Source: Elsinoe ampelina (taxonomy: Eukaryota). From it: a stretch of DNA of 64,000 nt. Shown piece after piece: positions 1-64,000 of this stretch. The stretch lies in the NCBI GenBank assembly GCA_010093995.1, contig ML992511.1, forward strand, positions 850,155-914,154, written 5' to 3'. How positions within the stretch are numbered: the first letter of the stretch is position 1; every line of letters begins with the position of its first letter. Both the position numbers and the translations under genes were made by a program. A model generated the notes under the pieces. That model did not search any database, was not told the DNA's origin, and was given only the letters and a program-made list of their open reading frames with translations.

Positions 1-1793
1 AGAACTTAAGGCTTATTCTTATAAGAAGCAATTTTAAGAGGCTATAAAGGTTAAATTACTTACTTTATACTTAAAACATATATAGACTATTATACTAGTA
101 GCTTAAGCTACTAGTAAGCCTATCTCTTTAATATAGGTATTTACTTATAAAGTTAATAACAAAGGAAAAGTTATAAAGTATAAAGTAAAAGTCTATATAA
201 GAAGTAATCTCTAATTAATAGAATCTAAGACTTATATAGTAACTCTAGCAGCTAAGATCTTTAGAATGCTTATAGTATTACTTGCTTATAAAGATATAAA
301 GGCTATCTAGATAGATGTTATTAATGTCTATATTAATAGTCCTATTAATAAGACTACCTACTATACTATTCCTACTAGATTTAAGCTAGTAGTAGAGGAT
401 CTTATAAAGGACTATCCTAGTATTACTCTATTAGAGGCAATTCTATTGCTTAATAAGGCACTATATAGCCTAAAGTAAGTCTTAGCTCTCTAGTATACTA
501 AATTCACTACTACTTTAAAGAGTATTAGATTTACTTAAGCCCCTAAGGCTCTATACCTCTAGATAATACCTAAAGTAATAATCTTCTTCTTTATAGATAA
601 TATTACTATTATATATCTTAAGAAGCACAAGGAGAAAGCTAATATTATTATTATAGCTCTCTATACTAAATATAAAATAAAGGTACTTAGAGATCTAAGC
701 TAGTTTCTAGCTATCTAAGTTATAAGGGATAGACTAATAAAGAGACTTTAGCTTAGCTAAGCCTAGTATATATAATAGATATATAGCAAGTTTATTATAG
801 AACTAATAAGGCTAGTATTAACACTACTACTAATTAAGATACTCTAACCTTATAAAGGCTAAGTATTACTATAAGAGATCTACCTATATTAGTAAAAAGT
901 AAAATCTATTAACTCTATAGTAGTTATTATAAGGCCTAATATAGCCTTTGCTACTTCTAGATTATTAAAGCATCTAATAAATCTATTACTAACTTACTAG
1001 AGAATAGCAAATAGAGTAATCTAATATCTCTATAAAACTAAGAATTTAGCTCTTACCTTTAATAGCTTAATACTACTACTAATCTTTTAAGCTTTATTAG
1101 ATACTAGCTTTAGTAGCTACCTAATAAGAAAGAGCCTTTAAAGTTATCTCTTTAAAATATTTTAAGGATTAATTAACTAGAAGGCTATAAAGCAACTAAT
1201 AGTTATAACATTAACCATAAAAACTAAACTACTTACTCTTATAAAGACTACTAAGCAAGCTATATAGTAGAGAAGGCTAATAGCCTCTATCTATCCCCTT
1301 AAACATGTTAGTATTTAGTATAACAATTAGTAAACTATTAGTCTTATTACTACTCTAATTAAGAAACTAAATATATATCTTTACTATATTAATATTTATT
1401 ATTATTAGCTAAAACAAGAGATTAATTAAGCTAGAGATCTATCTAGTCCTATCTTAGTTACATAGACACTATTAGTAGATATACTAGCTAATAGATTTAC
1501 TAAATTATTACTACTTAGGAGGTATAAGGCCTTCTTATAATAGCTATCCCTTAAGTTAGTAGTCTACTAACTAGCTATTATAGAGTTATAGCTATTTAGT
1601 AAAGGGGTGTATTAACCGAGGTATAAGCTAGAGCGCTAAGAAGACCCTAAGTTAGTTTATCCTAAGGTTAAACTAAACACTATCTTACTATTTTACTAAT
1701 CTATAATTAAATTACATTACGAAATCCCTAACGCTAGGGAGCTATATTAGACTACTTCTAAGCAACTAACTTAGTTTAACTTAGTTTAATACA
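1..1793 (+). mobile_element. Ty1/copia LTR retrotransposon, 3' part (RT-RNase H, PPT, 3' LTR), RIP-inactivated
   Basis: De-RIP motifs WVFTYK..KYKxxxxxRGDLQ (~135-215), QMDVxNAY (~308), KALYGLKQ (~455), FFFVDDI (~585), DxLADGFTK (~1478); purine tract AAAGGGG at 1601-1607 directly before the LTR. Confidence 0.92.
1608..1793 (+). repeat. copia 3' LTR (186 bp)
   Basis: Begins TGTATTAA right after the PPT and ends TTAATACA (perfect 8-bp terminal inverted repeat, TG...CA). Confidence 0.85.
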
Positions 1794-1949
1794 ATCCCCT
1801 AGTTACCTCTAGGTTCTACTTAGAAGTAATATAGTTTTTCCCTGTAGAAATCTAAAACCTCTAATACGTAGCAAACAGAGACGGCCTAATAGTAGATAGT
1901 ACACTATATATATCTCTTATCTTAGTTTAAGCGTTTCTTAGTTCGCAAA

Positions 1950-3930
1950 GTAATTAGTTCGTGTCTACTCTATAAGCTTAATAATATTAATTATAGAAAT
2001 ATTATATTACGTAGCTTACCTTGTAGTATATATTATATATATCTATATATTATATAGACCTTATAATTCGTCTACTACGTCTAGAAAATTATACAAGGTT
2101 ACTAGAATATATATATTACTTTATATTCTATCTAATGCTACTCTTAATAATAATATATATACTATCTTCTTGTAATTCTATATTCTTATCCCTTAGTTCT
2201 ATAAAAGCATCTCTATCTAGCGGATATCTATCCTCCTTAATGTCTAAGATACTACTACTATACTTTAGGCCGATTCGGTACTATAAGACTAGTTTACGTA
2301 GTAGGCCTCTAAACTTCTTATATACGAAGGATAAAAAGTTTATCTACGTCTATATACCTAAGAAATCCTTCTACTATGCCTCGACCGCTAGTAAATCGCT
2401 ATTAAGTTATCTGTCTTAGAATAGTATAGTACACGTATAATTAAGTAGCCTAGGTAAATATCGCTATTAAGTCTATTAATTCTCGTGTATACTAACTATA
2501 ACCTAACTTAGTTTAGTAGTAGTTAAAGTCATAACGAGGTTACTATCTATATTAGGTATCTACGCCGGCCGTGTTTCTATTATAGAAGTCGCTATAGAGC
2601 GATTTAGTACTTCGCTTCTATACGCGAACTAAGTAGTACCTTAATACGCTATAATAGAGTATTCGGCCTTAATTAGACACTCTTCTTAATCTATTAGTAT
2701 TAAACTTAAGAAGCTAATAGAAGAATTAAGCTTACCTCTTAAAAGGTACTTAGTAGAAGTATTTCGTAACGGTGCTATATAATAGCTATTACCCTCGCTA
2801 TTAGGCCTATTATTATATACCTAACTTCTCTATAAGTTAGTTTAAAGTTAGATAGGCCGAACTAAAACGAGAAGGTATATATACACCTTTCCCTTATATC
2901 TTCTCTATCTAATAGTCTCTCTATAGTATTAGCGTAAAGAGATATATTTAATACTACTACTATAATAGTAAGTCTATTTCTCTCGACGCACTTAGCGAAG
3001 CTAAGTTTTAGCTAACGAAGGATAAGAATCTATCTCGGGCTAATCTACGCTAGGAAGTTATTCTAAATGCTTAGTTAGACATAATTAAGTTCTAAAGGTT
3101 CTATACATTTAAATACTAGTATTCCCTTAGGTAAGTAGGACTTAACTCTATTTACTTACTTAACTAAGAGTATATAAATTATTACTAGAAGGGAGGAAAT
3201 AAGAAAGAGTATTAGTTTGTTAAAGTAATAGTAAGTGCTAGCTATTATAGCTAAGCCTACACGTCTAATAAAGGCTACTCGGAAGGCTTTATATATTAAA
3301 GGACTCCTAAAGCATTTACGCTACTATATATAAGTAATTAATTAATAAGTATATCTAGCGCGTACTAAATTGCTATCCTTATATTAGTACTTTCTTTCCT
3401 CTAGTAGCCTACGTATCTAATTCGATAGCTCGCTATTCTCTAGCCTCTTAGCTAGCTATTCGTAGTAGAGTATCTTACTTACTATTCGTGTAATGTTATT
3501 ATAACTATAGTAAAGTGCCTCTCGGAGCTATATGTATATTAATAAGTAATTAGCTTTAGCTACGTAACCTACTTTACTAGCTATAACTATAGAAGAGTAT
3601 TTGCCTATAGTCCTTTATAGATAAAGTACTAGTAGCTAGTTACGAACTAAGCGCTAGTACTATGTAATTCGTAGGAGTAGCTATTAATTGTCTAATATTA
3701 GTAATATTATATTATAATCTACTTTAATAGCTATACTTATATATAGATTGTTACGTACTACCTTAAAAATGTCGAGATACTAGTTTAGTACGTTCTATTG
3801 CCTCTGCTTTACTATCTTAACTAGCGTAGAGACTAATATTAGGCTATTCTTGTCGGGTTATAGCTTCCTTAAACTCGGATCGAGAGTAGCAATGTCTAAT
3901 TTATGCCTTCTCCTTTGTCTTTAATATTAT
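1950..3930 (-). pseudogene. RIP-degraded ORF, unknown protein
   Basis: One minus-strand frame reads as protein-like once TAG/TAA are treated as RIP products; no domain recognised; ends approximate. Confidence 0.35.
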
Positions 3931-4599
3931 ATTTATAGCCTATATAGTTAGCTTAGTCTCCTTTAATGCTAAAGCCTTACTCTACTTTATCCTAGTTAAA
4001 ATAACCTAAATTATTATCTTTAGAATACTTATTAGTCTTATAGTCTAAGCTATATAGGCACTAACATACCTAAGACATCTTAGTTTATAATAGTTCTAAT
4101 AAAGAGGTATATAGGTATAAGAGAGTTAGCAAGGTAGGCTAGAATAATACATGCTATAAGAGGAATAGATAGTTATCTTATATACGTTATAGTGACTTAG
4201 CGTTAGTTTAAGTTAGATAATAGCTTAGTTAGGTGTTTAAAGTGCGTAACTTTCTTCTAATTAGAATTAGTTATATCTGCCTATACCCTAAGGTAATCTT
4301 AACTAGTAAGGGTATTAAATTAGACTTGTAGCTAGGTCTAACTTATAGAGTGCTAATTGCTAGAAGCTAAACTAAAAAAGAAAGCTACTTAAACTTACTT
4401 AGACTAAATACTTAAACTAAATATAGTATTTGTTATTAGGTTAAGTAACAATTAGAGTAGAAATATATAGAGAGAAATTGTAGATTAAACTTAGACCGAG
4501 CAATTATATACTAATTTAAAAGACTATAGGAACTAGCTATTATATATATAGACAGGTAGTATAATTTATATAGTAGCTCCCTTATTAATTATATTAGTA

Positions 4600-6265
4600 G
4601 TTCTCCCTTTGCTAAGTAGTATATCTTCTAAGTGCTAAAAGCATTAATTACTTACTATCTCGCTATCTAGGGTGTCTAAATAAGACATACTAGATAGAGT
4701 AGCTTATCTTCTACTAATTATGTCGTAATAGGGAGCAGGTGTTAATTAGCTATTAGTAACTATATATAGTAATAGTAGAGTAGCACTATTAGTATAGCGT
4801 CGTATACTCTTATTTAATCCGAATAAGCCTCTTAACACTCTACTAGTAAGGTCTATAGAGGCAACGCTAAACGCGTAAAAAGCTTTACTAATATACATCC
4901 TAAGTATATTATTCTCTTACTAGAGTTGTCCGATTAAGCTTACATTCTTCTCCGCTATTAATTGTAATTAGCCTACTTCCTACTAAACAAGTATAATATC
5001 TTCCTCTAGGAGTTACTATCTATTAAGCTATTTAGGCTACTAGGTCCTATATTGCTTTTACTAGCTACTAACGTAATTATACTCTTCTCTATATATATAT
5101 AGTAGAGAGCTTCTAATTTAAGCCTCTAGCTAGTTAGGGAGACTATTAGAAGACTATACTTTAACACCTAAACAGATAAGAGAAGCCTATATACTTAATC
5201 CTATAGTTTAGATGTTAGCTGCTAGAGAAATAAGGTTAGTACAATTAATATCTATACTTAGGAGCCTAGCCGAAAGATACTAATAGACTTAATAGATTAA
5301 TAGTAGAAGGATAAATAAGTAATTCTAAAGGGTAATTTAGTTAAAAGGTAAGGAAGGATAAAGCGTAGTAAACGAACTAAAACTCTAGGGTTTAGTAGTA
5401 GATATAGCTTAGCGTAGATTACTCTACTACTTTTTAGTTCGACTTAGTCTACTACTAGACTATTCTCCTTTATACTTGCTTTAGCTAGATACTTTCCTTA
5501 ATCTTATTACCTTATTAGGATATAAAGAAGTAAACTGTGTAATATCTTAGATAAGATAATAGCCTTAAACTAGATAGTATTCTCTATTATAGCGAAATAT
5601 AGTATTCTATTGTCCTTCTAACCTATAACATTGCTTTACTTGTTATATATATAGTAGTCTATTATAATTAATATTACTCTTAGCTAATTAAACTTAATAT
5701 CTATATTCTCCTTAGATATAGTAGTTATAGCTTTATAACATATAAGTAGAAGATCTCTAATTAAGTAGATAGAATATATCTCTCTATCCTTACGAACTAC
5801 TAATAGTATATTATCTAGTTAATTAGAGAGTAAAGGCGCTTATAATTATAATTAGCAATTTAAGGATTTATTCGAGGTAAGTATATTAGCACTATTCTAT
5901 GCTTCTCTAGGCTTATATAATCTTAAGTGTAACTATACCTACTAACGTCTAAAATTAGTACTTATCTTATAGACGAGAGCATAGAAGGTAGCTTAACTAT
6001 TGCTACTCTCTAAGAGCTCTATTATACGCTAAAACGTGTACTAAATGTTATTACTATCTAGTACTACTAGAAGTACTTTCTTCTCTAACCTTCTCCTATT
6101 AGAAATTGACCTAAATATTCTTCTAACTATGCCTTTACCTATTATAATATCCTCTAAGAGACTATATAAGTCTCTATAGCCTTTATCGTCGAGAGTAAGA
6201 GCTTGCTTAATAGCTTCGATTAAGTATATTACTAGTTAATAAGAAGTAGATATAGGTGTAGCTAT
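4600..6265 (-). pseudogene. RIP-degraded ORF, unknown protein
   Basis: Minus frame near 6265-6000 reads ...IEAIKQALTLDDKGYRDLYSLLEDIIIGKG... with few stops; no domain recognised; 3' end approximate. Confidence 0.4.
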
Positions 6266-6480
6266 AGAGAGGAGAAGAGAGTAGAAGAGTAGTAGTATAG
6301 ATAGTAATTCGGTGTAAGTGTTACTTACAATAGATAAGCCTTAGATCTTAGTTTACTTACGAGAGAGGCATACTAGAATTATGCTTAGTTATAATTAGTT
6401 AGCCTAAACTAACACTTGTAGAACTATAAAGTTTAACACGCTAAACTTTATCTCCTCTTAGTTTTATTATATGCTTATTA

Positions 6481-7257
6481 TATAGCGATATAACTACATT
6501 ACAAATACAATTTGTAATAATGCTTTAGTTTATACTCTCTACTTATACTAACCTAAACGTAGGTGTCGGTGTCTCTAGTATAACCTTTTCTCTTCTCTCT
6601 ATCTAACCTTAATAATAGCTAGCTATCTATTATAGCGGATCCCCTACCTAGTATACTATAATTATCTATTACTATATATATAATAGCGACTCTAACATTT
6701 ACTCCTACCTTACTATTACTACTACTTCTAATAGTATTCTCTACACTAGCTATATTATATTTATAGAATTAACTACTACTAGTACCTAGTAGTTACGCCG
6801 GAGTAAATCTATTATAGTATACCTCTCTATCTTACCTACTACGCTGCTATAGGCTTAAGGGTATATAAGGAGACTCCGATACTTCTTTCTCTCTCTCTAC
6901 TACCGCTGCTCTCTATAGCTTCTTTTACACTAGCTACGTATTATTAGTAGGATTAGCTACTATCTCTACCTAGTAGCTATAACTAAGCGAATCTATCGCG
7001 GAGCATCTCCTAATCTTATAGATAGCGCTACTAGGGGTTCTAGCATACGTAAAGAGAGTAGAGGAGCTAGCATCTACTAGGAATTACTTGCCTTATAGTA
7101 TAAGAATATTAAGGGGAGAATTATAGAGGAATAACTAGTATAACAAAGGGGAAGAGATAGAGGTATATCGCGGGCAAAGATACGTCTACTACCTTCTACT
7201 AGATAGTAGCTTACTATAGAGAGTATCGTAGGTAGAGCTATATTAGTAGTATTCTCT
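6481..7257 (+). repeat. 777-bp direct repeat A, copy 1 (minus-strand Pro-rich ORF remnant)
   Basis: Co-linear with 13743-14519 (offset 7262 at both ends); differences are mostly transitions. Confidence 0.92.
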
Positions 7258-8079
7258 TTTATAATTACTTTTATAGCAAGGTTTTATTATTAGTAGCGCT
7301 TTATTATAACTTTCTTACGTTAGTAATATACTTCTTTCTATGTAGATTATATACCTATTACTTTAATCCTTCTTCTCTAACTAGTAAATAAAATCTCCTT
7401 ATCTAATATATATAAGTATACTATATATCTTTCTTTATTCCTTATTATTTGTCTTGTCTCTTATCTACTATAAAGACATTAAGGTTATCGCTTTATACGA
7501 TAATACTCTTTATTAAATAGTTTACTAGCTGTTTAAAGCATATATAACTTTATATATAGTACTAATATATAAGTGTTTAGTATAGTTAATTACTTTAATA
7601 CTAATTTTCTACAATAATTAGTACTTATAATATTCTCCGATAGCTATGTTTTATTTACTTACCTAATTTACGCCCTATAATATTTATTAGTAGTAAACTA
7701 ACTTATTTACTTTTAGTTCTAGTATCGACCTAATATTAGTAATTATTATATATTACTATTAGCACGTACGAAATATAGACTTAGTTAACCTAGTTTACTT
7801 TTAGGTCGAGGCCTAAACTAGATCTTAGTTATAAGTATACTACTTACTTTAGTATACTATCTTAAATATAAATTTTATTATATTTAAAAAGTTACTACCT
7901 ACTTTCCGTATAGCATTTTAATATTATACTAGGTAGTAGGTATTTATAATTGCTACTATTTACTCTATAGCGCTTAACTTACTACGCTTAGTTCCTAGCT
8001 ATATAATCTTAACCTCTCTAACCTTACCTACCTTATATAATACCTTTACTAGTAGATATTCTTACACTTATTAAATACA

Positions 8080-11000
8080 TATAATAGTACTATACTACTA
8101 AAGATAAAGAAGCTAAAGGTCGCTACTAAACCTATAGAAAAGATTCTACTTAATAACCTTATACTAGCTCTTATTAAGAATATGCTTTATAATAACAATG
8201 TTAGTAAGAAATCTATCTAATTCTTCTTTAATTAGGACAACTAGCAATACTCTATTACATTTATAAGAATAAAGGAAATAATCTTAAAAGTCTTTACAGA
8301 ATCTAATATTAAAATTAAGAAATAAGATAGAAGCGAGTTACGTAATTCTAAGGTGCTTAAAGTACGTCTTAAAATTAAAACTAGACTACTAAATAGCACA
8401 CTTAACAATTTCTAGCTCTTTGTTAACTAACTAGATCGGAAAGATCTAGACTAGTTTAAGGAGAACTTATAGACTATAGTTAATATTAATAAGATAAAAG
8501 CTATATAGCGATTATTCCGAAATACTATATAATTAATAAGGGCAAATCTCCTATTAGTTAAAAGGGAAAGAATAACGTTACTAGGCAAAGAAGGCACCTA
8601 GAGTCTATATCCTTTAGCTACCTTGTCTATATAGACACTAACGCTCTCCTAAGTAAGAATACTATCCTTAGAGAGATATACAACTCGTGTAAAGACAGGC
8701 AATAAGAGATTAGATTTATATATATAGCCTCGTTATAGAATGTTTAGCTTTAACTAGGGGCTAGCGTCTAATTATATCTAGATTAACATTAAATTCGCTA
8801 TAATCTAGATTATAGAGGTTATTAAAGTAGATACTATCCCGTATCTAACATTAAGAAAGAATATCCGCGTCTATGACTTAATAAAGCCTAGTACTAGCAA
8901 GGACAAGAATTGTTACATTAATTACTACATTAGTAAGCTTAGGTAGATCCTTAACATTAGAGGTAATTACCTCTAACTTTACTAGCTTAACGTATATAAC
9001 TCTATATAAGTCTTTACTATTAAAGACTCTTTTAATCTAGACGCCGCTATTACTAAGCATGTTATAACTCTTATCCCTAGTACCTATAAGATCTTTCTCT
9101 ATCTTACTCCTTCCGTAGCATCTATTAAAGATCTTCTTAACTTTATATAAAGTAAGTTTACCTCTTCCTTGTTTATCTATATATACTAACACTTATAGAT
9201 AACTCTTATTAATATTATAGTAGCTAGTAACTACTTCCTATAGCCGAGGCTACTATAGAAGAGAACTCGGAAGTGTTTCTTACTCCTAAGAAGCTTCGCT
9301 TTATAGATATTAATACTAATAAGAAGCGTAAAGAAGATTAGTAGAAAAAGAATATTATAATATAGAATGTTTAATACCTGTAATAGCAACTAAACCGCTA
9401 AAGGCAAGAGCGGTAATGCTACTATATTTTATTTACTATTATGTTATTTATAAAACTATTTAGTTCTTAACTAATAAAGTTTTATTTAGCTCGTTCTACT
9501 CCTAAGAGGCTATAGCTCCTATAAATCCTGCAATTTCTGTTATTATTATTGTAAGTAAACTTGCTCGATAGTCCTATAACTATAGCTAGATAGATTTTAA
9601 CTAACCTAGCGACTTAGTTTAAGGTATAGTTTTACTTTATATAGTTTTAGAAGAATATAGCTCCTTCTTCCCTACTAGAAGAACATAGCCTATTTAGACT
9701 ATAGTATATGCCGCTAAGGCGCTATCTATGTTCCTACTGCTTTAATAGCTTAAAGAATATTATATAAGCTACTATACACCTAAGGCTAGCTATCTATCTA
9801 GATAAATATAATCTCTCGAAGCTCTCTAATACCTCTCCTAAGTTCTACTTTGTTACTAGTAACTTTCTATAGCTCGCCTAGTACGCTATAATATATTAGA
9901 GTAAAGAGAGTAAGTCTAAGAAGATAATAACTTACTTCTACTAATATAAGATTAATATTAGTATTAAAAAAGTAATATGTTCTTAATATTATTAACAATA
10001 GAAATAAAGTAATACTACTATAGATATAATAGACTAGAGCGTTTAATAATAAGTAAAACAAGTTAGTAGGATAGAATCTTATCCCCTATTATAGTAGAAG
10101 TAATAGTATAAGTTTTAGTTCTATACCGAACTTAGAGTTAACTAAATTAAATAAGAATAGTATAGTGCTATAAAGGAGCGCGTAGGCGTTACTACTAACA
10201 TAGTTATTAGACTTTACTCTTATATACTAGCGAGGTTTATATATAGTATACTTAGAAGTTAATAAAGAATTTCCGCTAACTATTATTAGTTCTAGCTACT
10301 ACCTTCTAATAAATAGTAGAGATGCTTTAGGTTAGGTTACACCTCCTAACTAAGTACAAACTTAAGTTAGTTTAGTTAGTCTAAAACTAGAGATAAACTT
10401 ATTTTATATTAGGGCAAATAAGTTCTTTAAGGGAATACTATAACGCCTAGCTATCTTATACCTCTCCTCGTTAGGTAATTGCTACTTAGCATTAGTATAG
10501 CTCTACTAACTACATACGTAGGTTTAGTATTAAGCTTAACATTTAATATAAAGTCGATTATACTAAGAGAAAAGGATTAGATACCTACTACTTAATAAAG
10601 GTAGCTTTGATATAGTAGAGCTAGTCTCTATCTATAGGCGGTAAAGACATACCTATTACAAAGAATAAGAGAGGATAAACTAGACATAATTTGACTTAAT
10701 ATTACTATATAATATAATAAGAGGTAGCTCTTTACCTATACAAAGGTAATATAAGAATAGTTAAAGTCTATTATAGCCCCCTTTTCGTAAATATAATAGT
10801 TACTTCTCGTTTCTAGTTCGAAATCTTCGTATTAGTCCTTATATAGATAGCTAGACTTCTATTTATTCCTCTCGACATGTATCTTAACCTAATTATAAAA
10901 CATCTAGTAGCTACGCCTACTTTTATGTCTTATTAGGTTTAAGATATTTCTAACTAAAACTCTAAAGTTTTAATCGAGGATAGATATCTTATTTCTTTAG

Positions 11001-12000
11001 TAGCACTATATATATAAATTACTTTACGTATAGGGGAGTATACCTTAACTACAATTATAGAGATACTATATAGGAGAAAGTAGTATAGGATAATATCTAT
11101 ATTTAACAAGTAAAAGGAACCTAGAGGTAATTATGCTAGATGTTGTTACAAGCTTACTTTATTCGCTCTACTACCCTGCTAGTATAGGAAGAGTAATAAT
11201 ATTGACCGACATTGTAGTAGAGGCTATAGACACTTCTTAGACTTTATACTCTAAGCCGAAGTAGTAGACAAGTATATAGCTAGCACTATACCAGATTAGG
11301 AATATAAGGCCTTTATATTATTATCCCTAAGATTATAGAATAGAAAGCCCGTAGTTAGAAGACTAAGAGGTAGTAAGGGATTATTTATACGTATAACTCT
11401 ATAGCGCTAGTAGTAGCTATAGTAGTTAGTTCGACTTAGTTAGTCTAGTTTAGTTGTTACTAATAAGAGAGCTATATCTATAATAACTTAAGAGAATCCT
11501 AAATAGCTAAGCTATTAGGATTAGTAAGAGTAATAAAGTTGTCGTTATTAATTATAGAGAGAAGTCTATAGTAAGCTATATAGGCATTATTAAGGTAGCT
11601 ATATTAAAGTAAACTTACTTCGAGAAGGCTACGCTAGTTAGTTCGTAACTAGGAATAGTATATAGTTCTATAATAAGTAGAGTACTAGTACTTCTACCTT
11701 AATAGTGTAACTTTGCTTAATATAAAGTTAGTATATAGATCTAATTATTATAGTAGGCTTCCGATAGTGCCTTAGAGAATATAATATTCGCTAGCGTAGA
11801 TATAATAATAGCGTTTATGCTTAAGCTAACTATACTATTCTATTAGCTAAAGAAGTAAGTTAACTATAGCTATAATATACTAACGATAATATAGAAGGTT
11901 ATATAAGACAATATAGCAAAGCAGACGAACTAAAAGTATAGTTATTTAAACTAATAGAGGAGTAATAGTAAATTATTAATTTATCCTTATTAAGATTAGT
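8080..12000 (+). pseudogene. SNF2-like helicase paralogue 1 (diverged, RIP-degraded)
   Basis: Patchy nucleotide similarity to 15443-19420 at ~7.3-7.4 kb offset (e.g. GACTAGTTTAAG at ~8450 and ~15785; 11410-11560 vs 18841-18990). Motif-equivalent segments: LDK(E)YN(G)LSKL at ~9798, NKFF (DEF-) at 10417, N(D)SVTLLN(D) at ~11701. Confidence 0.55.
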
Positions 12001-12480
12001 TAAGGGAACGCCTACAATTTTCACCTAAAAAGCACTAGTTTTAGTTTAGCGAACTAATTAACTACCCCTAATAGATTAACTATAGGCATAAACGACTTAA
12101 CGTTATATAGCTAAGGCGTCTTTATATACTGCTATTACTATTTTTTTATAGAGGCTATTTATAACTAACTTATTACAATACTAGTAATAAGTTAAGACAC
12201 GAGATAGTAAGAGCTATAAATCGTTTACTAGCTAAAATCATTATACCTACGTAGTACTCTCTGTTTTATAATTACTATAAAAGCCTCTACTAAGGACAAT
12301 AGCGCGACAATAGCTAATTAAGTATAGCATTTAATATTGTCCTTAAGTAAGGGACGGCTAATAAACTCTATTACCTAGATATATTAGAGTAAACTCTATC
12401 TCGATGTGTCTAGTACTATAGTATAGATACAATTTTAGCTTTAGTCCGCCGACGCTATATAATAGCTTAGTTCTATTAGC

Positions 12481-12954
12481 TCTACTACGAATTATAGTAA
12501 ATAAGAACTAAACTAAGTAACGAGGTAGAAATAATAGTCTATAGCTAGTATAGAGTGTCCTTTCCCCTTTGCCTACTATATAGTATAGTATAGTAGATAA
12601 TCCTCTTAGTCTCTTTACTAACCTCGACTCTCGACCTCTAGCATATAGAACGGATAGTAATAGTAATAGTAGGCTCGATAGCAACGTATATAAGGAAGAG
12701 AAGGGCATAGATAAAGTTATAATAGAAGACATACACGAGAAAGAGTAAGTAATTACAGTAAGCATAACTAGTAGCACGTCTATAGGGTAGAGTACTAGGA
12801 GGTTATCCTTATCTAGTAGAGCTATATCTAATCGTACTACATTTAAGATAGTAACTAGTATACTAGCTAGTAGCGAGGAGTTAGTAATAGATATAGTTTA
12901 TTCTTAGTTTGCGTTAACTAATCTTATCTAGATCTCTCTAAGTCTATAATATAT
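12481..12954 (+). repeat. ~474-bp direct repeat B, copy 1 (acidic first exon shared with the Plavaka transposase)
   Basis: Co-linear with 19923-20396 (offset 7442); diverges from the transposase after 12954. Confidence 0.9.
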
Positions 12955-13320
12955 CCTTTGCCCCGAGCAATTAATAAGATATAGCTTAGCTAGGGACTCT
13001 TAGCTTAGCGCTCTAACGTTTAATAAAAGGTAAGCTACTAACTTAGATAGATAATTTTAATTCAAGTTAGGTCATTATAGTAGAAGCGCCTTCTAGTAGA
13101 ATATACTTACTAGCCCCTATACAATGTTCTAATAAATCTACTTCTACCTACGTAAGGGTACTAAAGATATATCTAAGTTACACACGTAAAGGCTATAGTA
13201 GTCTAACTAATAGCAAAACAGTGTTTACTAGTAGAAAGCTTACTCGGCTTAAATTTAGTAGTATAAATCGTCGCTTTACTCTATCTCTAGCATGTTATAT
13301 ATAGTAGTAGTAGAGGGCGG

Positions 13321-13616
13321 CTAGTAGGGGATAGCTAGTAGTTTATTATGTTAAACTAATAATTTCTTAGTTCTCTCTCTTAAAGTTTAAAGATAACCTA
13401 AAATTTCAACCTAACTATAGCTAGCAAGGGATAGCTAGTAGTTTATTGCATCGAACTAATAATTTCTTAGTTCTCTCTCTTAAAGTTTAAAGATAACCTA
13501 AAATTTTAACCTAACTATAGCTAGTAGAGGACAGCTAGTAGTTTATTACGTCGAACTAATAATTTCTTAGTTCTCTCTCTTAAAGTTTAAAGATGACCTA
13601 AAATTTCAACCTAACT
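13321..13616 (+). repeat. tandem repeat, 3 x 100 bp
   Basis: Units start at 13321, 13421 and 13521 (CTAG...GCTAGTAGTTTATT...TTCTCTCTCTTAAAGTTTAAAGAT...CCTAACTA). Confidence 0.97.
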
Positions 13617-13742
13617 AAATTAAGCACTTCTTAGAACTTAATTACGTAATGCTATTTAATTATGTTCTTCTCTAAAGTTAAGTATTATATGTTTAGAGAC
13701 TTATAATCTTTATAGTATTATAAACGTGTTATAAACTCTATT

Positions 13743-14519
13743 TATAGCGATATAACTACATTGTAGATACGATTTACTATAACGCCTTAGTTTACGCCCT
13801 CTACTTATACTAACCTAAATATAGGCGTTAGTGTCCCTAGTATAACCTTTTCTCTCCTCTCTATTTAACCTTAATAATAGCTAGCTATCTATTATAGCGG
13901 ATCTCCTGCCTAGTATACTATAATTATCTATTGCTATATATATAATAGTAACTCTAACATTTACTTCTACCTCGCTATTGCTACTACTTCTAATAGTATT
14001 CTCTATACCGGCTATATTATATTTGTAGAATTAACTACCGCTAGTACCTAGTAGTTATACCGGAGTAAATCTATTATAGTATACCTCTCTATCTTGCCTA
14101 CTACGCCGCTATAGGCTTAAGGATATATAAGGAGACTCTAATACCTCTTTCTCTCTCCCCGCTACTACTACTCTCTATAGCTTCCTTTACACTAGCTACG
14201 TATTATTAGTAGAACTAGCTACCGTCTTTATCTAGTAGCTATAACTAAGTAAATCTATTATAGAGTATCTCTTAATCTTATAGATAGCGCTACTAGAGGT
14301 TCTAGCATATATAAAGAGAATAGAGAAGCTAGTGTCTACTAGAGATTATCTGCCTTATAGTATAAGAATATTAAGGGGAGAATTATAGAGGAATAACTAG
14401 TATAACAAAGAGGAAGAGATAGAGGAATATCGTAGGTAAAGATATGTCTACTACCTCCTACTAGATAGTAGCTTACTATAGAGAGTATCGTAGGCAGAGC
14501 TATACTAGTAGTATTCTCT
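13743..14519 (+). repeat. 777-bp direct repeat A, copy 2
   Basis: Matches 6481-7257. Confidence 0.92.
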
Positions 14520-15442
14520 CTCGCTATTGCCTTCCTAGTAGAGCTAGGTAAGGAATAAAGCACATTTATAATTATATAGAATGTACTATTAACTACCTAT
14601 TCCGCGGAATGTATAGCCTTTACTCTACTCTACTACTTAATTCTATATATAGCAATTATAAAGTCTAGATAATTAGATAGTAGTATATTACTTTCTTTAT
14701 TCCTTTACTAGTATCTATAAGCTATACTATACGCTATATATACTATGCCCTTTATTCCGCTATAGGCTACTAACTACCTTCTATTTATGTTCTATTACTA
14801 TTATCCTTTATATATAAATACTAGTTTTGCTATTAAAATATTATTTAATTATTTTACATTAACTACTACTATATTCCCTCTATTTATTAGACTATTATTC
14901 CTTAAGATCTACCCTAAATACAATAATAGTATCCTTAGTACATATAGCATGTAAAATAAAAGGTAACTAAGTATATAGACTATAGTTACTCTTAGTTTAG
15001 TATCTAAACTAAGTAATCTACTATTATATATATACTATATCTAGTATACTACTACGTGCTTAGTTTAGGGCCTGACCTAAGTCGACTAAATTTAAGTTAC
15101 TTCTCTCCTTAATTGCTTTAGTTTACCTTTGTTTATACTCTCTTATATATAAATAAATAACTTATGTAGCTCTCTAGTATTTCTTTAACCTCTTTAACTT
15201 CTCTTTTAAGCGCTTTTTACTTAAATATCTCCTCTTTAGTTAAGTCTTAGTTAGGTATATATTATAAAGTATATAGACTTACTATATTAATAAATCCTCT
15301 TCTTAATTCTTCTAAACTTATAAATATATAACACCTTTATAGAATCTTTTCTTTAATATCTACTATACCTACTTAACCTATTTACTAGATATTATTCTAA
15401 GCTTTATTTATAGCATATACTAAGCTTATAGACGTACGTAAT

Positions 15443-18400
15443 ATGTCTAAGAATTAGCTTAATAGCGCTAGTATAGCTACTAATAACATTCCGCTCTATA
15501 AAAGACCTTCTATAGAAATTTAAGTATAGCTTAATAAAAACCTTAAGATTAAGAGATTCTTCCTTAAATTCTTTAACTAGAATAATAACTAGTACGCTAC
15601 TACACGCGTAAGAGCGTAGAAAGAATATAAGAATGCCTATATAGTTCTAGGACTTAAATATAAGGAACCTTAGGATAGTAATATTAATATAACTATAATT
15701 ATAAATAACATTAAAACTTCTCTACGATACTCTTAGGATAACTATACAAAGATCTTCTTTTAAAGACTATACTATTAAGACTAAGACTAGTTTAAGAGGA
15801 ACGTTAGAAACTATAATAATATATCTAGTTATAATATTATTAAAGATTTTATCCTTACTATTAAGGCGTAAGAGCTTAGGAATAAGAAGAATTAGACTAA
15901 AGTAGATAAGAAGGCTTATCCTAAGAAGCATATTAGAAAGTACCCCTCCGCTACCTAGTCTAATAGTAGACTCTCCGAAAGATTAGAGACTTCTATACTT
16001 AGTAGCAAACTTATAGGTATAGATATTAATTACCGTACTAGTTAGCCTATATATTAGTAGTAAATGCTAAAGGACATGTCTTGTCTAGTCTAGAGTATTA
16101 TTAATAAAACTATTATTGACTTTATAATTATTAAGTAATTAAACATTAGCCCGGGTATAATTATAAAGAGAGGATATTTATGTTGTCTATAGGCGTTTAG
16201 TCTAAGAATTTTAAAGTTATATCTAGGGGATTATAATCTAAACATATATAGCTTTAACAATATTAGGCTATTTCTAAAGAAGAAGAAAATAGTTAGTAAT
16301 AATATTATTCTTATATAGATAGATTATATAGAGCTATATAACATTCTACCTATCTTAGACAACTATAACCTATATACCGCTATAATTAACTATATTAACT
16401 CCCTAGTTAAAGGTAGTAATATAATCTTTGTCTATCTTACACCTAGTACAGATCTAGTTAAGAAGCTCCCTAAAGAAGTACTTTATAAGTTTAATACTTA
16501 GTTCGACTTAGGTGTATACTAATATACTTAGTTAACTCTCTTTAGTATTATAATAGTTAGAAGCTATCAACTCTAGTCTAGGAGGAAGAGGAAGAGGAAC
16601 CTCTAGCCCCTCTATCTCTAGCTAAGCGCCTACTACTACGTAAATCTACCCCTAAGAAGTAACTTAGCTCTCTACTACCTAATAAGAATAATACTACTAT
16701 TAACTATCGTCCTACTCGGGTAATAGAAGACAAATACTATAAGTAATGCCGAGATAGCAATTAGTATCTCTTTATAATTATACTTAGCAAGGAGCAAGTA
16801 AGGTACTATATTCTATTAGTCTCTAAGATACTATCTATACCTATTCTAGCGCTTATAACTTGTACATTTAATAAGACTCTTAGTAGCTCGAACTTTGTTA
16901 AACTTTATACTATAAACAATAATAACAATAAGTAAACTAGTAATAATCTAGCTAACTAAAGCTTTATCCCTATAGGCACTAGAATTAATTACTAGTCCGA
17001 AGAGTTCTAGGAGAGAGTCTATAACTTTATAGGCTTTAAGAAAGACATCTACTTACCGAACGCTAGTATATAGTGTTTTAGTTAGAATAAGAAGTATCTA
17101 GTCGAGGTAGTATAGATATACTTAGCGCTTATTACACTTAAGAAATACCTTAAAGGCTATCTAGTATTTATATTTATATATAAGATAGAATTTAGAAAGA
17201 CTCTAATAGGACTCTTCTTTCTCTTACTAATTCGAAACTTAAATAAAAAGGTTATCTAGGATGCTAACTATACTACTATACCTAAGGACAAGTAGAGTAA
17301 GTACTAGAAGGTAAAGACACTAGTTAATAAGCTATAGCTAGATATTGCTTCTACAAATACTATTAGCTATAATCTAATTATTAGCGGATTAAACGTAATA
17401 AAATAGTAGGCGTAGGAGATATAGAAGTTTATATCTAATATAAAGGTCGTCCTATGCTAGGGGAGAATATTCTAAGCTATACGAGAAGATAAGTATAGTA
17501 ACGTATATAACATAGATACTTTAATTCGCAAAGAGGATCTACCTATAGGCTACTACTAATAGGAGTCTTAGCTAATAGATAAGTCTAGTAAGCCTATCGA
17601 CACTATTATAGTCTTATAACTAGTTAATATACATAAGTAACACCCCCGAACCTTATAGATAAATAATTAGTTCTTCTTTACTACTTATAATACTATAATC
17701 TACTACTTCCTTAGTAAGAATAACATAAACACTAAGGATTAAGACTTTATTTCTAAGGGATAAGAGAGAAAGCTAAGGTCTACGCCTATAAACTAGGCCG
17801 CTATTATCTTTAATAAGTTCTATTAGGTTACTAGCTAGAAGACGTAGACCTAGTTTTGTCTAGGAATGCTACTAGAGAGGCCTTTTATACTAGGTATAAG
17901 CGAGATACTATTTATTAAGTACTTAAATATAGTAGCGTTCTTAATAGCGGCTATATATAAGAACTTTAGATTAGAAAAGCTCGATATAAATAGAAGTAGA
18001 ATAGGAGAATTTAACAAGAACTATATCTATAAATCTAGGTAGGAGCTAACTAAGGCTAAGAATAATAAATATTAAGTAACACCGAAGATAACACTAGATA
18101 AGACTTAATAAGCTATTACTAATAAGCTTAACTTCTAAATAGTATTAGACTATACCTTTATAATTAATAAATAGTATAAGGCAAATAACAACTCTAGTAA
18201 GTTTAATAAAAAGAGAAGTATATAGTTTATAGAAGAGATTATAGCAATAGTTAGTAAATAGAGCACTATTCTTATAAATATTCTTATTAAGATAAATATA
18301 GACTATATCTAGAAACCTTTTAATACTACTCCTAGTCTACTAGCTATTAGAGTTCTACTATATTCTACCTTCGACCTAGAGATCGCTATCGAGAATAAGT

Positions 18401-19420
18401 ATCTTTATAGTCTTATAAATACATAGAAGAAGATTAAACGGGATATAGATAAGAGTATATAAGAGGCAATTAATAGGTAAAAGGACAAATCCGACAAGCC
18501 CGAAGTAATATTAGAGACAATCCTTAATAAGCAGACTAAGGAGTAAATACTAAGCCTAGTTATACCGCTACTACTTTTCTCTATGTTTCTTACTCTTATA
18601 GATATATTCTAGAATAATCCCGCAGTCGTAGAAGAGTTTAGTAACTTTACTATTAAGTTTGCCTACGAAATTATATATAACCTCTTAGAGATAGCGCTAT
18701 AGTAGTACATAGACAAGATCTATGCTAGTTCTTAGATAAAGGTCCTTTATAGTGTTATTTCTAAGATTATTAAGTAGAACATCTCCTATTTAAAGGAGCT
18801 AAAGAGGTAAGTAATTGTCTATACATTTATACTATTAGTGCTAGTAGTTGCTATAATAGTTAGTTTAGTCTATTTAGTCTATTTAGGTTATTACTAATAA
18901 GGGTATAGTATCTAAAATAGCTCGAGAAGCACCTAGACAGTAAAGCAATTAGGATTAATAAGAATACTAATATAGTTGTTATCTACTATAGAATAACATC
19001 TATACCTGCCTATATAGACATTATTAACATAGCTATATCTAATAATACATTTATCGAACCTAATAGACTAGAAGGCTTAAGGATCTTAATTGCCTAGAGT
19101 AGAGCTATTAAGACTAGTCTTAATCTAAACTACTTCGATACTATAATCTTGCTCGATATAGCATTAGTATTATAATTCGTCCTTTAGTGTCTAGCTTAGG
19201 TCCGTAGGAATATTAAGTCTTAGAAAGCTAACTATATAGAGGCGTTTATAATAAAGCTAATAGCTCTATTCTATAGGCCTCTAGAATAGCTTAATAGTAG
19301 ATAGAGTAGGCCGTCGATAATATAGAAGGTTATCTATAAGGAAATAGAGAAGTAGAGGGTAGAGATCTAGAAACTTTAATAAGCTATAGCAAAGAAGAAT
19401 ACAATTATTATAGATAATAA
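15443..19420 (+). pseudogene. SNF2-family (SF2) helicase/ATPase-like gene, RIP-inactivated
   Basis: In one frame: YKIEFRKTL -> HEMGFGKTL (motif I, 17179), IIFNKFY -> IIFDEFH (motif II, 17803-17823), FLIAA -> FLTAA (motif III, 17938). After a probable intron (~18808): RILIAQSGAIKTGLNLNCFDTVILLD and QCLARVRR (motifs V/VI, ~19080-19210). The 5' extent is uncertain. Confidence 0.8.
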
Positions 19421-19922
19421 TTAAGATTACTAGATAATAGTCTAACTATATTACCTAAAAATGCAATTCTTTAGTTTAGTAGACTAATTTAGTTCCCTAT
19501 GTATGTTAAACTATCTTTTAGGTTACCTAATATAATATAGTATCTAAACGTTTTCTACTTTCTACTATTACTAAAATTTAGCTAGCTAACTCTAACTACA
19601 AATTTAGATCTTAAGCAATAAACATAGATATACTAAGGCAAATTAGTAAATGCTTAGCCTATAGGAAGATTATATAATCTAGTAGAGGCCTTATCTAACA
19701 TCTACTATATTACTAGAGGAGAGAGCTACTAATAAGTAACATAGCGTAAGTCTTACTAGAGTAATATAGCAATAGACATCTACGTAGAGATAATACTAGT
19801 AATAATCCTTACTTATTTAATAAGGGAGAGCGCTTACTATCTAATAAAGGCTAACGAGGTAGTATTACTAGTAATATATAACATAGTCCGCTAATGCTAA
19901 ATAACTTACTAGTCTACTTTAC

Positions 19923-20396
19923 TCCGCTACGAATAATAGTAACTAAGAATTAAACTAAACACTAGAGTAGAAACGAAAGTCTATAGCTAGTAGAGGGTGT
20001 CCTTCCCTCTTTACCTACTATATAGTATAGTATAGCGGACAATTCTCTTAGTCTCTTTACTAACCTCGACCCTCGATCTTTAGTATATAGAATAGATAGT
20101 AATAGTAATAGTAGGCTTAATAGTGACGTATATAAGGAAGAGGAGGGTATAGACGAGGTTATAATAGAAGGCATACACGAGGAAGAGTAAGTAATTATAG
20201 TAAGTATAACTAGTAGCACGTCTATAGGATAGAGTACTAGGAGGTTGTCCTTATCTAGTAGAGCTATATCCAATTATACTACGTTCGAGATAGCTACTAG
20301 TATACTAGCTAGTAGCGAAAAGTTAGTTATAGATATAGTTTATCCTTAGTTTATATTAACTAATCTTGTCTAGATCTTTCTAAGTCTATAATATAT
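19923..20396 (+). repeat. direct repeat B, copy 2
   Basis: Matches 12481-12954. Confidence 0.9.
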
Positions 20397-21673
20397 ATAC
20401 TAACACCGACGATAAACTAAATTACAATTAGTTAGGCGAGACTTAACTAAAGGAAGCCTTTATTAGCAGTATAGACGTAGGTCTTACCTAGTAGCTTATA
20501 AAGGAGAAACTTAGTAGAGCTATAATTATATAATTACTTAAAGACCTACGTATATAACCTCTAGTAGAGAGCCTTAGTTAGTAAACTACAAATAAACTAA
20601 TAGAGAAGATAGAGAATTTAGATACGAGCGGGGGTATTAATAGCTAGCAGACCTTAAGCTTTATACTAAATACTAATTGTAGGCCTAAAAGACACACGTT
20701 CTAGTATCTAGATATTCTTATAGCGATATACTTCTTACTTAGCTATTGCAGTTTCGTAGTAGATATAGACTATAGCCTATATAGAGTCTTTATAGAAGCT
20801 GTTAAGGGTAAGCTACTATAATAAGTGTATACCGAAATAGTAAGTAGTAACTAGTAGTAGGACATACAAAAGCGACTTAGAATACTAGGGGCTACTATTA
20901 TTCTATTAATTGTCGCAAGTAATTAGACCTAGGTAATAAACCATTAAGGAGATCTTATAGCATATGCTATCTATCTATTATTAGGCAACCTAAAGGTAGA
21001 AGCATATAATAGCAACTACTAGCTAGGGTAGTTACTAATCGGCTTACTTTCTATTATTAAAGATAGTAGTAATATTATTAAGGAGAAGACCTACTACGCT
21101 TATATAAAGAAAATCTTTAACGCTATTATTAATTACTACTTAAGAGGGGGTAAAATAATCTCCTATACGGATAAAAAGAAGTAGAGGTACTTCTCTATAC
21201 TTACTACTATACCTACGAATTACGCCGAATAGGTTACTATAACCAGTATAAAGTTACTATATTATTGTATAAGTTGCCTAATTAGTAAGGACGAAAGAGA
21301 GGACCTAGTAGTTACTATGCCGTTCTAAACTTACTACTCTATATAGTAATAATAGTGCTTATAGAGAGAAGCACGTAAGAGTTAATAGTAAGGTAAGAAG
21401 ATAGATATAAGCTCTTAGGTTTATATAGTTAGTTACTTCGCATAGGATCTTCTATATACTAATATTTACTACGTAATAGTGCTAGATATTCTATACTAAC
21501 TTCTTAAAGGCGTTTTAATGCACGTCTTATACTAGACTCGAAAATTGCTCTAGAATTTAATACTTATATAGAGATTACTACGGTATATAAAGGCTAGAGA
21601 GACTATATAGCGAATAGGCTACTAGCGCTTAGTAAAGGAGATTATACTTAATATTATTAATAAGCGTTTTAAC
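20032..21673 (+). pseudogene. Plavaka-family transposase, 5' part (interrupted by hAT insertion)
   Basis: De-RIP: YTEMASGDWWWDMQKRL..GATIIPLIVASDQTQV..GDLIAYAIYLSLGNL (20828-20990), LLIGLLP, ADYAEQV, PDILHQLLKGV (~21480), IIDKRF at the break; probable intron ~20322-20373. Confidence 0.88.
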
Positions 21674-22499
21674 TAGTGTAACTATTAGGGCGGGGTTAGC
21701 CCCTTTAGGTTTAGTACTGTACTAGGGTTTAGGTTAGCCTCTAGCTAGCGTAGTGCTACTAAGGGCTTAGTAGTACTAGCACTAGCTCCGCACCGTAGCT
21801 ATAATAGTACTATACTAGCACTAGGTATAGGTTAGGTTATATACATTCTAGACGTAGTATAGTACTAGGTTAGGTCGGCAGATAAGTAGTGTAGTGCTAT
21901 TAAGTCCTTAGCGTACCTTTACTAGCACTATACTAGAGTTGCTATTCTTATAGTAAATTCTTATAGTAACTACTATATCCTATAACTCTTATTACTTTTC
22001 CGCTCTAAACGCTTAAAGTTATAGTAGGTAAAGGATACTAGAGAGAAGTAAAAGTTATTAATTATTAACCCTTATATACAATTATAACCTAATAGTAATT
22101 TATAGAAGATTAACCTAATTAATATTATCTATATAACCCCTATAAGCCTATTTTATATACTTAGCTAGCAAGCCGTATACTACCTAGAACTAATACTTTA
22201 TTATCTTATTATTTGCTTTATCCGGAGAATATTCTATCCTTAGCAAGTTTACCCTTATATAAATTATAACTCTTAACTAGTAAACCGGAGTACTAAAGCT
22301 ATTAGGTAGAGTCTAAGACTAGAATAATTAGTTCTAGGCAGTTTAGCCTTTCTACTAACTTATAGTATAGTTGCGAATTGCCTTAATGCTATTAGATTAC
22401 TAGTTAATAGTAAGTATAAGGCTGTCTAGGGCCTTAATCTCTACCTAAAGGTTGTTAATAAATTTATAGTAAGTAATATTAGCCTAACGAATAATAGAG

Positions 22500-24050
22500 G
22501 GGCGAGTAGTAGACATAGTAGTAGATTTGCTTAAATTCTAGCAACTGTTAGTATAAGTTATACTATAGCGACGTAAAGGCATACTAGATAGTTATTTAAA
22601 TATTCCTAAGGAGAGAAAGAAGTAACTTAGCTAATAATCTACTTATATCCCTTAGTATAATAATAGCTATTGTTTGATAATAGCTATTGTTAGTATTGTT
22701 GTTTTTTTATAATAGATAATAGCTATTATCTATATTATTGTTCTTATAATAGGTAATACTAGATATATATACCTTTTAGTTACTATTTCTCTTTCTTTCT
22801 CTTAAACCTCTCTTTCTCGTTGTTTAATACCTCCTTCTATAATGCCTCCTTCTTATACTTAACTCTATCTCGACCTAGTAGATCTAATTCTCTTTTAGCC
22901 TTATAAGATAACTTCTAGTAACTACGCTAGGCCCTTACACCTACGTTGGTATAAAGCCTATATCTACTATATAACTCTTATATATCTTAACTTTAATAAC
23001 AACTACGAAATCTAAGCTAAATATATCTATAATAACTATAGAGGTTCGGCACTTCGCTATAAAGCCTACTATACTTATAATACCTCTTACAACTTTATAG
23101 GTGTTTCTAATCTAATCTTTCTCTATGATCTAACGAATATTAGTATAATATCTTATAGACTAATAACATCTTTAACCTAATTAACATATAGCGTACTATT
23201 AATTGTCTTATTCTTAACAGAAGAGTAGATCTACTCTTGCTCTTTACTATACGCTATAACGTTAAACGTAAGTAGGAGAAGTTAGATTATATTAACAATA
23301 GCGATAATAGTATTTCTTCTAATAACTAATCTAATTAAGGTAGCGTAGTTAAAGCGTCGGCAGGCCGATAGCTTTAGATAGTTATTAATAATATAGACTT
23401 ACACTTTATAAAGACTTAATTACGTTGCCTTTTCCTATAAGTAACTAAAATTAACTATAATAATAGCGTATATAAGCTCTTAAAGTAGGAGTGTTTATAT
23501 TACCTCTAGCTACACTAGTAGTTATATTACTACCCTAGGTAGCACTATTAGTACTAGCGGTAGAAGTACCTCCCTCGTTGTTCTCTTTACTATCGGTGTT
23601 ATTCTAGAAAGTAACTTAACTATTATCGGGCTTAAACCTAGTAAGGAAGTTAGAAGTATAATAAGGTAGATATTAGTAATAGCGTAGAGAGTAGCGTTAG
23701 TAATAAGTTAGCTAAGGTCGTAGGTGCCGTAGTAGAGGTAGTTATTAAGGTTAATAATAAGGAGAGTAGCGCGGAGATTAGTTATAGCTTTAGCCTTTGT
23801 ATTATAGTTAATCTATATAATTTTCTTATTAACGTTTTTATAAGCAAATCTAGTATAACTAACATAGATACAAATATAGTTATGTTAAAGATACTAGCGG
23901 GCAAAGGAATAAGCTTCCTTAGGGTAGCTAACGAAGGGGGACTATTAGTATTAGTAGGTAAGATTATATATAGTAATAGAGAAGGTACGCGCGGAAGTGC
24001 TTTAGAGTAGGTGTCGGCATAGATACTATAAGAGCGTTATTGCTTAGAGG
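22500..24050 (-). pseudogene. accessory ORF of the hAT element (Pro-rich plus charged coiled-coil), RIP-degraded
   Basis: Minus strand gives Lys/Glu-rich helical sequence at ~22770-23100 preceded by low-complexity sequence; no domain recognised. Confidence 0.4.
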
Positions 24051-24099
24051 CTATTAACTAGATATGCTTAGAATACTAGCCTCTAACCTTAGTAACGTT

Positions 24100-25750
24100 A
24101 TATAGTAGATCTTTGTCCTTATTATACTCTTCTTCCTCGTTAACCTCTTTATTACTTAAACTATAAGTAGTAATATCTCTAAAGTTGTTACTTATACTAT
24201 CTATTCCGCTATTAGTATTATTATTAGCAGTAGTAAAATTGTCTATCTTAGCTAATTAGATGTTTTAAAGATTGTTTTCTACTAGCTTAGAGACTATAAT
24301 TTGTTAAATTGTCTATAGAAGTAGTCTATATCTTTAATCGCTAATAACATTCTTTACTATATTAAAAATATATTTAACACCTACGCCGGCGATTAGTATT
24401 ATAAGAATATTATAAGTAATACAAGCTAGTCGTAGAAATAAGTGCTTATTTTCTTTCTACTAAGAAAGAATATTAAATTCTAATATTTCTTATATAGGTA
24501 GAGTTCTAAGATAATCCTTCCTTTCTATCCTTATTATATAGATGTCGCTCTACCCTTACGAAAGTATATTATCTTAGCTAGATACTAGAGGTGTAAAGCT
24601 ACTTCTCGTATTTAACAAGGAAGGCTTCTTAAACTAGTAAGTAATAGACGAGGCTAGTAGAGGAGGTAGGAGAGTAGTTTAAAAAGGGTAGTTATTATTA
24701 TAACAATCGAGGTAGTTAAGGAACTATTTATAGTAAAGCAATTTAAAATATAGTTCCTACGAAGTATACTTATACGCACTAAGTTTCTAAGTTAGATCTA
24801 AGATTATACTATAATTAAACAAGAAACCTTAACCTCTACTTGTTTGCTTATAATACTTAGAAAGCTTAGTATAACTAGCTTTCGCTATATTTTATATAAC
24901 TAATAGCTAGTCTAAGTTGTTATCCTCTTCCTAAGTAGACTTAACTATATTAAGGAAGTCGAAAAGGGTATTATACATAAGCTATATATATTGTACTAAT
25001 AGTGTATAAGACTAACTTAGCTAGTTAGTTACATTCTTAAAATTCTCTAGTATTTAGACGACAATCTTTAGATATGCCTATTTAGCATAGCCGAGGTAAA
25101 GGCGTTTTATATCTATATAATTAATAGATGCTATGTCTTAATTAGCTAGCGCTTTATTAGTTTAGGGCTTATATGCAATTACAATCTCTACGTTAAGCTA
25201 TTTATTAATAATTAGTTAAAGTTTAATAGCTCGCTTATATATATTATATATTAAGTTCTAATAGGTGTAAATATCCCGAACGACTAAGAGTCGTTTATAA
25301 GGAGGTAGATACGCTTAAAGAGATTTAAAGTGTTAGTAGCGTTAAGAGAATTAGTTAATTATAATATAAATCGTATAGAGCTTTAAAATTAGTTAAAAAA
25401 CTATAAGAAAGAACTATAAGAAATATAACTTACTTTATAGAGAGAATTCGGAACTAATAGAGTTATTTAAATATTATAGAGATGCTACTTCTTAAGCTTA
25501 TTAGCTTTCTTATTGTCCTCGGTAGTTTCTAGCTATAGAGCTTAAATAATATCTTATATAATAAGATTAATTACATAGGCTAGATATAGAATTATATTCT
25601 TAATAGAGGACTAGTATATATTCTTCTTCTTAAGACCTTATTATACTTTAGATCGTAGAGTGTTATTATTGCTTATATTGTCCGCTATAATAGTAAGAAG
25701 ATATATGTTAATCTTTTTTTTATTTAGAACTCTTAGTAGTTCTATACTAA
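24100..25750 (-). pseudogene. hAT transposase, 3' part
   Basis: De-RIP: LLAITADNASNN (~25700), PCLAHVINL (~25585), VVRDICTRWNSTY (~25280), and C-terminal dimerisation motif FPRLACIARDILAIPIAGVGVERIFN (~24440-24360); intron 25381-25433. Confidence 0.9.
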
Positions 25751-26213
25751 TGTCACGAACCGTCTAAATATAGCCTACGCTAGTAGTCTAAGCTAAGCCA
25801 AGAACGAGGTAGTTCTACTTCTATAGTAGTATAGCACTAAGGTAAGAGTTAGAGAAGGTATGTCTTATAGATAATAAAGTACAATTAGATAGTATTATAA
25901 AGGCTAGCCTTAGTAATACTAGTGTTTGCTATCTAGACGAGGTTAACTATAGTACTTATATAAGGTAAGGACTACTCCTATATATATGTATTCTTTACTA
26001 CGTACTCTATATACTCTATGTGCTCTATAGCGAGAATCGGAGGCAATATAGAGTATACGTCCGCTAGTAACCTACGTACTCTATAGTCCCCGGGGTAGAG
26101 CTACTAGAGAAGATAGAGAACCGGGTAAATGTCGGGCTAGGTTACGTAATAACCTTAGTAGTTTAATTAGTCCTAACATCTCTACGCTTTAGCTGTCCTA
26201 CTAGTTTATAACA
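25751..26213 (-). repeat. gypsy copy 1, 3' LTR
   Basis: TGTCACGAAC...GTTTATAACA; adjacent to the reverse-complement PPT TTACTCTCCTCCCTT. Confidence 0.95.
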
Positions 26214-26287
26214 TTACTCTCCTCCCTTAATTAAGTTATTCTAACAAGTAAGTATTCTTCTTTATCCTTATACGCTATATACTAAAT

Positions 26288-26840
26288 ATGCCTCCTAGTT
26301 GTTAAAGGTATAGTAAATCTAGTATATTTATATAAAAGAACCTCTCGAAGTTTATTAAATTGTTTAGAACTAACATACTATAAGCTTACTCTCGTTATAA
26401 GTCGAAAGGGCTAGACTATAAAGTCTATATTTAGTTAGGTATTTATAGCTAGTGTATTACGAGTAACTACTTAGGTTATAATATTTAAGTAACAAAATTA
26501 GAATAGTAGCGTCTCTAGTCTAAGTATATTTATTTGCGAAAGGAATTAGTTATAGCTAAGGCTACTAGAAAGGAAGCTAAAGAAGCTTATAAAAAGGTAA
26601 AAAAGGCTTATTAAAGAGCTATAGGTAATAAGCTTTACCTACGCGAAGAGATGTAAAAGTTAGAGGACAAGGTAGAGAAAGTAATTTCTCTAGAAGAGAC
26701 CTGTATTTAAGTCTTAGAGTAGGAGGAAATACTATCGTTAGTAGATCCCGTCCTACTATAGGACTAGTAATTATTTATGCCTAACTCTAATTAGAGTTTC
26801 TTACTTAACAACGATTAAGGTGCTTCTATTAGTTAAGTAA
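26288..26840 (+). pseudogene. antisense Cys-rich plus coiled-coil ORF of gypsy copy 1
   Basis: ATG at 26288; frame de-RIPs to MPP...ACSRCKSKGLDCKVHIRSGICGQCVASNCSGCD..EWQRLQSE..RLRKEL..ELRLREEMQKLEDK..ISLEE; 3' end uncertain. Confidence 0.7.
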
Positions 26841-29800
26841 TCTTCCTTAGGTATTCTCGTTTTTATTTAGTATTTAGAGTACTAGGTCCGTTTAGTTAGT
26901 TTACTTAGGATAGGTTCTCGATCTAGTAATCTAGAATTACTTACGAGGTAAGGTGCTCCTCTAGTTCCTATATTACTTCGCTATACTAATGTCCCTTCTA
27001 GTAAATAAGATAGTAGCGTTTTTCTTTTATAAGTTTATAACGTAAAACTCTTTTAATCTTATACTATAGCTTCTATGTTTCTTTATCTAGTTCGATAGGT
27101 CTAGGTATAGTATTCTATAGTACTTTCTCTAGTAGTGATATATAAAAGACTAGATAGATCCTTATATGTCTTAGTAGTTCTAGTTTATATACGTTCTTAT
27201 TTTTCTTTTCTAGAATCTTAAAGAGTTCTAGTTTAGTATAGTTAAGTTTCTTACTTAGTTATTTCGTTTTAATGTTTTTACTAAGGAGATAAACTTTCTC
27301 TCCCTCCTATAGAATTAGTCCCGTAATTCTCTTCTAGTTAGTAAATTCTACTATTCTTTGTAATATAAATACTATATTGTAGTATAGCTAGTTATATAGT
27401 TTCTTAATATTAGCTACTAGTATATTAGCGTCCTTAGATATTAGCTTAATTCCGAGTATGTCGTAGTATAGATCTAGGTATATTCTATAGTTTACGTAGA
27501 ATAGTGAAATTCTATTTGCTAGCTTTCTATTGTTAATAGCGAGCTCTATAAGTAGTAATAGTATTACCTATAAGTCTTACTTATAGTTTAGGTAGTATTA
27601 TAGGTACTACTCTAGTACTTAATTTGCCTATTTAGTTTGTCTGTCTATTTATAGATAAAAGGAAGTTAATAGCTTATGTTTAACTCCTAGTAGGTCTATA
27701 AATAATTACTAGAATTGTAACGTAAATAGCTTATCCCTATTAGTTATTAGGTCTTATAGTACTCTATATTATAAAACAATTGTTTAAAGGAAGGTAAAGG
27801 CTATATCCTCGGTAGTTGCTATTGTCTTATATAGTATAAAGTAGTAATACTTCGTAAACCTATCTACTAGGACTAGAATGCTATTATACTTTACACCTGT
27901 AAGAGGTTCTTCTAATAGCGGTAAAGGTCCTATAAAGTCTATTATAACTAATTACTATAGTTTATCTAGTAGTAGCAAGGGTTATAATAGGCTATATAGC
28001 TTATGTCGTAAGTGCTTAGACTTATAGCATGTATCGTATATAGTAATATATGTCTTAATATCGTTTCGAAGTTCTTTCTATAGGTAGTTTTATATAATAA
28101 GTTTAATAGTCTTATTAATCCTACTATGCCCTACTATTAAGTTATTATAGTATATTTAAATAACTTCTTTCTTCTGTTCTTACGTAAGCTCCTAGGTAAG
28201 GCTATATAACTACTTTACCTTCGGGTGCTTATAGACTAGAGCGCCGTCTTACTACTTTAGTATAGAGGCCTCTATTATTATTATGTTCTTTAAGTAATTT
28301 AGTTGTCGGCTAAGAGCGTCTACTCTACTATTCTCTAATCTCTTAATATAGTAGATCTAAAAGTTGTAGCTTATAAGTGTTTCTAACTATCGAACCTGTT
28401 ATCTATTAAGAACCTTAGTTATTGTTTAATATAATAGGTTCTTATAGTTAGTATAGACTTATATAGGTAAGGTTATTTCTTCTAGGTATACTCTCTATTT
28501 GCGGAATGCCTTTATAATTATAAGTAACTCCTTGTCGTATATGTCGTAGTTAAGTTTAGGTCTAGTTATTTTTTATAAGTAGTATATGATTAGGTAGCAT
28601 TATTCTTCCGCGTCCTTCTATGCTAGATACACTTCTATTATAAAGTCTAAGGTATCTGTTTCTAGTAGTGCTTATTAGTCTAGGTCGAAGAGTACTAGGA
28701 CAGGTACTATTATAAGTCTAAGCTTTAGTTCCTTAAAGGCCTACCTACATTTCTTATTAAAGACAAATCTAGTTTCTTTCTTTAGAAGGTTAAATATTAG
28801 TATAGCTACCTTAGAGAATCCTTTAACAAACTTATAGTAGTAGTTAAAGAACTCTAGTAGCGCTTAAACCTCCCTAACTATAGTAGGTTCTAGCTAGTTA
28901 TTTACTAACTTAATCTTTTTTAGGTCGGGTCTAATACTATTAGTAGATATAACATAGTCTAGAAATTGTATCTTATGTTTATAAAACTTATACTTAGAGA
29001 GCTTTACTAGTAGGTCTTTTTCTTTTAGTTTCTATAGTACTTTATAAATATGTCCTATATGTTTATTATATATCTTTAAGAAGATAATAATATTATCTAA
29101 ATATACTAAGATAAAGTTATTAAGGTATTCTCGTAGAGTATTATTAATTAACTCTTAGAAGGTTATAGAAGTGTTAGTTAACCTAAAGAGCATAACGAGG
29201 TACTTATATAGACTCTATTACGTCCTAAAAGCCGTCTTCTACTTCTTACTCTTCTTTATTTATACTTAATAATAGGCATTCCTAATGTTAATTACGGTAA
29301 ACTATTTAGCTCTAAGTAGTCGGTCTTAAAGTTCGTTAATCCTTAGTAGGAGATAGCAATTCTTCCTAGTAAGTGTATTAAGTTTCTAGTAATTAATATA
29401 TATTTGTAATATTCTATTCTTTTTAGATACAAAAAGTACTTCGTATATAATAGGTAATTTTAATAGTTGTATAAATCCTTTAAGTAAGTACTTATCGATA
29501 TAGTTCTTAAGGACGTTCTTCTCTTATTTCGATAGTAGTATAAGACCTTAATAGTATATTAGGGATTTACTCTCTTTAAAGAGTATTTCGTAATTCTATA
29601 GTTTATGTTAGAGTAAGGCTATAATGCCTTTTCTTTCTTTAAATAAGTCCTTAAAGTCTTTATATTCTAGCGGAAGTGCTTAATTACTTACGCTAGCGAT
29701 AGCTCTAACTATTAGTTATACTTATGCTATTCTTATAGTTAGTATCTACGGAGCTAATTATGCTCCCTACGTCCTATAATTACACTTAGGGAATTCGAGT

Positions 29801-32311
29801 GTTTCTTTAATCTAGTCTACGTCTAGATTATATTATTAAAGCTAGTCTATACTAAGTACTATGTTATACTACATGTCTACTATATTAATTAATTGTTTTT
29901 CTATGTGTGTTTTAATTTTAATTATAACATTTTATAGTTCCTAAGTGACTTTTCCGTTCTTCTCTATAGGGGTTCTATCCGCTATAGTAAGTAGGTAAGG
30001 TAACTCCTTCTAGTGTTAATAAGGTTTAAGCTAATTAGTAACTATTATAGAGACGTAGCTACAGTTAGCTCCCAAATCTATTATTACTCTTACCTTACTC
30101 CCTTATATTTTAACTTCTAGTATAAAGTAGTTTAACATGTAGATCTTTATTATATTAAGGCTTTAGCTAGTGTTATTATCTTACCTTATTAGGCGACAAC
30201 TAGCTAGTTTTTTGTTATTATAGCTCCTTAGATAAGTAGCTAATCCCTTCCTATACGTATCTACTATTAGTACTATATCTATTAAGCAAGTTATGTTTTA
30301 TCGCTATTTAATATAGTAAGGTAAACTTCTAGCGCCTAAGTCCCTTAGTGACTATAAAGTCTAATAATTCTCTACTAGTTATACTAAGTAGTATTATATA
30401 CCTATATTAGTATAACTATTCCTTCCGGGTATAGCTAGGTATTAGCATTAAAGATAAAAACAAGTTATATAGATTTGTCTTATAGTGTCCTATTCTAGTA
30501 GTAGGTGTATATTATTATATAATTCCTCTATATTCCTATAAGGTATACTTTAAGTTGTCCGCCTAGTAGTAGTATATCGTCGTTGTTATTGTCGTTGTTA
30601 GATAAGTCCTTATCTATGTTGTTATATTATAGTTATTCGGTGTATTCTTTGTTATATTTCTCTTTATCGCTACTATCCCTAGTATAGTTATAGTTAGTAA
30701 GGCTATACCGAGTATATTCTCTTACTTAGCTATAGGGGATAGTACTACCTATTTTAATTACCGAGAAGTCCGTAGTGTATTTAAGACTAATAGTGTCTTC
30801 TCTAAGTACGTTGTATAAGTAGATAGTATAGTACTATTTATAATTTGGATTTATACATTTCTAGAGCGATATATAATATACCTTTCCTTATAGTACGCTA
30901 TAAGGGCTAAAGGTAAGGCTACTATATTATTATATAGCACTTACGTCCTAATACTTTGTCTTAATAATTATATATTAGTAATTGTCGCTAACTACCTTCT
31001 AAGATTAGTTACTATTACTACTAATTATAGAGAGCTCTTCTAGGTTAGGTTCCTAGTTTAGCTATTTCGTTAATTACCTACGCTTAGATAGCTTATATAG
31101 GAACTAACTAGATCCCTACTTATCTAATAAGTAAATATAACAAGAGTTATTATAATATGCTATCTATAATAGCGTTACGTGTTAGCTTTATTATTTACTA
31201 TTAGTCGTAGAGATATTAAGTATAACATCCGGAGAGGATTCTACTACCTCTTAAGTTATTATAGACTTCTTCTATGTTTCCTTACCTACGCTAAAGGTCG
31301 TTAGGTCTTCTATAGTAGTGTTAGTCTTTTTCTCTACTAGCCTAGTAACTATTATATGTAATTTATTAGCTAGCGCCTCTTATCGGTAGTCCCTAGCCTA
31401 ATACCTAGGTCTTTTATACTTAAAACATAGATTGTCTTATCTATACTTCTCTCTCTCTTTTCTACTAAGGAACTTTCCTCTATAGCTATAGCCTTGTACC
31501 TATAAGGGGCAGCCTTTGCGTATAGTATTAAGTTCTATAGAGTCTCTATAGTTTCGAGAGGAACGTATATATCTAGTGTTTGCCTTATATCCTCTATAAC
31601 GTTCTATATGTCGTTTATAAAGTCTATTGTTAATAGCAATTATAGTGTCTACTAGTTCCTAAAGGCTATTAGGCAGCTCGAGTATTATTTAGTCTTTGAC
31701 TAAGTCGCTTAGTCCTTAATAGAATACTAAGTGTTTAGCACTATTGTCCTAGTCTAGATATATTATAAGTTATTAGAACTAGGAATAGTACTAGGCTATA
31801 GACCTATATTGTCGTAGTTGTTAGATCTTTATTATAGCAACGCGTTCCTTATTAGATACGTTAAAGACTTACTTAATCTTTGCCTAGAAGATACTAAAGC
31901 TCTTAAAGATAGCCTTTGTATCTAGGCCTAGTTATCTATCTAGGTAGCTACTTATATAAGGCTCGAACTACCCGAAGGCGGCGCCTTTAAGGTGTATCCT
32001 AGCATAGAGGACCTTTGCCGCGTCGTTAGCGTACTTATCTCCCTCTAGAGCAAAGAAGGCTTTAAGTTAAATAAGGAAGCGCCTTAAGTAAGCGTAGTCC
32101 CTATAGAAAAGTTCTACCTCTAACTTAGGCCTACTCTATTCTTCTATACTAAAAGACCTTCTATATTTGCCCGAGGTTAAACTAGTAGTAGACATGTTAT
32201 TAATAGTAAGCTTTCCTAGCTTACTAGCGATTGAAGATACTAATAGTAACTTAGAGCGAGAGTTACTTATTAACCTCGTAGCGTGCTATACTATAGTAAG
32301 GGTAGTTAAAA

Positions 32312-32774
32312 TGTTACGAACTGTCTAAACATAGCCTATACTAGTAGTCTAAGCTAAGCTAAGAACGAGGTAGTTCTACTTCTATAGTAGTATAGTACTA
32401 AGGTAAGAGTCGAAGAAGGTATATCTTATAGATAATAAAGTACAATTAGATAGTATTATAAAGGCTAGCCTTAGTAATACTAGTGTTTACTATCTAGACA
32501 AGGTTAACTATAGTACTTATATAAGGTAAGGACTACTCCTATATATATGTATTCTTTACTATGTACTCTATATACTCTATATACTCCGTAGCGAGAATCA
32601 GAAGTAATATAAAGTACATGTCCGCTAGTAACCTACGTGCTCTATAGTCCCCGGGGTAGAGCTACTAGAGAAGATAGAGAACCGGGTAAATGTCAAGCTA
32701 GGTCACGTAATAACCTTAGTAGTTTAATTAGTCCTAACGTCTCTACGCTTTAGCTGTCCTACTAGTTCGTAATA
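32312..32774 (-). repeat. gypsy copy 1, 5' LTR
   Basis: 463-bp match to 25751-26213. Confidence 0.95.
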
Positions 32775-33650
32775 GCTAAGCGTAACTCTAGTATACTATT
32801 TGCTAATTAGTACAAAATCTAGTAGGCACTTACGTACTTACTAGTTATTATTAATATAGTATACCTTTATAGCTACAAAACTTAGATACTTATTCGTAGA
32901 CTAGCTATCTAGCATAATTAAAACTTTTATCTAACTACTAAGATTAGTAAGAAGATTAGACTAAATGTCCTTATAGTGCTCTTTTAATAGCTCTAAGGCC
33001 TATGTCTAACCTAGAATATTAGTATATAGCTAGAGGAAATATATAAATTAGAGAAAGAAGGAATTATTAACTATTTAGAATAACTAATTACAATTAATAA
33101 GGACCTTAATAAGCTCTTTTTTAAATTGTTCTAGAGAGAATTATAGTATATAGGATATAGTACTAGTAGCGTTCGCTTTTAATTATATTAGAGCTATCTA
33201 AGCTACTAATTATTTATAGCTAGGAGATTTTATATTTTAGTAGCTTTAGCGTCCGAGATGTTTTGTTAGGTGTTTATTACTAATTAAGTTTATTATTAGG
33301 TGTTATAAAGCTCTACTATAGCGGAGATAATACACAAGAGGTATTTTATTAGCAAGCTTAGCACCTTTATTAAAGTTAGCCTAAATAACTCTATAGCGGG
33401 TTATAGAATTCTAGTTTAGTAGATTTCGTGTTTTACTAACCCTTAATTCGCTACCTATTAATATTATAAGCTACTATGTTTTCTAGGCTTATATAGCTAG
33501 CTATTCTTCGAGTAGTATATCTAGTTAGTAGGGTAGACAGCTAACAATTTTAATAGTTTTATAGAATCGAGTAGAGAATAAATTATCCTAGTAATTAACA
33601 TAAAACTCTTTAAGCTCGTAGGGGAGAAGTAGTAGTAGCGTAATAACTTC
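32775..33650 (-). pseudogene. hAT transposase, 5' part (probable BED zinc finger)
   Basis: Continues the transposase across the gypsy TSD; de-RIP CxxC...KHL pattern at ~33335-33255. Confidence 0.7.
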
Positions 33651-33879
33651 TAAGAGTATCTATAGTTAAGGATTAACTAAGTCTTTATTAAATATTAACA
33701 TTTTAAGAGTAGAGATATAGAATATTACTAGCTATATAACAAGGAGTAGAAGACTATAAGAATGCTCTATAAGAATCTATTAGCTACTCTTAATTTATAA
33801 ATTAAAAAAATTTTAATAGTATAGAACTAAAAAGCTACTAAAACTATAGTTTAATTTTCCTAACTTAAGGTTAATCTAT

Positions 33880-35130
33880 TTATTCTTATCTATATTATCC
33901 TTACCTTTACTCTCCTTATTATTATTATTACTCTTATCTATTGCCTTATTATTATCTTTATCCTAATTCTCTTTATTAGAATTGTTAAAGTCTCTAGTAG
34001 TAACTACTTTACGGTATATTTTAGCTACTTCCTTAGTCTTATACTTGTTAGGTTCCTTATTAAGAAGGTTCTTAATCTTAGAGTTGTTCTTAACTTCTTC
34101 TTTAACCTTGTTATTACTATACTTAACATAGTAATTATTAGATTTAAGTAAAATATTATTATTCTTATACTTAAATTCTAGTTCGGGAGTAGGTTTATAT
34201 TTACTTTAATAAATTAGTATATAACTATAAGAAATAACTATAAGAAATAATATATACCTAATTATCTACCTATACTACTTAGAGTTTAGTAGGTGTTATA
34301 TTCTTAATAAACTTCTTAAACTTAGCTTAGTTACTATCGTTATAGTTGCTAGTATTATATAGCAAGTTAACACTATTATAGTAGATCTTATAGGTCTATT
34401 TCTTAAGAATTCTACTAGTGCTAAGAAGATGTTTTACTTAGCAATTTAGGAATATATTTATCTCGTTATAGAGTGCCTTCTTTATATAATTAGTAAGGAG
34501 TTACTTATAGTAAAGGAGAGTATTAGCTTTATAGATACTACTCTATTTTTAGTAGATAGATATAAACTTATTCTTTAACTATTTCTCTATATAGAATTAG
34601 TAGATATACTATAAGAATATACTATAAGAAATATACTACTCTACTAGGTATAATAGCAAGTCTCTACTATCTTCTTATATACTATATCGAAGGTAGCTTC
34701 TTTCTCCTTATCGAATATTACTTAGAATTCCTTAGAGTTTTTAAGTTTTGCCTTAAGTATACATTTTATAGAGCAATTAGTATTACTAGTAGTAGTAAGG
34801 GCTTTCTCCTCTATACTAGCTTATATAGCGTAATCTCTTTACTAAATAGCTTACTAGGTATTACTAAGCTATACTTTCTACTATAGAATTCTAAGGGGGT
34901 AGCTATAGTAAGAAGTTCTAGTATTTTAAGAGCGATTTTTAATCTAGTATTTAATCTTATTAGCCTCGGAATTAAAACTCTATAGTCTAGTTAGTATTTA
35001 ACTATAAGAAGCATCTATAAGAATTACTTCTATTATAGTAAGGATTACTTCCTCTTCCTTAGTTATTTCTTTAGTCTTAATTACTAGAGCATTAGTTATC
35101 TCTTTCTCTTTACTAAAGGTTTACTAATCT
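33880..35130 (-). pseudogene. second accessory ORF of the hAT element, with at least 3 introns
   Basis: Minus-strand GT..CTAA(C/T)..AG introns at ~34204-34257, 34587-34639 and 34980-35027 separating charged coding-like exons; no domain recognised. Confidence 0.5.
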
Positions 35131-35523
35131 ATAGAATTAGTAAACATTATAGATTAAGAATTAGTAGTAATTTATAAGAGAAGGTAGAATATTAAGTATA
35201 ACAGGGAGTAAGATATAAGATATAAGTTTTATAAGGAGAAGATAAGGAGAGAAGGATTTAGTATTCCTTATATATATAGTAAATAGAGTAGCTAGAAATA
35301 CAAGTAATAATAGGTATTAATCCTATTATTATACTAATATAAAGTCGTTAATATTATTAATATAAAGTTATTATAGTAGAGAATAACAATACGAAATTTA
35401 TATTCTATATACTATTATAAATTCCTTAATAAGGCTTAATATCTCGCTCTTAGTATTTTCGCCTTACTCTTCTCTACCTTTATAAACAAATTTTAATAAT
35501 TAATTTAACAAATTTATATAGCT

Positions 35524-36105
35524 ATAGCTTGTAAGAAGCAAGTAATACCTCTAAAAAGGGTAAAGCTAAGGAAGTAAGGCGCTAAGAAAACCACTACTAA
35601 AAAGCCTACTATAGGTAGTTATATAACAAAATTTAGACTAGTATTAACTAGACAAATTCGCTAGGTAAAGAGCTATAGGTTTAAGCTAGGTAGTTAGTTT
35701 CTTATAGTAAATTCTTATAGTCTTATATCTAATATAGTATAGCTATTACTCTCCGAGAGATTTGTCGCTACTAGAAGATAACTAAACTTCTTATATATAA
35801 GCTTCTCTTCTTCTACGTTATTCGTAACATTATGTAAGATATTAAGTTAACACTTATAAGTAGAGATTTACGCTTTACGCTAGATGCTATTAAGTGTCTC
35901 TAGGAAGCAAGTAAAGTAATACTAGTAGGATATTTCGAAGGTATATTAACTATGTATTTAGAATATATAATACCTTATACTAACAACTATAGTAGACTAT
36001 AATCTTAACGCTATCTATACTAAGCGTTATACTATTATATAGAAAGACTCTTAGCTTACTAGGAAATATTATAACAAGTACTACCTACTTACTTTCTCTA
36101 ATTAG
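35524..36105 (+). pseudogene. histone H3-like variant gene inside the hAT element, RIP-inactivated
   Basis: De-RIP: MARKKQ...PRKQ...[92 protein letters not shown]; introns 35693-35742 and 35941-35995 with GT/branch/AG signals restore the frame. Confidence 0.93.
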
Positions 36106-36552
36106 TAAGACCTCTCCTCTATAATACTATAAGAATAAACTATAAGAAATAGGTAAGTATATTTTTACATAGACTAGACTATTAAATTTCCTTTCTATAG
36201 ACTTATTACAATACTAAAGTATAGTATAGTAACTATAGTTACCTTAAAGCCTAACTAAGGCGTAGTACTATAACGTAGTATAATACTAGGATTTAACTCT
36301 AGTGCTAATTCGGTATAGTACTATCGTAGTATAGTATAGCGCTATTATAGTATAGTACTATTCTTGCTTAACTATAGTATAGTACTAGTACTAGTATAGC
36401 TCGGCGTAGTACTAGTACTAGTGCTAATATAGTAGGGTACGGAGCTAGTACTGTTTAGTTTAGCACTAGGTGCCGACCTGCTAAGAATAGCTCTATACTA
36501 GCACTAGGGTCGGCCTTTAGCCGCTCTAACTCCGCTCTAATAGTTACACTAG

Positions 36553-37957
36553 AACTTTCGATAGTATACTAGTGTTTCTCGGTATCTAATACTTCTTATA
36601 CTACTTAGCTATTAAGTAATAGACAGGTTAAGAGTAGAAGAGTATCGTGCGCTAGATGCTTCTAATATTTATACTGCTACTTAAGGAGGTTAAGGCGCCT
36701 TAAGCTATTAAGTTTATACGCGCACTAGTTAACTTTATATTACTAGTAAACTATAAGACCTATAACGACGATATACTCTAGTATATTAACCTTACGCTCT
36801 TTAGAATAAACAAGTATAAAGAAACCTTCTAGGCCTATTATAGTAACAGGAAAGAAGAGAGCGACTTTAACTTTCTAAAATAGTACTTAATAACACATTT
36901 TTTAAAGGCTATCTATAATTTTAGAGTAGTTACTAGCCTCGATTCTAATTATTTAGAGCATAATTATATATACTTTATTAAGGACGCCTTTAAACTTACA
37001 AACAAGAAGGCTAGATAGAAAGACTAGGTTACTACTTATAATACTAAACTAGTAAATATGTTAGTAGTATTTAATAACCTCTCGAAGTTAGTTAGGCTAT
37101 CGGCTACTAAACTAATTAAGATCTAAAGTACGCTAGTTAGCGTAAGCGATATAGTAAATGTTACTTCTTAGTTTAGCTAGCCTAGTACTAAGGAGAGAGC
37201 TATATAGCGTATAGTAAGAGAACTAGAGGCGCTTATTAATATACTACCTAGGCTATTACTATAGTAAGTAATAGCAGTATTTATCCGCGAGGCTTATTAA
37301 GGTATAGCTAAGATAGGCTCTAACTTAAGAACTAAATACTCTAATTAGTTTAACGCTAAACTAGATCCCGATAGACTTAAACTAGATTCTTCCTAGGTAA
37401 GCGACCTCTACGTTAAGTTCTACTATTCTTTAAAGTGTAGGAAACTATCTAACTATAATCCTAATAATCCTAATATAGACAAATAAGACTTTATCTAGTA
37501 TATAACTAAATAGTAGAGGATATATAGCAATAAGAGACAAGACTAGCTCTAGGTATAAGAATAGACAACAAATAATAAAGGCACTAATAGAGTATTACCT
37601 AATAGCCTATAAGGTAAGTTACTAACTTATATTATATTTATAATAACTATAGAGGATAGCTTCTAGTCTAGTAGATCGAGCTAGCGTTAACGCCTATACT
37701 ACATAGGAGCGCTAGTAGATCTATATTAGCCTACTTAGCCGGATAGAGTAGCTAATTAAGAGCATAGTATAACACTAATTAAGTCTTAGATAAATCGACA
37801 CGCGCGAGTTAGACGGAATACTCTTACTAGTAGGTATATCTACTTTACCTCGTAAATCTACTATAGTATCTACGTTATACTAGTAGATAAAACAAAGCTA
37901 TATAGCTAGATATATATTAATAACATAGCTGACTTTAACATATATAATATACTATAG
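36553..37957 (+). pseudogene. Plavaka-family transposase, 3' part
   Basis: De-RIP: FDSIPVFPGI, WTGQEQKSIVRQML, RALVDFILLANYKTHNDDTL, FNFPKWHSMTHF, SEHNHIHFIKDAFKLTNKK, RQDWLWVQE, ending YINNMADFNMYN at ~37950. Confidence 0.88.
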
Positions 37958-38049
37958 AATAAGTTATAGAAGTCTAAATAGCTTTACCTAGCTAAGGCTT
38001 TAAAATAAGAGAGGTTAAGATCCCTAGGTATAGTTAGTAAGTATAGTAG

Positions 38050-38730
38050 GCATTAACGAAGCTAGAGTACTCCTTTTGTAGCTAGAATAATCGTCTCTTA
38101 CATTAATAGCCTAACGCTTAGGTATACTTAGGTTAACTACTAGACTATATTAGGTAGGCAAGTTATAATAATAACTTCCGTAGGTATTACCCTAACTAGT
38201 TAGTTTACACCTATATATTATTAAGTTAGTCTCTAAACTATATAGGGTTTATAGCCTAAGGTGCCTTATATAGTTTTTACGCTAAAGAGTTAGTCTATTC
38301 CTTTACTAATTATAATAGCTTAGGAAATTATAGTAAGGCATTATAGAAGTTAGTCTTTAAGATGCTTAAGACATACCCTAAGTATTTAGTAACAGCGGTA
38401 AAAGGCTTAGGTTAGTAAGTTATCTTTAGGTTAGTTTTACTAACGGAGTTAGTAGTCTAAGAGGAAAGTTTATTCTCTATAATAAGTTTACTAATAAGAC
38501 TCTAATATAGATAATAGCGCTTTACTCTATTTACTATTATATTATAGAGATCTACTCGATACTACTAGAGTAGTTACTAAGGACTTATTCCTTTCTATCT
38601 AATAGACAAGATCTATAATAATACTAGCTTAGAAGACCCGCTAGGGAATATTCTTATTAATCTCTATATATATACTATACACGGGAAATAAGTTAAGAAA
38701 GAAGCTACTCTTTAGTATAGCAAGTAGCCT
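38050..38730 (+). pseudogene. BTB/POZ-like ORF remnant, paralogue 1
   Basis: DKIYN(D)NTS(G)L(S)EDPLGNILIN(D)L at ~38606-38665 resembles the IYxxTxxxSPLRxLLVD end of Dothideomycete BTB proteins; nucleotide match to 47207-47285. Confidence 0.4.
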
Positions 38731-39634
38731 CTTCTTTGTCCTCTAAAGCCTCCTCTATATCTATATAAGTTATAAGTATTTCCTTGTAAGATTATTAGTG
38801 TATAATATATATATAATAAATCCTATCTATAAGATTATATACTAGATTATTCTATACGCGCTATTACTACAACTATTACTTAGTAGTAGTAATAGTAGAG
38901 TAGCGGGATATAGTAGAAAAAAGTGTTATTATATCTACCTTTAAGAGGGGAATACTCTCTTTCTCTTCTATATCTTTCTTCTCGCTCTCCGCTATAGTAA
39001 GGTATACTATAACTAAAGCTACTACTACTGCTCCCTCTATAACTACTATTACTTATATATAGCTATAACTACGAGTTATTACTAGAAGCTTAGTACGCGT
39101 CGGGGTGACCTTATCTTTAATATATAGTAATAAAGTACTATAATCTTAACCCGGACACTACTTCTATTACCTCTCCGACAACTACTATAACTAGCGCTAA
39201 GGGCTAGTAAGGCAAGAAGTATACTACCTCTACCTTCGCTAGTGTCTATAGCTATACTAGTATTAAGCTTAGTAAGGCAGAGGAGAAGAGTAAGAAGCAG
39301 AAGAAGCCTCTTATTATTACTAATTACCTCCTTACTAATAACCTTATAGATAGGTAGTTAGGGTAGATCTTAAACTTCCTAGAAAGAGTATTTACTTCTC
39401 TACTATAACTGCCTTTAAGCTATCGTTTAGACTACTATGTCCTTAGTACTATCTCTAGAGCTACTTAGATACTATACTAATATCCATTAGACCTTACTTT
39501 TCTAGGTAGTCTTTCATAGCTCTAGAATTATTCTTCTAGTAGGTATACTATTCCGTGTTAGTAGACAAGGGATTAGCTTAGCCTAAACTAAATGTCTATT
39601 ATATTTCCTATACCTATCTATATTAGTATTAATC

Positions 39635-40097
39635 TATTACGAACTAGTAGGACAGCTAAAGCGTAGGGATATTAGGACTAATTAAACTACTAAGGTTATT
39701 ACGTAACCTAGCCCGATGTTTACTTAGTTCTCTATCTTCTCTAGCGGCTCTACCCTAGAGACTATAGAGCACGTAGGTTACTAGCGGACGTGTACTCTAT
39801 ATTACTCCTAATTCTCGCTACGAAGTATATAAAGTACATAAAGTACATAGTAAAGAATATATATATATAGGAGTAGTTCTTACCTTATATAAGTACTATA
39901 GTTAACCTCGTCTAGATAGTAAACACTAGTATTACTAAGGCTAGCCTTTATAATACTATCTAATTGTACTTTATTATCTATAAGATATACCTTCTCTAAC
40001 TCTTACCTTAGTGCTATACTACTATAGAAGTAGAACTACCTTGTTCTTAGCTTAGCTTAGACTACTAGCATAGACTATATTTAGACAGTTCATAACA
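39635..40097 (+). repeat. gypsy copy 2, 5' LTR
   Basis: Reverse complement of the copy 1 LTRs; 463 bp. Confidence 0.95.
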
Positions 40098-42195
40098 TTT
40101 TAACTACCCTTACTATAGTATAGCACGCTATAAGGTTAATAAGTAACTCTTGCTCTAAGTTACTATTAGTATCTTTAATTGCTAGTAAGCTAGGAAAGCT
40201 TACTATTAATGACATGTCTACTACTAGTTTAACCTCGAGCGAACATAGAAGGTCTTTTAGTATAGAAGGATAGAGTAGACCTAAGTTAGAGGTAGAACTT
40301 TTCTATAGGGACTGCACTTACTTAAGGCGCTTCCTTATTTAACTTAAAGCCTTCTTTGCCCTAGAGGGAGATAAGTACGCTAACGACGTAGTAAAGGTCC
40401 TCTATACCGGAATATATCTTAAAGGCGCTACCTTCGAGTAGTTCGAGCCTTATATAAGTAGCTACCTAGATAGATAACTAGGCCTAGATACAAAGGCTAT
40501 CTTTAAGAGCTTTAGCATCTTCTAGGCAAAGATTAAGCAAGTCTTTAACGTATCTAATAAGAAACGTATCGCTATAACGAAGATCTAATAACTATAACAA
40601 CGTAGGTCTATAGCCTAGTACTATTCCTAGTTCTAATAACTTGTAATGTATCTAGACTAGGACAATAGTACTAAACACTTAGTATTCTATTAAGGACTAA
40701 GCGACTTAGTTAAAGACTAAATAATACTCGAGCTGCCCGACAGCCTTTAGGAACTAGTAGATACTACAATTGCTATTAATAATAGACTTTATAAATAACA
40801 CATAGAACGTTATAGAGAATATAAAGTAAATACTAAATATACGTATTTCTCCCGAAACTATAGAGACCCTATAGAACTTAATGCTATATGTAAAGGCTGC
40901 CTCTTATAGATATAAGGCTACGGCTATAGAGGAAAGTTCCTTAGTAGAAAAGAGAGAGAGAAGTATAGACGAGATAATCTATATTTTAAGTATAAAAGAC
41001 TTAGGTATTAGGCTAGGGACTACTAATAAGGGGCGCTAGCCGATAGATTATATATAATAGTTGCCGGGCTAGTAGAGAAAAAGGCTAATACTACTATAGA
41101 AGACCTAACGACCTTTAGCGTAGGTAAGAAAACATAGAAGGAGTCTATAATAACTTAAGAGGTAGTAGAATCCTCTCTAGATGTTATACTTAATATCTCT
41201 ATAACTAATAGTAAATAACAAAGCTAATATATAACGCTATTATAGATAGTATATTATAATAACTCTTGTTATATTTACTTATTAGACAAGTAGAGATCTA
41301 GTTAGTTCCTATATAAGCTATCTAAGCGTAGGCAACTAACGAAATAGCTAGACTAGGAACCTAACCTAGAAGAGCTCTCTATAATTAGTAGTAATAGTAA
41401 CTAACCTTAGAAGGTAGTTAGCGATAATTACTAATATACAATTATTGAGATAAAGTATTAGGACATAAGTGCTATACAATAATATAGTAGCCTTACCTTT
41501 AGCCCTTATAGCGTACTATAAGGAAAGGCATATTATATATTACTCTAGAAATGTACAAATCTAGATTGTAAATAGTACTATACTATCTACTTATATGACA
41601 TACTTAGAGAAGACACTATTAGTCTTAAATATACTATAGACTTCTCGGTAATCGAAATAGGTAGTACTATCCCCTATAGCTAAGTAAGAGAATATACTTA
41701 GTGTAGCTTTACTAACTATAACTATACTAGGGGTAGTAGCGACGAAGAGAAATATAACAAAGAATACACCGAATAACTATAATATAACAACACGGATAAG
41801 AACTTATCTAATAACAATAATAACAATAATAACGTACTACTACTAGGCAGACAACTTAAAGTATACCTTATAGGGATATAGAGGAATTATATAATAATAT
41901 ACACCTACTACTAGAATAGGACACTATAAGACAAATCTATATAACCTATTTTTGTCTTTAATACTAATGCCTAGCTACACCTAGAAGGAATAGTTATACT
42001 AATATAGGTATGTAACACTACTTAGTGTAACTAGTAGAGAATTATTAGACTTTATAGTTACTAAGGGACTTAGGCGCTAGAAGTTTACCTTACTATATTA
42101 AACAGCGATAAAACACAACTTACCTAATAGATATAGTACTAATAGTAGATACGTGTAGGAAGGGATTAGCTACTTATCTAAGGAGCTATAATAAC

Positions 42196-42233
42196 AAAAA
42201 ACTAGCTAGTTGTCGCCTAATAAGGCAAGACAA
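42196..42233 (+). promoter_or_regulatory. probable -1 ribosomal frameshift signal between gag and pol
   Basis: Slippery heptamer AAAAAAC followed by a hairpin TTGTC-GCC...GGC-AA-GACAA, just upstream of the protease; heptamer conserved in copy 1 (~30207-30213, minus). Confidence 0.6.
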
Positions 42234-45200
42234 TAACACTAGCTAAAGCCTTAATATAATAAAGATCTACATGTTAAACTACTTTATACTAGAAGTTAAA
42301 ATATAAAGGAGTAAGGTAAGAGTAATAATAGATTTAGGAGCTAACCGTAGCTACGTCTCTATAATAGTTACTAATTAGCTTAAACCTTATTAATACTAGA
42401 AGGAGTTACCTTACCTACTTACTATAGCGGATAGAACCCCTATAGGGAAGAATAGGAAAGTTACTTAGGAACTATAAAACGTTATAATTAAAATCGAAAC
42501 ACATATAGAAAAATAATTAATCGATATAGTAGATATATAGTATAATATAGTACTTAGCATAGACTAGCTTTAATAACACAATCTAGACGTAGACTAGATT
42601 AAAGAAACACTCGAATTTCCTAAGTATAATTATAGGATATAGGGAGTATAATTAGCTCCGTAGATACTAACTATAAGGACAGTATAGGTACGACTAATAG
42701 TTAGAGCTATTACTAGCGTAAGTAATTAAGCACTTCTACCGGAATATAAAGACTTTAAGGACTTATTTAAAGAAAGGAAAGGCATTATAGCCTTACTCTA
42801 ATATAAACTATAGAATTATAAAATACTCTTTAAAGAGGGTAAATCCCTAATATACTATTAAGGTCTTATACTACTATTGAAATAAGAGAAGAACGTTCTT
42901 AAGAACTATATCGATAAGTACTTACTTAAAGGATTTATATAACTATTAAAATTACCTATTATATACGGAGTGCTTTTTATACCTAAAAGGGATAGAATGT
43001 TATAAATATGTATTAATTACTAGAAACTTAATACACTTACTAGGAAGAATTACTATTCCCTACTAAGGATTAACGAACTTTAAGACTAACTACTTAGAGC
43101 TAAATAGTTTACCGTAATTAACATTAGAGACGCCTATTATTAAGTATAAATAAAGGAGAGTAAGGAGTAGAAGATAGCTTTTAGAACGTAATAGAGTCTA
43201 TATAAGTACCTCGTTATGCCCTTTAAGTTAACTAATACTCCTATAACCTTCTAAGAGTTAATTAATAATACTCTATAAGAATACCTTAATAACTTTATCT
43301 TAGTATATTTAGATAATATTATTATCTTCTTAAAGATATACAACAAACACGTAGGACATATTTATAAAGTGCTATAGAAACTAAAAGAAAAAGACCTACT
43401 AGTAAAGCTCTCTAAGTATAAGTTTTATAAATATAAGATACAATTTCTAAGCTATATTATATCTACTAACAGCATTAGACCCGACCTAAAAAAGATTAAG
43501 TTAGTAAATAACTAGCTAGAACCTACTATAGTTAGGGAGGTTTAAGCGCTACTAGGGTTCTTTAACTACTACTATAAGTTTATTAAAGAATTCTCTAAGG
43601 TAGCTATACTAATATTTAACCTTATAAAGAAAGAAACTAGATTTATCTTCGATAAGAAATATAGGTAGGCCTTTAAAGAACTAAAGCTTAGACTTATAAT
43701 AGTACCTATTCTAGCACTCTTCGACCTAGACTAATAAGCACTACTAGAAATAGATACCTCGGACTTTGTAATAGAAGTGTGTCTAGCGTAGAAGAACGCG
43801 GAAGAATAACGCTACCTAATTGTATATTACTTACGAAAAATGACTAGACCTAAACTTAACTACGATATATATAATAAGGAGTTACTTACAATTATAAAGG
43901 CATTCCGCAAATAGAGAGTATACCTAGAAGAAATAACCTTACCTATATAAGTCTATACCGACTATAAGAACCTATTATATTAGACAATAACTAAGGTTCT
44001 TAACAGATAATAGGTTTAATAGTTAGAAACACTTACAAGCTATAACTTTTAGATCTACTATGTTAAGGGATTAGAGAATAGTAGAGTAGATGCTCTTAGC
44101 TAATAACTAGATTACTTAAAGAACATAACAATAATAGAGGCCTCTATACTAAAGTAGTAAGATAGCGCTCTAGTCTATAAGCACCCGAAGGTAGAGTAGT
44201 TATATAGCCTTACTTAGGAGCTTACGTAAGAACAGAAGAAAGAAGTTATTTAAATACACTATAATAACCTAATAGTAGGGCATAGTAGGATTGATAAGAC
44301 TATTAAACTTATCACACGAAACTACCTATAGAAAGGACTCTAAAACGATATTAAGATATATATTACTATATATAATATATACTACAAGTCTAAGTACTTA
44401 CGACATAAGCTATATAGCCTATTATAACCCTTACTACTACTAGATAAACTATAGTAATTAGTTACAATAGACTTTATAGGACCTTTACTACTATTAGAAG
44501 AACCTCTTACAGGTATAAAGTATAATAGCATTCTAGTCCTAGTAGATAGATTTACAAAGTATTACTACTTTATACTATATAAGACAATAGTAACTACTAA
44601 GGATATAGCTTTTACCTTTCTCCGAATAATTATTTTATAACACGGAGTACTATAAGACCTAATAACTAATAGAGATAAGCTATTTACATTATAATTCTAG
44701 TAATTATTTATGGACCTACTAGGAGTTAAATATAAGCTATTAACCTCCTTTTATCTATAAACGGACAGATAAACTAAATAGGCAAATTAAGTACTAGAGT
44801 AGTACCTACGATACTACCTAAACTATAAGTAAGACTTATAAGCGATACTATTACTACTCGTAGAGCTTGCTATTAATAATAGAAAGTTAGTAAATAAAAT
44901 TTTACTATTCTACGTAAACTATAGAATATACCTAGATTTATACTATAACATACTCGGAATTAAGCTAATATCTAAGGACGCTAATATACTAGTAACTAAC
45001 ATTAAGAAACTATATAACTAGCTATACTACGATATAGTATTTATATTATAAAGAATAGCAGAATTTGCTAACTAGAAGAGAATTACGGGACTAATTCTAT
45101 AGGAGAGAGAGAAAGTTTACCTCCTTAGTAAAAATATTAAAACGAAATAACTAAGCAAGAAACTTAACTATACTAAACTAAGACCCTTTAAGATCCTAGA

Positions 45201-45569
45201 AAAGAAAAACAAGAACGTATATAAACTAGAACTACTAAGATATATAAGGATCTATCTAGTCTTTTATATATTACTACTAGAGAAAGCACTATAGAATACT
45301 ATACCCGGACCTATTAAACTAGATAAAGAAACATAGGAGCTACGGTATAAGATTAAAAGAGTTTTACGTTATAAACTTATAAAAGGAAAACGCTACTATC
45401 TTATTTACTAGAAGGGATATTAGTATAGCGAAGTAATATAGGAACTAGAGGAGTACCTTACCTCGTAAGTAATCCTAGATTACTAGATTAAGAACTTATC
45501 CTAAGTAAACTAACTAGACAGACCTAGTACTCTAAATACTAAATAAAAACGAGAATGCCTAAGGAAGAT

Positions 45570-46121
45570 TACTTAACTAATAGAAGTACCTTAATCGTTG
45601 CTAAGTAAGGAACTTTAATTAGAGTTAGGCATAAATAATTGCTAGTCCTATAGTAGAATAGGATCTACTAATAACAGTATTTCCTCCTACTCTAAGACTT
45701 AAATACGAGTCTCTTCTAGAGAGATTACTTTCTCCACCTTGTTCTTTAACTTTTATATCTCTTTACGTAGGTAAAGCTTATTACCTATAGCTCTTTAACA
45801 AGTCTCTTTTACCTTTTTATAAGCTTCTTTAGCTTCCTTTTTAGTAGTCTTAGCTATAACTAATTCCTTTCGCAAATAAATACGCTTAGACTAGAGACGC
45901 TACTATTTTAATTTTATTACTTAAATATTATAACTCGAGTAGTTACTTGTAACATACTAGCTATAAATACCTAACTAAATATAGACTTTATAGTCTAGCC
46001 CTTTCGACTTGTAACAAGAGTAAGCTTATAGTATGTTAGTTCTAAATAATTTAATAAACTTCGAGAGGTTCTTTTATATAGATATACTAGATTTACTATG
46101 CCTTTAACAACTAGAAGGCAT
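45570..46121 (-). pseudogene. antisense Cys-rich plus coiled-coil ORF of gypsy copy 2
   Basis: ATG retained at 46121 (minus), the exact equivalent of 26288; co-linear with copy 1. Confidence 0.7.
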
Positions 46122-46195
46122 GTTTAGTATATAGCGTATAAGGACAAGGAAAGATACTTACTTATTAGAATAACTTAATTAAGGGAGGAGAGTAA

Positions 46196-46658
46196 TATTA
46201 CAAACTAGTAGGGCAGCTAAAGCGTAGGGATATTAGGACTAATTAAACTACTAAGGTTATTACGTAACCTAGCTCGACATTTACCTAGTTCTCTATCTTC
46301 TCTAGCGGCTCTACCCTAGGGACTATAGAGCATATAGGTTACTAGCGGACGTGTACTCTATATTACTCCCGATTCTCGCTATAGAGTATATAGAGTATAT
46401 AGAGTACATAGTAAAGAATATATGTATATAGGAGTAGTCCTTACCTTATATAAGTACTATAGTTAACCTTGTCTAGATAGTAAACACTAGTATTGCTAAG
46501 GCTAGCCTTTATAATACTATCTAATTGTACTTTATTATCTATAAGATATACCTTCTCCGACTCTTACCTTAGTGCTATACTACTATAGAAGTAGAACTAC
46601 CTCGTTCTTAGCTTAGCTTAGACTACTAGCGTAGGCTATGTTTAGATAGTTCGTGACA
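46196..46658 (+). repeat. gypsy copy 2, 3' LTR
   Basis: Ends GTTCGTGACA, followed by TSD TAATC. Confidence 0.95.
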
Positions 46659-46789
46659 TAATCTTCTTAGAATAGGCTATAGCCTTGCTACTATAGCCAC
46701 TATTAACGTAGTGTATCTAGCTTCTATTATTATTCTCTTCTTACGTCACTAATAACTTCTAAGTACTAGAACAGGTCTATAGGTATTTA

Positions 46790-47295
46790 TACTTAATGTC
46801 GTAACTATACTTAGCTATAATAATTAAGTCCTTCTCGGGAAAAGCTTCCTTATATCTATAAGCCTAAGTTATAAATGCCCCTCTATAAGCTTATTTTATA
46901 TTATCGACAATACAGGCCGCTAGATAGTAAAACTCGTAGGCTATAGGGCAATAGAGGCGCTTTTCGTTAGTGTTAACTTTTATTACTAGCTATATAGTTA
47001 TACGAAAGTACTTATCTTTAGAGATATCTAATACCTTAATAGACAACTAAGTAGAGATAATAAAATAGAGTTAGAATAAGTATATGTTAGTTTAGAGTTT
47101 TATGTTGTAAGCTAGAGAACAAGGCGTATAATGTCTACTTTCCTATTATAGTAAAAGTACTTCTATACTAAGCTCTAATAATATAGAGTATATACTTCCC
47201 CTCTATCTAGCGGACAAGATCTATAATAATACTAGCTTAGAGGGCCCTCTCTAGAAGATGCTTGTTAATTTCTATATCTATTCTAGTTATAGTAA
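46790..47295 (+). pseudogene. BTB/POZ-like ORF remnant, paralogue 2
   Basis: De-RIP NFYHWLYS (~46975-46998) and LADKIYDNTGSEGPLRKMLVDF (~47207-47272). Confidence 0.45.
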
Positions 47296-47322
47296 GTAGA
47301 GTATTTGTCTAATCTAAGGCAC

Positions 47323-47394
47323 GTATAGTACGTTTAACTAAAATTAGGTAGGTATAGTGCGTTTAACTAAATTTAGGTAGGTGCGGTGCGTTTA
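47323..47394 (+). repeat. 29-bp tandem repeat (2.5 copies), possibly subterminal to the large element
   Basis: GTATAGT(A/G)CGTTTAACTAAA(A/T)TTAGGTAG at 47323 and 47352, partial copy at 47381; ~100 bp from the RIP boundary. Confidence 0.8.
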
Positions 47395-47832
47395 TAGCGA
47401 CCTAACGTAGTTGAACTTAGTTTAATGCGGAGAAACCTAATATTCTAACTCTCTATACTTAGAACTTTCGTAACGTAGATAATTATTGTCTTAATCTACT
47501 ACTATTAAGGAGTTCTTTTGATTCAGCTATCTTTTAGTATACCAGGTTAAGTATTTATGTAGTTATAATCCACCTCAGTTTAGTGGATCAGGCAGTAATC
47601 AATCCTGTTTCCTCCCCTACACAAGTCAACAACATGCCAAAGCCAAACGTGGGGTTTCTCGATCGCAGATCTGGAGGCGAAAGTCTATCTGAGAAGTCTA
47701 TCTTGGTCGACGACATTGTGCGTTTTTACGGACACGACTCCTTTCCTTTTTGCATTCAACTTGTCGATATTGCATCTTGCATTTTTATCTGTATATACCT
47801 CTGTTTAATTTCCCATACTAGACTTTGTTCCC

Positions 47833-49362
47833 ATGGCCTGGCCGAATCCATTCTACCGCACAACTCCGAACACGATCAAGTAGGAGCCCCACTTTTTTCA
47901 TGACGTTCCCGATCTCGCCACTAACCAACAGCACAGCCATTATGGATACGTCTTTGAATGGACAGACGACCATTTAACGGACGAGCAATGCCGCCCTTTC
48001 CGACATAGTTATGATGAAGTGGCTGATCGAGCTCTTGACCGATTGAACGAGATATCGCCACCACAAAAAACACAATTGCCACGAAATTCTGCCAGGGAAG
48101 AATCAATAGCGGAAGCCGATAAGAAGGAGTCGACAGAGTCGTCACGTAACTCTTCACATCCGGACGAGAAGCCTAAGCCGCCACCACGAGACCTCTTCGC
48201 TCTGCTTCGCGATAATCGCCACAATGATCCTGTCCTGACAGAGTTTTGGGAGCAGATCACGTACATTCCCGAATGGGTTGACTGGGATCAGATAGCTCGC
48301 GGTCAAGATGTCTTCTATCGCTATGGAGGGGCGAACCTTACCGGACTGGCATACCAATCACTTCTTGGAGGAATGGGCGCGGCCAGAGTTGTAGAGACCC
48401 TCGCCAGGACTGGTGGATTCAGTGTCAAAGTCGCTCGAGGCCGGCTCTTCGAAACGACCCAACACATCCTGCAATGCACCAAATCCCTCGCCTCCATCCA
48501 GCCTCCTGACGGCGAGGGTTTCGCATCCACCGTCCGCGTCCGCCTCCTCCATGCTGCCGTCCGCAAACGCATCCTTGCCCTCGCCGCCACCCGACCCGAC
48601 TACTACGACGTGTCCAAATTCGGCATCCCGATCAACGACCTCGACTGCGCCGCCACCATCTCCACCTTCTCCGCCACTCTCATCTGGCTCTCCCTTCCGC
48701 GCCAAGGCATCTTCATGCGCCCCTCCGAGATCACCGACTACATCGCCCTCTGGCGGTACATAGCACACGTCATCGGCGCTCCGACATCCTACTTCGCCAC
48801 CCCTGAAAAAGCAAAAGCAATCATGCAAACCCTCTACTACCACGAGATCAAACCCAGCAAAACCTCCGCCATCATGGCCAACAACATCATCCGCTGCCTC
48901 GCCGACCAACCCCCTGGCCACGCCAGCGCGGACTTCCTCATCGCTTCTGCACGTTGGCTCAATGGTCCCGCGCTGTCCGACGCGTTGCAGCTCCCCCGCG
49001 TGAGTCCGTACTACACCCTGCTGATGGCGGGGCAGTGTCTCTTCTTCGCCTTCTTCAGCTACACGTACCGCAGCGTGCCGAGCTGGGATCGCAAGAAGAT
49101 CGAGTTGTTGCGCAAGGTGTTTTGGCAGATTGTGGTGGAGAGTAAGTTTAGTCTGCAGGGGAAGCAGACGGTGTTTGATTTTAAGTATGTGCCCGAGTAT
49201 GAGACTGTGACGGAGATGGGGGAGCAGACTGCTGTGGGGGATAAGGGGGCGAGTGTGGAGAGGAGGAATTTGAAGGCGTTTGGGGTTGGGGTGATGGTGA
49301 TGCTGGGAGGGGCTTGGGTGGGGTGGAAGGTGGTGAGGGGGTTGTGGGGGTTGGTTTTGTGA
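47833..49362 (+). CDS. ER-bound oxygenase MpaB/rubber-oxygenase (Lcp)-like protein (DUF2236 type) with C-terminal membrane anchor
   Basis: ATG 47833, intron 47880-47936 (GTAGGA..CTAAC..CAG) gives MAWPNPFYR..YGYVFEWTDDHLT..SYDEVADRAL; motifs PEWVDWDQIARGQDVF, RLFET, VRVRLLHAAVR, GIPINDLD; hydrophobic C-terminus. Confidence 0.88.
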
Positions 49363-49489
49363 GTGAGGGAATGGGTCGAGATGTAAGCAGACGAGGAAAG
49401 GACTGTTGGGTATGTGGTGGGATTACAAGCGCGCGCTGTGGGATAGAAATGATAACATGACCTAGATAGTCATCCAGCTTTCATCACGC

Positions 49490-50302
49490 ATGATCACGGC
49501 CGGAAGGATCAGACTGGTTACTGCAGCTCGGGCTCTGCTTCGAGAAGTCGAACCCACTGAACACGCCACTCATGAGAGACGCGATCCATTGTTAGAAGAG
49601 CCACCTTACCAGCATGTGCTAGGAATGTTCCCTGATCCACCATCGGATCCTCCTGCTCATCCAGTATATGGCCGGGTCCAATCTCTCGCGTACGATTTCT
49701 CCACGCAACAGTATACTTGCTCATACACAAGTCGAGACACCATGTCAGGTCCACGTAGAACGCCTATCGGTCATGGTCATCACACCTTCGCTGCCCAGAA
49801 TACTAGTACAGCTGTACTGGGATTCTCCGGGCCGGACACTCGTCACCCTATCGACTGGTTCCCCAATTTGAGTGCTCTATCGCTCGACGAACGGAGATCT
49901 CACCACAGATCACGACTCGAAGAAGGTGTCCATGGCTCCACAAGGCGACAATCGAGCACGTACAGGCGCGACAACAACTCCAAGAAGCGTGCGAGGATGG
50001 ATGGGTGGGTCTCGGACACGGCAATTGTATCTGCTCCTCCAGAGACACATCAGGAGCAGCAACAATCACGTCATAGGTGGACTGGACCGACGCTCGAGAA
50101 TAATACGCCAGCAGATATTCGACCCGGCTGGTCTTCCGAGGCCATATATGACACCCTGACCGAGCCCGTGATGCCAGAGGGCACTCAACACGATGGGTCT
50201 TTCCAAGAAAGAGGCACGGACAGCCCCATCTACGCGGATGTCGATCTTAGACCTTTGTACGACGACCCTGACGACGATTCAGATCCGTACGTCTTGGACT
50301 GA
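49490..50302 (+). CDS. hypothetical protein (270 aa, likely disordered)
   Basis: Long ATG-initiated ORF not overlapping other genes; no recognisable domain. Confidence 0.35.
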   Translation: MITAGRIRLVTAARALLREVEPTEHATHERRDPLLEEPPYQHVLGMFPDPPSDPPAHPVYGRVQSLAYDFSTQQYTCSYTSRDTMSGPRRTPIGHGHHTFAAQNTSTAVLGFSGPDTRHPIDWFPNLSALSLDERRSHHRSRLEEGVHGSTRRQSSTYRRDNNSKKRARMDGWVSDTAIVSAPPETHQEQQQSRHRWTGPTLENNTPADIRPGWSSEAIYDTLTEPVMPEGTQHDGSFQERGTDSPIYADVDLRPLYDDPDDDSDPYVLD

Positions 50303-50413
50303 TCAGGTCCTTCCAAGATTTCACTCACGGTATCCGGCGAAAGTCCTCCTTTGCATTTAGCGAGGAACGACTCTGGACCCTTTTCTTCTCGGGCGATCAA
50401 GTCCTTGGAACCT

Positions 50414-50778
50414 CTGCCACATTAGCGACGAGAGTCCCTGACCTTCTCTGCCACACTACCGACAAGAGTTCGTAGCTACCATGCCCCATCAGCGACGAGA
50501 GTCCCTGGCCCCTTGCCCTGCCACATTAGCGACGAGAGTCCCTAACCGCCCCCTGCCCTACTACCGACGCAAGTCCGTAGCCATCCTGCCACACCAGCGA
50601 CGAGAGTCCCTGACCCCCTTTCCCTGCCACACCAGTGACGAAAGTCCCTGGGAAACCCCTGCCACATCAGCGACAAGAGTCCCTGATCCTTTGCCCCACT
50701 AGCGACGAGAGTCCCTAGATTTTGCCAATCTAGCGACGCAAGTCCCTAGCTCCGACTCATCAGCGACGAAAGTCTCTG
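50414..50778 (+). repeat. array of ~11 copies of a ~27-bp core with short variable spacers
   Basis: Core CTGCCACA(T/C)(C/T)AGCGACGAGAGTCCCT(G/A) at ~50414, 50448, 50481, 50518, 50553, 50586, 50624, 50659, 50691, 50723 and 50753; spacers ~4-11 nt. Confidence 0.93.
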
Positions 50779-51087
50779 GTTCTTCACATACTGCTGCTGA
50801 TCTTGCGTCCCTGGCTCGAATGACACTGTAGACATCATCAAATATACAGTACCCGCCATAACGAGCAAAGTGGTCTGGCCCAAATTGTCCCCATCTGTCC
50901 ATCCAAGCCTCGTCAAGCACGTCCTGTGAAATATATGCAAAGGGATGATGCATCATGATCAGTGAATTCGTAATGACATTCCAATCGCTGGCCCACTCCA
51001 TGCAACCGAACGCCTTACAAACGCTATGAGAACGCCATACGAAGTCCGTGTGATAACCATTCAGAAGCCTGTTCATCCTCTTCCTCC

Positions 51088-53056
51088 TCATGCCCCAGCA
51101 GCAATAGCCCCCCCATAAACCCCCACGCCCACCAGCCCCATCCCAAGCGCCACCCACCCCTCCCCTCCCCCCACCCACCCGACCCTCAGCACAACCCACC
51201 TAGCAAGCGCCCCCAGCACCATCCCCACCCACACGCCCACCAACACCAACGGGCCCCCCTGCCTGACCAACCACCCCCACCTCCGCCCCCTCTCCCTCTC
51301 ACTCCGACTCCGCCCCGTAGTCCCCCACGTATTCTCAAACATACTCAACCCAGCCCAAACCTGAAACGCAGCCTGCGGGACCTGAAACAGGAGCATACTG
51401 CAGGCATGAAGCGGCACATGCCTCCACCCCTGGCCGATGCGGGTCGACGAGTACAGACTGGCCACCAGCAACCGGGCGACGATATCGGGCAGAGAAGAGA
51501 AGGCGGAGCTTTCGCCCGTGGAGAGATAGCGGACGACGATGAGGATGTTGAGGAGCGGGACGTAGAACCGGCGGAAGGTGGCGAGGCAGAGTAAGGGGTG
51601 GTGCAGCAGGAAGATGCGCGGGTAGCAGGTTCCTTCGACGAAGGAGGCGCGGGCCCAGCGGGTTTGTTGGATGATGTATTTCGGGAGCGAGGTGGGGGTG
51701 TCGGTCGCGGTGAGGGTGAGGGGGTGGGAGGTTACGGAGTGGTTGGAGAGGAGGAGGCGGGTGGTGAGGTGGCGGTCGTCGTTGACTAGCTTTTTGAGAG
51801 AGGTCAGTGTGGGTGAGAGAGGGGGGGGTGTGGAGAGGGGATAGGTGAGGGCGGAAGAGGGAGGGGAGGAGGGACTGGAACAGGGAATGAAGGGACGTAC
51901 AGGTCTGAACCCGAAAATCGACTGCCCGTACCACTTCACCACTGCCTCTTCCAAGGCCTTCCGCCGGAACAACGCACAAGGACCGGGCTGACAATCGGTC
52001 GTATCGCACGCGCTCAACAGGCCAATCTGGAGCGCAAAGTCCGCTTCATACGTAGCAGCCGCAAGATGAGCGATCATGCTCTCGTCCCTATTGTGGATGC
52101 TGAACCTCGTAGCGGTGCCACCTATGCGTTCGTCGCAGTAGATCGACTTGATGGCTGTGGAGAGTGTGTCGGGGTATACCCAGCTGTCTGAGTCCGTAGA
52201 CCAGAGGAAGGAAATGTCGTTTGCTTGAGCGATGGCGATGGAGAAGACGAAGGTAGTGAACATGATTTCCTTTTTGGAGTGGTGGGGTTGGGTGATGCAG
52301 ATGGGGCGGACCGGGGAAGCGGGGGAGGTGTAGAGGGCGGAGTGGGCTTGAAGGATGGCGGTGGCGTGGGAAACGAGGGCGGGGAGGATGTCCTCTTGGT
52401 TGGTGGCGGGGGCCGGAGGGGCTGCCTTTTCGGAGATCGGTCCGAGCATGGGGGAGTCTTGAGGTGAGGGTGTGGAGGAGCTTATCTGTGCTGCTAATGC
52501 TCCAAAAGTCTCGCCGAGCTCGATGATGGTTAGCTCGCTGCCGAATACCTGATTGGAGTCAGCAAGTAGCCAGGTGAGGCCTGTTGCAGGGGGATCCAAC
52601 CTCTTTTGCAACTTCAACCATGACGTAGTCCTCGTTTTCATTGCCATCGATACCCATGCAGACTGCTCGAACGACGCCATCGTAGTTGTCGCGATAGCTC
52701 TCGAGGCACTTGCGCCAGATTTCTTCGTCTTCTCGGTAGCCGACCACACTCGTGACACAATCGAGCTGAGTGTTGCTCTGGCCCTGCTCCAGCTTCTCGT
52801 TGTTCAGTACAGAGTCGTTCAAAGCCTCATCTGCTTGTCGTTCTCTCTTCTTGAGCTTGAAGATGTTCAGCTCTGAGCAAGCTATTTGCACCAAAGCCTC
52901 TGCGAAGAGCGGGAAGCCCCATGTAGCACTGCTCCAGTAGTCGACAAGAAGATACACAAGAGTGATGTTGAGTGCAGCCCTTGCTAGCAGTACAAGACAC
53001 GCCACAACCGTCGACCGCAGCTGAGATAGAGACGAAGTAGTAAAGGATGCAATCAT
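51088..53056 (-). CDS. processive GT2 glycosyltransferase, hyaluronan synthase/NodC-like
   Basis: Exons 53056-52601, 52548-51901 and 51789-51088 (introns 52 nt and an in-frame 111 nt, both with CTGAC branch sites); motifs SVVGYRED, GIDGN, QPHHSKKEIMF, DSDS, CQPGPCALFR, DDRHLT, QQTRW; N- and C-terminal TM segments. An extra upstream exon is possible. Confidence 0.87.
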
Positions 53057-54676
53057 GATGACTCTCGAAATAAGCGCTAGGATGAGTGGTATGCTCTAGA
53101 AAACGCCTCCGGAGACGAGCTATTTCAACAGTGTTCACTCACCGTGCAGATACTTCTCTGTGAGAACTTATCAAGGATGACACGACCGGGCATCGTTCGA
53201 TACGCTATCCGAACGGAAACATTGGCATTCTCATGTGCAGTAGCAAGTCATTGACAGGGATGAGGCTAGCCTGATGGATGCAAGTCTGAGGCACTTGTGA
53301 TCGAGGCTAGTCGGAAGAGGCGTCTGGAAGGTGGAATTGCGCTCGTGGAGTTTGCCTGTAGCGCTCCCCGAACGGTGTGCGAGTTTCGGATACTCAACAT
53401 GTCATCAATCTCGGATGCAAGAGAGTGTTGTTCCAGGTCTGCACGGACTGTGTTCATAAAAGTGCCGTGGAAGTGTTGCTGCTGTTCGGCACCCATATTC
53501 TGCCAAGAGGAGGCAGGGAGCCGAGTAGAAGACCAAGTAAGACCGATGGAAGCATCTTGACCTGCTGAGCAAACGAGGTTGTCGGTGAAGCCGGCGGGAC
53601 TGTTTGTAGCCCTGAGAGGACTAATGCTCTGTCCACGTACGGCATGTGGACCGATAGGATCAACAGATCGCTTGAGCTGTACGGAAAAGTCGCAAGTTCA
53701 GATCCGAGTCAGATCTACGGTCTTATCGGGCTTCGAGATCCACCGGATGTTTGCAGGAAAGGAAATTGAGCGACAGCGGGGGTAGATCAGGAGTCCAGTA
53801 CAGCATCGGGTCGTCGGAGATGATTAGTGTTCATGATGGGCTCTTGACTCTAGCTTGTGTAGTTCCGTGACCAGCTCTCCAAGGTTACTGTAGGGCATGG
53901 TATGGTATAGCCATGAACAATCTTTCCAGCCAAAGCATCACAGACCTGTGGACTGAAGTGTATGGCATCTCGTGGCCTTACTGCGCCAGATTCTTGACCG
54001 ATACAAGTCACTGCTTGTCAATACTCGGAACATTGCTTGTTTGGGAAGTGAAGGAAACTGGCAGTGAGAAGATGAAAGGTGAGGTGAGGACCTCAGGACC
54101 AACCCAGGTCGTGCCAAGACGTCACAGATCTAGGTTTGCGAGCCGGAGCTTGAATTAACCGGCTTGGCGAATCCTGGGCTTCATCTGGATATTATTATTC
54201 TTAAAGAGATACGCCATTGGTCTACGAGTCCCGAGAAGGATCCCTAAAAGCTTCCTCGTGCAACATACATCTCCGAAACGTATCCCATGAAATAAGAAGC
54301 ATAGCTCTAGAAGTCGAGGACGAGTCAAGATGGTATTTCACCGCAGCATTGCATTGACCATGTCCAATGGTCTGGATGTACTTCGAAGAAATAGGACATG
54401 AAAGTCTCCCGACTCGCTGCAGGTCATATGGAGATTTGATTGTCCATCGGTTATGAATCGGCTTTGTTTACATTTGCCTAACCCCTGATACCGAAGTCCC
54501 GGTAGTGAGATCTGTTCGGGGATCCCTTGGGCCTCATCAAACGCATCCGTACAACACGGACCTTTGCCAGGAACCCCTGAGCGAAATATGGCCCCTTCTT
54601 TGCACTTCTCTCGCCGGACCAGCCAGCGTGTTCCTCCGCGTTACATTCATAAAGTCATTACCGAGCGGTATTCACA

Positions 54677-57584
54677 TCAACGCTTGAAGAAATCTTTGAA
54701 CCCGCGCCTGTCATTTCCGGACGAAGCCGAGGCTTCAAGGTGCACGCTTCGATCGTACAGAGCCTGGAAGTGTCAGCATGGTCGGAAAGCCTCGGGTATG
54801 TTTCACTTACATCGTCGTCCCTGATAATCTTGGTCTGCAGCACCATCCTCTGCACTTCGTCGTTCTTCGGACCGAGGAGTGCACTTCGGTAAGGCAGTCC
54901 TTGGGCTCGTTGGAGACTGACAAGGACATCGCCCATCACCTCGAACTTGTTCCAGTTGATCCGTCCATGCGAGTCGTCTCCCATGAATGTCTTGTTGCCC
55001 GTTTCTGCACCGACCAGATCTCTGATGGGCAGTGGCAAATACGGGATGCGCTCGCCATTCGAATTCTCCCAGGCCAATCGGTACGAGGAAAAAGAGCGAC
55101 TTTGAGACATGAGAATCTCCAGCTTCATCCAATCCTTCATGACCTCGGGTGAGACCATATCTTTGGTCTGCACAAGACGGTAGACTGGCGTGCTTTTGAT
55201 CCCAGCCAGGACTGCGCCAAGAGAGTTGTAGTTGTTGAGCTCCCGCAGCTTTCGAGCGACCTGCATGAACTTCTCCAGCATCAATGCACGGTGCTTTGGT
55301 TTGTCTCGGTACAACACGAAGTTGATGACCCAGTCACGCACATAGTTGAAGTGGTCGATCATGCGGCTGACGTTTGCTAAAGACTTGCATCTCGCCTTTT
55401 GCGCTTGCGAGAGTGAAACATGTCGAACCAGGTCGCGAGGTCGGATTGAGCTGAACATGATCCAATCCATACGGGTCATCTCTTTGGCAATAGATTCGTG
55501 AGGAATAGCCATAAGATGTCTCCAGAGCTGCTTGGTGAGTGGCGTCTTTGGGTTGGGTACAAGCTTGCTCGCTTCTCGTTGTGCGACATCTTCAAAGCAG
55601 AGATTGACTCGTCGACCAGACGAGCTTACGCTGCCACTGTCGCTAGGTGCATTCGATGCCTTTCTTTGCCCGCCGCTACTGTGGAGAGACAAGCTGCCCA
55701 TGTCGTCGGGAAACTCGAATTGAGGATCATCGATGAGCAAGCTGCCACGATACGAGTATTCGACACTCGGCTTGGCCACCTCGAGGGCTGTGCGCTCCTT
55801 GTCACAGCATGCCCACTCCGTATCGTCATCTTCGGCGACGAATTCAAGATGGTTGTTCATCTCCTGTGCCGCTGCAGCGAAAATCCTATTTCGTTGAAGC
55901 TTGGCTATAAAGGTTTTGATCCGGCGGAGAGTCTTTGGGTGTGCAAAATCTCCTGGGTACCGATGAATCCATTGCTCGATGACGGTCAAATACCGAAGCT
56001 GGGCCACGGTCCTGGTGAGTAAGACTGGTTCAGTGTGCTCTATACTTTCAAATCGGACTACTATGCCCTCAAGCAGTTGTCCAGGTGGTGAGAATTTTCG
56101 ATAGAGAGCAAGGAACACTGCGGCGAATTTACTGTCGGCCTTTGATGTCGGTACTGCCAGCAGTCTGTTCACAAGTGAGTCGAAAGTCCAGCCCATCTCC
56201 TCTTGTGGTGTCTGCGGCGTGCCGATGGATTGATCAATCTCGGCTTCTGAGGCGTCCGTCTCGTGGGCGGACACAGATGTGTGAGATGCAGAGTCCTCAG
56301 TGTGTGACTCGTCCATGAGAAACGATGAGGATAAGTCTTCTCGTCGCGATGATACAGATGTGCTCTTTGATGCCGAGCTCGATCCATTACGACTCAATTC
56401 TGCATGCGGTGACGAGTACTCATTCCGACGATAGCCCGGGATCTCCGATGTCGATCTCGAATGTCCCGGAGGAGGAGGCCGACGGTTGTTCACGGGACCT
56501 GGTAGTTGTGGAAGGGTGCGACGGCGTGGACCTGCACCGTCGAGGTTGTCTGCAGGACACATCCATGTCAGTATCAATGGAATTGACATGGTAACATGAA
56601 TTTATATGCTGCTGTCCGCAAACAATAAAACACAAGAATGGCAAGAGATGGAGAAAGGGGGAAGAGGACGAACCTTGCGACTGATTCACGACGTGCTTCA
56701 AAACAGCAGAAATAGCCCGCCGAAAAGGCTCGTTGTATGCTTCGGATGTCTGCAGGGTAGTGATCCTGTCAAACGCTGAAGTAGCCCGTTGCTCGATGGT
56801 CCGCGGCTCGAGCTGTCTCGCTGAGTCGCGAATATCGCATTTACATGCGGCCAAGATGGAAGTCATGCCCATCATGTTGACACAGTCTGTGTAATCCCTG
56901 TCAGTCTTTCCGCTTTTGTCGACAAACGCCGATCTTGTGTAACCCACTCAGTACTTCTGGCACAAGCTTGAAGCTCGATTTGTTACCGACGTCGTACAAG
57001 GTCATCACGCCGTGGATGGTGGTGTGCTTCAGGCGGTCCGGCCAGGATAATGCGTCGTTCTCACCCTGGTAACAGTCGCTAATGTTCATCTCGAACATGC
57101 GGACCATGCATAGATTTCCCGCGATCGTCAAGATCCGACAAGGTGGATCTATCACGTCCTTTGCATCCAGATCCAAAGTCCGATGGATGAATGTGGTCTT
57201 GCCCACTGACTCGTTTCCCAGTACCACCACATTTACATCGTATGTAACCTCACTATCCAAAGCTCTTAATCCATGTGATCCATACGATATCAGATTAGAT
57301 CGTGAGTTTCTTGAGCTCCGCCGCCGCGGACTTCTCAGAGGTCGGTCGTAAAGGTCATGCTGTACCTCGTCCCTTCCTTCTCGCAGCTCTTCTCTTTGCA
57401 GGCTTGTCAAGTTGAGTTCCGAAATGGTCCGCGTAGTCGTCCGTGATGCCAGTGCATCTTGTGACTTTATGCTGCCTCTTCTCTCTTCTGAATTTTGCTT
57501 GCTCTTCAGACTACCGCGCCTATCGCTGCGCGACGAAATACCCACATTCGATGACCGTCTGGATTCGCGCACCTGTGACGGCAT
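54677..57584 (-). CDS. Ras guanine-nucleotide exchange factor (REM plus CDC25 domain) with N-terminal small-GTPase-like P-loop domain
   Basis: VVVLGNESVGKTTFI and CKCD (G1/G4-like); REM region FLALYRKF..WIHRYPGDF; CDC25 motifs LRELNNYNSLGAVLAG and IPYLP; about four exons, last intron 54764-54810, stop at 54677. Confidence 0.9.
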
Positions 57585-59245
57585 GGTGCAGTTGTGAAAG
57601 TTCCGGCCGCAAGAAAGTCAACCTATAGCGTGTATATTCGAGTCCTGATCTGCTCGTGACATGTCGGCTATGCAGGTCGGATGTGCAATGTGCCCCTCTC
57701 TGAATGTCTACAGTATCGATCTTTGACTCCCCTTTGCGCGACGATTTGGAATGGTGGTAATGCGCAGCCTGCTCGTGAATGTAGATCAATCAGGTCGTGG
57801 ATAAATCGCGAGACACCAAGGCTCTATGCGTATGCCTATGCGAGACAATCGAGCCTTCGAGATGTGGTTCCGCACGTTTGGCCCAGCTTCCTCTGCGCAA
57901 AGCCACCCGTTGGCTCAACTGTCCAAAGAACACACGAATGACGAACGAAGAAGCGACCGGCGTCTTTCTTCCTTCCAACAGGGGATCCCGACTATGCGCA
58001 ACGGGGTGAATCCGAGGCACTTAAGCTTAAAACGAGATGGTTGCCGGGAATGAAGCTGTACAGAACGCACATTCGCACTCCTCATGCATGTCGTCGATTA
58101 AGGGTCTCTCTGTTGCTCGGAAGGATTAGACCCGGTCTGGACTAGCAAGAAACTCGGGTTCAGCGGGGTTCTTGGAGAGCTTTTGCCAGCGGAAAGGCAC
58201 ACCCGAAGTCGGAGAGACCAATGGCAGATGCCACGGAGAAGATCCGTGTCTGTGCAGTTGTAGCTCTTTGCTGCATTGGGAGCAAAGAACCCACCGGCCA
58301 CGCTTGTCTCCACGTGGAGAGAGGCACGTTGGGACCATCGTCTTCAGATGAGAACGCTCTGCTGCCCGGCATTTCCAAATCTCGGGCAACGGCTTATGAC
58401 GAACCATGTGCTTGCTGTTACGGTCGTATGGGCACCGGTGGGAACGCTTCGGTTATACAGTGAAAGTATCCGAAAACCGTAACAGCTGCACGTGTTTGAC
58501 ATGGTTTTTCCGACAGTACTTGCCTTGTCCGAAGCAGGTCCGAAGCAGTTGAAGAGTTTCGTGGTCGCTCTAGCAGGAAGTGTCTCACCTCAGGTACAGG
58601 TAGAATACACATCTGTGTATGCACAAATATAGCGATTGTACAGTGCCGCAGCATGACGTGAGTCGTATATACAAGCCATAGCTTCACAGAACCAGCCGCA
58701 ATTGCGACTGCAGCATTCTGGAACGGACGTCAATTTGCAGATGTGCTTGCAGCTTTGCAGGAGACGCAAGTAAGCTCTGCAACGCGCCATGTGTAACATT
58801 CCTATCGAACGTATAAAGCACAGAAATGTGTCGACAACTCTAATGGCGACCAGAAATGACGTGACAGCATACCGACTCTACTTCTCTGCCTAAATTAACA
58901 TTGTCAGATACACCATCGATCTTGCGTATGTTTACCAAATACAACCCTTTTGTAGCTTGTCCAGTTTAGAGTTCAGATGACCCTCCGATCTCTGACGATG
59001 CACGATGAGGTCCAAATTGACGTCAGGAGTATGTCAACCACCGATGACATGACCCCCTTCTTCTTTTCTCGACATGCACGACATCGAGGTTGCTGTCATG
59101 CAACCACGCCGTGCATCTTCGACATTGCTACTGTACCTGCGTCCTCATCAGGCTGAACACTGATAGTAAGCATACCGTACCGAGGCCATAGTTGTTCTCC
59201 CAACTTGTATCTTCTTGTTGGCGCCGTCAGGCCCTCATCATTGAT

Positions 59246-60129
59246 ATGGCACCTTCAGGTCTGGCCATTTTGCTTGGTGCAGGCCCCACCACGGTAAGGC
59301 ATTTCTCTTATCTGCTTGTATTTACGTTACCCCCCCAAACCTATTCGACCATGTCAGCGACGACGTCAGATCGATCCGGTGATACATCTCCCATGACTGA
59401 CCTGACTCGTCCTAGGGCGCAGGCATCGCCAGAATCCTCGCCCACCCCAAACATGGCAGCATGGCCGTCGCCCTGCTCGCTCGCCGACAGGAATCCCTCA
59501 ACGAGATCGCATCCTCGATCAAGTCCCAAATACCCGAAGCCACCATCGAGACGTTCCCGACCGACACGTCCCCCGACTCCCTGAAATCCGCCTTCCAATC
59601 GATCAAATCGCACGAATCCTTCGCCAACCTCAAGCTCGACGTCGCAATCTACAGCATCAAGCACTCGTCCAAAAAACCTTTCCTAGAAGAGACCTACCAA
59701 GACTTCACCACTTCCATCGAGACCTACGTCGGCGGCGCCTTCGCTTTCAGCCAAGAAGCCCTGCGCCGCTTCTTCGCCGACCACGGCGAGTCAGGCCTCG
59801 CTGACGGCGCACCGAAGAAGGGAACGCTGATCTTCAACGGTACGTTGGGCGCCCTCCGGTGTAATGCCGAGTTCGCGGCGTATGGCGCGGGTCGTGCCAG
59901 TGTGCGGCAATTAGCGCAGACGCTGGCGAGGGAGATGAGTGCCAAGGGGGTGCATGTGGTGCATGCCATCGCGAATGGGTCGATCAGGGATGAGAACGGT
60001 CCAGATCAGAAGTCGGGGAAGAAAATGTCGGCTGAAGCGGTGGGTAAGACGTATTTGTGGTTGCATCAGCAGGGGCCGGAGTTGTGGACGCATGAGTTGG
60101 ATCTGAGGCCGGCGCAGGAAAAGTTTTGA
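59246..60129 (+). CDS. short-chain dehydrogenase/reductase (NAD(P)-binding Rossmann fold)
   Basis: Exon 1 59246-59293 (MAPSGLAILLGAGPTT), intron 59294-59415, exon 2 GAGIAR..VALLARR..GTLIFNG..AAYGAGR..GVHVVH..WTHELDLRP. Confidence 0.9.
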
Positions 60130-60406
60130 TCATTGTAAATCTGAGGTCTTTCGTCATGTGAGATCTGCTGTCTGCGATCTCTGGGCTTCCATGGCATTGT
60201 GGTGGGTGAATTTTCCGTTATCTTCTCGTCCCAGCTGTGGTGTATGCCCTGCAAAACAATACCTTGGGTTTTCGAGACGAAAGAGTTCGAATCCGGTGGA
60301 CCGAGTTCTCATCTCCTCATTGCTCATAAAGGTCCTCCGGCTTCATAGCGACAGATGGTCACCCGCTCGGCCTTGCGGCTGCACGGACTCGCTTGAGAGC
60401 GGGTAT

Positions 60407-60536
60407 TAGGGATTCTTATCGCTGGTACCAGGAGGAAGGGGTTAGGGACTCTCGTCGCTGATGTGGCAGAGTGGTCAAGGAGTCGTGAACTTGGAGGGGC
60501 CGAATATATCTCGGAGTCTCCTCGGAGATGTGGCAG
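60407..60536 (-). repeat. second, inverted cluster of the 27-bp core repeat
   Basis: Consensus-like copy at 60443-60469 (revcomp CTGCCACATCAGCGACGAGAGTCCCTA); degenerate copies at ~60407 and ~60513. Confidence 0.8.
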
Positions 60537-61531
60537 TGCAGGTGCAGATGACGCGGAGCCACTGATCTTTGCCCGTGGTGTAACTTGCAGGTGAGGAATA
60601 AAGCACATGACTTTACCTCTTTTGCGGGAGCGGCATGTGCATTGGCTGCTCGCGGAACTTGCGCATGCAGGACGGAGGGCAAGGATTGATGTCTCAGATG
60701 TGTATGATGAGTGGTGTTCTGGAGAGGATCCGGGCATGGTGCACGAACGATCATCGACATGCATGACACTCTGCTGCCAATCGTCTTCTGAGCCATGGAG
60801 AGAGGTCATAATTGGCCCAGTGATGGTCCACCTTCTCGTCTCTGTGTGGCATAACCTTGGGGGGAGGACACATGCTCTAGTGAGTGGCACCTGCAAGATG
60901 CACGATGTGATAGGATGTGACGATGGCATCACCCATGCATATGGCTGCCTTGAGATTCCCGCTTGCATCAGACAGTACTTGCCTGACAGCCTGGCTGAAT
61001 GACGGTATGGGAATGATTGGCTCCTGATACTCCATGGCTCGTTCAGCTGTGGCGCGACAAGATCAACCACGCCGCATTCATGCCTGAGAAACGCGCGTGC
61101 CGCCAATTCTGCTGGACGCTAAATGGACACGATTCAGTTTGACAGGCATTACAGCCGATCCGTGTATCCGTTGTACCAATGAGGCATTTGTGAGGTGTGA
61201 GTGGATATGCAGGTAGCGTAGGAGCCGCGCTAGGCGCAGACATCCGCCTCTATACCGGATTTTGAGACTGCACTCGATGGTATTCCCGCTCAATGATCTT
61301 CTTTCGCTACTCTTTGCCTGTGAATGAAGGCCAATGACTCATCTACATTGACACTACTGTCGTGGTGCTTACAGCGCGGCTCGATCGATTGGGTCCGACA
61401 CAGTGACAGGTTGAGTGAGGGGAGATTTCATTGCCACGATTCGCTCTAGCTGCGCCTGACTGCTTTGATTGTGCCCTCCACATTGGTCGGCCCCTCTGAA
61501 CCCGTCCTTCCTACTGCTACCATGACGTCCG

Positions 61532-61763
61532 TCAACGATTCCTCAAGCGGCGCACCTGCTCTTCCGCCTTGCTCTTTTGTTCATTCGACAAGAATTGCTG
61601 AGGATCGTGAGCATACTATAGACAAGAAATGAAGGGATTCTCTGACCTGGCACATGCCACACACAATTCCATGTCCTCGGACTGTAGTATGGTCGATGTG
61701 CTGGACGACCCCAAAGTACTTGCAGGCCCAGATATAGCCGCCTCCGGATCCAGGTTGACCCAT
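61532..61763 (-). CDS. small hypothetical protein (60 aa, Cys/His-containing), two exons
   Basis: Exon 1 61763-61647, intron 61646-61598 (GTCAGA..GCTCAC..CAG), exon 2 61597-61532; MGQPGSGGGYIWACKYFGVVQHIDHTTVRGHGIVCGMCQQFLSNEQKSKAEEQVRRLRNR*; TATAAA ~135 bp upstream and a C/A-rich leader. Confidence 0.55.
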
Positions 61764-62857
61764 GATACTGTCGTGTGATCTGACGTGAAGCGCTTGAGCG
61801 AAATGATCTTGCGAAGATATTGTCGAGTGTGTTTGACTTCTGTTGCTGCTTCAGGTCTGACCTGTTTCTCAGAGAGGCCTCGAGGCACATGCTCTTTATA
61901 GCGTCCAAACACCCTTATGGCGGCAGAGAGACGGCTCGGGTGGCCTCATGCTGTCAGAAGTCTGGTGGAGCTTTTCAATAGTCTGGAGGGGATGGAGGGT
62001 GAGTGATTGCTCCTGCTGGTGGAAATTGAGGTCTTCATGGTCGGAAGAGGTTGTACGCTGGGGCTACCGCGCTCAGCTCGTGTAATGGGGCCAATCCAGA
62101 GACGCAGAGAGCGATGAGTGAGTCGCGTTTGCCGCGGTCGGCATCATGTCTCGCGGGATGTGCACTACTGCGCCACCACGCCGCATGAGTGACTGGTCAG
62201 GTGAATCGCCGTGCCGTTGCATGGATACTGTCTCCAGGCAAAATACTGTGCCCCATAGTCACTCGATCGCCCGGGGGGTCAATCAGGGCAGACTGCTCGT
62301 CTGCTGTGGTGAAGTAGGTACACAATGGTGGAGAGGATGTTTCCCGGTACATGCAAGAGGATAGTGTCGAAAGGACAAAGGAGGACAAGGGATCAAATAC
62401 CTCCTGCTTGATTGAAAGCTGCTCCATCGCGTCTCGTTACTCACTTGCCTGTCATTGTATCCGGTGCAGTCGATACTCTTTCGTGCGGCCAGACTTCCAG
62501 AAGAGCTGAGCAATCGTTGTGCTCTTCACACAACGGTGTTAATTTCTGGGCGACACAGTCGTTCTTGACGATTGATCTCATAAAGTGAACCCAAGAATGA
62601 AGACGCAAGGTCTCAAGCTGCATCTTTCGGCACCATAGAATGTACTATAATGACGGTAGGGAAGTGTTCATGGACCAGCACTCAATGCGGACACGTGACT
62701 TTGTGCTTTTCTGGAGCGAAACCAATCTGCGGCTCTCGATGCCCACAATGTAACGTGCGCCATGGGGCTTTGCAGGGCTCCCCCCTTTGCAGGCCCACTG
62801 TGGCGAGCTCGCTTGTTTTACTCGATATAGACACGGGCCGCGTCATGCCGAGAAGCG

Positions 62858-64000
62858 ATGCCAATTAGAGCTCCAGAAACTTCGCCGATATCTAGCTTAA
62901 ATAGGCAATTAAGATCTCTATAGCTTTGCTCGACAGCTTTAACTCCTCTAGCCTAAACACTAAATTATGCCCCCCTCTAGAACTACTAACACACGCTGTA
63001 AAAAGGCAATTTAAGCTACAATTAATAAGTACTATACTAGTGAATACCCTCTAAGCTTTAAAGAGCTTGCCTAGCGCTATCTAGGTGTTACTATAATAAC
63101 TCTATTATACTATATTTAGGGCCTTTATAATTCTTAGTTAGAAGGAGCTATACTATAGTAATAACTTACTCCTATATAAGAGAGCGCTCTAGTTAGCTAC
63201 ATCGAGTATCTAATTAATAGCGGATATTCTCCTAACTATAGTGTAATTAGTAAGCTTACTAATTAAATTATCTAGTATAACTAGATTAATAACCCCTCTC
63301 TCCCTTAATAGTCTTAGCCTTAGCCTATTAGTAAAAACTAGCCTTATAAGTTTCTTAAATAGCATCTAGAACTCTCTCTTAAGTATATCTATATACTAGA
63401 TAGTAAAAGGGCAAATAAGAACTAAGATCTAGCTTTAATTACCTTATAGTTTAAGACGCTAAAGACTATAATTAAGCGCTATAATATTAACTCTTATAAC
63501 ATCTATAACATAGACAAGACTAGCTATATAATAGGTTAAATAGGAGTAGTATAGTTAGTAATTAAGAGAGATATATAGATAGTAGTTTATTATTAACCTA
63601 GTAATCGAATATAGGCTATAACGATTAAAACACTTAGTAATACTAGCTATTAGATCCCTCTATATATTATTCTTAAGGGCGCTAATATTAACGTTAATTA
63701 GGGCTACTAGCTTGCTTAACTCTTACTATAAGATAGTATATAAAAAGGTAAGATTATAGTCTTAAGTAATAGCTAGTTAGATAAGAATTATATAGTTAAG
63801 TAGCTCTACCTATTTTGCTACTATACTTGACCTTACTATCTAAACTTAACTAAGAAGGTAAAAGAGAAAGATCTCTAGCACTATAAAAGGCTACTTATAA
63901 TAGATAGCTATAGCACTTATAAGTCGCTCTCCTTCTTATTAATTACTCGTAGTAAAGGAGTTATTCTTCTTATACTACCTTTATACTTAATATACCTCCT
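62858..64000 (+). mobile_element. pogo/Fot1-type (Tc1/mariner) transposase, RIP-inactivated, truncated by window end
   Basis: ATG 62858; HTH ..ELAQRYPGVTVTTLSRR; de-RIP DDE motifs NIYNMDETG (~63498), IPPYIILKG, SSNGWSD, RLLIMDGHGTH (~63888), LPSHSTHLL at the edge. Confidence 0.9.

Follow-up and report, generated by a model that had tools for sequence, protein, structure and literature searches.

The AT-rich part of the window, that is, of the whole 64,000-nt stretch of Elsinoe ampelina DNA analyzed, is a nest of transposons inactivated by RIP. It comprises a Plavaka transposase gene, a hAT element inserted in that gene, two Ty3/gypsy copies and a duplicated ~6.5 kb unit (Table 1), the second copy of which probably carries the remnant of an SNF2-family ATPase gene. 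At the core of the nest there may have been one SNF2-carrying Plavaka-type transposon, later altered by nested insertions and RIP, a reading that we regard as plausible and unproven, with a probability a little short of even.

Table 1. Features of the window, in order of position, with the evidence for each.
Feature	Position	Strand	Evidence
AT-rich RIP-mutated repeat block	1..47500	none	GC profile, dinucleotide and transition statistics, stop-codon usage
U1, first copy of ~6.5 kb unit, more decayed	6467..12954	+	blastn, purine/pyrimidine-collapsed blast, sharp boundaries
100-nt x 3 tandem repeat in 774-nt U1-U2 spacer	13320..13617	none	TRF
U2, second copy of ~6.5 kb unit	13729..20396	+	as for U1
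Probable SNF2-family ATPase gene remnant	17170..19240	+	RIP-aware profile alignment, motif strings, RIP-compatibility scans
SNF2 motif I	17170-17250	+	17.1 bits, RIP-aware profile alignment
SNF2 motif Ia	17374-17526	+	24.8 bits, frame as motif I
SNF2 motif III	18208-18342	+	16.0 bits, frame as motif I
SNF2 motif V	19101-19157	+	20.8 bits, frame different from I/Ia/III
VI-like stretch	near 19200	+	by eye, frame of motif V
Plavaka transposase, N-terminal part	20591..21673	+	Pfam domain 20591-21526; frame runs to hAT insertion point
hAT element, inserted in Plavaka gene	21674..36551	-	inverted ends; Dimer_Tnp_hAT
Ty3/gypsy LTR retrotransposon copy 1, nested in hAT	25750..32775	-	target duplication (A/G)CTAA
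Plavaka transposase, C-terminal part	36552..38000 (end approximate)	+	coding-like translation in frame of 36554
RIP-mutated DNA, place of first claimed BTB-like ORF	38001..39633	none	Pfam and PDB searches negative
Ty3/gypsy copy 2, inverted relative to copy 1	39634..46659	+	Pfam matches; target duplication TAATC
RIP-mutated DNA, place of second claimed BTB-like ORF	46660..47480	none	no relevant Pfam family

RIP, already proposed in an earlier reading made from the sequence alone (the sequence-only reading), is borne out by several measures. The GC content is 0.26-0.37 in window positions 1-47.5 kb compared to 0.50-0.63 in 48-63 kb, the GC profile placing the RIP edge at ~47.5-47.6 kb, and none of the 13 ORFs of at least 150 aa in the window lies before 48019. 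A flanking gene encodes a product 100% identical to a protein of E. ampelina. Dinucleotide statistics revealed an excess of TpA in the block (0.200 vs. 0.032) and an approximately fivefold depletion of CpA and TpG; CpG and CpC contexts are also affected, while CpT is spared. Stop codons are nearly all TAA or TAG, with TGA almost absent, and transitions account for 519 of the 520 differences separating the two gypsy copies. The residue changes caused by RIP include H to Y and C to Y. The same reading took the uniformity of RIP to mean that the whole cassette had been multi-copy. RIP does extend across the stretch, but it is able to spread into adjacent DNA, and thus its uniformity is no proof that every part was multi-copy.

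The insertions claimed within the block were also recovered. The hAT element lies at exactly 21674-36551, with terminal inverted repeats of ~28 nt (TAGTGTAACTATTAG(G/A)GCGG...) and a Pfam match to the dimerization domain Dimer_Tnp_hAT (22.8 bits vs. a cutoff of 21.4, ~24289-24516, - strand), and measures 7.85 kb without its gypsy guest. An 8-bp target duplication was looked for, and the sequences on the two sides, GTTTTAAC and GAACTTTC, do not form one. In the same DNA, a search reading through stops as X detected a histone H3 remnant, suggesting a hAT element with a histone H3-like gene. Ty3/gypsy elements are characterized by LTRs with TG..CA ends, gag and pol genes, and a 5-bp target duplication. 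The two copies are 93% identical and have LTRs of 464 nt, gag and pol, the order reverse transcriptase, RNase H and integrase, and 5-bp duplications; in copy 2 Pfam matched RVT_1, RT_RNaseH, Integrase_H2C2, SH3_Tf2-1 and gag.

Plavaka transposases feature a catalytic DDE triad together with C(2)C and H(3-4)H motifs. The claimed transposase matched PF18759 well above the curated cutoff (E 4.1e-22, 79.3 bits vs. 26.3) over nearly the whole profile (positions 5-321 of 325), in one frame without frameshift, and is the only copy of this domain in the window. Frame arithmetic showed that deleting the hAT element plus 8 bp puts the C-terminal part in frame with the N-terminal part, and in translation the coding-like run after the hAT element extends to ~38.0 kb, giving a gene of ~2.7 kb. 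The C-terminal part is outside any Pfam model; by eye, 36866-37012 ('FNFLK.YLITHF...KLTNKKA') matches what we take to be the Plavaka/KDZ C-terminal consensus.

Upstream of the transposase, 6.4-21.7 kb had been read as part of one continuous unit, but our comparison revealed instead a ~6.5 kb unit present twice in direct orientation, as the diverged copies U1 and U2, with sharp common start and end points. In blastn the left ends (6467-7257 vs. 13729-14519) are 89% and the right ends (12442-12954 vs. 19884-20396) 86% identical; overall, identity is 82-88% at the ends and 56-69% in the interior, and transversion-free identity 96-100% and 83-90%, respectively. This repetition is unlike a host single-copy gene. 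A blastp comparison aligned U2 18744-19352 with U1 11310-11921 (38.7% over 204 aa, E 1e-24), the latter being the homolog of the SNF2-like C-terminal region of U2. In the unit interiors no frame-specific protein conservation was found and codon periodicity of transversions was absent (209/231/204, p 0.38). The 5' block of the unit contains ~183-nt direct sub-repeats in both copies. The 100-nt repeats between the copies are 99-100% identical with transitions ignored, and the spacer (12955-13728) has no match in the sequence preceding U1 or in the 3' regions. U1 is plausibly a second, 3'-truncated copy of the element's 5' half, situated directly upstream. Further upstream, the ORFs at 1.9-6.3 kb had been suggested as additional members of the element, a suggestion that found no support in Pfam, which returned no family there on either strand.

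Regarding the SNF2-like gene, the family is defined by SNF2_N (PF00176) and Helicase_C (PF00271). RIP-aware profile alignment placed motifs I, Ia, III and V colinearly on one strand of U2 (sum 78.7 bits), 1.4-3.4 kb upstream of the Plavaka domain and in the same orientation. Motif II, like motif VI, was recognized by eye only. We consider the remnant probably real and its SNF2 identity probable. Alternatively, the resemblance could be due to chance, U1 and U2 being a decayed helicase-free repeat and the Plavaka, hAT and gypsy genes alone being real, which we judge unlikely. Every standard homology search was indeed negative: the profile match to SNF2_N or Helicase_C that the sequence-only reading had looked toward did not appear, Pfam, run on the + strand from 14500 to 20601 with E as high as 10, returning no family, phmmer gave 0 hits against 1.84 billion proteins as well as against PDB sequences, and no positive score was obtained with a plain bacterial SNF2 HMM. 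Moreover, the X-read-through search was able to recover other remnants from this DNA (histone H3, hAT, Plavaka and gypsy), and thus a well-kept SNF2 gene should have shown. The single matches (17-25 bits) are comparable to the best decoy scores (19.9-23.1 bits), and the significance of the chain is marginal and varies with the threshold, the real score being reached by none of the 19 decoys at 15 bits, by 4 at 14 and by 6 at 16. Against a chance resemblance, when the matches in six frames of 48 kb are ranked, the first and second fall together here in colinear order, as in none of the 19 decoy profiles, a match tied for third rank is motif I directly upstream of them, and the order I, Ia, III, V is that of the family. 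In addition, a scan of six frames with the a-priori pattern LAD[DE]MGLGKT gave a single site that was RIP-compatible at 9 or more of the 10 positions. It lies at 17173 (+), the very place of motif I, while only 6 of 200 permuted patterns (3%) gave any such site. All departures of the 12 observed motif I residues from ILAHEMGLGKTL are C>T or G>A changes. On the side of chance, some of the motif patterns tested were written after inspection of the sequence. The claim of an SNF2 gene upstream of Plavaka in the same orientation therefore holds weakly, through RIP-aware comparison of motifs I, Ia, III and V, and is not matched by Pfam, phmmer or PDB searches. As to the plural 'helicases', two decayed unit copies would fit, but in U1 the motifs are absent at the positions homologous to those of U2, a point that also favors chance.

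The 3' region was reported to encode two BTB-like ORFs. However, Pfam searches of both strands with E as high as 10 returned no BTB family for 36.5-39.6 or 46.66-47.7 kb, 38001-39633 matching no Pfam family at all on either strand at that threshold, and BTB chains were absent among the PDB phmmer matches of the three + frames of 37901-39634, which consisted of weak unrelated chains. With no BTB signal by any method, the proposal of ubiquitin-ligase adaptors as cargo is unsupported. What does occur here is a 90-nt repeat at 38588-38677 and, as claimed, a 29-nt tandem repeat at the RIP edge (2.5 copies, 47323-47394 by TRF). These results weigh on the original model in full, namely one 19-24 kb Plavaka transposon with SNF2 remodeler(s) and two BTB Cullin-3 adaptor genes. 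It agrees with the Plavaka gene and the excised insertions, both as claimed, with the probable SNF2 remnant and with RIP over the whole stretch, but it lacks its BTB genes, its argument from uniform RIP is weakened by the ability of RIP to spread, and its size is an overcount, since 6.4-21.7 kb holds two copies of one unit. We thus consider it very improbable.

A more serious alternative is that the SNF2-bearing unit is a separate repeat, either an unclassified element in itself or the product of segmental or tandem duplication within a repeat-rich island, and only by chance the neighbor of a small, ordinary, transposase-only Plavaka. U1/U2 similarity ends at 12954 and 20396, 195 nt short of the Plavaka domain, and U1 has no transposase after it; with one Plavaka domain in the window, the adjacency of SNF2 and transposase is seen once, not twice. 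Termini common to unit and transposase were not found, the nest is dense with unrelated hAT and gypsy elements abutting, and the ends of the unit are far more alike than its interior, as if they were conserved ends of its own. On the other hand, both copies begin with TAT.. and this start has no inverted-repeat partner anywhere in 1-48 kb, no target duplication was found flanking U1 or U2, and no mobility domain (transposase, reverse transcriptase or other) was detected on the + strand of either copy or the - strand of U1. Furthermore, the unit has the orientation of the transposase and directly abuts it, and a transposase starting after 20396 would have only ~65 codons before its Pfam domain, with no element end marked. 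A separate unit is thus possible, if somewhat doubtful.

The reading that we favor, a single SNF2-carrying Plavaka-type transposon, draws on the resumption of the Plavaka frame after the hAT element, the colinear SNF2 matches, the repetition of the unit, its sub-repeats and the 100-nt array just before U2; CACTA-type ends typically have subterminal repeats. The parts of the claimed multi-gene transposon thus stood (Plavaka, insertions and, probably, SNF2), but termini, inverted repeats and target duplications of the composite were looked for and not found and no second transposase copy accompanies the unit, so that we infer, rather than observe, that SNF2 gene and transposase belonged to one mobile unit. 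The core would be a large Plavaka-type DNA transposon (CMCT clade, DDE cut-and-paste) of ~12 kb without later insertions, spanning roughly 13.7-47.4 kb and comprising a 5' subterminal region with the ~183-nt repeats, a ~2.6 kb stretch, the SNF2-family ATPase gene, the Plavaka gene and a 3' region of ~2.4 kb ending near the 29-nt repeats. Later, the hAT element entered the transposase gene and a Ty3/gypsy element then entered the hAT element, the second gypsy copy was inserted into the 3' region, and RIP came last, destroying all reading frames. The live element may have been cut and pasted by its transposase, with the SNF2 motor possibly serving as an accessory protein acting on the element's chromatin or DNA, by analogy with TET/JBP and PAG genes. 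If both the SNF2-Plavaka association and the histone H3-like gene of the hAT element hold, transposons of this fungus would have repeatedly captured core chromatin machinery, perhaps resisting silencing before RIP killed them.

AT-rich repeat islands with RIP are known from Pezizomycotina. The block resembles them in that LTR and DNA transposons are nested in it, mutation is biased toward CpA>TpA, every ORF has been lost and GC changes sharply beside normal genes, and it does not differ from them in kind. As for the cargo, SNF2_N ranks third after PHD and Chromo among the chromatin families in 823 chromatin-transposon gene models (Grau-Bove et al., bioRxiv 10.1101/2021.11.30.470311), and thus an SNF2-transposon link has precedent. 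However, those models are fused genes across eukaryotes, with no Plavaka case named in the portion of the survey available to us, while here a separate SNF2 gene would lie upstream of Plavaka.

According to the available part of a recent account, PlavakaA and PlavakaB of Agaricomycotina belong to the CMCT clade together with EnSpm/CACTA, have TGT..ACA or CATCA..TGATG termini and target duplications of 2-3 bp, and in fungi include elements carrying TET/JBP (Kojima, 2025, PMC12730594). Our transposase shares with them PF18759 over nearly its whole length, and the TAT... start of the candidate element is the RIP product expected of the PlavakaA TGT. In contrast to the families described in that part, the host is a Dothideomycete, the candidate accessory gene is SNF2-like rather than TET/JBP, and neither such termini nor 2-3 bp duplications were found in this dead, RIP-altered copy. 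The sequence-only reading had supposed the architecture to be undescribed, but in general form it is known, since a giant multi-gene Plavaka with chromatin-related cargo has been published from the red alga Bostrychia; as far as the accessible text goes, it measures 17.4-19.1 kb and has tandem repeats and accessory genes PAG1-3, its cargo being an N6-adenine methylase plus SET protein and a ParB-like plus 2OG-oxygenase protein (bioRxiv 10.1101/2025.02.11.637652). The likeness lies in large size, multiple genes, chromatin- or DNA-modifying cargo and tandem repeats, whereas the algal element belongs to another kingdom, has no SNF2 ATPase in the cargo described there, and rests structurally on many copies as opposed to the one decayed locus here. 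We tentatively propose a Dothideomycete Plavaka lineage with its own SNF2 motor gene upstream of the transposase, which would correspond, in fungi, to the elements carrying TET/JBP and PAG genes.

Up to 47.5 kb, the window consists of DNA altered by repeat-induced point mutation (RIP). The GC content of this part is 0.26-0.37 against 0.50-0.63 in the next 15 kb, climbing at ~47.6 kb, and TpA forms 0.200 of its dinucleotides compared with 0.032 in the GC-rich part, with CpA, TpG, CpG and CpC, but not CpT, depleted. None of the 13 open reading frames (ORFs) of at least 150 aa was found in the AT-rich part, where TGA hardly occurs and TAA and TAG account for nearly all stops. The GC profile, the dinucleotide bias and the comparison of two gypsy copies, in which 519 of 520 differences are transitions, all agree with the RIP claimed in a sequence-only reading of this DNA. 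The gypsy pair and the dinucleotide depletion also show the RIP context: CpA is affected most strongly, CpG and CpC are affected as well, and CpT is spared, which is broader than the CpA preference of classical Neurospora RIP. Every result on the AT-rich part rests on this single locus. In the GC-rich flank, one ORF is identical to a RasGEF protein of Elsinoe ampelina, a Dothideomycete, and a 35/105-nt tandem repeat lies within the gene region. A second AT-rich block starts at ~63 kb, and the 15 kb gene island thus has RIP-mutated DNA on both sides.

Features located in the window (positions in nucleotides; paired positions are separated by a slash)
Feature	Position	Strand	Measure
Repeated unit, copy U1	6467-12954	+	
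Repeated unit, copy U2	13729-20396	+	
U1/U2 match, 5' end	6467-7257 / 13729-14519		89% identity
U1/U2 match, interior	11306-11604 / 18739-19038		72% identity
U1/U2 match, 3' end	12442-12954 / 19884-20396		86% identity
Collapsed match, 5' part	6248-7873 / 13501-15154		1623 bits
Collapsed match, 3' part	9406-12994 / 16790-20436		1623 bits
~183-nt direct sub-repeats	6625-7057 (U1) / 13887-14319 (U2)		86.5% identity over 252 nt, transitions ignored
100-nt x 3 tandem array	13320-13617		91% identity raw
Conserved 3' block	12510-12910 / 19950-20350	+	few stops
Candidate SNF2 remnant	~17170-19240	+	
SNF2 motif I match	17170-17250	+	17.1 bits, tied third
SNF2 motif Ia match	17374-17526	+	24.8 bits
SNF2 motif III match	18208-18342	+	16.0 bits
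SNF2 motif V match	19101-19157	+	20.8 bits
Plavaka domain (PF18759)	~20591-21526	+	79.3 bits (cutoff 26.3), E 4.1e-22
hAT element	21674-36551		
hAT dimerisation domain	~24289-24516	-	above its cutoff
Gypsy copy 1	25750-32775		7026 nt
Histone H3-like sequence	35742-35942	+	40 bits
Plavaka/KDZ-like string	36866-37012		
~90-nt direct repeat	38588-38677 / 47196-47285		81% identity
Gypsy copy 2	39634-46659		inverted relative to copy 1
29-nt tandem repeat	47323-47394		
35/105-nt tandem repeat	50414-50749		
RasGEF ORF	54658-56589	-	100% identity
Second AT-rich block	63001-64000		GC 0.29

Reading frames could not be located by stop-density or TGA-free-run scans, which are uninformative because TpG is depleted everywhere. 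As all frames are broken, stops were read as X and Pfam was scanned piecewise. The + strand was covered at 1-6482, 6400-13901, 13600-21701, 21500-25752, 32770-36602, 36400-39641, 40099-46199 and 46600-47801, with 14500-20601, 36552-39634 and 46660-47702 repeated at E up to 10; the - strand was covered at 1-6482, 6200-13701, 21500-25752 and 32770-36602, and at E up to 10 at 36552-39634 and 46660-47702. In this DNA the approach works: gypsy copy 2 yielded RVT_1 (E 9.5e-14), RT_RNaseH_2 (2.5e-17), RT_RNaseH, Integrase_H2C2, SH3_Tf2-1 and gag.

The hAT and gypsy insertions proposed earlier were both recognized. The Ty3/gypsy copies, of which copy 1 is nested in the hAT element, are 93% identical (99.96% with transitions ignored). 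Their LTRs are 464 nt long, and each copy is bounded by a 5-bp target duplication, (A/G)CTAA for copy 1 and TAATC for copy 2. The hAT element carries its dimerisation domain and ends exactly in inverted repeats of ~28 nt, TAGTGTAACTATTAG(G/A)GCGG(G/A)GTTAG...; a clean 8-bp target duplication is absent from its flanks, GTTTTAAC and GAACTTTC, even allowing for transitions. Even with the nested gypsy copy subtracted it measures 7.85 kb, a large size. Inside it, ~600 nt from the right end and facing the opposite way to the hAT transposase, phmmer against PDB detects a RIP-mutated sequence resembling histone H3. The similarity spans H3 residues ~45-106, with loop 1 enlarged by a 5-residue insertion, and Pfam Histone scores 21.5 bits, under its cutoff. 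The element may therefore have carried a captured H3-variant gene. In addition, a ~90-nt direct repeat flanks gypsy copy 2, and its homology goes no further; the intervals 38.3-39.0 kb and 46.9-47.56 kb were accordingly no longer read as two 3' ends, their common piece being only ~90 nt.

The Plavaka transposase of the sequence-only reading was confirmed by Pfam, with PF18759 matched in a single frame over profile positions 5-321 of 325; by tblastn, this is the one copy of the domain in the whole window. A protein homology search with this region left none of 3352 candidates at E up to 1e-5, since a filter on 5-residue words fails with RIP-mutated queries. The frame resumes once the hAT element and 8 bp are removed, and a coding-looking run continues it to ~38.0 kb, so that the transposase gene appears to be ~2.7 kb long and split by the hAT insertion. 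The part beyond the hAT element falls outside any Pfam model; by eye it contains 'FNFLK.YLITHF...KLTNKKA', which we take to be a C-terminal motif of Plavaka/KDZ transposases. Much of the first interval read as BTB-like is the C-terminal half of the transposase. Pfam, run on both strands of 36.5-39.6 kb and 46.66-47.7 kb with E allowed up to 10, returned no BTB family and only chance-level entries (Ribosomal_L50, E 0.053; DUF166, 0.081; Dala_Dala_lig_C, 0.23). When 37901-39634 was translated in its three + frames and compared with PDB by phmmer, the hits were weak and to unrelated chains (best fibronectin, E 0.014). The PDB test has some power here, because the H3 remnant was detected at E 4.4e-9. 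The two BTB-like ORFs are therefore without support.

The stretch at 6.4-21.7 kb had been taken as one gene array. Self-comparison instead shows a ~6.5 kb unit present twice in direct orientation, as U1 and U2, each with sharp outer boundaries. After collapsing to purines and pyrimidines, the two long matches stand far above the noise ceiling of ~130 bits in a later, more sensitive collapsed search. Identity is 82-88% at the ends and 56-69% in the interior, or 96-100% and 83-90% when transitions are disregarded; since many transversions separate the copies, they are old or distinct family members rather than a fresh duplication. A perfect tandem duplication including the 774-nt spacer between U1 and U2 was dropped, as the spacer is not matched upstream of U1 (score 189, within controls of 165-209). 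The idea that the paired 791-nt blocks belong to an LTR element was likewise rejected, given that the inner boundary is not sharp and that RT is absent from U1 (both strands) and U2 (+ strand). The spacer contains the 100-nt tandem array, whose copies are 99-100% identical with transitions ignored, and RIP thus hit an array that already existed; one lone, weaker copy of the 100-nt unit may be present at about 6050-6135, on the upstream side of U1. Direct sub-repeats of ~183 nt were observed in the conserved 5' block of both copies. The conserved 3' block is acidic and serine-rich, '...DVYKEEEGIDEVIIEGIHEEE...SITSSTSIG...'; it had no family match and could form the end of an SNF2-like protein, be a small ORF in its own right or begin the transposase.

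The SNF2-like helicase proposed upstream of the Plavaka gene was invisible to standard searches. On the + strand, Pfam returned no family in either unit, and raising the E limit to 10 for U2 did not change this; a phmmer search of 1.84 billion representative proteins with 16800-19499 gave no match at E up to 0.001; neither phmmer nor a two-row U1/U2 profile matched PDB sequences at E up to 10; and an ordinary HMM, built from 76 SNF2 cores out of 120 bacterial loci fetched by a motif VI DNA pattern, scored at best -4.9 bits in six frames. By eye, the translation contains strings resembling SNF2 motifs IV to VI, for example 'RAIKTSLNLNYFDTIILLD' set against the profile consensus 'kAGGtGLnLtaAdtVihlD'. 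RIP-aware scoring, in which the posterior of pre-RIP amino acids is computed per codon with context rates derived from this same locus, was applied to six frames of 1-48000. Its best two local matches were to motifs Ia and V, followed by motifs I and III, all on the + strand and in SNF2 family order.

Decoy maxima reached 19.9-23.1 bits, and single SNF2 matches fall within the decoy range; this and the negative standard searches speak for there being no SNF2 gene at all. Against it, when 19 decoys were scored (18 block-shuffled profiles and one reversed), none placed its top two matches together and in colinear order. The summed chain of 78.7 bits is weaker evidence, being equalled by 0/19 decoys at a 15-bit threshold, by 4/19 at 14 and by 6/19 at 16. 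Chaining at 11 bits was discarded as a statistic, as it built a noise chain in gypsy (92 bits) and three of eight decoys beat or equalled it. In an independent test, LAD[DE]MGLGKT, read off the bacterial HMM, was looked for in all six frames of the 47.5 kb: exactly one site, at 17173 (+), was at least 9/10 RIP-compatible, and among 200 permuted patterns 6 had one or more such sites. The string present in the DNA, 'IFIYKIEFRKTL', departs from 'ILAHEMGLGKTL' by C>T or G>A changes only, the 12-mer pattern for the motif I compatibility scan having been composed after the sequence was inspected. We consider the absence of an SNF2 gene unlikely, and a badly decayed member of the family is probably present. 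Its C-terminal region has a homologue in U1 (38.7% identity over 204 aa, E 1e-24), where the SNF2 motifs are not kept, and the gene probably belonged to the repeated unit. RIP-aware alignment can thus trace genes that standard profile searches miss in heavily RIP-mutated DNA.

It may be, and we propose this tentatively, that a Plavaka element of ~12 kb carrying SNF2 lies here together with a second copy that is truncated. In its favour, the transposase is next to the SNF2 remnant on the same strand, with 195 nt between the end of U2 and the Plavaka domain; the unit is repeated with sharp ends; and ~183-nt sub-repeats in both 5' blocks, the array just upstream of U2 and the 29-nt repeats near the far edge, the last already noted at the RIP edge in the sequence-only reading, point the same way. 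However, the unit's start has no inverted partner other than TA-rich chance matches, target duplications flanking U1 or U2 were not found, and U1/U2 similarity ends before the transposase, which is single in the window and does not follow U1. The spacer is without any match, and the U1/U2 interiors lack protein-level conservation (no frame was outstanding in frame-by-frame alignment) and codon periodicity of transversions. That the SNF2 unit and the transposase are mere neighbours is a somewhat less likely alternative. The original model, a single ~19-24 kb Plavaka transposon with SNF2-like helicase(s) and two BTB-like ORFs, is highly improbable; its observations were largely right and its interpretation half right.

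Taken as a whole, this is a RIP graveyard of the ordinary sort; what sets it apart, though unproven, is a probable SNF2-type accessory gene linked to a Plavaka transposase in an ascomycete. Transposons with their own chromatin or DNA-modifying enzymes illustrate the contest of mobile DNA with host silencing; TET/JBP genes in basidiomycete elements and the methylase, SET and oxygenase genes of red-algal Plavaka elements are the known cases. If true, an SNF2 motor as ascomycete Plavaka cargo would be an accessory function of a novel type, and Plavaka would be known from a wider range of hosts. As this copy is dead and badly decayed, it is only a guide to intact relatives and itself unfit for functional study. 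A literature search at the level of titles, abstracts and text passages returned no SNF2 gene within a Plavaka or EnSpm element. The text available of Muszewska et al. (2017; PMC5751038) describes DNA transposons as few in Dothideomycetes, and that of Grau-Bove et al. (10.1101/2021.11.30.470311) ranks SNF2_N third, after PHD and Chromo, among transposon-fused chromatin domains. In the portions available of Kojima (2025; PMC12730594), Plavaka is placed with EnSpm in the CMCT clade, its termini are TGT..ACA (2-bp duplication) or CATCA..TGATG (2-3 bp), and its families come from Agaricomycotina, some with TET/JBP genes. Multi-gene Plavaka elements have a precedent, which favours a single element here: as far as the accessible part of the Bostrychia preprint goes (10.1101/2025.02.11.637652), red-algal Plavaka elements of 17.4-19.1 kb have tandem repeats and three accessory genes, carrying methylase, SET and oxygenase genes. 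Finally, the 183-nt, 100-nt and 29-nt repeats of the present locus resemble the subterminal repeats of CACTA-type elements.

Follow-up and report, generated by a model that had tools for sequence, protein, structure and literature searches.

A short sequence doublet, made of two half-sites repeated head to tail, is a predicted bipartite cis-element that is conserved in one clade of fungal hAT transposons, whose members carry a transposase gene, a central open reading frame (ORF) and a histone H3-like gene. Its placement points to a single recognition code for all three genes of this transposon, one of which is a captured histone H3 variant. The doublet has the appearance of a control signal that had not been described before: a topical literature search found no description of such a motif among the matches listed, and the matches listed for the motif string were primers and unrelated sequences. 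Protein-binding motifs repeated near the ends are familiar from DNA transposons; we know of no case in which one strictly spaced pair occurs in all introns, in the leader of each gene, in a coding exon, across a stop codon and at both ends.

Eight doublets in a RIP-mutated hAT element

In a scan of the DNA analysed here (64,000 nucleotides, hereafter the window), the pattern TTCTTATAGW-NNN-TTCTTATAGT has eight exact matches (Table 1), which are the eight copies that an earlier sequence-only reading had listed. None is expected by chance (mean 0.00 and maximum 0 in 100 dinucleotide-preserving shuffles). As that reading had also suggested, all exact matches lie inside one RIP-mutated hAT transposon (21673-36552), which is split by a nested LTR retrotransposon, and some 40 kb of RIP-mutated DNA elsewhere in the window contains no exact match. 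The window's 15 kb of GC-rich host genes, a small host sample, have no doublet either. When up to three mismatches per doublet were allowed, one extra weak match appeared outside the element, at 10736 (3 mismatches). The single 10-mer has 17 exact copies in the window, of which 14 are within doublets, the remaining two doublet halves reading TTCTTATAGA; the three single 10-mers outside the hAT sequence are at 28439 and 29730 in the nested retrotransposon and at 43961 in the second copy of that retrotransposon (39634-46659, 92.6% identical).

The placement that had been proposed for these copies was likewise borne out. Five doublets are within GT..AG introns of 48-54 nt, each in sense to its own gene, one precedes the transposase ATG, and two are inverted near the ends, at 272 and 404 nt in from them and both facing inward.

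Table 1. Coordinates of the hAT element's features in the window
Feature	Position	Strand	Remarks
Left terminal inverted repeat, transposase side	21673..21699	+	27 nt; 25/27 identical to reverse complement of 36526-36552
Terminal doublet, inward, antisense to transposase	21945..21967	+	Exact pattern match; matching copy in relatives overlaps transposase stop codon
Transposase exon after intron t1	24286..25380	-	hAT dimerisation domain at 24289-24516; Pfam and homology
Transposase intron t1	25381..25433	-	53 nt; GTAAGT..ACTAAT..AG; homologue exons flank both sides
Doublet in t1	25400-25422	-	Exact pattern match
Nested LTR retrotransposon splitting transposase exon 1	25749..32775	.	LTRs 25749-26206 and 32310-32767; outside the motif system
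Transposase exon 1, N-terminal part	32776..33701	-	ATG 33701-33699; homology 33410-32811
Leader doublet, sense	33753..33775	-	Exact pattern match; 51 nt before transposase ATG; in relatives, ~2-56 nt before ATG
Central ORF exons	34029..34817	-	tblastn with L004 exons: 34817-34653, 34410-34273, 34157-34029
Central ORF intron c3	34204..34257	-	54 nt; homology and splice sites
Doublet in c3	34224-34246	-	Exact pattern match
Central ORF intron c2	34587..34639	-	53 nt; homology and splice sites
Doublet in c2	34608-34630	-	Exact pattern match
Central ORF intron c1	34980..35027	-	48 nt; homology and splice sites
Doublet in c1	35001-35023	-	Exact pattern match
H3-like intron 1	35690..35742	+	53 nt; splice sites
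Doublet in H3-like intron 1	35699-35721	+	Exact pattern match
H3-like exon 2, histone fold	35743..35960	+	Pfam Histone 35748-35939; homology 35745-35960
Terminal doublet, inward, H3-like side	36126..36148	-	Exact pattern match; matching copy present in relatives
Right terminal inverted repeat	36526..36552	-	Pairs with left repeat, 25/27 identical

The element belongs to the Pyrenophora-type hAT family, which has a transposase, a central ORF and an H3-like gene. All three genes were mapped in the window, the same gene order is present in four relatives (L003, L004, L006 and L008), and the nearest named relatives of the family's transposase are P. tritici-repentis proteins. The hAT C-terminal dimerisation domain PF05699 is detected in the window with E = 0.00013 despite RIP (24289-24516, minus strand) and in L004 with E = 3.6e-18, and transposase homologues also carry it. 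Terminal inverted repeats of the TAGGCTGGCAAA type are found at both ends of the relatives. An 8-bp target site duplication was not found around the window's element (left GTTTTAAC or CGTTTTAA versus right GAACTTTC or AACTTTCG), the differences between the flanks are not of the RIP type, and this copy may be rearranged or its two ends may derive from two copies.

Unmutated relatives define the motif and its geometry

Thirteen unmutated relatives from metagenomes, with transposases that are about 50% identical, carry 94 doublets of the form TTATCACAG-N4-TTATCACAG. The sequence-only reading would have counted absence from related non-RIP elements against the motif; the relatives keep the doublet, so it is no by-product of RIP. 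Since the non-RIP relatives keep the motif and the window's other RIP DNA is without it, we regard the motif as hAT-specific. Read against the relatives, the window's TTCTTATAG is evidently RIP-mutated TTCTCACAG, which agrees with the earlier suggestion that the TA positions may have held C/G before RIP. The relatives also rule out a TATA core as the original sequence, which had been a guess from RIP indices.

The half-site is a unit of 9-10 nt, repeated head to tail with a strict 13-nt period: in the relatives, half-sites on one strand that lie within 40 nt of each other are 13 nt (52 times), 26 nt (three times) or 39 nt (twice) apart, and at no other distance. Its most conserved part is TTATCA (TGATAA on the other strand). 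Across the relatives, the half-sites alone are conserved, while the spacers and flanks are not, which at about 50% protein identity argues for selection on the motif itself. Position 3 of the half-site is A in 91/94 and 92/94 cases in the relatives, versus C in 16/16 in the window. RIP is unable to create a C, so all copies changed together at this position.

In contrast to the 94 doublets of the relatives, 41 distant hAT loci (294,945 bases) have none, and no central ORF and no H3-like gene was seen in these loci. Two distant loci, L043 and L046, have an intron at the t1 position that is free of the doublet, which suggests an intron that predates its doublet.

One doublet in every intron, in sense

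Each of the 29 introns that could be defined by homology in the relatives holds one doublet in sense, and none holds one in antisense (0/29); t1 with its doublet is found in 12 relatives. The introns are uniform, with lengths of 42-57 nt and the same layout, in which the doublet fills 22 of the approximately 29 nt from the 5′ splice site to the branch point, and the distance from GT to the branch point is about 35 nt in both registers. Which introns are present varies: the window is without a second transposase intron, t2, that relatives have at the point matching ~24772, and L004 is without H3-like intron 1. The latter intron occurs with its doublet at the same position (after R-Y/F-K-P/L-G-S) in L003, L006, L008 and L009. 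The intron assignments of the sequence-only reading proved correct, as homology-supported exons flank the introns and splicing is seen in RNA contigs. Five doublet introns are spliced out in RNA contigs from two studies, the contigs giving no retention levels.

Additional doublets are present in the leader of each gene in the relatives, always in sense and thus flipping with the gene strand. Between the H3-like gene and the central ORF, which are divergent, 15/15 doublets in four loci point to the nearer gene. The H3-like gene, which the sequence-only reading had held to be integrated into the element's regulation, follows the same scheme, since its intron and leader in the relatives carry doublets that are flipped to its strand. 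The leader copy of the central ORF is located within RNA contigs. We also considered whether leader and exon copies could be hidden introns, and rejected this because no splice signals were seen around them by eye. The relatives' copies in 5′ leaders, a coding exon and a stop codon had not been noticed in the sequence-only reading.

The sense orientation in 29/29 introns and in every leader favours RNA or a directional process. The doublet could thus be an RNA-level signal, the chief competing reading, which we consider possible though on balance unlikely: UUAUCACAG-N4-UUAUCACAG in the 5′ UTR and in all introns would be bound by a host or element RNA-binding protein that jointly sets the splicing efficiency, intron retention or translation of the three genes. 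This reading would account for the single doublet in each intron and the constant distance to the branch point, for leader copies that flip with the gene, and for the fact that the central ORF's leader copy is transcribed and the introns are spliced. It also fits the observation that G follows CAG in just 1/94 first half-sites of the relatives, as though the motif were kept from serving as a 3′ splice site. In our judgement, reached without a dedicated tool, the antisense motif does not look strongly like a splice site, and splicing constraints are therefore no ready explanation of the orientation bias. However, the RNA contigs display spliced forms rather than regulation, and the copies described next are difficult to reconcile with a reader of sense RNA.

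Inward-facing, antisense and coding copies

Outside the introns and leaders, the relatives have inward-facing copies at both ends, eight in plus orientation at the H3-like end and ten in minus orientation at the transposase end. The transposase-end copy is antisense and overlaps the last codons and the stop codon of the transposase. L004 and L005 have a subterminal array of five half-site units, which lies outside any known transcript. A further antisense doublet is embedded in transposase exon 1. Antisense copies such as those in exon 1 and at the 3′ ends of both terminal genes would be useless to a sense-RNA reader.

To judge from its codons, the exon 1 copy is under selection at the nucleotide level. 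Conservation of third codon positions along the exon peaks at this copy (0.877 versus a median of 0.565), and across nine loci the top 9 of 339 scanned segments of exon 1 all overlap it. Valine is encoded within the copy by GTG in 7/7 cases and isoleucine by ATA in 8/8, while background use of these codons is 14% and 26%. In the window under study, a half-site at 32968(+) was considered as the counterpart of this copy; it is about 60 nt off the expected place with an unmatched frame, and was excluded from the counts.

Doublets are more evenly spread than random in 3/4 complete elements (chance of a largest gap as small as that seen 0.009, 0.005, 0.043 and 0.28), these four loci being homologous and the tests therefore not independent.

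The ends also carry a second, different class of repeats, G-rich arrays, which the sequence-only reading had not mentioned. By eye, the half-site bears no convincing resemblance to the terminal inverted repeat.

A possible element-encoded DNA-binding factor

The sequence-only reading had offered two interpretations, a binding site for a dimeric protein of the element or an RNA signal for coordinated splicing. The conserved antisense copy in the coding exon and the inward-facing terminal copies favour a reader that acts at the DNA level. We tentatively prefer, with somewhat less than even confidence, a reading in which the doublet would be recognised on double-stranded DNA, as a tandem site, by a sequence-specific factor that the element itself encodes. 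We infer that this reader is a protein that comes from the element, and that its target is DNA and not RNA. Two protomers of this factor would occupy the head-to-tail half-sites with their 13-nt period; it may be the central-ORF protein, which is specific to the clade, or the transposase, through its zinc-finger N-terminus. The element would distribute its sites over its full length by using each non-coding niche (subterminal DNA, 5′ leaders and short introns), an overlong exon would have a site written into its codons, and a single factor could thus act on three genes and both ends.

The conservation of the doublet in the relatives against its absence from the 41 distant loci, its strict geometry, the even spread and the copies at the ends, at the stop codon and in exon 1 count in favour of DNA binding. 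The concerted change at position 3, and the fact that distant loci without the doublet are also without the central ORF and the H3-like gene, count in favour of a reader encoded by the element. On the other hand, the orientation tracks transcription, which a plain DNA site would not need, each intron has exactly one doublet, and every sense copy occurs in RNA too, to judge from the central ORF's leader copy within RNA contigs. Moreover, the G-rich end arrays are a more usual kind of hAT transposase site, and the central-ORF protein has no Pfam domain that a Pfam search could find. A word-indexed search found no longer homologue of the central ORF. The AlphaFold2 model of its protein, which is confident (pLDDT 83.8), consists almost entirely of helices; Foldseek gave no PDB match at E <= 0.001, and VIA-align gave only generic long-helix matches to structures (Z <= 6.5).

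In an extension of this idea that we think improbable, the short introns would be mainly carriers of binding sites, and doublets placed every few hundred bases over the full element, in introns, leaders and codons, would load the central-ORF protein, which has an acidic tail and would in turn recruit the H3 variant of the transposon. If this were true, the transposon would determine the chromatin state of its own DNA and regulate its three genes together, with no dependence on the host.

Three other readings are less probable still. Host GATA-type transcription factors, whose sites would link expression of the element to a host signal, recognise the core HGATAR, and their fungal targets typically have paired GATA sites. 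Read on the opposite strand, the most conserved part of the relatives' half-site is TGATAA, but C at position 3 in all of the window's half-sites implies the pre-RIP core GAGAA, which is no GATA site and does not fit HGATAR. GATA factors also have no need of the conserved ACAG, the strict period or the orientation bias, and the motif is missing from the 41 other hAT loci and from the host genes in the window, so we hold this reading to be quite improbable.

It is slightly less probable again that sense and antisense copies pair in the pre-mRNA, with long-range duplexes that block splicing or translation or that form double-stranded RNA. Sense doublets in leaders and introns would pair with the antisense copies in transposase exon 1, at the transposase 3′ end and in the H3-like 3′ region. 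Both orientations are indeed conserved within the transposase unit, the fixed period would keep two 9-bp helices in register, and pairing could explain the concerted change of all copies in the window's lineage. However, the central ORF, with three sense introns and a sense leader, has an antisense partner in one locus only (L001), copies show no complementarity in their 4-nt spacers, the exon copy departs from the consensus at two positions in one of its halves, and RNA contigs in X1 or X5 leave the terminal doublet of L009 (4564-4732) uncovered.

Finally, a functionless relic, in which the introns descend from one introner-like cassette copied within the element, would fit their uniformity and variable presence, but we give it very little credence given the conservation of the half-sites alone, the copies in leaders, ends and a selected coding exon, and the doublet-free t1-position introns of L043 and L046.

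The motif is a testable handle on the function of the central ORF, on why a transposon keeps an H3-like gene, the role of the H3 variant having been an open question since 2013, and on whether introns persist for their cargo. The unmutated consensus also makes decayed RIP copies recognisable, and the motif marks this Pyrenophora-type H3L-hAT family in metagenomes.

Comparison with known systems

hAT transposases bind subterminal repeats, such as the hexamers of Ac/Ds and the subterminal repeats of Hermes that are bound by BED domains. Like these, the doublet is short, element-specific, repeated, inverted inside both ends and presumably read by a protein of the element. Unlike these, it is a pair with a strict 13-nt period that follows gene orientation and is spread over introns, leaders and codons, most copies being internal rather than confined to subterminal regions, and it coexists with the separate G-rich subterminal array.

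Autoregulatory RNA sites in introns and UTRs are known from the control of P-element intron 3, yeast RPL30 and the action of Sxl on msl-2. The doublet resembles these in its sequence placement, as one conserved motif in sense in the introns (29/29, with introns that are spliced) and leaders of transcripts, and it differs from them in its conserved antisense copies.

In the introner-like elements of Dothideomycetes, many introns reportedly share sequence. Near-identical introns across host genes were not seen here, with 15 kb of host DNA and 295 kb of fungal-type loci free of the doublet; instead, the doublet introns share only a 22-nt core, belong to the genes of one transposon, and have a motif that is also present outside introns.

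The H3-carrying hATs of Mycosphaerellaceae are described as elements of about 9.5 kb that have intronless H3 retrocopies and share no similarity with the Pyrenophora element (Dhillon et al. 2019, PMC6710886). They resemble the window's element in being RIP-mutated and in having captured H3-like sequences in AT-rich blocks. In their consensus file (PMC6710886), the 10-mer in both orientations and two de-RIP guesses were not found, in a search that matches split by line ends would escape, and the forward 9-mer has one match there, within unrelated sequence.

The closest known system is the H3-like-carrying hAT of P. tritici-repentis, with a transposase, a central ORF and an H3-like gene between terminal inverted repeats in about 5.6 kb (Manning et al. 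2013, PMC3538342). The comparison is by description and proteins, and the portion of the description consulted mentions no intron or leader motif (PMC3538342). Unlike that element, the window's copy is RIP-mutated and has a nested retrotransposon and about 2 kb of extra sequence, but the three-gene layout is common to both (PMC3538342).

The doublet and its host element

Searching the window with the pattern TTCTTATAGW-NNN-TTCTTATAGT gave eight exact matches and, in 100 dinucleotide-preserving shuffles of the window, none. The sequence-only reading had reported these eight paired motifs (doublets), with five in introns, one upstream of the transposase and two inverted near the element ends, and this description was correct in every point. 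Five occupy short introns (GT..AG, 48-54 nt), sense to their own gene, with the 5′ splice site on one side and an ACTAAT/ACTAAC branch-point motif on the other. A sixth is 51 nt 5′ of the transposase ATG, and two face inward, 272 and 404 nt inside the element ends. The 10-mer occurs in 17 exact copies, 14 of them within doublets; the remaining two doublet halves read TTCTTATAGA, and the three others belong to one or the other copy of an LTR retrotransposon, nested in the element or outside it. A looser scan (≤3 mismatches per doublet) found one weak match outside the element, at 10736. Since positions 1-47,500 are RIP-type AT-rich DNA (GC ~0.29; 48,000-63,000 has GC ~0.53) and the doublets are confined to the hAT element, about 40 kb of similarly mutated window DNA outside it is devoid of doublets. 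Within the window, then, the doublet is not equally frequent in unrelated RIP DNA.

Without the nested retrotransposon, the element measures 7,853 bp. Its TpA/ApT ratio is 1.85 (0.56 in the GC-rich part of the window), and (CpA+TpG)/(ApC+GpT) comes to 0.23 (1.25 there). Despite intact terminal repeats, we found no 8-bp target duplication at the flanks (21665-21673 and 36552-36560); the flank mismatches are not RIP-type, so recombination between two copies may have produced this one. The two LTR retrotransposon copies (7.0 kb, with an integrase-like ORF) are 92.6% identical. In the transposase, about 2 kb of unexplained RIP DNA (~22030-24050) comes between the acidic tail and the basic tail at the C-terminus, which carries the terminal doublet; these tails adjoin in relatives. 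The stretch contains two short palindromic self-matches only (22 and 18 nt), no domain was found in it, and it may be another nested insertion.

Features of the hAT element and its surroundings in the window
Feature	Position	Strand	Remarks
Plavaka-type transposase fragment	21065-21527	+	PF18759, E = 3.2e-07; just outside hAT left end
Element ends	21673 and 36552		27-nt inverted repeat, 25/27 identical
Transposase	33410-32814, 25751-25440, 25305-24772, 24477-24286	-	mapped with exons of a relative
hAT dimerisation domain	24289-24516	-	Pfam, still detectable
Nested LTR retrotransposon	25749-32775		LTRs 458 nt; within transposase exon 1
Central ORF	34817-34029	-	mapped with exons of a relative
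H3-like gene	35745-35960	+	mapped with exons of a relative
Histone fold	35748-35939	+	Pfam, still detectable
Second LTR retrotransposon copy	39634-46659		reverse orientation, 7 kb away

Unmutated relatives and the pre-RIP motif

Read-through translation of the window transposase led to one unmutated relative, protein P0001, which as a query yielded 76 proteins (E ≤ 1e-10), the nearest named ones being from Pyrenophora tritici-repentis. According to the article text, that species has a 5.6-kb hAT element with transposase, central ORF and H3-like gene (PMC3538342). A transposase-alignment scan of metagenome contigs gave 55 loci, among which L001-L014 are close relatives (47-53% identity, GC 0.41-0.50) free of RIP mutation. 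Several of these are complete (5.6-6.5 kb) and have the gene order of the window, and L003 spans terminal inverted repeat to terminal inverted repeat. Some metagenome copies are not intact: the transposase of L002 (35-1180) has an in-frame stop.

In the relatives the motif is TTATCACAG-N4-TTATCACAG. Excluding L005, a near-duplicate of L004, we counted 94 doublets in 13 loci, so relatives unaffected by RIP retain the motif. Same-strand half-sites up to 40 nt apart are separated by 13 (52 times), 26 (three times) or 39 nt (twice) and by no other distance. Where the window motif TTCTTATAG is aligned with the relatives, both T's before A correspond to C, as the sequence-only reading had guessed for the TA positions, and by this alignment the window motif is the RIP product of TTCTCACAG. 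Position 3 of the half-site is C in 16 of 16 window half-sites and A in 91/94 and 92/94 half-sites of the relatives. RIP is unable to make C, and the window lineage therefore changed all copies together at this position. Neither a doublet nor the central ORF or the H3-like gene was found in the 41 more distant hAT loci (294,945 bases).

Placement within introns, leaders, ends and a coding exon

We compared 29 introns whose limits are set by homology of both flanking exons (c2 and c3 of the central ORF, t1 and t2 of the transposase; 11 loci). All 29 carry a sense doublet (≤4/18 mismatches) and none an antisense one, and doublets were absent from 1,140 control coding windows. Doublets are also present outside this count, in intron c1, in H3-like introns and at junctions not aligned on both sides. 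The 29 introns share one layout, with the doublet starting 5-6 nt past the GT in 18 of them and 11-17 nt past it in 11. The branch-point motif mostly follows 7 or 1 nt later, and arithmetic on the measured introns puts GT and branch point ~35 nt apart in both registers. The 27 measurable introns are 42-57 nt long. Not every family member has every intron: t2 is precisely missing from the window (~24772), and H3-like intron 1 is absent from L004/L005 (L004 725-1138) and present in L003, L006, L008, L009 and the window.

Leader doublets in the relatives precede the start codons of the central ORF and the transposase by ~2-56 nt, and the H3-like ATG by a greater distance. All 15 doublets between the divergent H3-like gene and central ORF (four loci) point to the nearer gene. 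Inward-facing doublets occur inside both element ends; at the transposase end the doublet is antisense and overlaps the stop codon and the codons just before it (R-Y-C-D), and L004/L005 have a five-unit array at one end. In three of four complete elements the sites are spaced more evenly than expected at random; being homologous, these loci are not independent tests. The subterminal regions of L003, L004, L006 and L008 consist of G-rich, telomere-like short repeats (GGGTTGGGGTT type) arrayed in inverted orientation, a class distinct from the doublet.

Nine loci have an antisense doublet within transposase exon 1, at codons V-I-T-S-R-Y-K-F. Across nine loci (L011, near-identical to L010, was dropped), third-codon-position conservation peaks in this stretch (0.877; median 0.565, 95th percentile 0.717), and each of the nine best-scoring windows among 339 overlaps the doublet. 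On this evidence, selection on the exon 1 copy is acting on nucleotides.

Spliced contigs

Contigs of four public runs were aligned to the relative L009; two of the runs, X1 and X5, are from two studies and presumably RNA. In each of these two, a single contig contains the joints 647/693, 1036/1084 and 1409/1459; X1 has two further contigs, with joints at 3239/3289 and 3900/3952. The five skipped stretches measure 45-51 nt, have GT..AG ends and correspond to introns c1, c2, c3, t1 and t2, each with a doublet. Another contig departs from L009 at 48 and continues, by translation, into the next H3-like exon across the H3-like intron. Run X19, whose kind is not on record, has L009 1-4847 unspliced in a single contig. 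These data carry no strand, transcript ends or retention levels. The leader doublet (485-506) falls within the central-ORF contigs, which start 5′ of it at 457 and 448, and is therefore in the 5′ UTR.

Candidate reader proteins

The transposase N-terminus (seen in P0001) has a C-x2-C...H-x4-H pattern, which we take to be a BED-type zinc finger. The central ORF has no Pfam match and 83 homologues. Its four full-length forms (~350 aa) share an RGRP-like motif, presumably an AT-hook, and a long acidic tail, followed in P0078, P0080 and P0084 (not P0085) by a conserved EFEGFS(D/P) end. An AlphaFold2 model, confident at pLDDT 83.8, is almost wholly helical; structure searches returned no informative match. 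The G-rich array is separate from the doublet, so there are two repeat classes and two candidate proteins. The H3-like protein (L004 725-1138, minus strand) begins MARTKQKASKSTGGKAP; compared with the canonical H3 tail, the residue preceding the lysine-9 position is altered, which could change silencing marks on this variant.

Interpretation

The data show the doublet to be a clade-specific cis-element under purifying selection, presumably recognised as two tandem units at a constant distance. Our leading reading, held tentatively, is a DNA site for an element-encoded factor. In favour of DNA recognition are the conserved copies antisense to their genes, the terminal pair and the array; in favour of an element-encoded reader are the concerted change of position 3 and the co-occurrence of doublet, central ORF and H3-like gene. 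The main rival, which we rate less likely, is a signal in pre-mRNA or UTR. The invariable sense orientation of intron and leader doublets argues for an RNA-level or transcription-coupled role, and so does the one-to-one match of doublets with introns. We regard a site for a host GATA-type factor as improbable, and sense-antisense RNA pairing between doublets as slightly more so. Least probable of all is an inherited intron cassette without function; against it, 20 of 22 distant hAT loci lack an intron at the t1 junction, and L043 (10539-10635) and L046 (6448-6544) have one there with no doublet; given these two loci, the doublet was probably placed in an older intron.

The motif is not mentioned in the portions covered of two papers on H3-carrying hAT elements (one being PMC3538342), and its 10-mer was not found in a Mycosphaerellaceae consensus file. 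Full-text searching with motif strings and a topical search gave nothing relevant among the papers listed. The doublet belongs with the element-specific repeated cis-motifs of DNA transposons and has an unusual layout, which is intron-housed and extends over the whole element.

Follow-up and report, generated by a model that had tools for sequence, protein, structure and literature searches.

An H3-like gene with two introns, here called H3L, lies in the AT-rich part of a 64-kb window (the whole stretch of DNA analysed), within a hAT-type DNA transposon that is itself split by a nested LTR retrotransposon (Table 1). Positions 1 to ~47.8 kb of the window have a G+C content of 26–37% and positions 48–63 kb one of 50–62%, and all 18 open reading frames of at least 120 residues fall in this GC-rich block. 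Dinucleotide values were judged by the usual RIP index thresholds. The AT-rich part carries the RIP dinucleotide signature, with TpA/ApT at 1.84–2.05 and (CpA+TpG)/(ApC+GpT) at 0.19–0.26; the corresponding values in the GC-rich block are 0.56 and 1.25. Within the hAT element the two indices are 1.84–1.86 and 0.20–0.26, indicating heavy RIP, and for H3L they are 2.05 and 0.22.

Table 1. Features of the hAT element and of H3L, in window coordinates.
Feature	Position	Strand	Evidence or remarks
hAT-type DNA transposon, whole copy	21674–36551		TIR pair, hAT dimerisation domain, RIP indices
Left TIR, TAGTGTAACTATTAGGGCGGGGTTAG	21674–21699	+	24/26 match to the reverse complement of 36526–36551
Right TIR	36526–36551	-	~420 bp past the H3L stop codon
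Remnant of the hAT transposase C-terminal dimerisation domain	24289–24516	-	Pfam PF05699 (Dimer_Tnp_hAT)
Nested LTR retrotransposon (copy A), inside the hAT element, splitting the transposase region	25751–32774		Self-comparison
H3L exon 1, N-terminal tail	35524–35692	+	Frame-1 translation; ATA start, two premature stops
H3L intron A (50 nt), interrupting the Thr45 codon in phase 1	35693–35742	+	GTTAGT...CTAAT...TATAG
H3L exon 2, alpha-N to alpha-2	35743–35940	+	PDB H3, tblastn; stops at canonical Gln55, Gln76 and Gln93
H3L intron B (55 nt), following Glu105 in phase 1	35941–35995	+	GTATAT...CTAAC...TAGTAG
H3L exon 3, alpha-3 and C-terminus	35996–36105	+	tblastn piece 35995–36066; two premature stops

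A preliminary description of this DNA had proposed an H3-like gene with two introns at 35524–36105, and comparisons with Pfam, PDB and canonical H3 bore this out. In reading frame 3 of 30003–41000, with stops written as X, the gene matched Pfam PF00125 (Histone) at E 9.3e-4 with 19.9 bits, which is under the 26.4 gathering score. Both of the other searches recognised the H3 histone fold: the 67-residue middle exon matched PDB H3 chains with a best E of 2.4e-9 (171 distinct chains at E≤1), and a canonical H3 query in tblastn gave the co-linear pieces 35745–35939 and 35995–36066 (E 1.1e-10). The next best match of that query in the window had an E of 0.8, and below this value no second H3-like copy was found in the hAT element. 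An eight-residue stretch at 36184–36207, KFPFYRLI, was considered as a further H3 piece and set aside at E 45. When spliced, H3L is in frame over 477 nt and 158 codons, its exon junctions reading K-L-G-T-I-T-L-R-E-I and F-E-D-Y-N-L. Its C-terminus is longer than that of H3, and exon 1 contains an in-frame block of 16 codons (35617–35664) that is absent from canonical H3. This 48-nt block has intron-like ends and was considered as a third intron, but each GT...AG removal tried by eye breaks the frame leading into VKSYRFKLG, which stays intact when the block is retained; it is taken as 16 additional codons of the tail. Residue numbers that count the initiator methionine equal the canonical numbers plus one.

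The hAT element measures 14,878 bp as found and about 7.85 kb (7,849 bp) once the nested LTR element is subtracted. Its transposase is encoded on the minus strand, opposite to H3L, which lies on the plus strand near the right TIR. The two 26-nt TIRs, which begin TAGTGTAACTATTAG..., are identical at 24 of 26 positions, both mismatches being G/A. The left one was located by searching with the final 22 bases of the element in RIP-degenerate form; this pattern has seven matches in the window, and 0 of 100 shuffles reached as many. A remnant of the transposase was recognised by its dimerisation domain (E 7.9e-5; 22.8 bits, above the curated cut-off of 21.4), at residues 429–504 of the minus frame read from 25800 with stops written as X. 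No catalytic-core, BED or DUF659 domain was matched in the six frames of 21601–25800 and 30001–41000 with stops masked, where RIP damage or introns may hide them. Within the window, a doublet motif of the element occurs inside the hAT arms only, and it is also present in intron A of H3L.

Sequence contigs of two DNA runs of one sample (X1 and X2) were aligned to 32776–39633 at ≥80% identity; as the sample is possibly the one behind the assembly from which the window was taken, the support that they give is not independent. Past 36551, five X1 and four X2 contigs enter unlike sequence (agreement 0.57–0.59), and this loss of agreement suggests that the element terminates there. An 8-bp target-site duplication was sought around the TIR pair and not found, also when a shift of one base is allowed: the 8-bp flanks, GTTTTAAC and GAACTTTC, differ by four transversions and one transition among the eight positions. 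The two ends may therefore stem from different copies joined by recombination. The location of H3L between hAT TIRs, as first described, is thus supported by the TIR pair and the PF05699 match, with no 8-bp target-site duplication found. The nested LTR element has LTRs of ~460 bp, and in the self-comparison 7,026 bp (25750–32775) align with an inverted copy at 39634–46659 at 92.6% identity. The 5-bp duplications at the element ends are ACTAA/GCTAA for the nested copy and TAATC/TAATC for the inverted one.

The 6.86-kb right-hand stretch that includes H3L is a high-copy repeat in the source genome. Its 6,858 bases (32776–39633) drew 3,722 contig pieces in X1 and 2,846 in X2, with 30 of 30 bins covered, and the right arm of the element itself (32776–36551) is multi-copy in both runs; contig depth is not copy number, and we restrict the claim to many diverged copies. 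Of the 359 kinds of difference between the X1 contigs and the window, 352 are transitions (A>G 100, T>C 92, G>A 84, C>T 76) and seven are transversions. At the level of single letters, the other copies were viewed through 40 of 377 differences. Among these 40, variant letters inside H3L at 35812–35824 are found in four to six contigs: most other copies have C at 35812, which makes codon 68 TCC (Ser), and TA stands at 35823–35824, where the window copy keeps CG. One contig has 34799–35988 replaced by 26 letters and another skips 36009–37296. Two further runs, X3 and X6, which we guessed to be RNA, gave no contigs on 32776–39633, a result that has no bearing on expression.

The window copy of H3L is a pseudogene without an open reading frame, and RIP is what killed it. 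The start codon now reads ATA (ATG>ATA), and the frame is interrupted by seven premature TAA or TAG stops, each of which is a single RIP-type transition away from CAA or CAG; five of them stand at Gln positions of H3. There are no frameshifts, and the frame was open beforehand. These stops and the lost start codon explain why H3L is missing from the list of open reading frames, as had been noted at first sight. The dinucleotide bias from CpA to TpA and the dominance of transitions among copies both bear the mark of RIP. The copy is now inert and forms heterochromatic filler in an AT-rich isochore.

To see which features of H3L can be explained by RIP, we read the gene codon by codon and listed for each codon the residues to which reverting T to C and A to G could lead. 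Of the 127 positions aligned with canonical H3, 61 carry its residue, a further 37 could regain it once C>T or G>A changes are reversed, and the other 29 could not; among these 29 are residues 68 and 107 as well as several other positions in the fold and the tail. Codon 68 (35811–35813) is TTC, from which F, L, P and S can be reached and Q cannot. Codon 107 (35998–36000) is TAT (Tyr), with C, H, R and Y in its set and T outside it, so that the Cys suggested for this position in the preliminary description lies within reach. Residue 84 is retained as Phe (TTT), and Trp is outside its set. Loop 1 is longer by five residues, LTLIS (35847–35861), placed between K79 and T80 of H3 in the alignment to PDB chains. 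The codon table and alignment thus agree with the first description on the non-Gln at 68, the non-Thr at 107, the retained F84 and the roughly five extra loop residues, and its TIMQKD is found as T-I-I/M-Q-K-D.

The tail motifs that had been named, ARxKQ, PRKQ and VKxHR, can likewise be seen in the codons (ATA GCT TGT AAG AAG CAA for the ARxKQ region, CTA AGG AAG TAA for PRKQ and GTA AAG AGC TAT AGG for VKxHR), and the claimed absence of ARKS is upheld: no four consecutive codons of the tail yield A-R-K-S after C>T and G>A are undone. A-R-K itself is RIP-reachable at three places in the tail, where it is followed by K, T and P, respectively. An ARKT sequence is able to mimic the H3K9 site. Compared with the canonical features ARTKQTARKS, KAARKS, Gln68, Phe84, Thr107 and loop-1 length, H3L has kept Phe84 alone. 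On this codon-level reading, the missing ARKS, the extended loop 1 and the changes at Gln68 and Thr107 are not RIP artefacts of the window copy, and the features listed are predicted to be real properties of the progenitor of the family, apart from a possible ARK-T site. Every change in length relative to H3 (the +48 nt and +15 nt blocks, the tail and the C-terminus) is a multiple of three nucleotides, from which it would follow that the divergence accrued while H3L was still coding and riding on the transposon. The 29 differences that are not transitions and the strictly in-frame insertions and deletions are as compatible with a gene maintained by selection as with a mere passenger.

H3-like genes amplified by hAT elements had been mentioned in the preliminary description for Pyrenophora tritici-repentis and Pseudocercospora fijiensis, and this matches two reports (PMC3538342, PMC6710886). 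In P. tritici-repentis, hAT elements of 5.6 and 2.3 kb carry an H3-like gene that is intact and EST-supported, in 26 nearly identical copies (PMC3538342). The window shares with that system a multi-copy hAT element carrying H3L, and differs from it in that the copy is RIP-dead and the element is ~7.85 kb. In six Mycosphaerellaceae (the hosts given are Pseudocercospora fijiensis, P. musae, P. eumusae, Cercospora zeae-maydis and Sphaerulina spp.), hAT elements have H3-like sequences in hundreds of copies, all of them RIP-dead with stops at Gln codons and restricted to AT-rich blocks (PMC6710886). As in the window, the H3-like sequence there sits in a large hAT element near one TIR and is dead by RIP. 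These elements hold one or two H3-like genes and the window element holds one; their TIRs begin TAGAGGTTAG... (Czm) or TAGACCCCG... (Pfi, Peu), whereas those of the window begin TAGTGTAAC... (PMC6710886). The RIP-degenerate form of the Czm-type TIR was also sought in the window and gave 24 matches against 21.2 expected, which is chance level.

PMC6710886 reads the Mycosphaerellaceae sequences as passive capture of a transcript, citing the "absence of any intron", whereas H3L of the window has two introns. Inspected by eye, the published consensus sequences of Czm and P. fijiensis copy 2 have two interruptions that coincide in position and phase with the introns of H3L, and P. fijiensis copy 1 is uninterrupted (PMC6710886). 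By the same inspection, Czm has Tyr and P. fijiensis copy 2 has Gln at residue 68, and both have a loop 1 of canonical length, in contrast to the Phe/Ser at 68 and the five extra loop residues of H3L. In a string search, the TIR strings and the H3L 11-mers of the window were absent from the seven published consensus sequences, in which line breaks could hide a match; of five window-derived strings and six TIR or motif strings searched in the consensus file, one matched, AAGCTAGGTAG, once, at the Czm intron junction (PMC6710886). By likeness, H3L of the window would be a distinct family within the known class of Dothideomycete hAT-H3 "transduplications". An H3-like gene between hAT TIRs, amplified together with its element, is what we find here, and it resembles transduplication of the Pack-MULE type in that host-derived coding sequence lies between TIRs and is amplified with the element. 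Pack-MULEs carry fragments, however, whereas the hAT element of the window carries a whole intron-bearing gene, apparently together with its own transposase.

Taken together, we consider it very likely that H3L is a RIP-killed, H3-like passenger gene of the hAT DNA transposon at 21674–36551. Its source would have been a genomic, intron-bearing gene for H3 of the canonical type. By the last activity of the element, the frame of H3L would still have been open and spliceable, and the progenitor would already have been far from the canonical H3 of the host, with no ARKS, 16 more tail residues, five more loop-1 residues, Ser or Pro at 68 and a non-Thr residue at 107. The LTR retrotransposon would have inserted later, splitting the minus-strand transposase gene. 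That H3L might instead be a decayed host H3 paralogue, caught between transposon fragments and never part of the hAT element, is hardly credible. Such a history would be allowed by the nested, mosaic make-up of the region and by the lack of a target-site duplication linking the two TIRs; but the gene-bearing stretch is itself high-copy, with variant letters at 35812–35824 in four to six contigs among the differences listed, the gene sits 420 bp inside the TIR, and its intron A holds the doublet motif that, in the window, is confined to the hAT arms.

A derivation from CenH3, or a mimicry of it that targeted the element to centromeres, is very improbable. A longer loop 1, loss of Gln68 and a non-Thr residue at 107 are hallmarks of CenH3 (CENP-A, Cse4, hH3v), as are Trp at 84 and a tail unrelated to that of H3. 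The first three are seen in H3L, where loop 1 is longer by five residues, 107 is not Thr, and Gln68 is missing, with Ser as the majority state among other copies in the differences listed. The last two are not: H3L keeps Phe84, and its tail begins like that of H3, with (M)AR.KQ, and retains PRKQ and VK.HR..G. The CenH3 (hH3v) proteins of two Plenodomus species have Gln68, Trp84 and Ala107, which means that loss of Gln68 is not a local CenH3 signature. Counting RIP-compatible positions over the fold, H3L agrees with the best canonical H3 representatives at 68 of 85 (12 proteins tie) and with two fungal H3 proteins at 64 of 85, and with the two Plenodomus CenH3 proteins at only 57 and 56 of 88; for other variants with a loop insert the values run from 41/65 to 66/90. 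H3L is thus nearer to canonical H3 than to Dothideomycete CenH3, and we infer that it probably derives from an H3 of the canonical type. Of the CenH3-like fold put forward in the preliminary description, the features of loop 1, residue 68 and residue 107 stand, while the overall identity, F84 and the H3-like tail point the other way, and the reading of H3L as a centromere mimic is disfavoured.

Another reading is that H3L was once a functional, transposon-encoded histone variant kept by selection, for instance one whose ARKS-less nucleosomes blunted silencing by H3K9me3 and H3K27me3, and that the window copy is its RIP-killed relic. We regard this as unlikely. It would account for a frame that was open before RIP, since the seven stops and the lost ATG are each a single RIP-type transition and there is no frameshift, and for length differences that are all multiples of three. 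Both introns retain their GT...CTAAY...YAG signals, those arginines at presumed DNA contacts that were inspected by eye are kept or RIP-reachable, and ARKS cannot be recovered from the window copy by undoing transitions. In two fungal orders, moreover, hAT elements have H3-like genes adjoining a TIR, and those of P. tritici-repentis are intact with EST support (PMC3538342). Against it, no intact relative with the loop sequence of H3L was found among 1.84 billion protein representatives or by word-index searches. Across the published consensus sequences at hand, residue 68 and loop-1 length vary between hAT-H3 families, as under relaxed constraint, and this looks more like drift than like a conserved design. 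The proposal that the protein was refractory to K9/K27 methylation is also weakened, because A-R-K is RIP-compatible at three places in the tail, one of them followed by Thr, so that methylatable mimics may have existed. Finally, the authors of both Manning 2013 (PMC3538342) and Dhillon 2019 (PMC6710886) regard the H3-like gene as a captured passenger. An anti-silencing role keeps a small probability, given a divergence that predates RIP, is in frame and lacks ARKS, but the variation between families at just these residues points to drift.

As found, the locus is a further case of a passenger gene inactivated by RIP in an AT-rich isochore of a fungus, such as those described in 2013 and 2019. 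What is new, relative to the published consensus copies available, is a further hAT-H3L family with different TIRs and with an H3 that is much more diverged. The shared intron positions, as seen in those consensus sequences, bear on the route of capture, from a transcript as in PMC6710886 versus from genomic DNA. A bolder and quite unlikely proposal is that H3L would be a long-kept gene of one Dothideomycete hAT lineage, as opposed to the outcome of serial accidental captures, and that active elements would make a nucleosome-competent H3 variant unable to carry H3K9me3 or H3K27me3. It fits with this that H3L adjoins a TIR, that by eye the two intron positions are common to at least three element families in the sequences at hand, that divergence from H3 is in frame only, and that both ARKS sites are gone from the tail. 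If it were true, heterochromatin would be diluted over new insertions, as a counter-measure of the transposon to chromatin silencing that is overridden by RIP; a transposon-kept histone variant, if shown, would be a new kind of transposon counter-defence. Searches of literature listings returned no functional study of a transposon-borne fungal H3. Strictly in-frame divergence that RIP does not explain bears on the question of whether transposons ever maintain a histone variant of their own.

Protein collections contained one set of sequences that recalls H3L in part. Against the 1.84 billion representatives, the H3L piece matched 584 proteins at E≤1e-3, the best 12 being H3 fusions, followed by ordinary H3 at 53% identity, and in a word-index search with the middle exon no protein of 36–118 residues shared three 5-residue words. 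The best single-stretch match among the representatives is a protein of 79 aa (P0020), which has six relatives (P0277–P0282) at 65–82% identity, all from NCBI contigs of 365–640 nt. A word-index search around P0020 returned six close relatives and otherwise ordinary H3, and one for longer P0020-like proteins returned ordinary H3, H3 fusions, CenH3 and nothing else. In six of the seven family members the sequence begins just before T45, and in six of seven it passes E105 into one common short tail, a span equal to that of H3L exon 2. All seven have a loop longer by five residues, Gln68 and Trp84, and their scatter is of the kinds R>C/W/H, P>L and E>K. From these features, P0020 and its relatives look like another multi-copy H3-like family. 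Close kinship of this family with H3L was considered, but by a hand count only 8 of 17 loop positions are RIP-compatible between the two, and P0020 has Trp84.

Within the 64,000-nt stretch, the doublet TTCTTATAG-N4-TTCTTATAG occurs eight times and is confined to the left and right arms of the hAT transposon. Exact TTCTTATAG 9-mers were found 21 times in the window versus 4.5 expected, and 16 of these belong to doublets. Five of the eight doublets lie in intron-like surroundings (GT... motif ...CTAAY...YAG, ~50–60 nt), four of them on the transposase strand and one inside intron A of H3L, the RIP-mutated histone H3-like gene carried by the element. These settings are reminiscent of the introner-like elements of Dothideomycetes. 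Alternatively, the doublets could serve as transposase-binding repeats. In the published hAT consensus sequences of Cercospora zeae-maydis and Pseudocercospora fijiensis, read by eye, the matching intron likewise contains the short motif that is dispersed through those elements themselves.

Features of the window discussed in this section (window coordinates)
Feature	Position	Remark
Direct repeat pair 1	6467-7257 / 13729-14519	
Direct repeat pair 2	11306-11604 / 18739-19038	
Direct repeat pair 3	12442-12954 / 19884-20396	
Doublet motif copies 1-4	21945-21966, 25401-25422, 33754-33775, 34225-34246	
Doublet motif copies 5-8	34609-34630, 35002-35023, 35699-35720, 36127-36148	
LTR retrotransposon, two copies	25751-32774 and 39635-46658	opposite orientation
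High-copy repeat, 3.1 kb	36552-39633	from the right terminus of the hAT element to LTR copy B

The amplified H3-like copies are described as intronless in the original report (Dhillon et al. 2019, PMC6710886). Yet when its supplement 2 is read by eye, GT...AG interruptions follow (K/R)LG-T45 and E105 in both the C. zeae-maydis consensus and the second H3-like copy of the P. fijiensis consensus, which would mean that a genomic copy, and not a transcript alone, was captured. The peptide KFPFYRLI is encoded in one frame at 36184-36207, ~80 bp beyond the H3L stop. It resembles H3 residues 64–71 (tblastn E 45) and also PFYRLI in the C. zeae-maydis consensus. At this E value the match may be due to chance, or the peptide could be what is left of another H3-like copy, since P. 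fijiensis elements can carry a second one.

P0020, the best single-stretch match to H3L among the protein representatives, and its six relatives (P0277-P0282) form seven 90%-clusters of ORFs of 60–79 residues on NCBI contigs of 365–640 nt. These ORFs span the middle H3 exon only and share a loop 1 longer by 5 residues, Trp84 and a RIP-like scatter of residues; they appear to represent a further multi-copy H3-like family.

The 3.1-kb repeat is present at high copy number in two DNA sequencing runs of the same sample, its copies diversified by transitions, and a six-frame Pfam search of it gave no match. The LTR retrotransposon copies are 92.6% identical over 7,026 bp, with LTRs of ~460 bp and a separate 5-bp target duplication at each copy; a Retrotrans_gag match at ~40.5 kb is weak (E 2.7e-4, under the Pfam cut-off). 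Upstream of the hAT element, the three direct repeat pairs (72–89% identity) have a common spacing of ~7.3–7.4 kb within each pair, which hints at a large unit that is either duplicated or bounded by LTRs.
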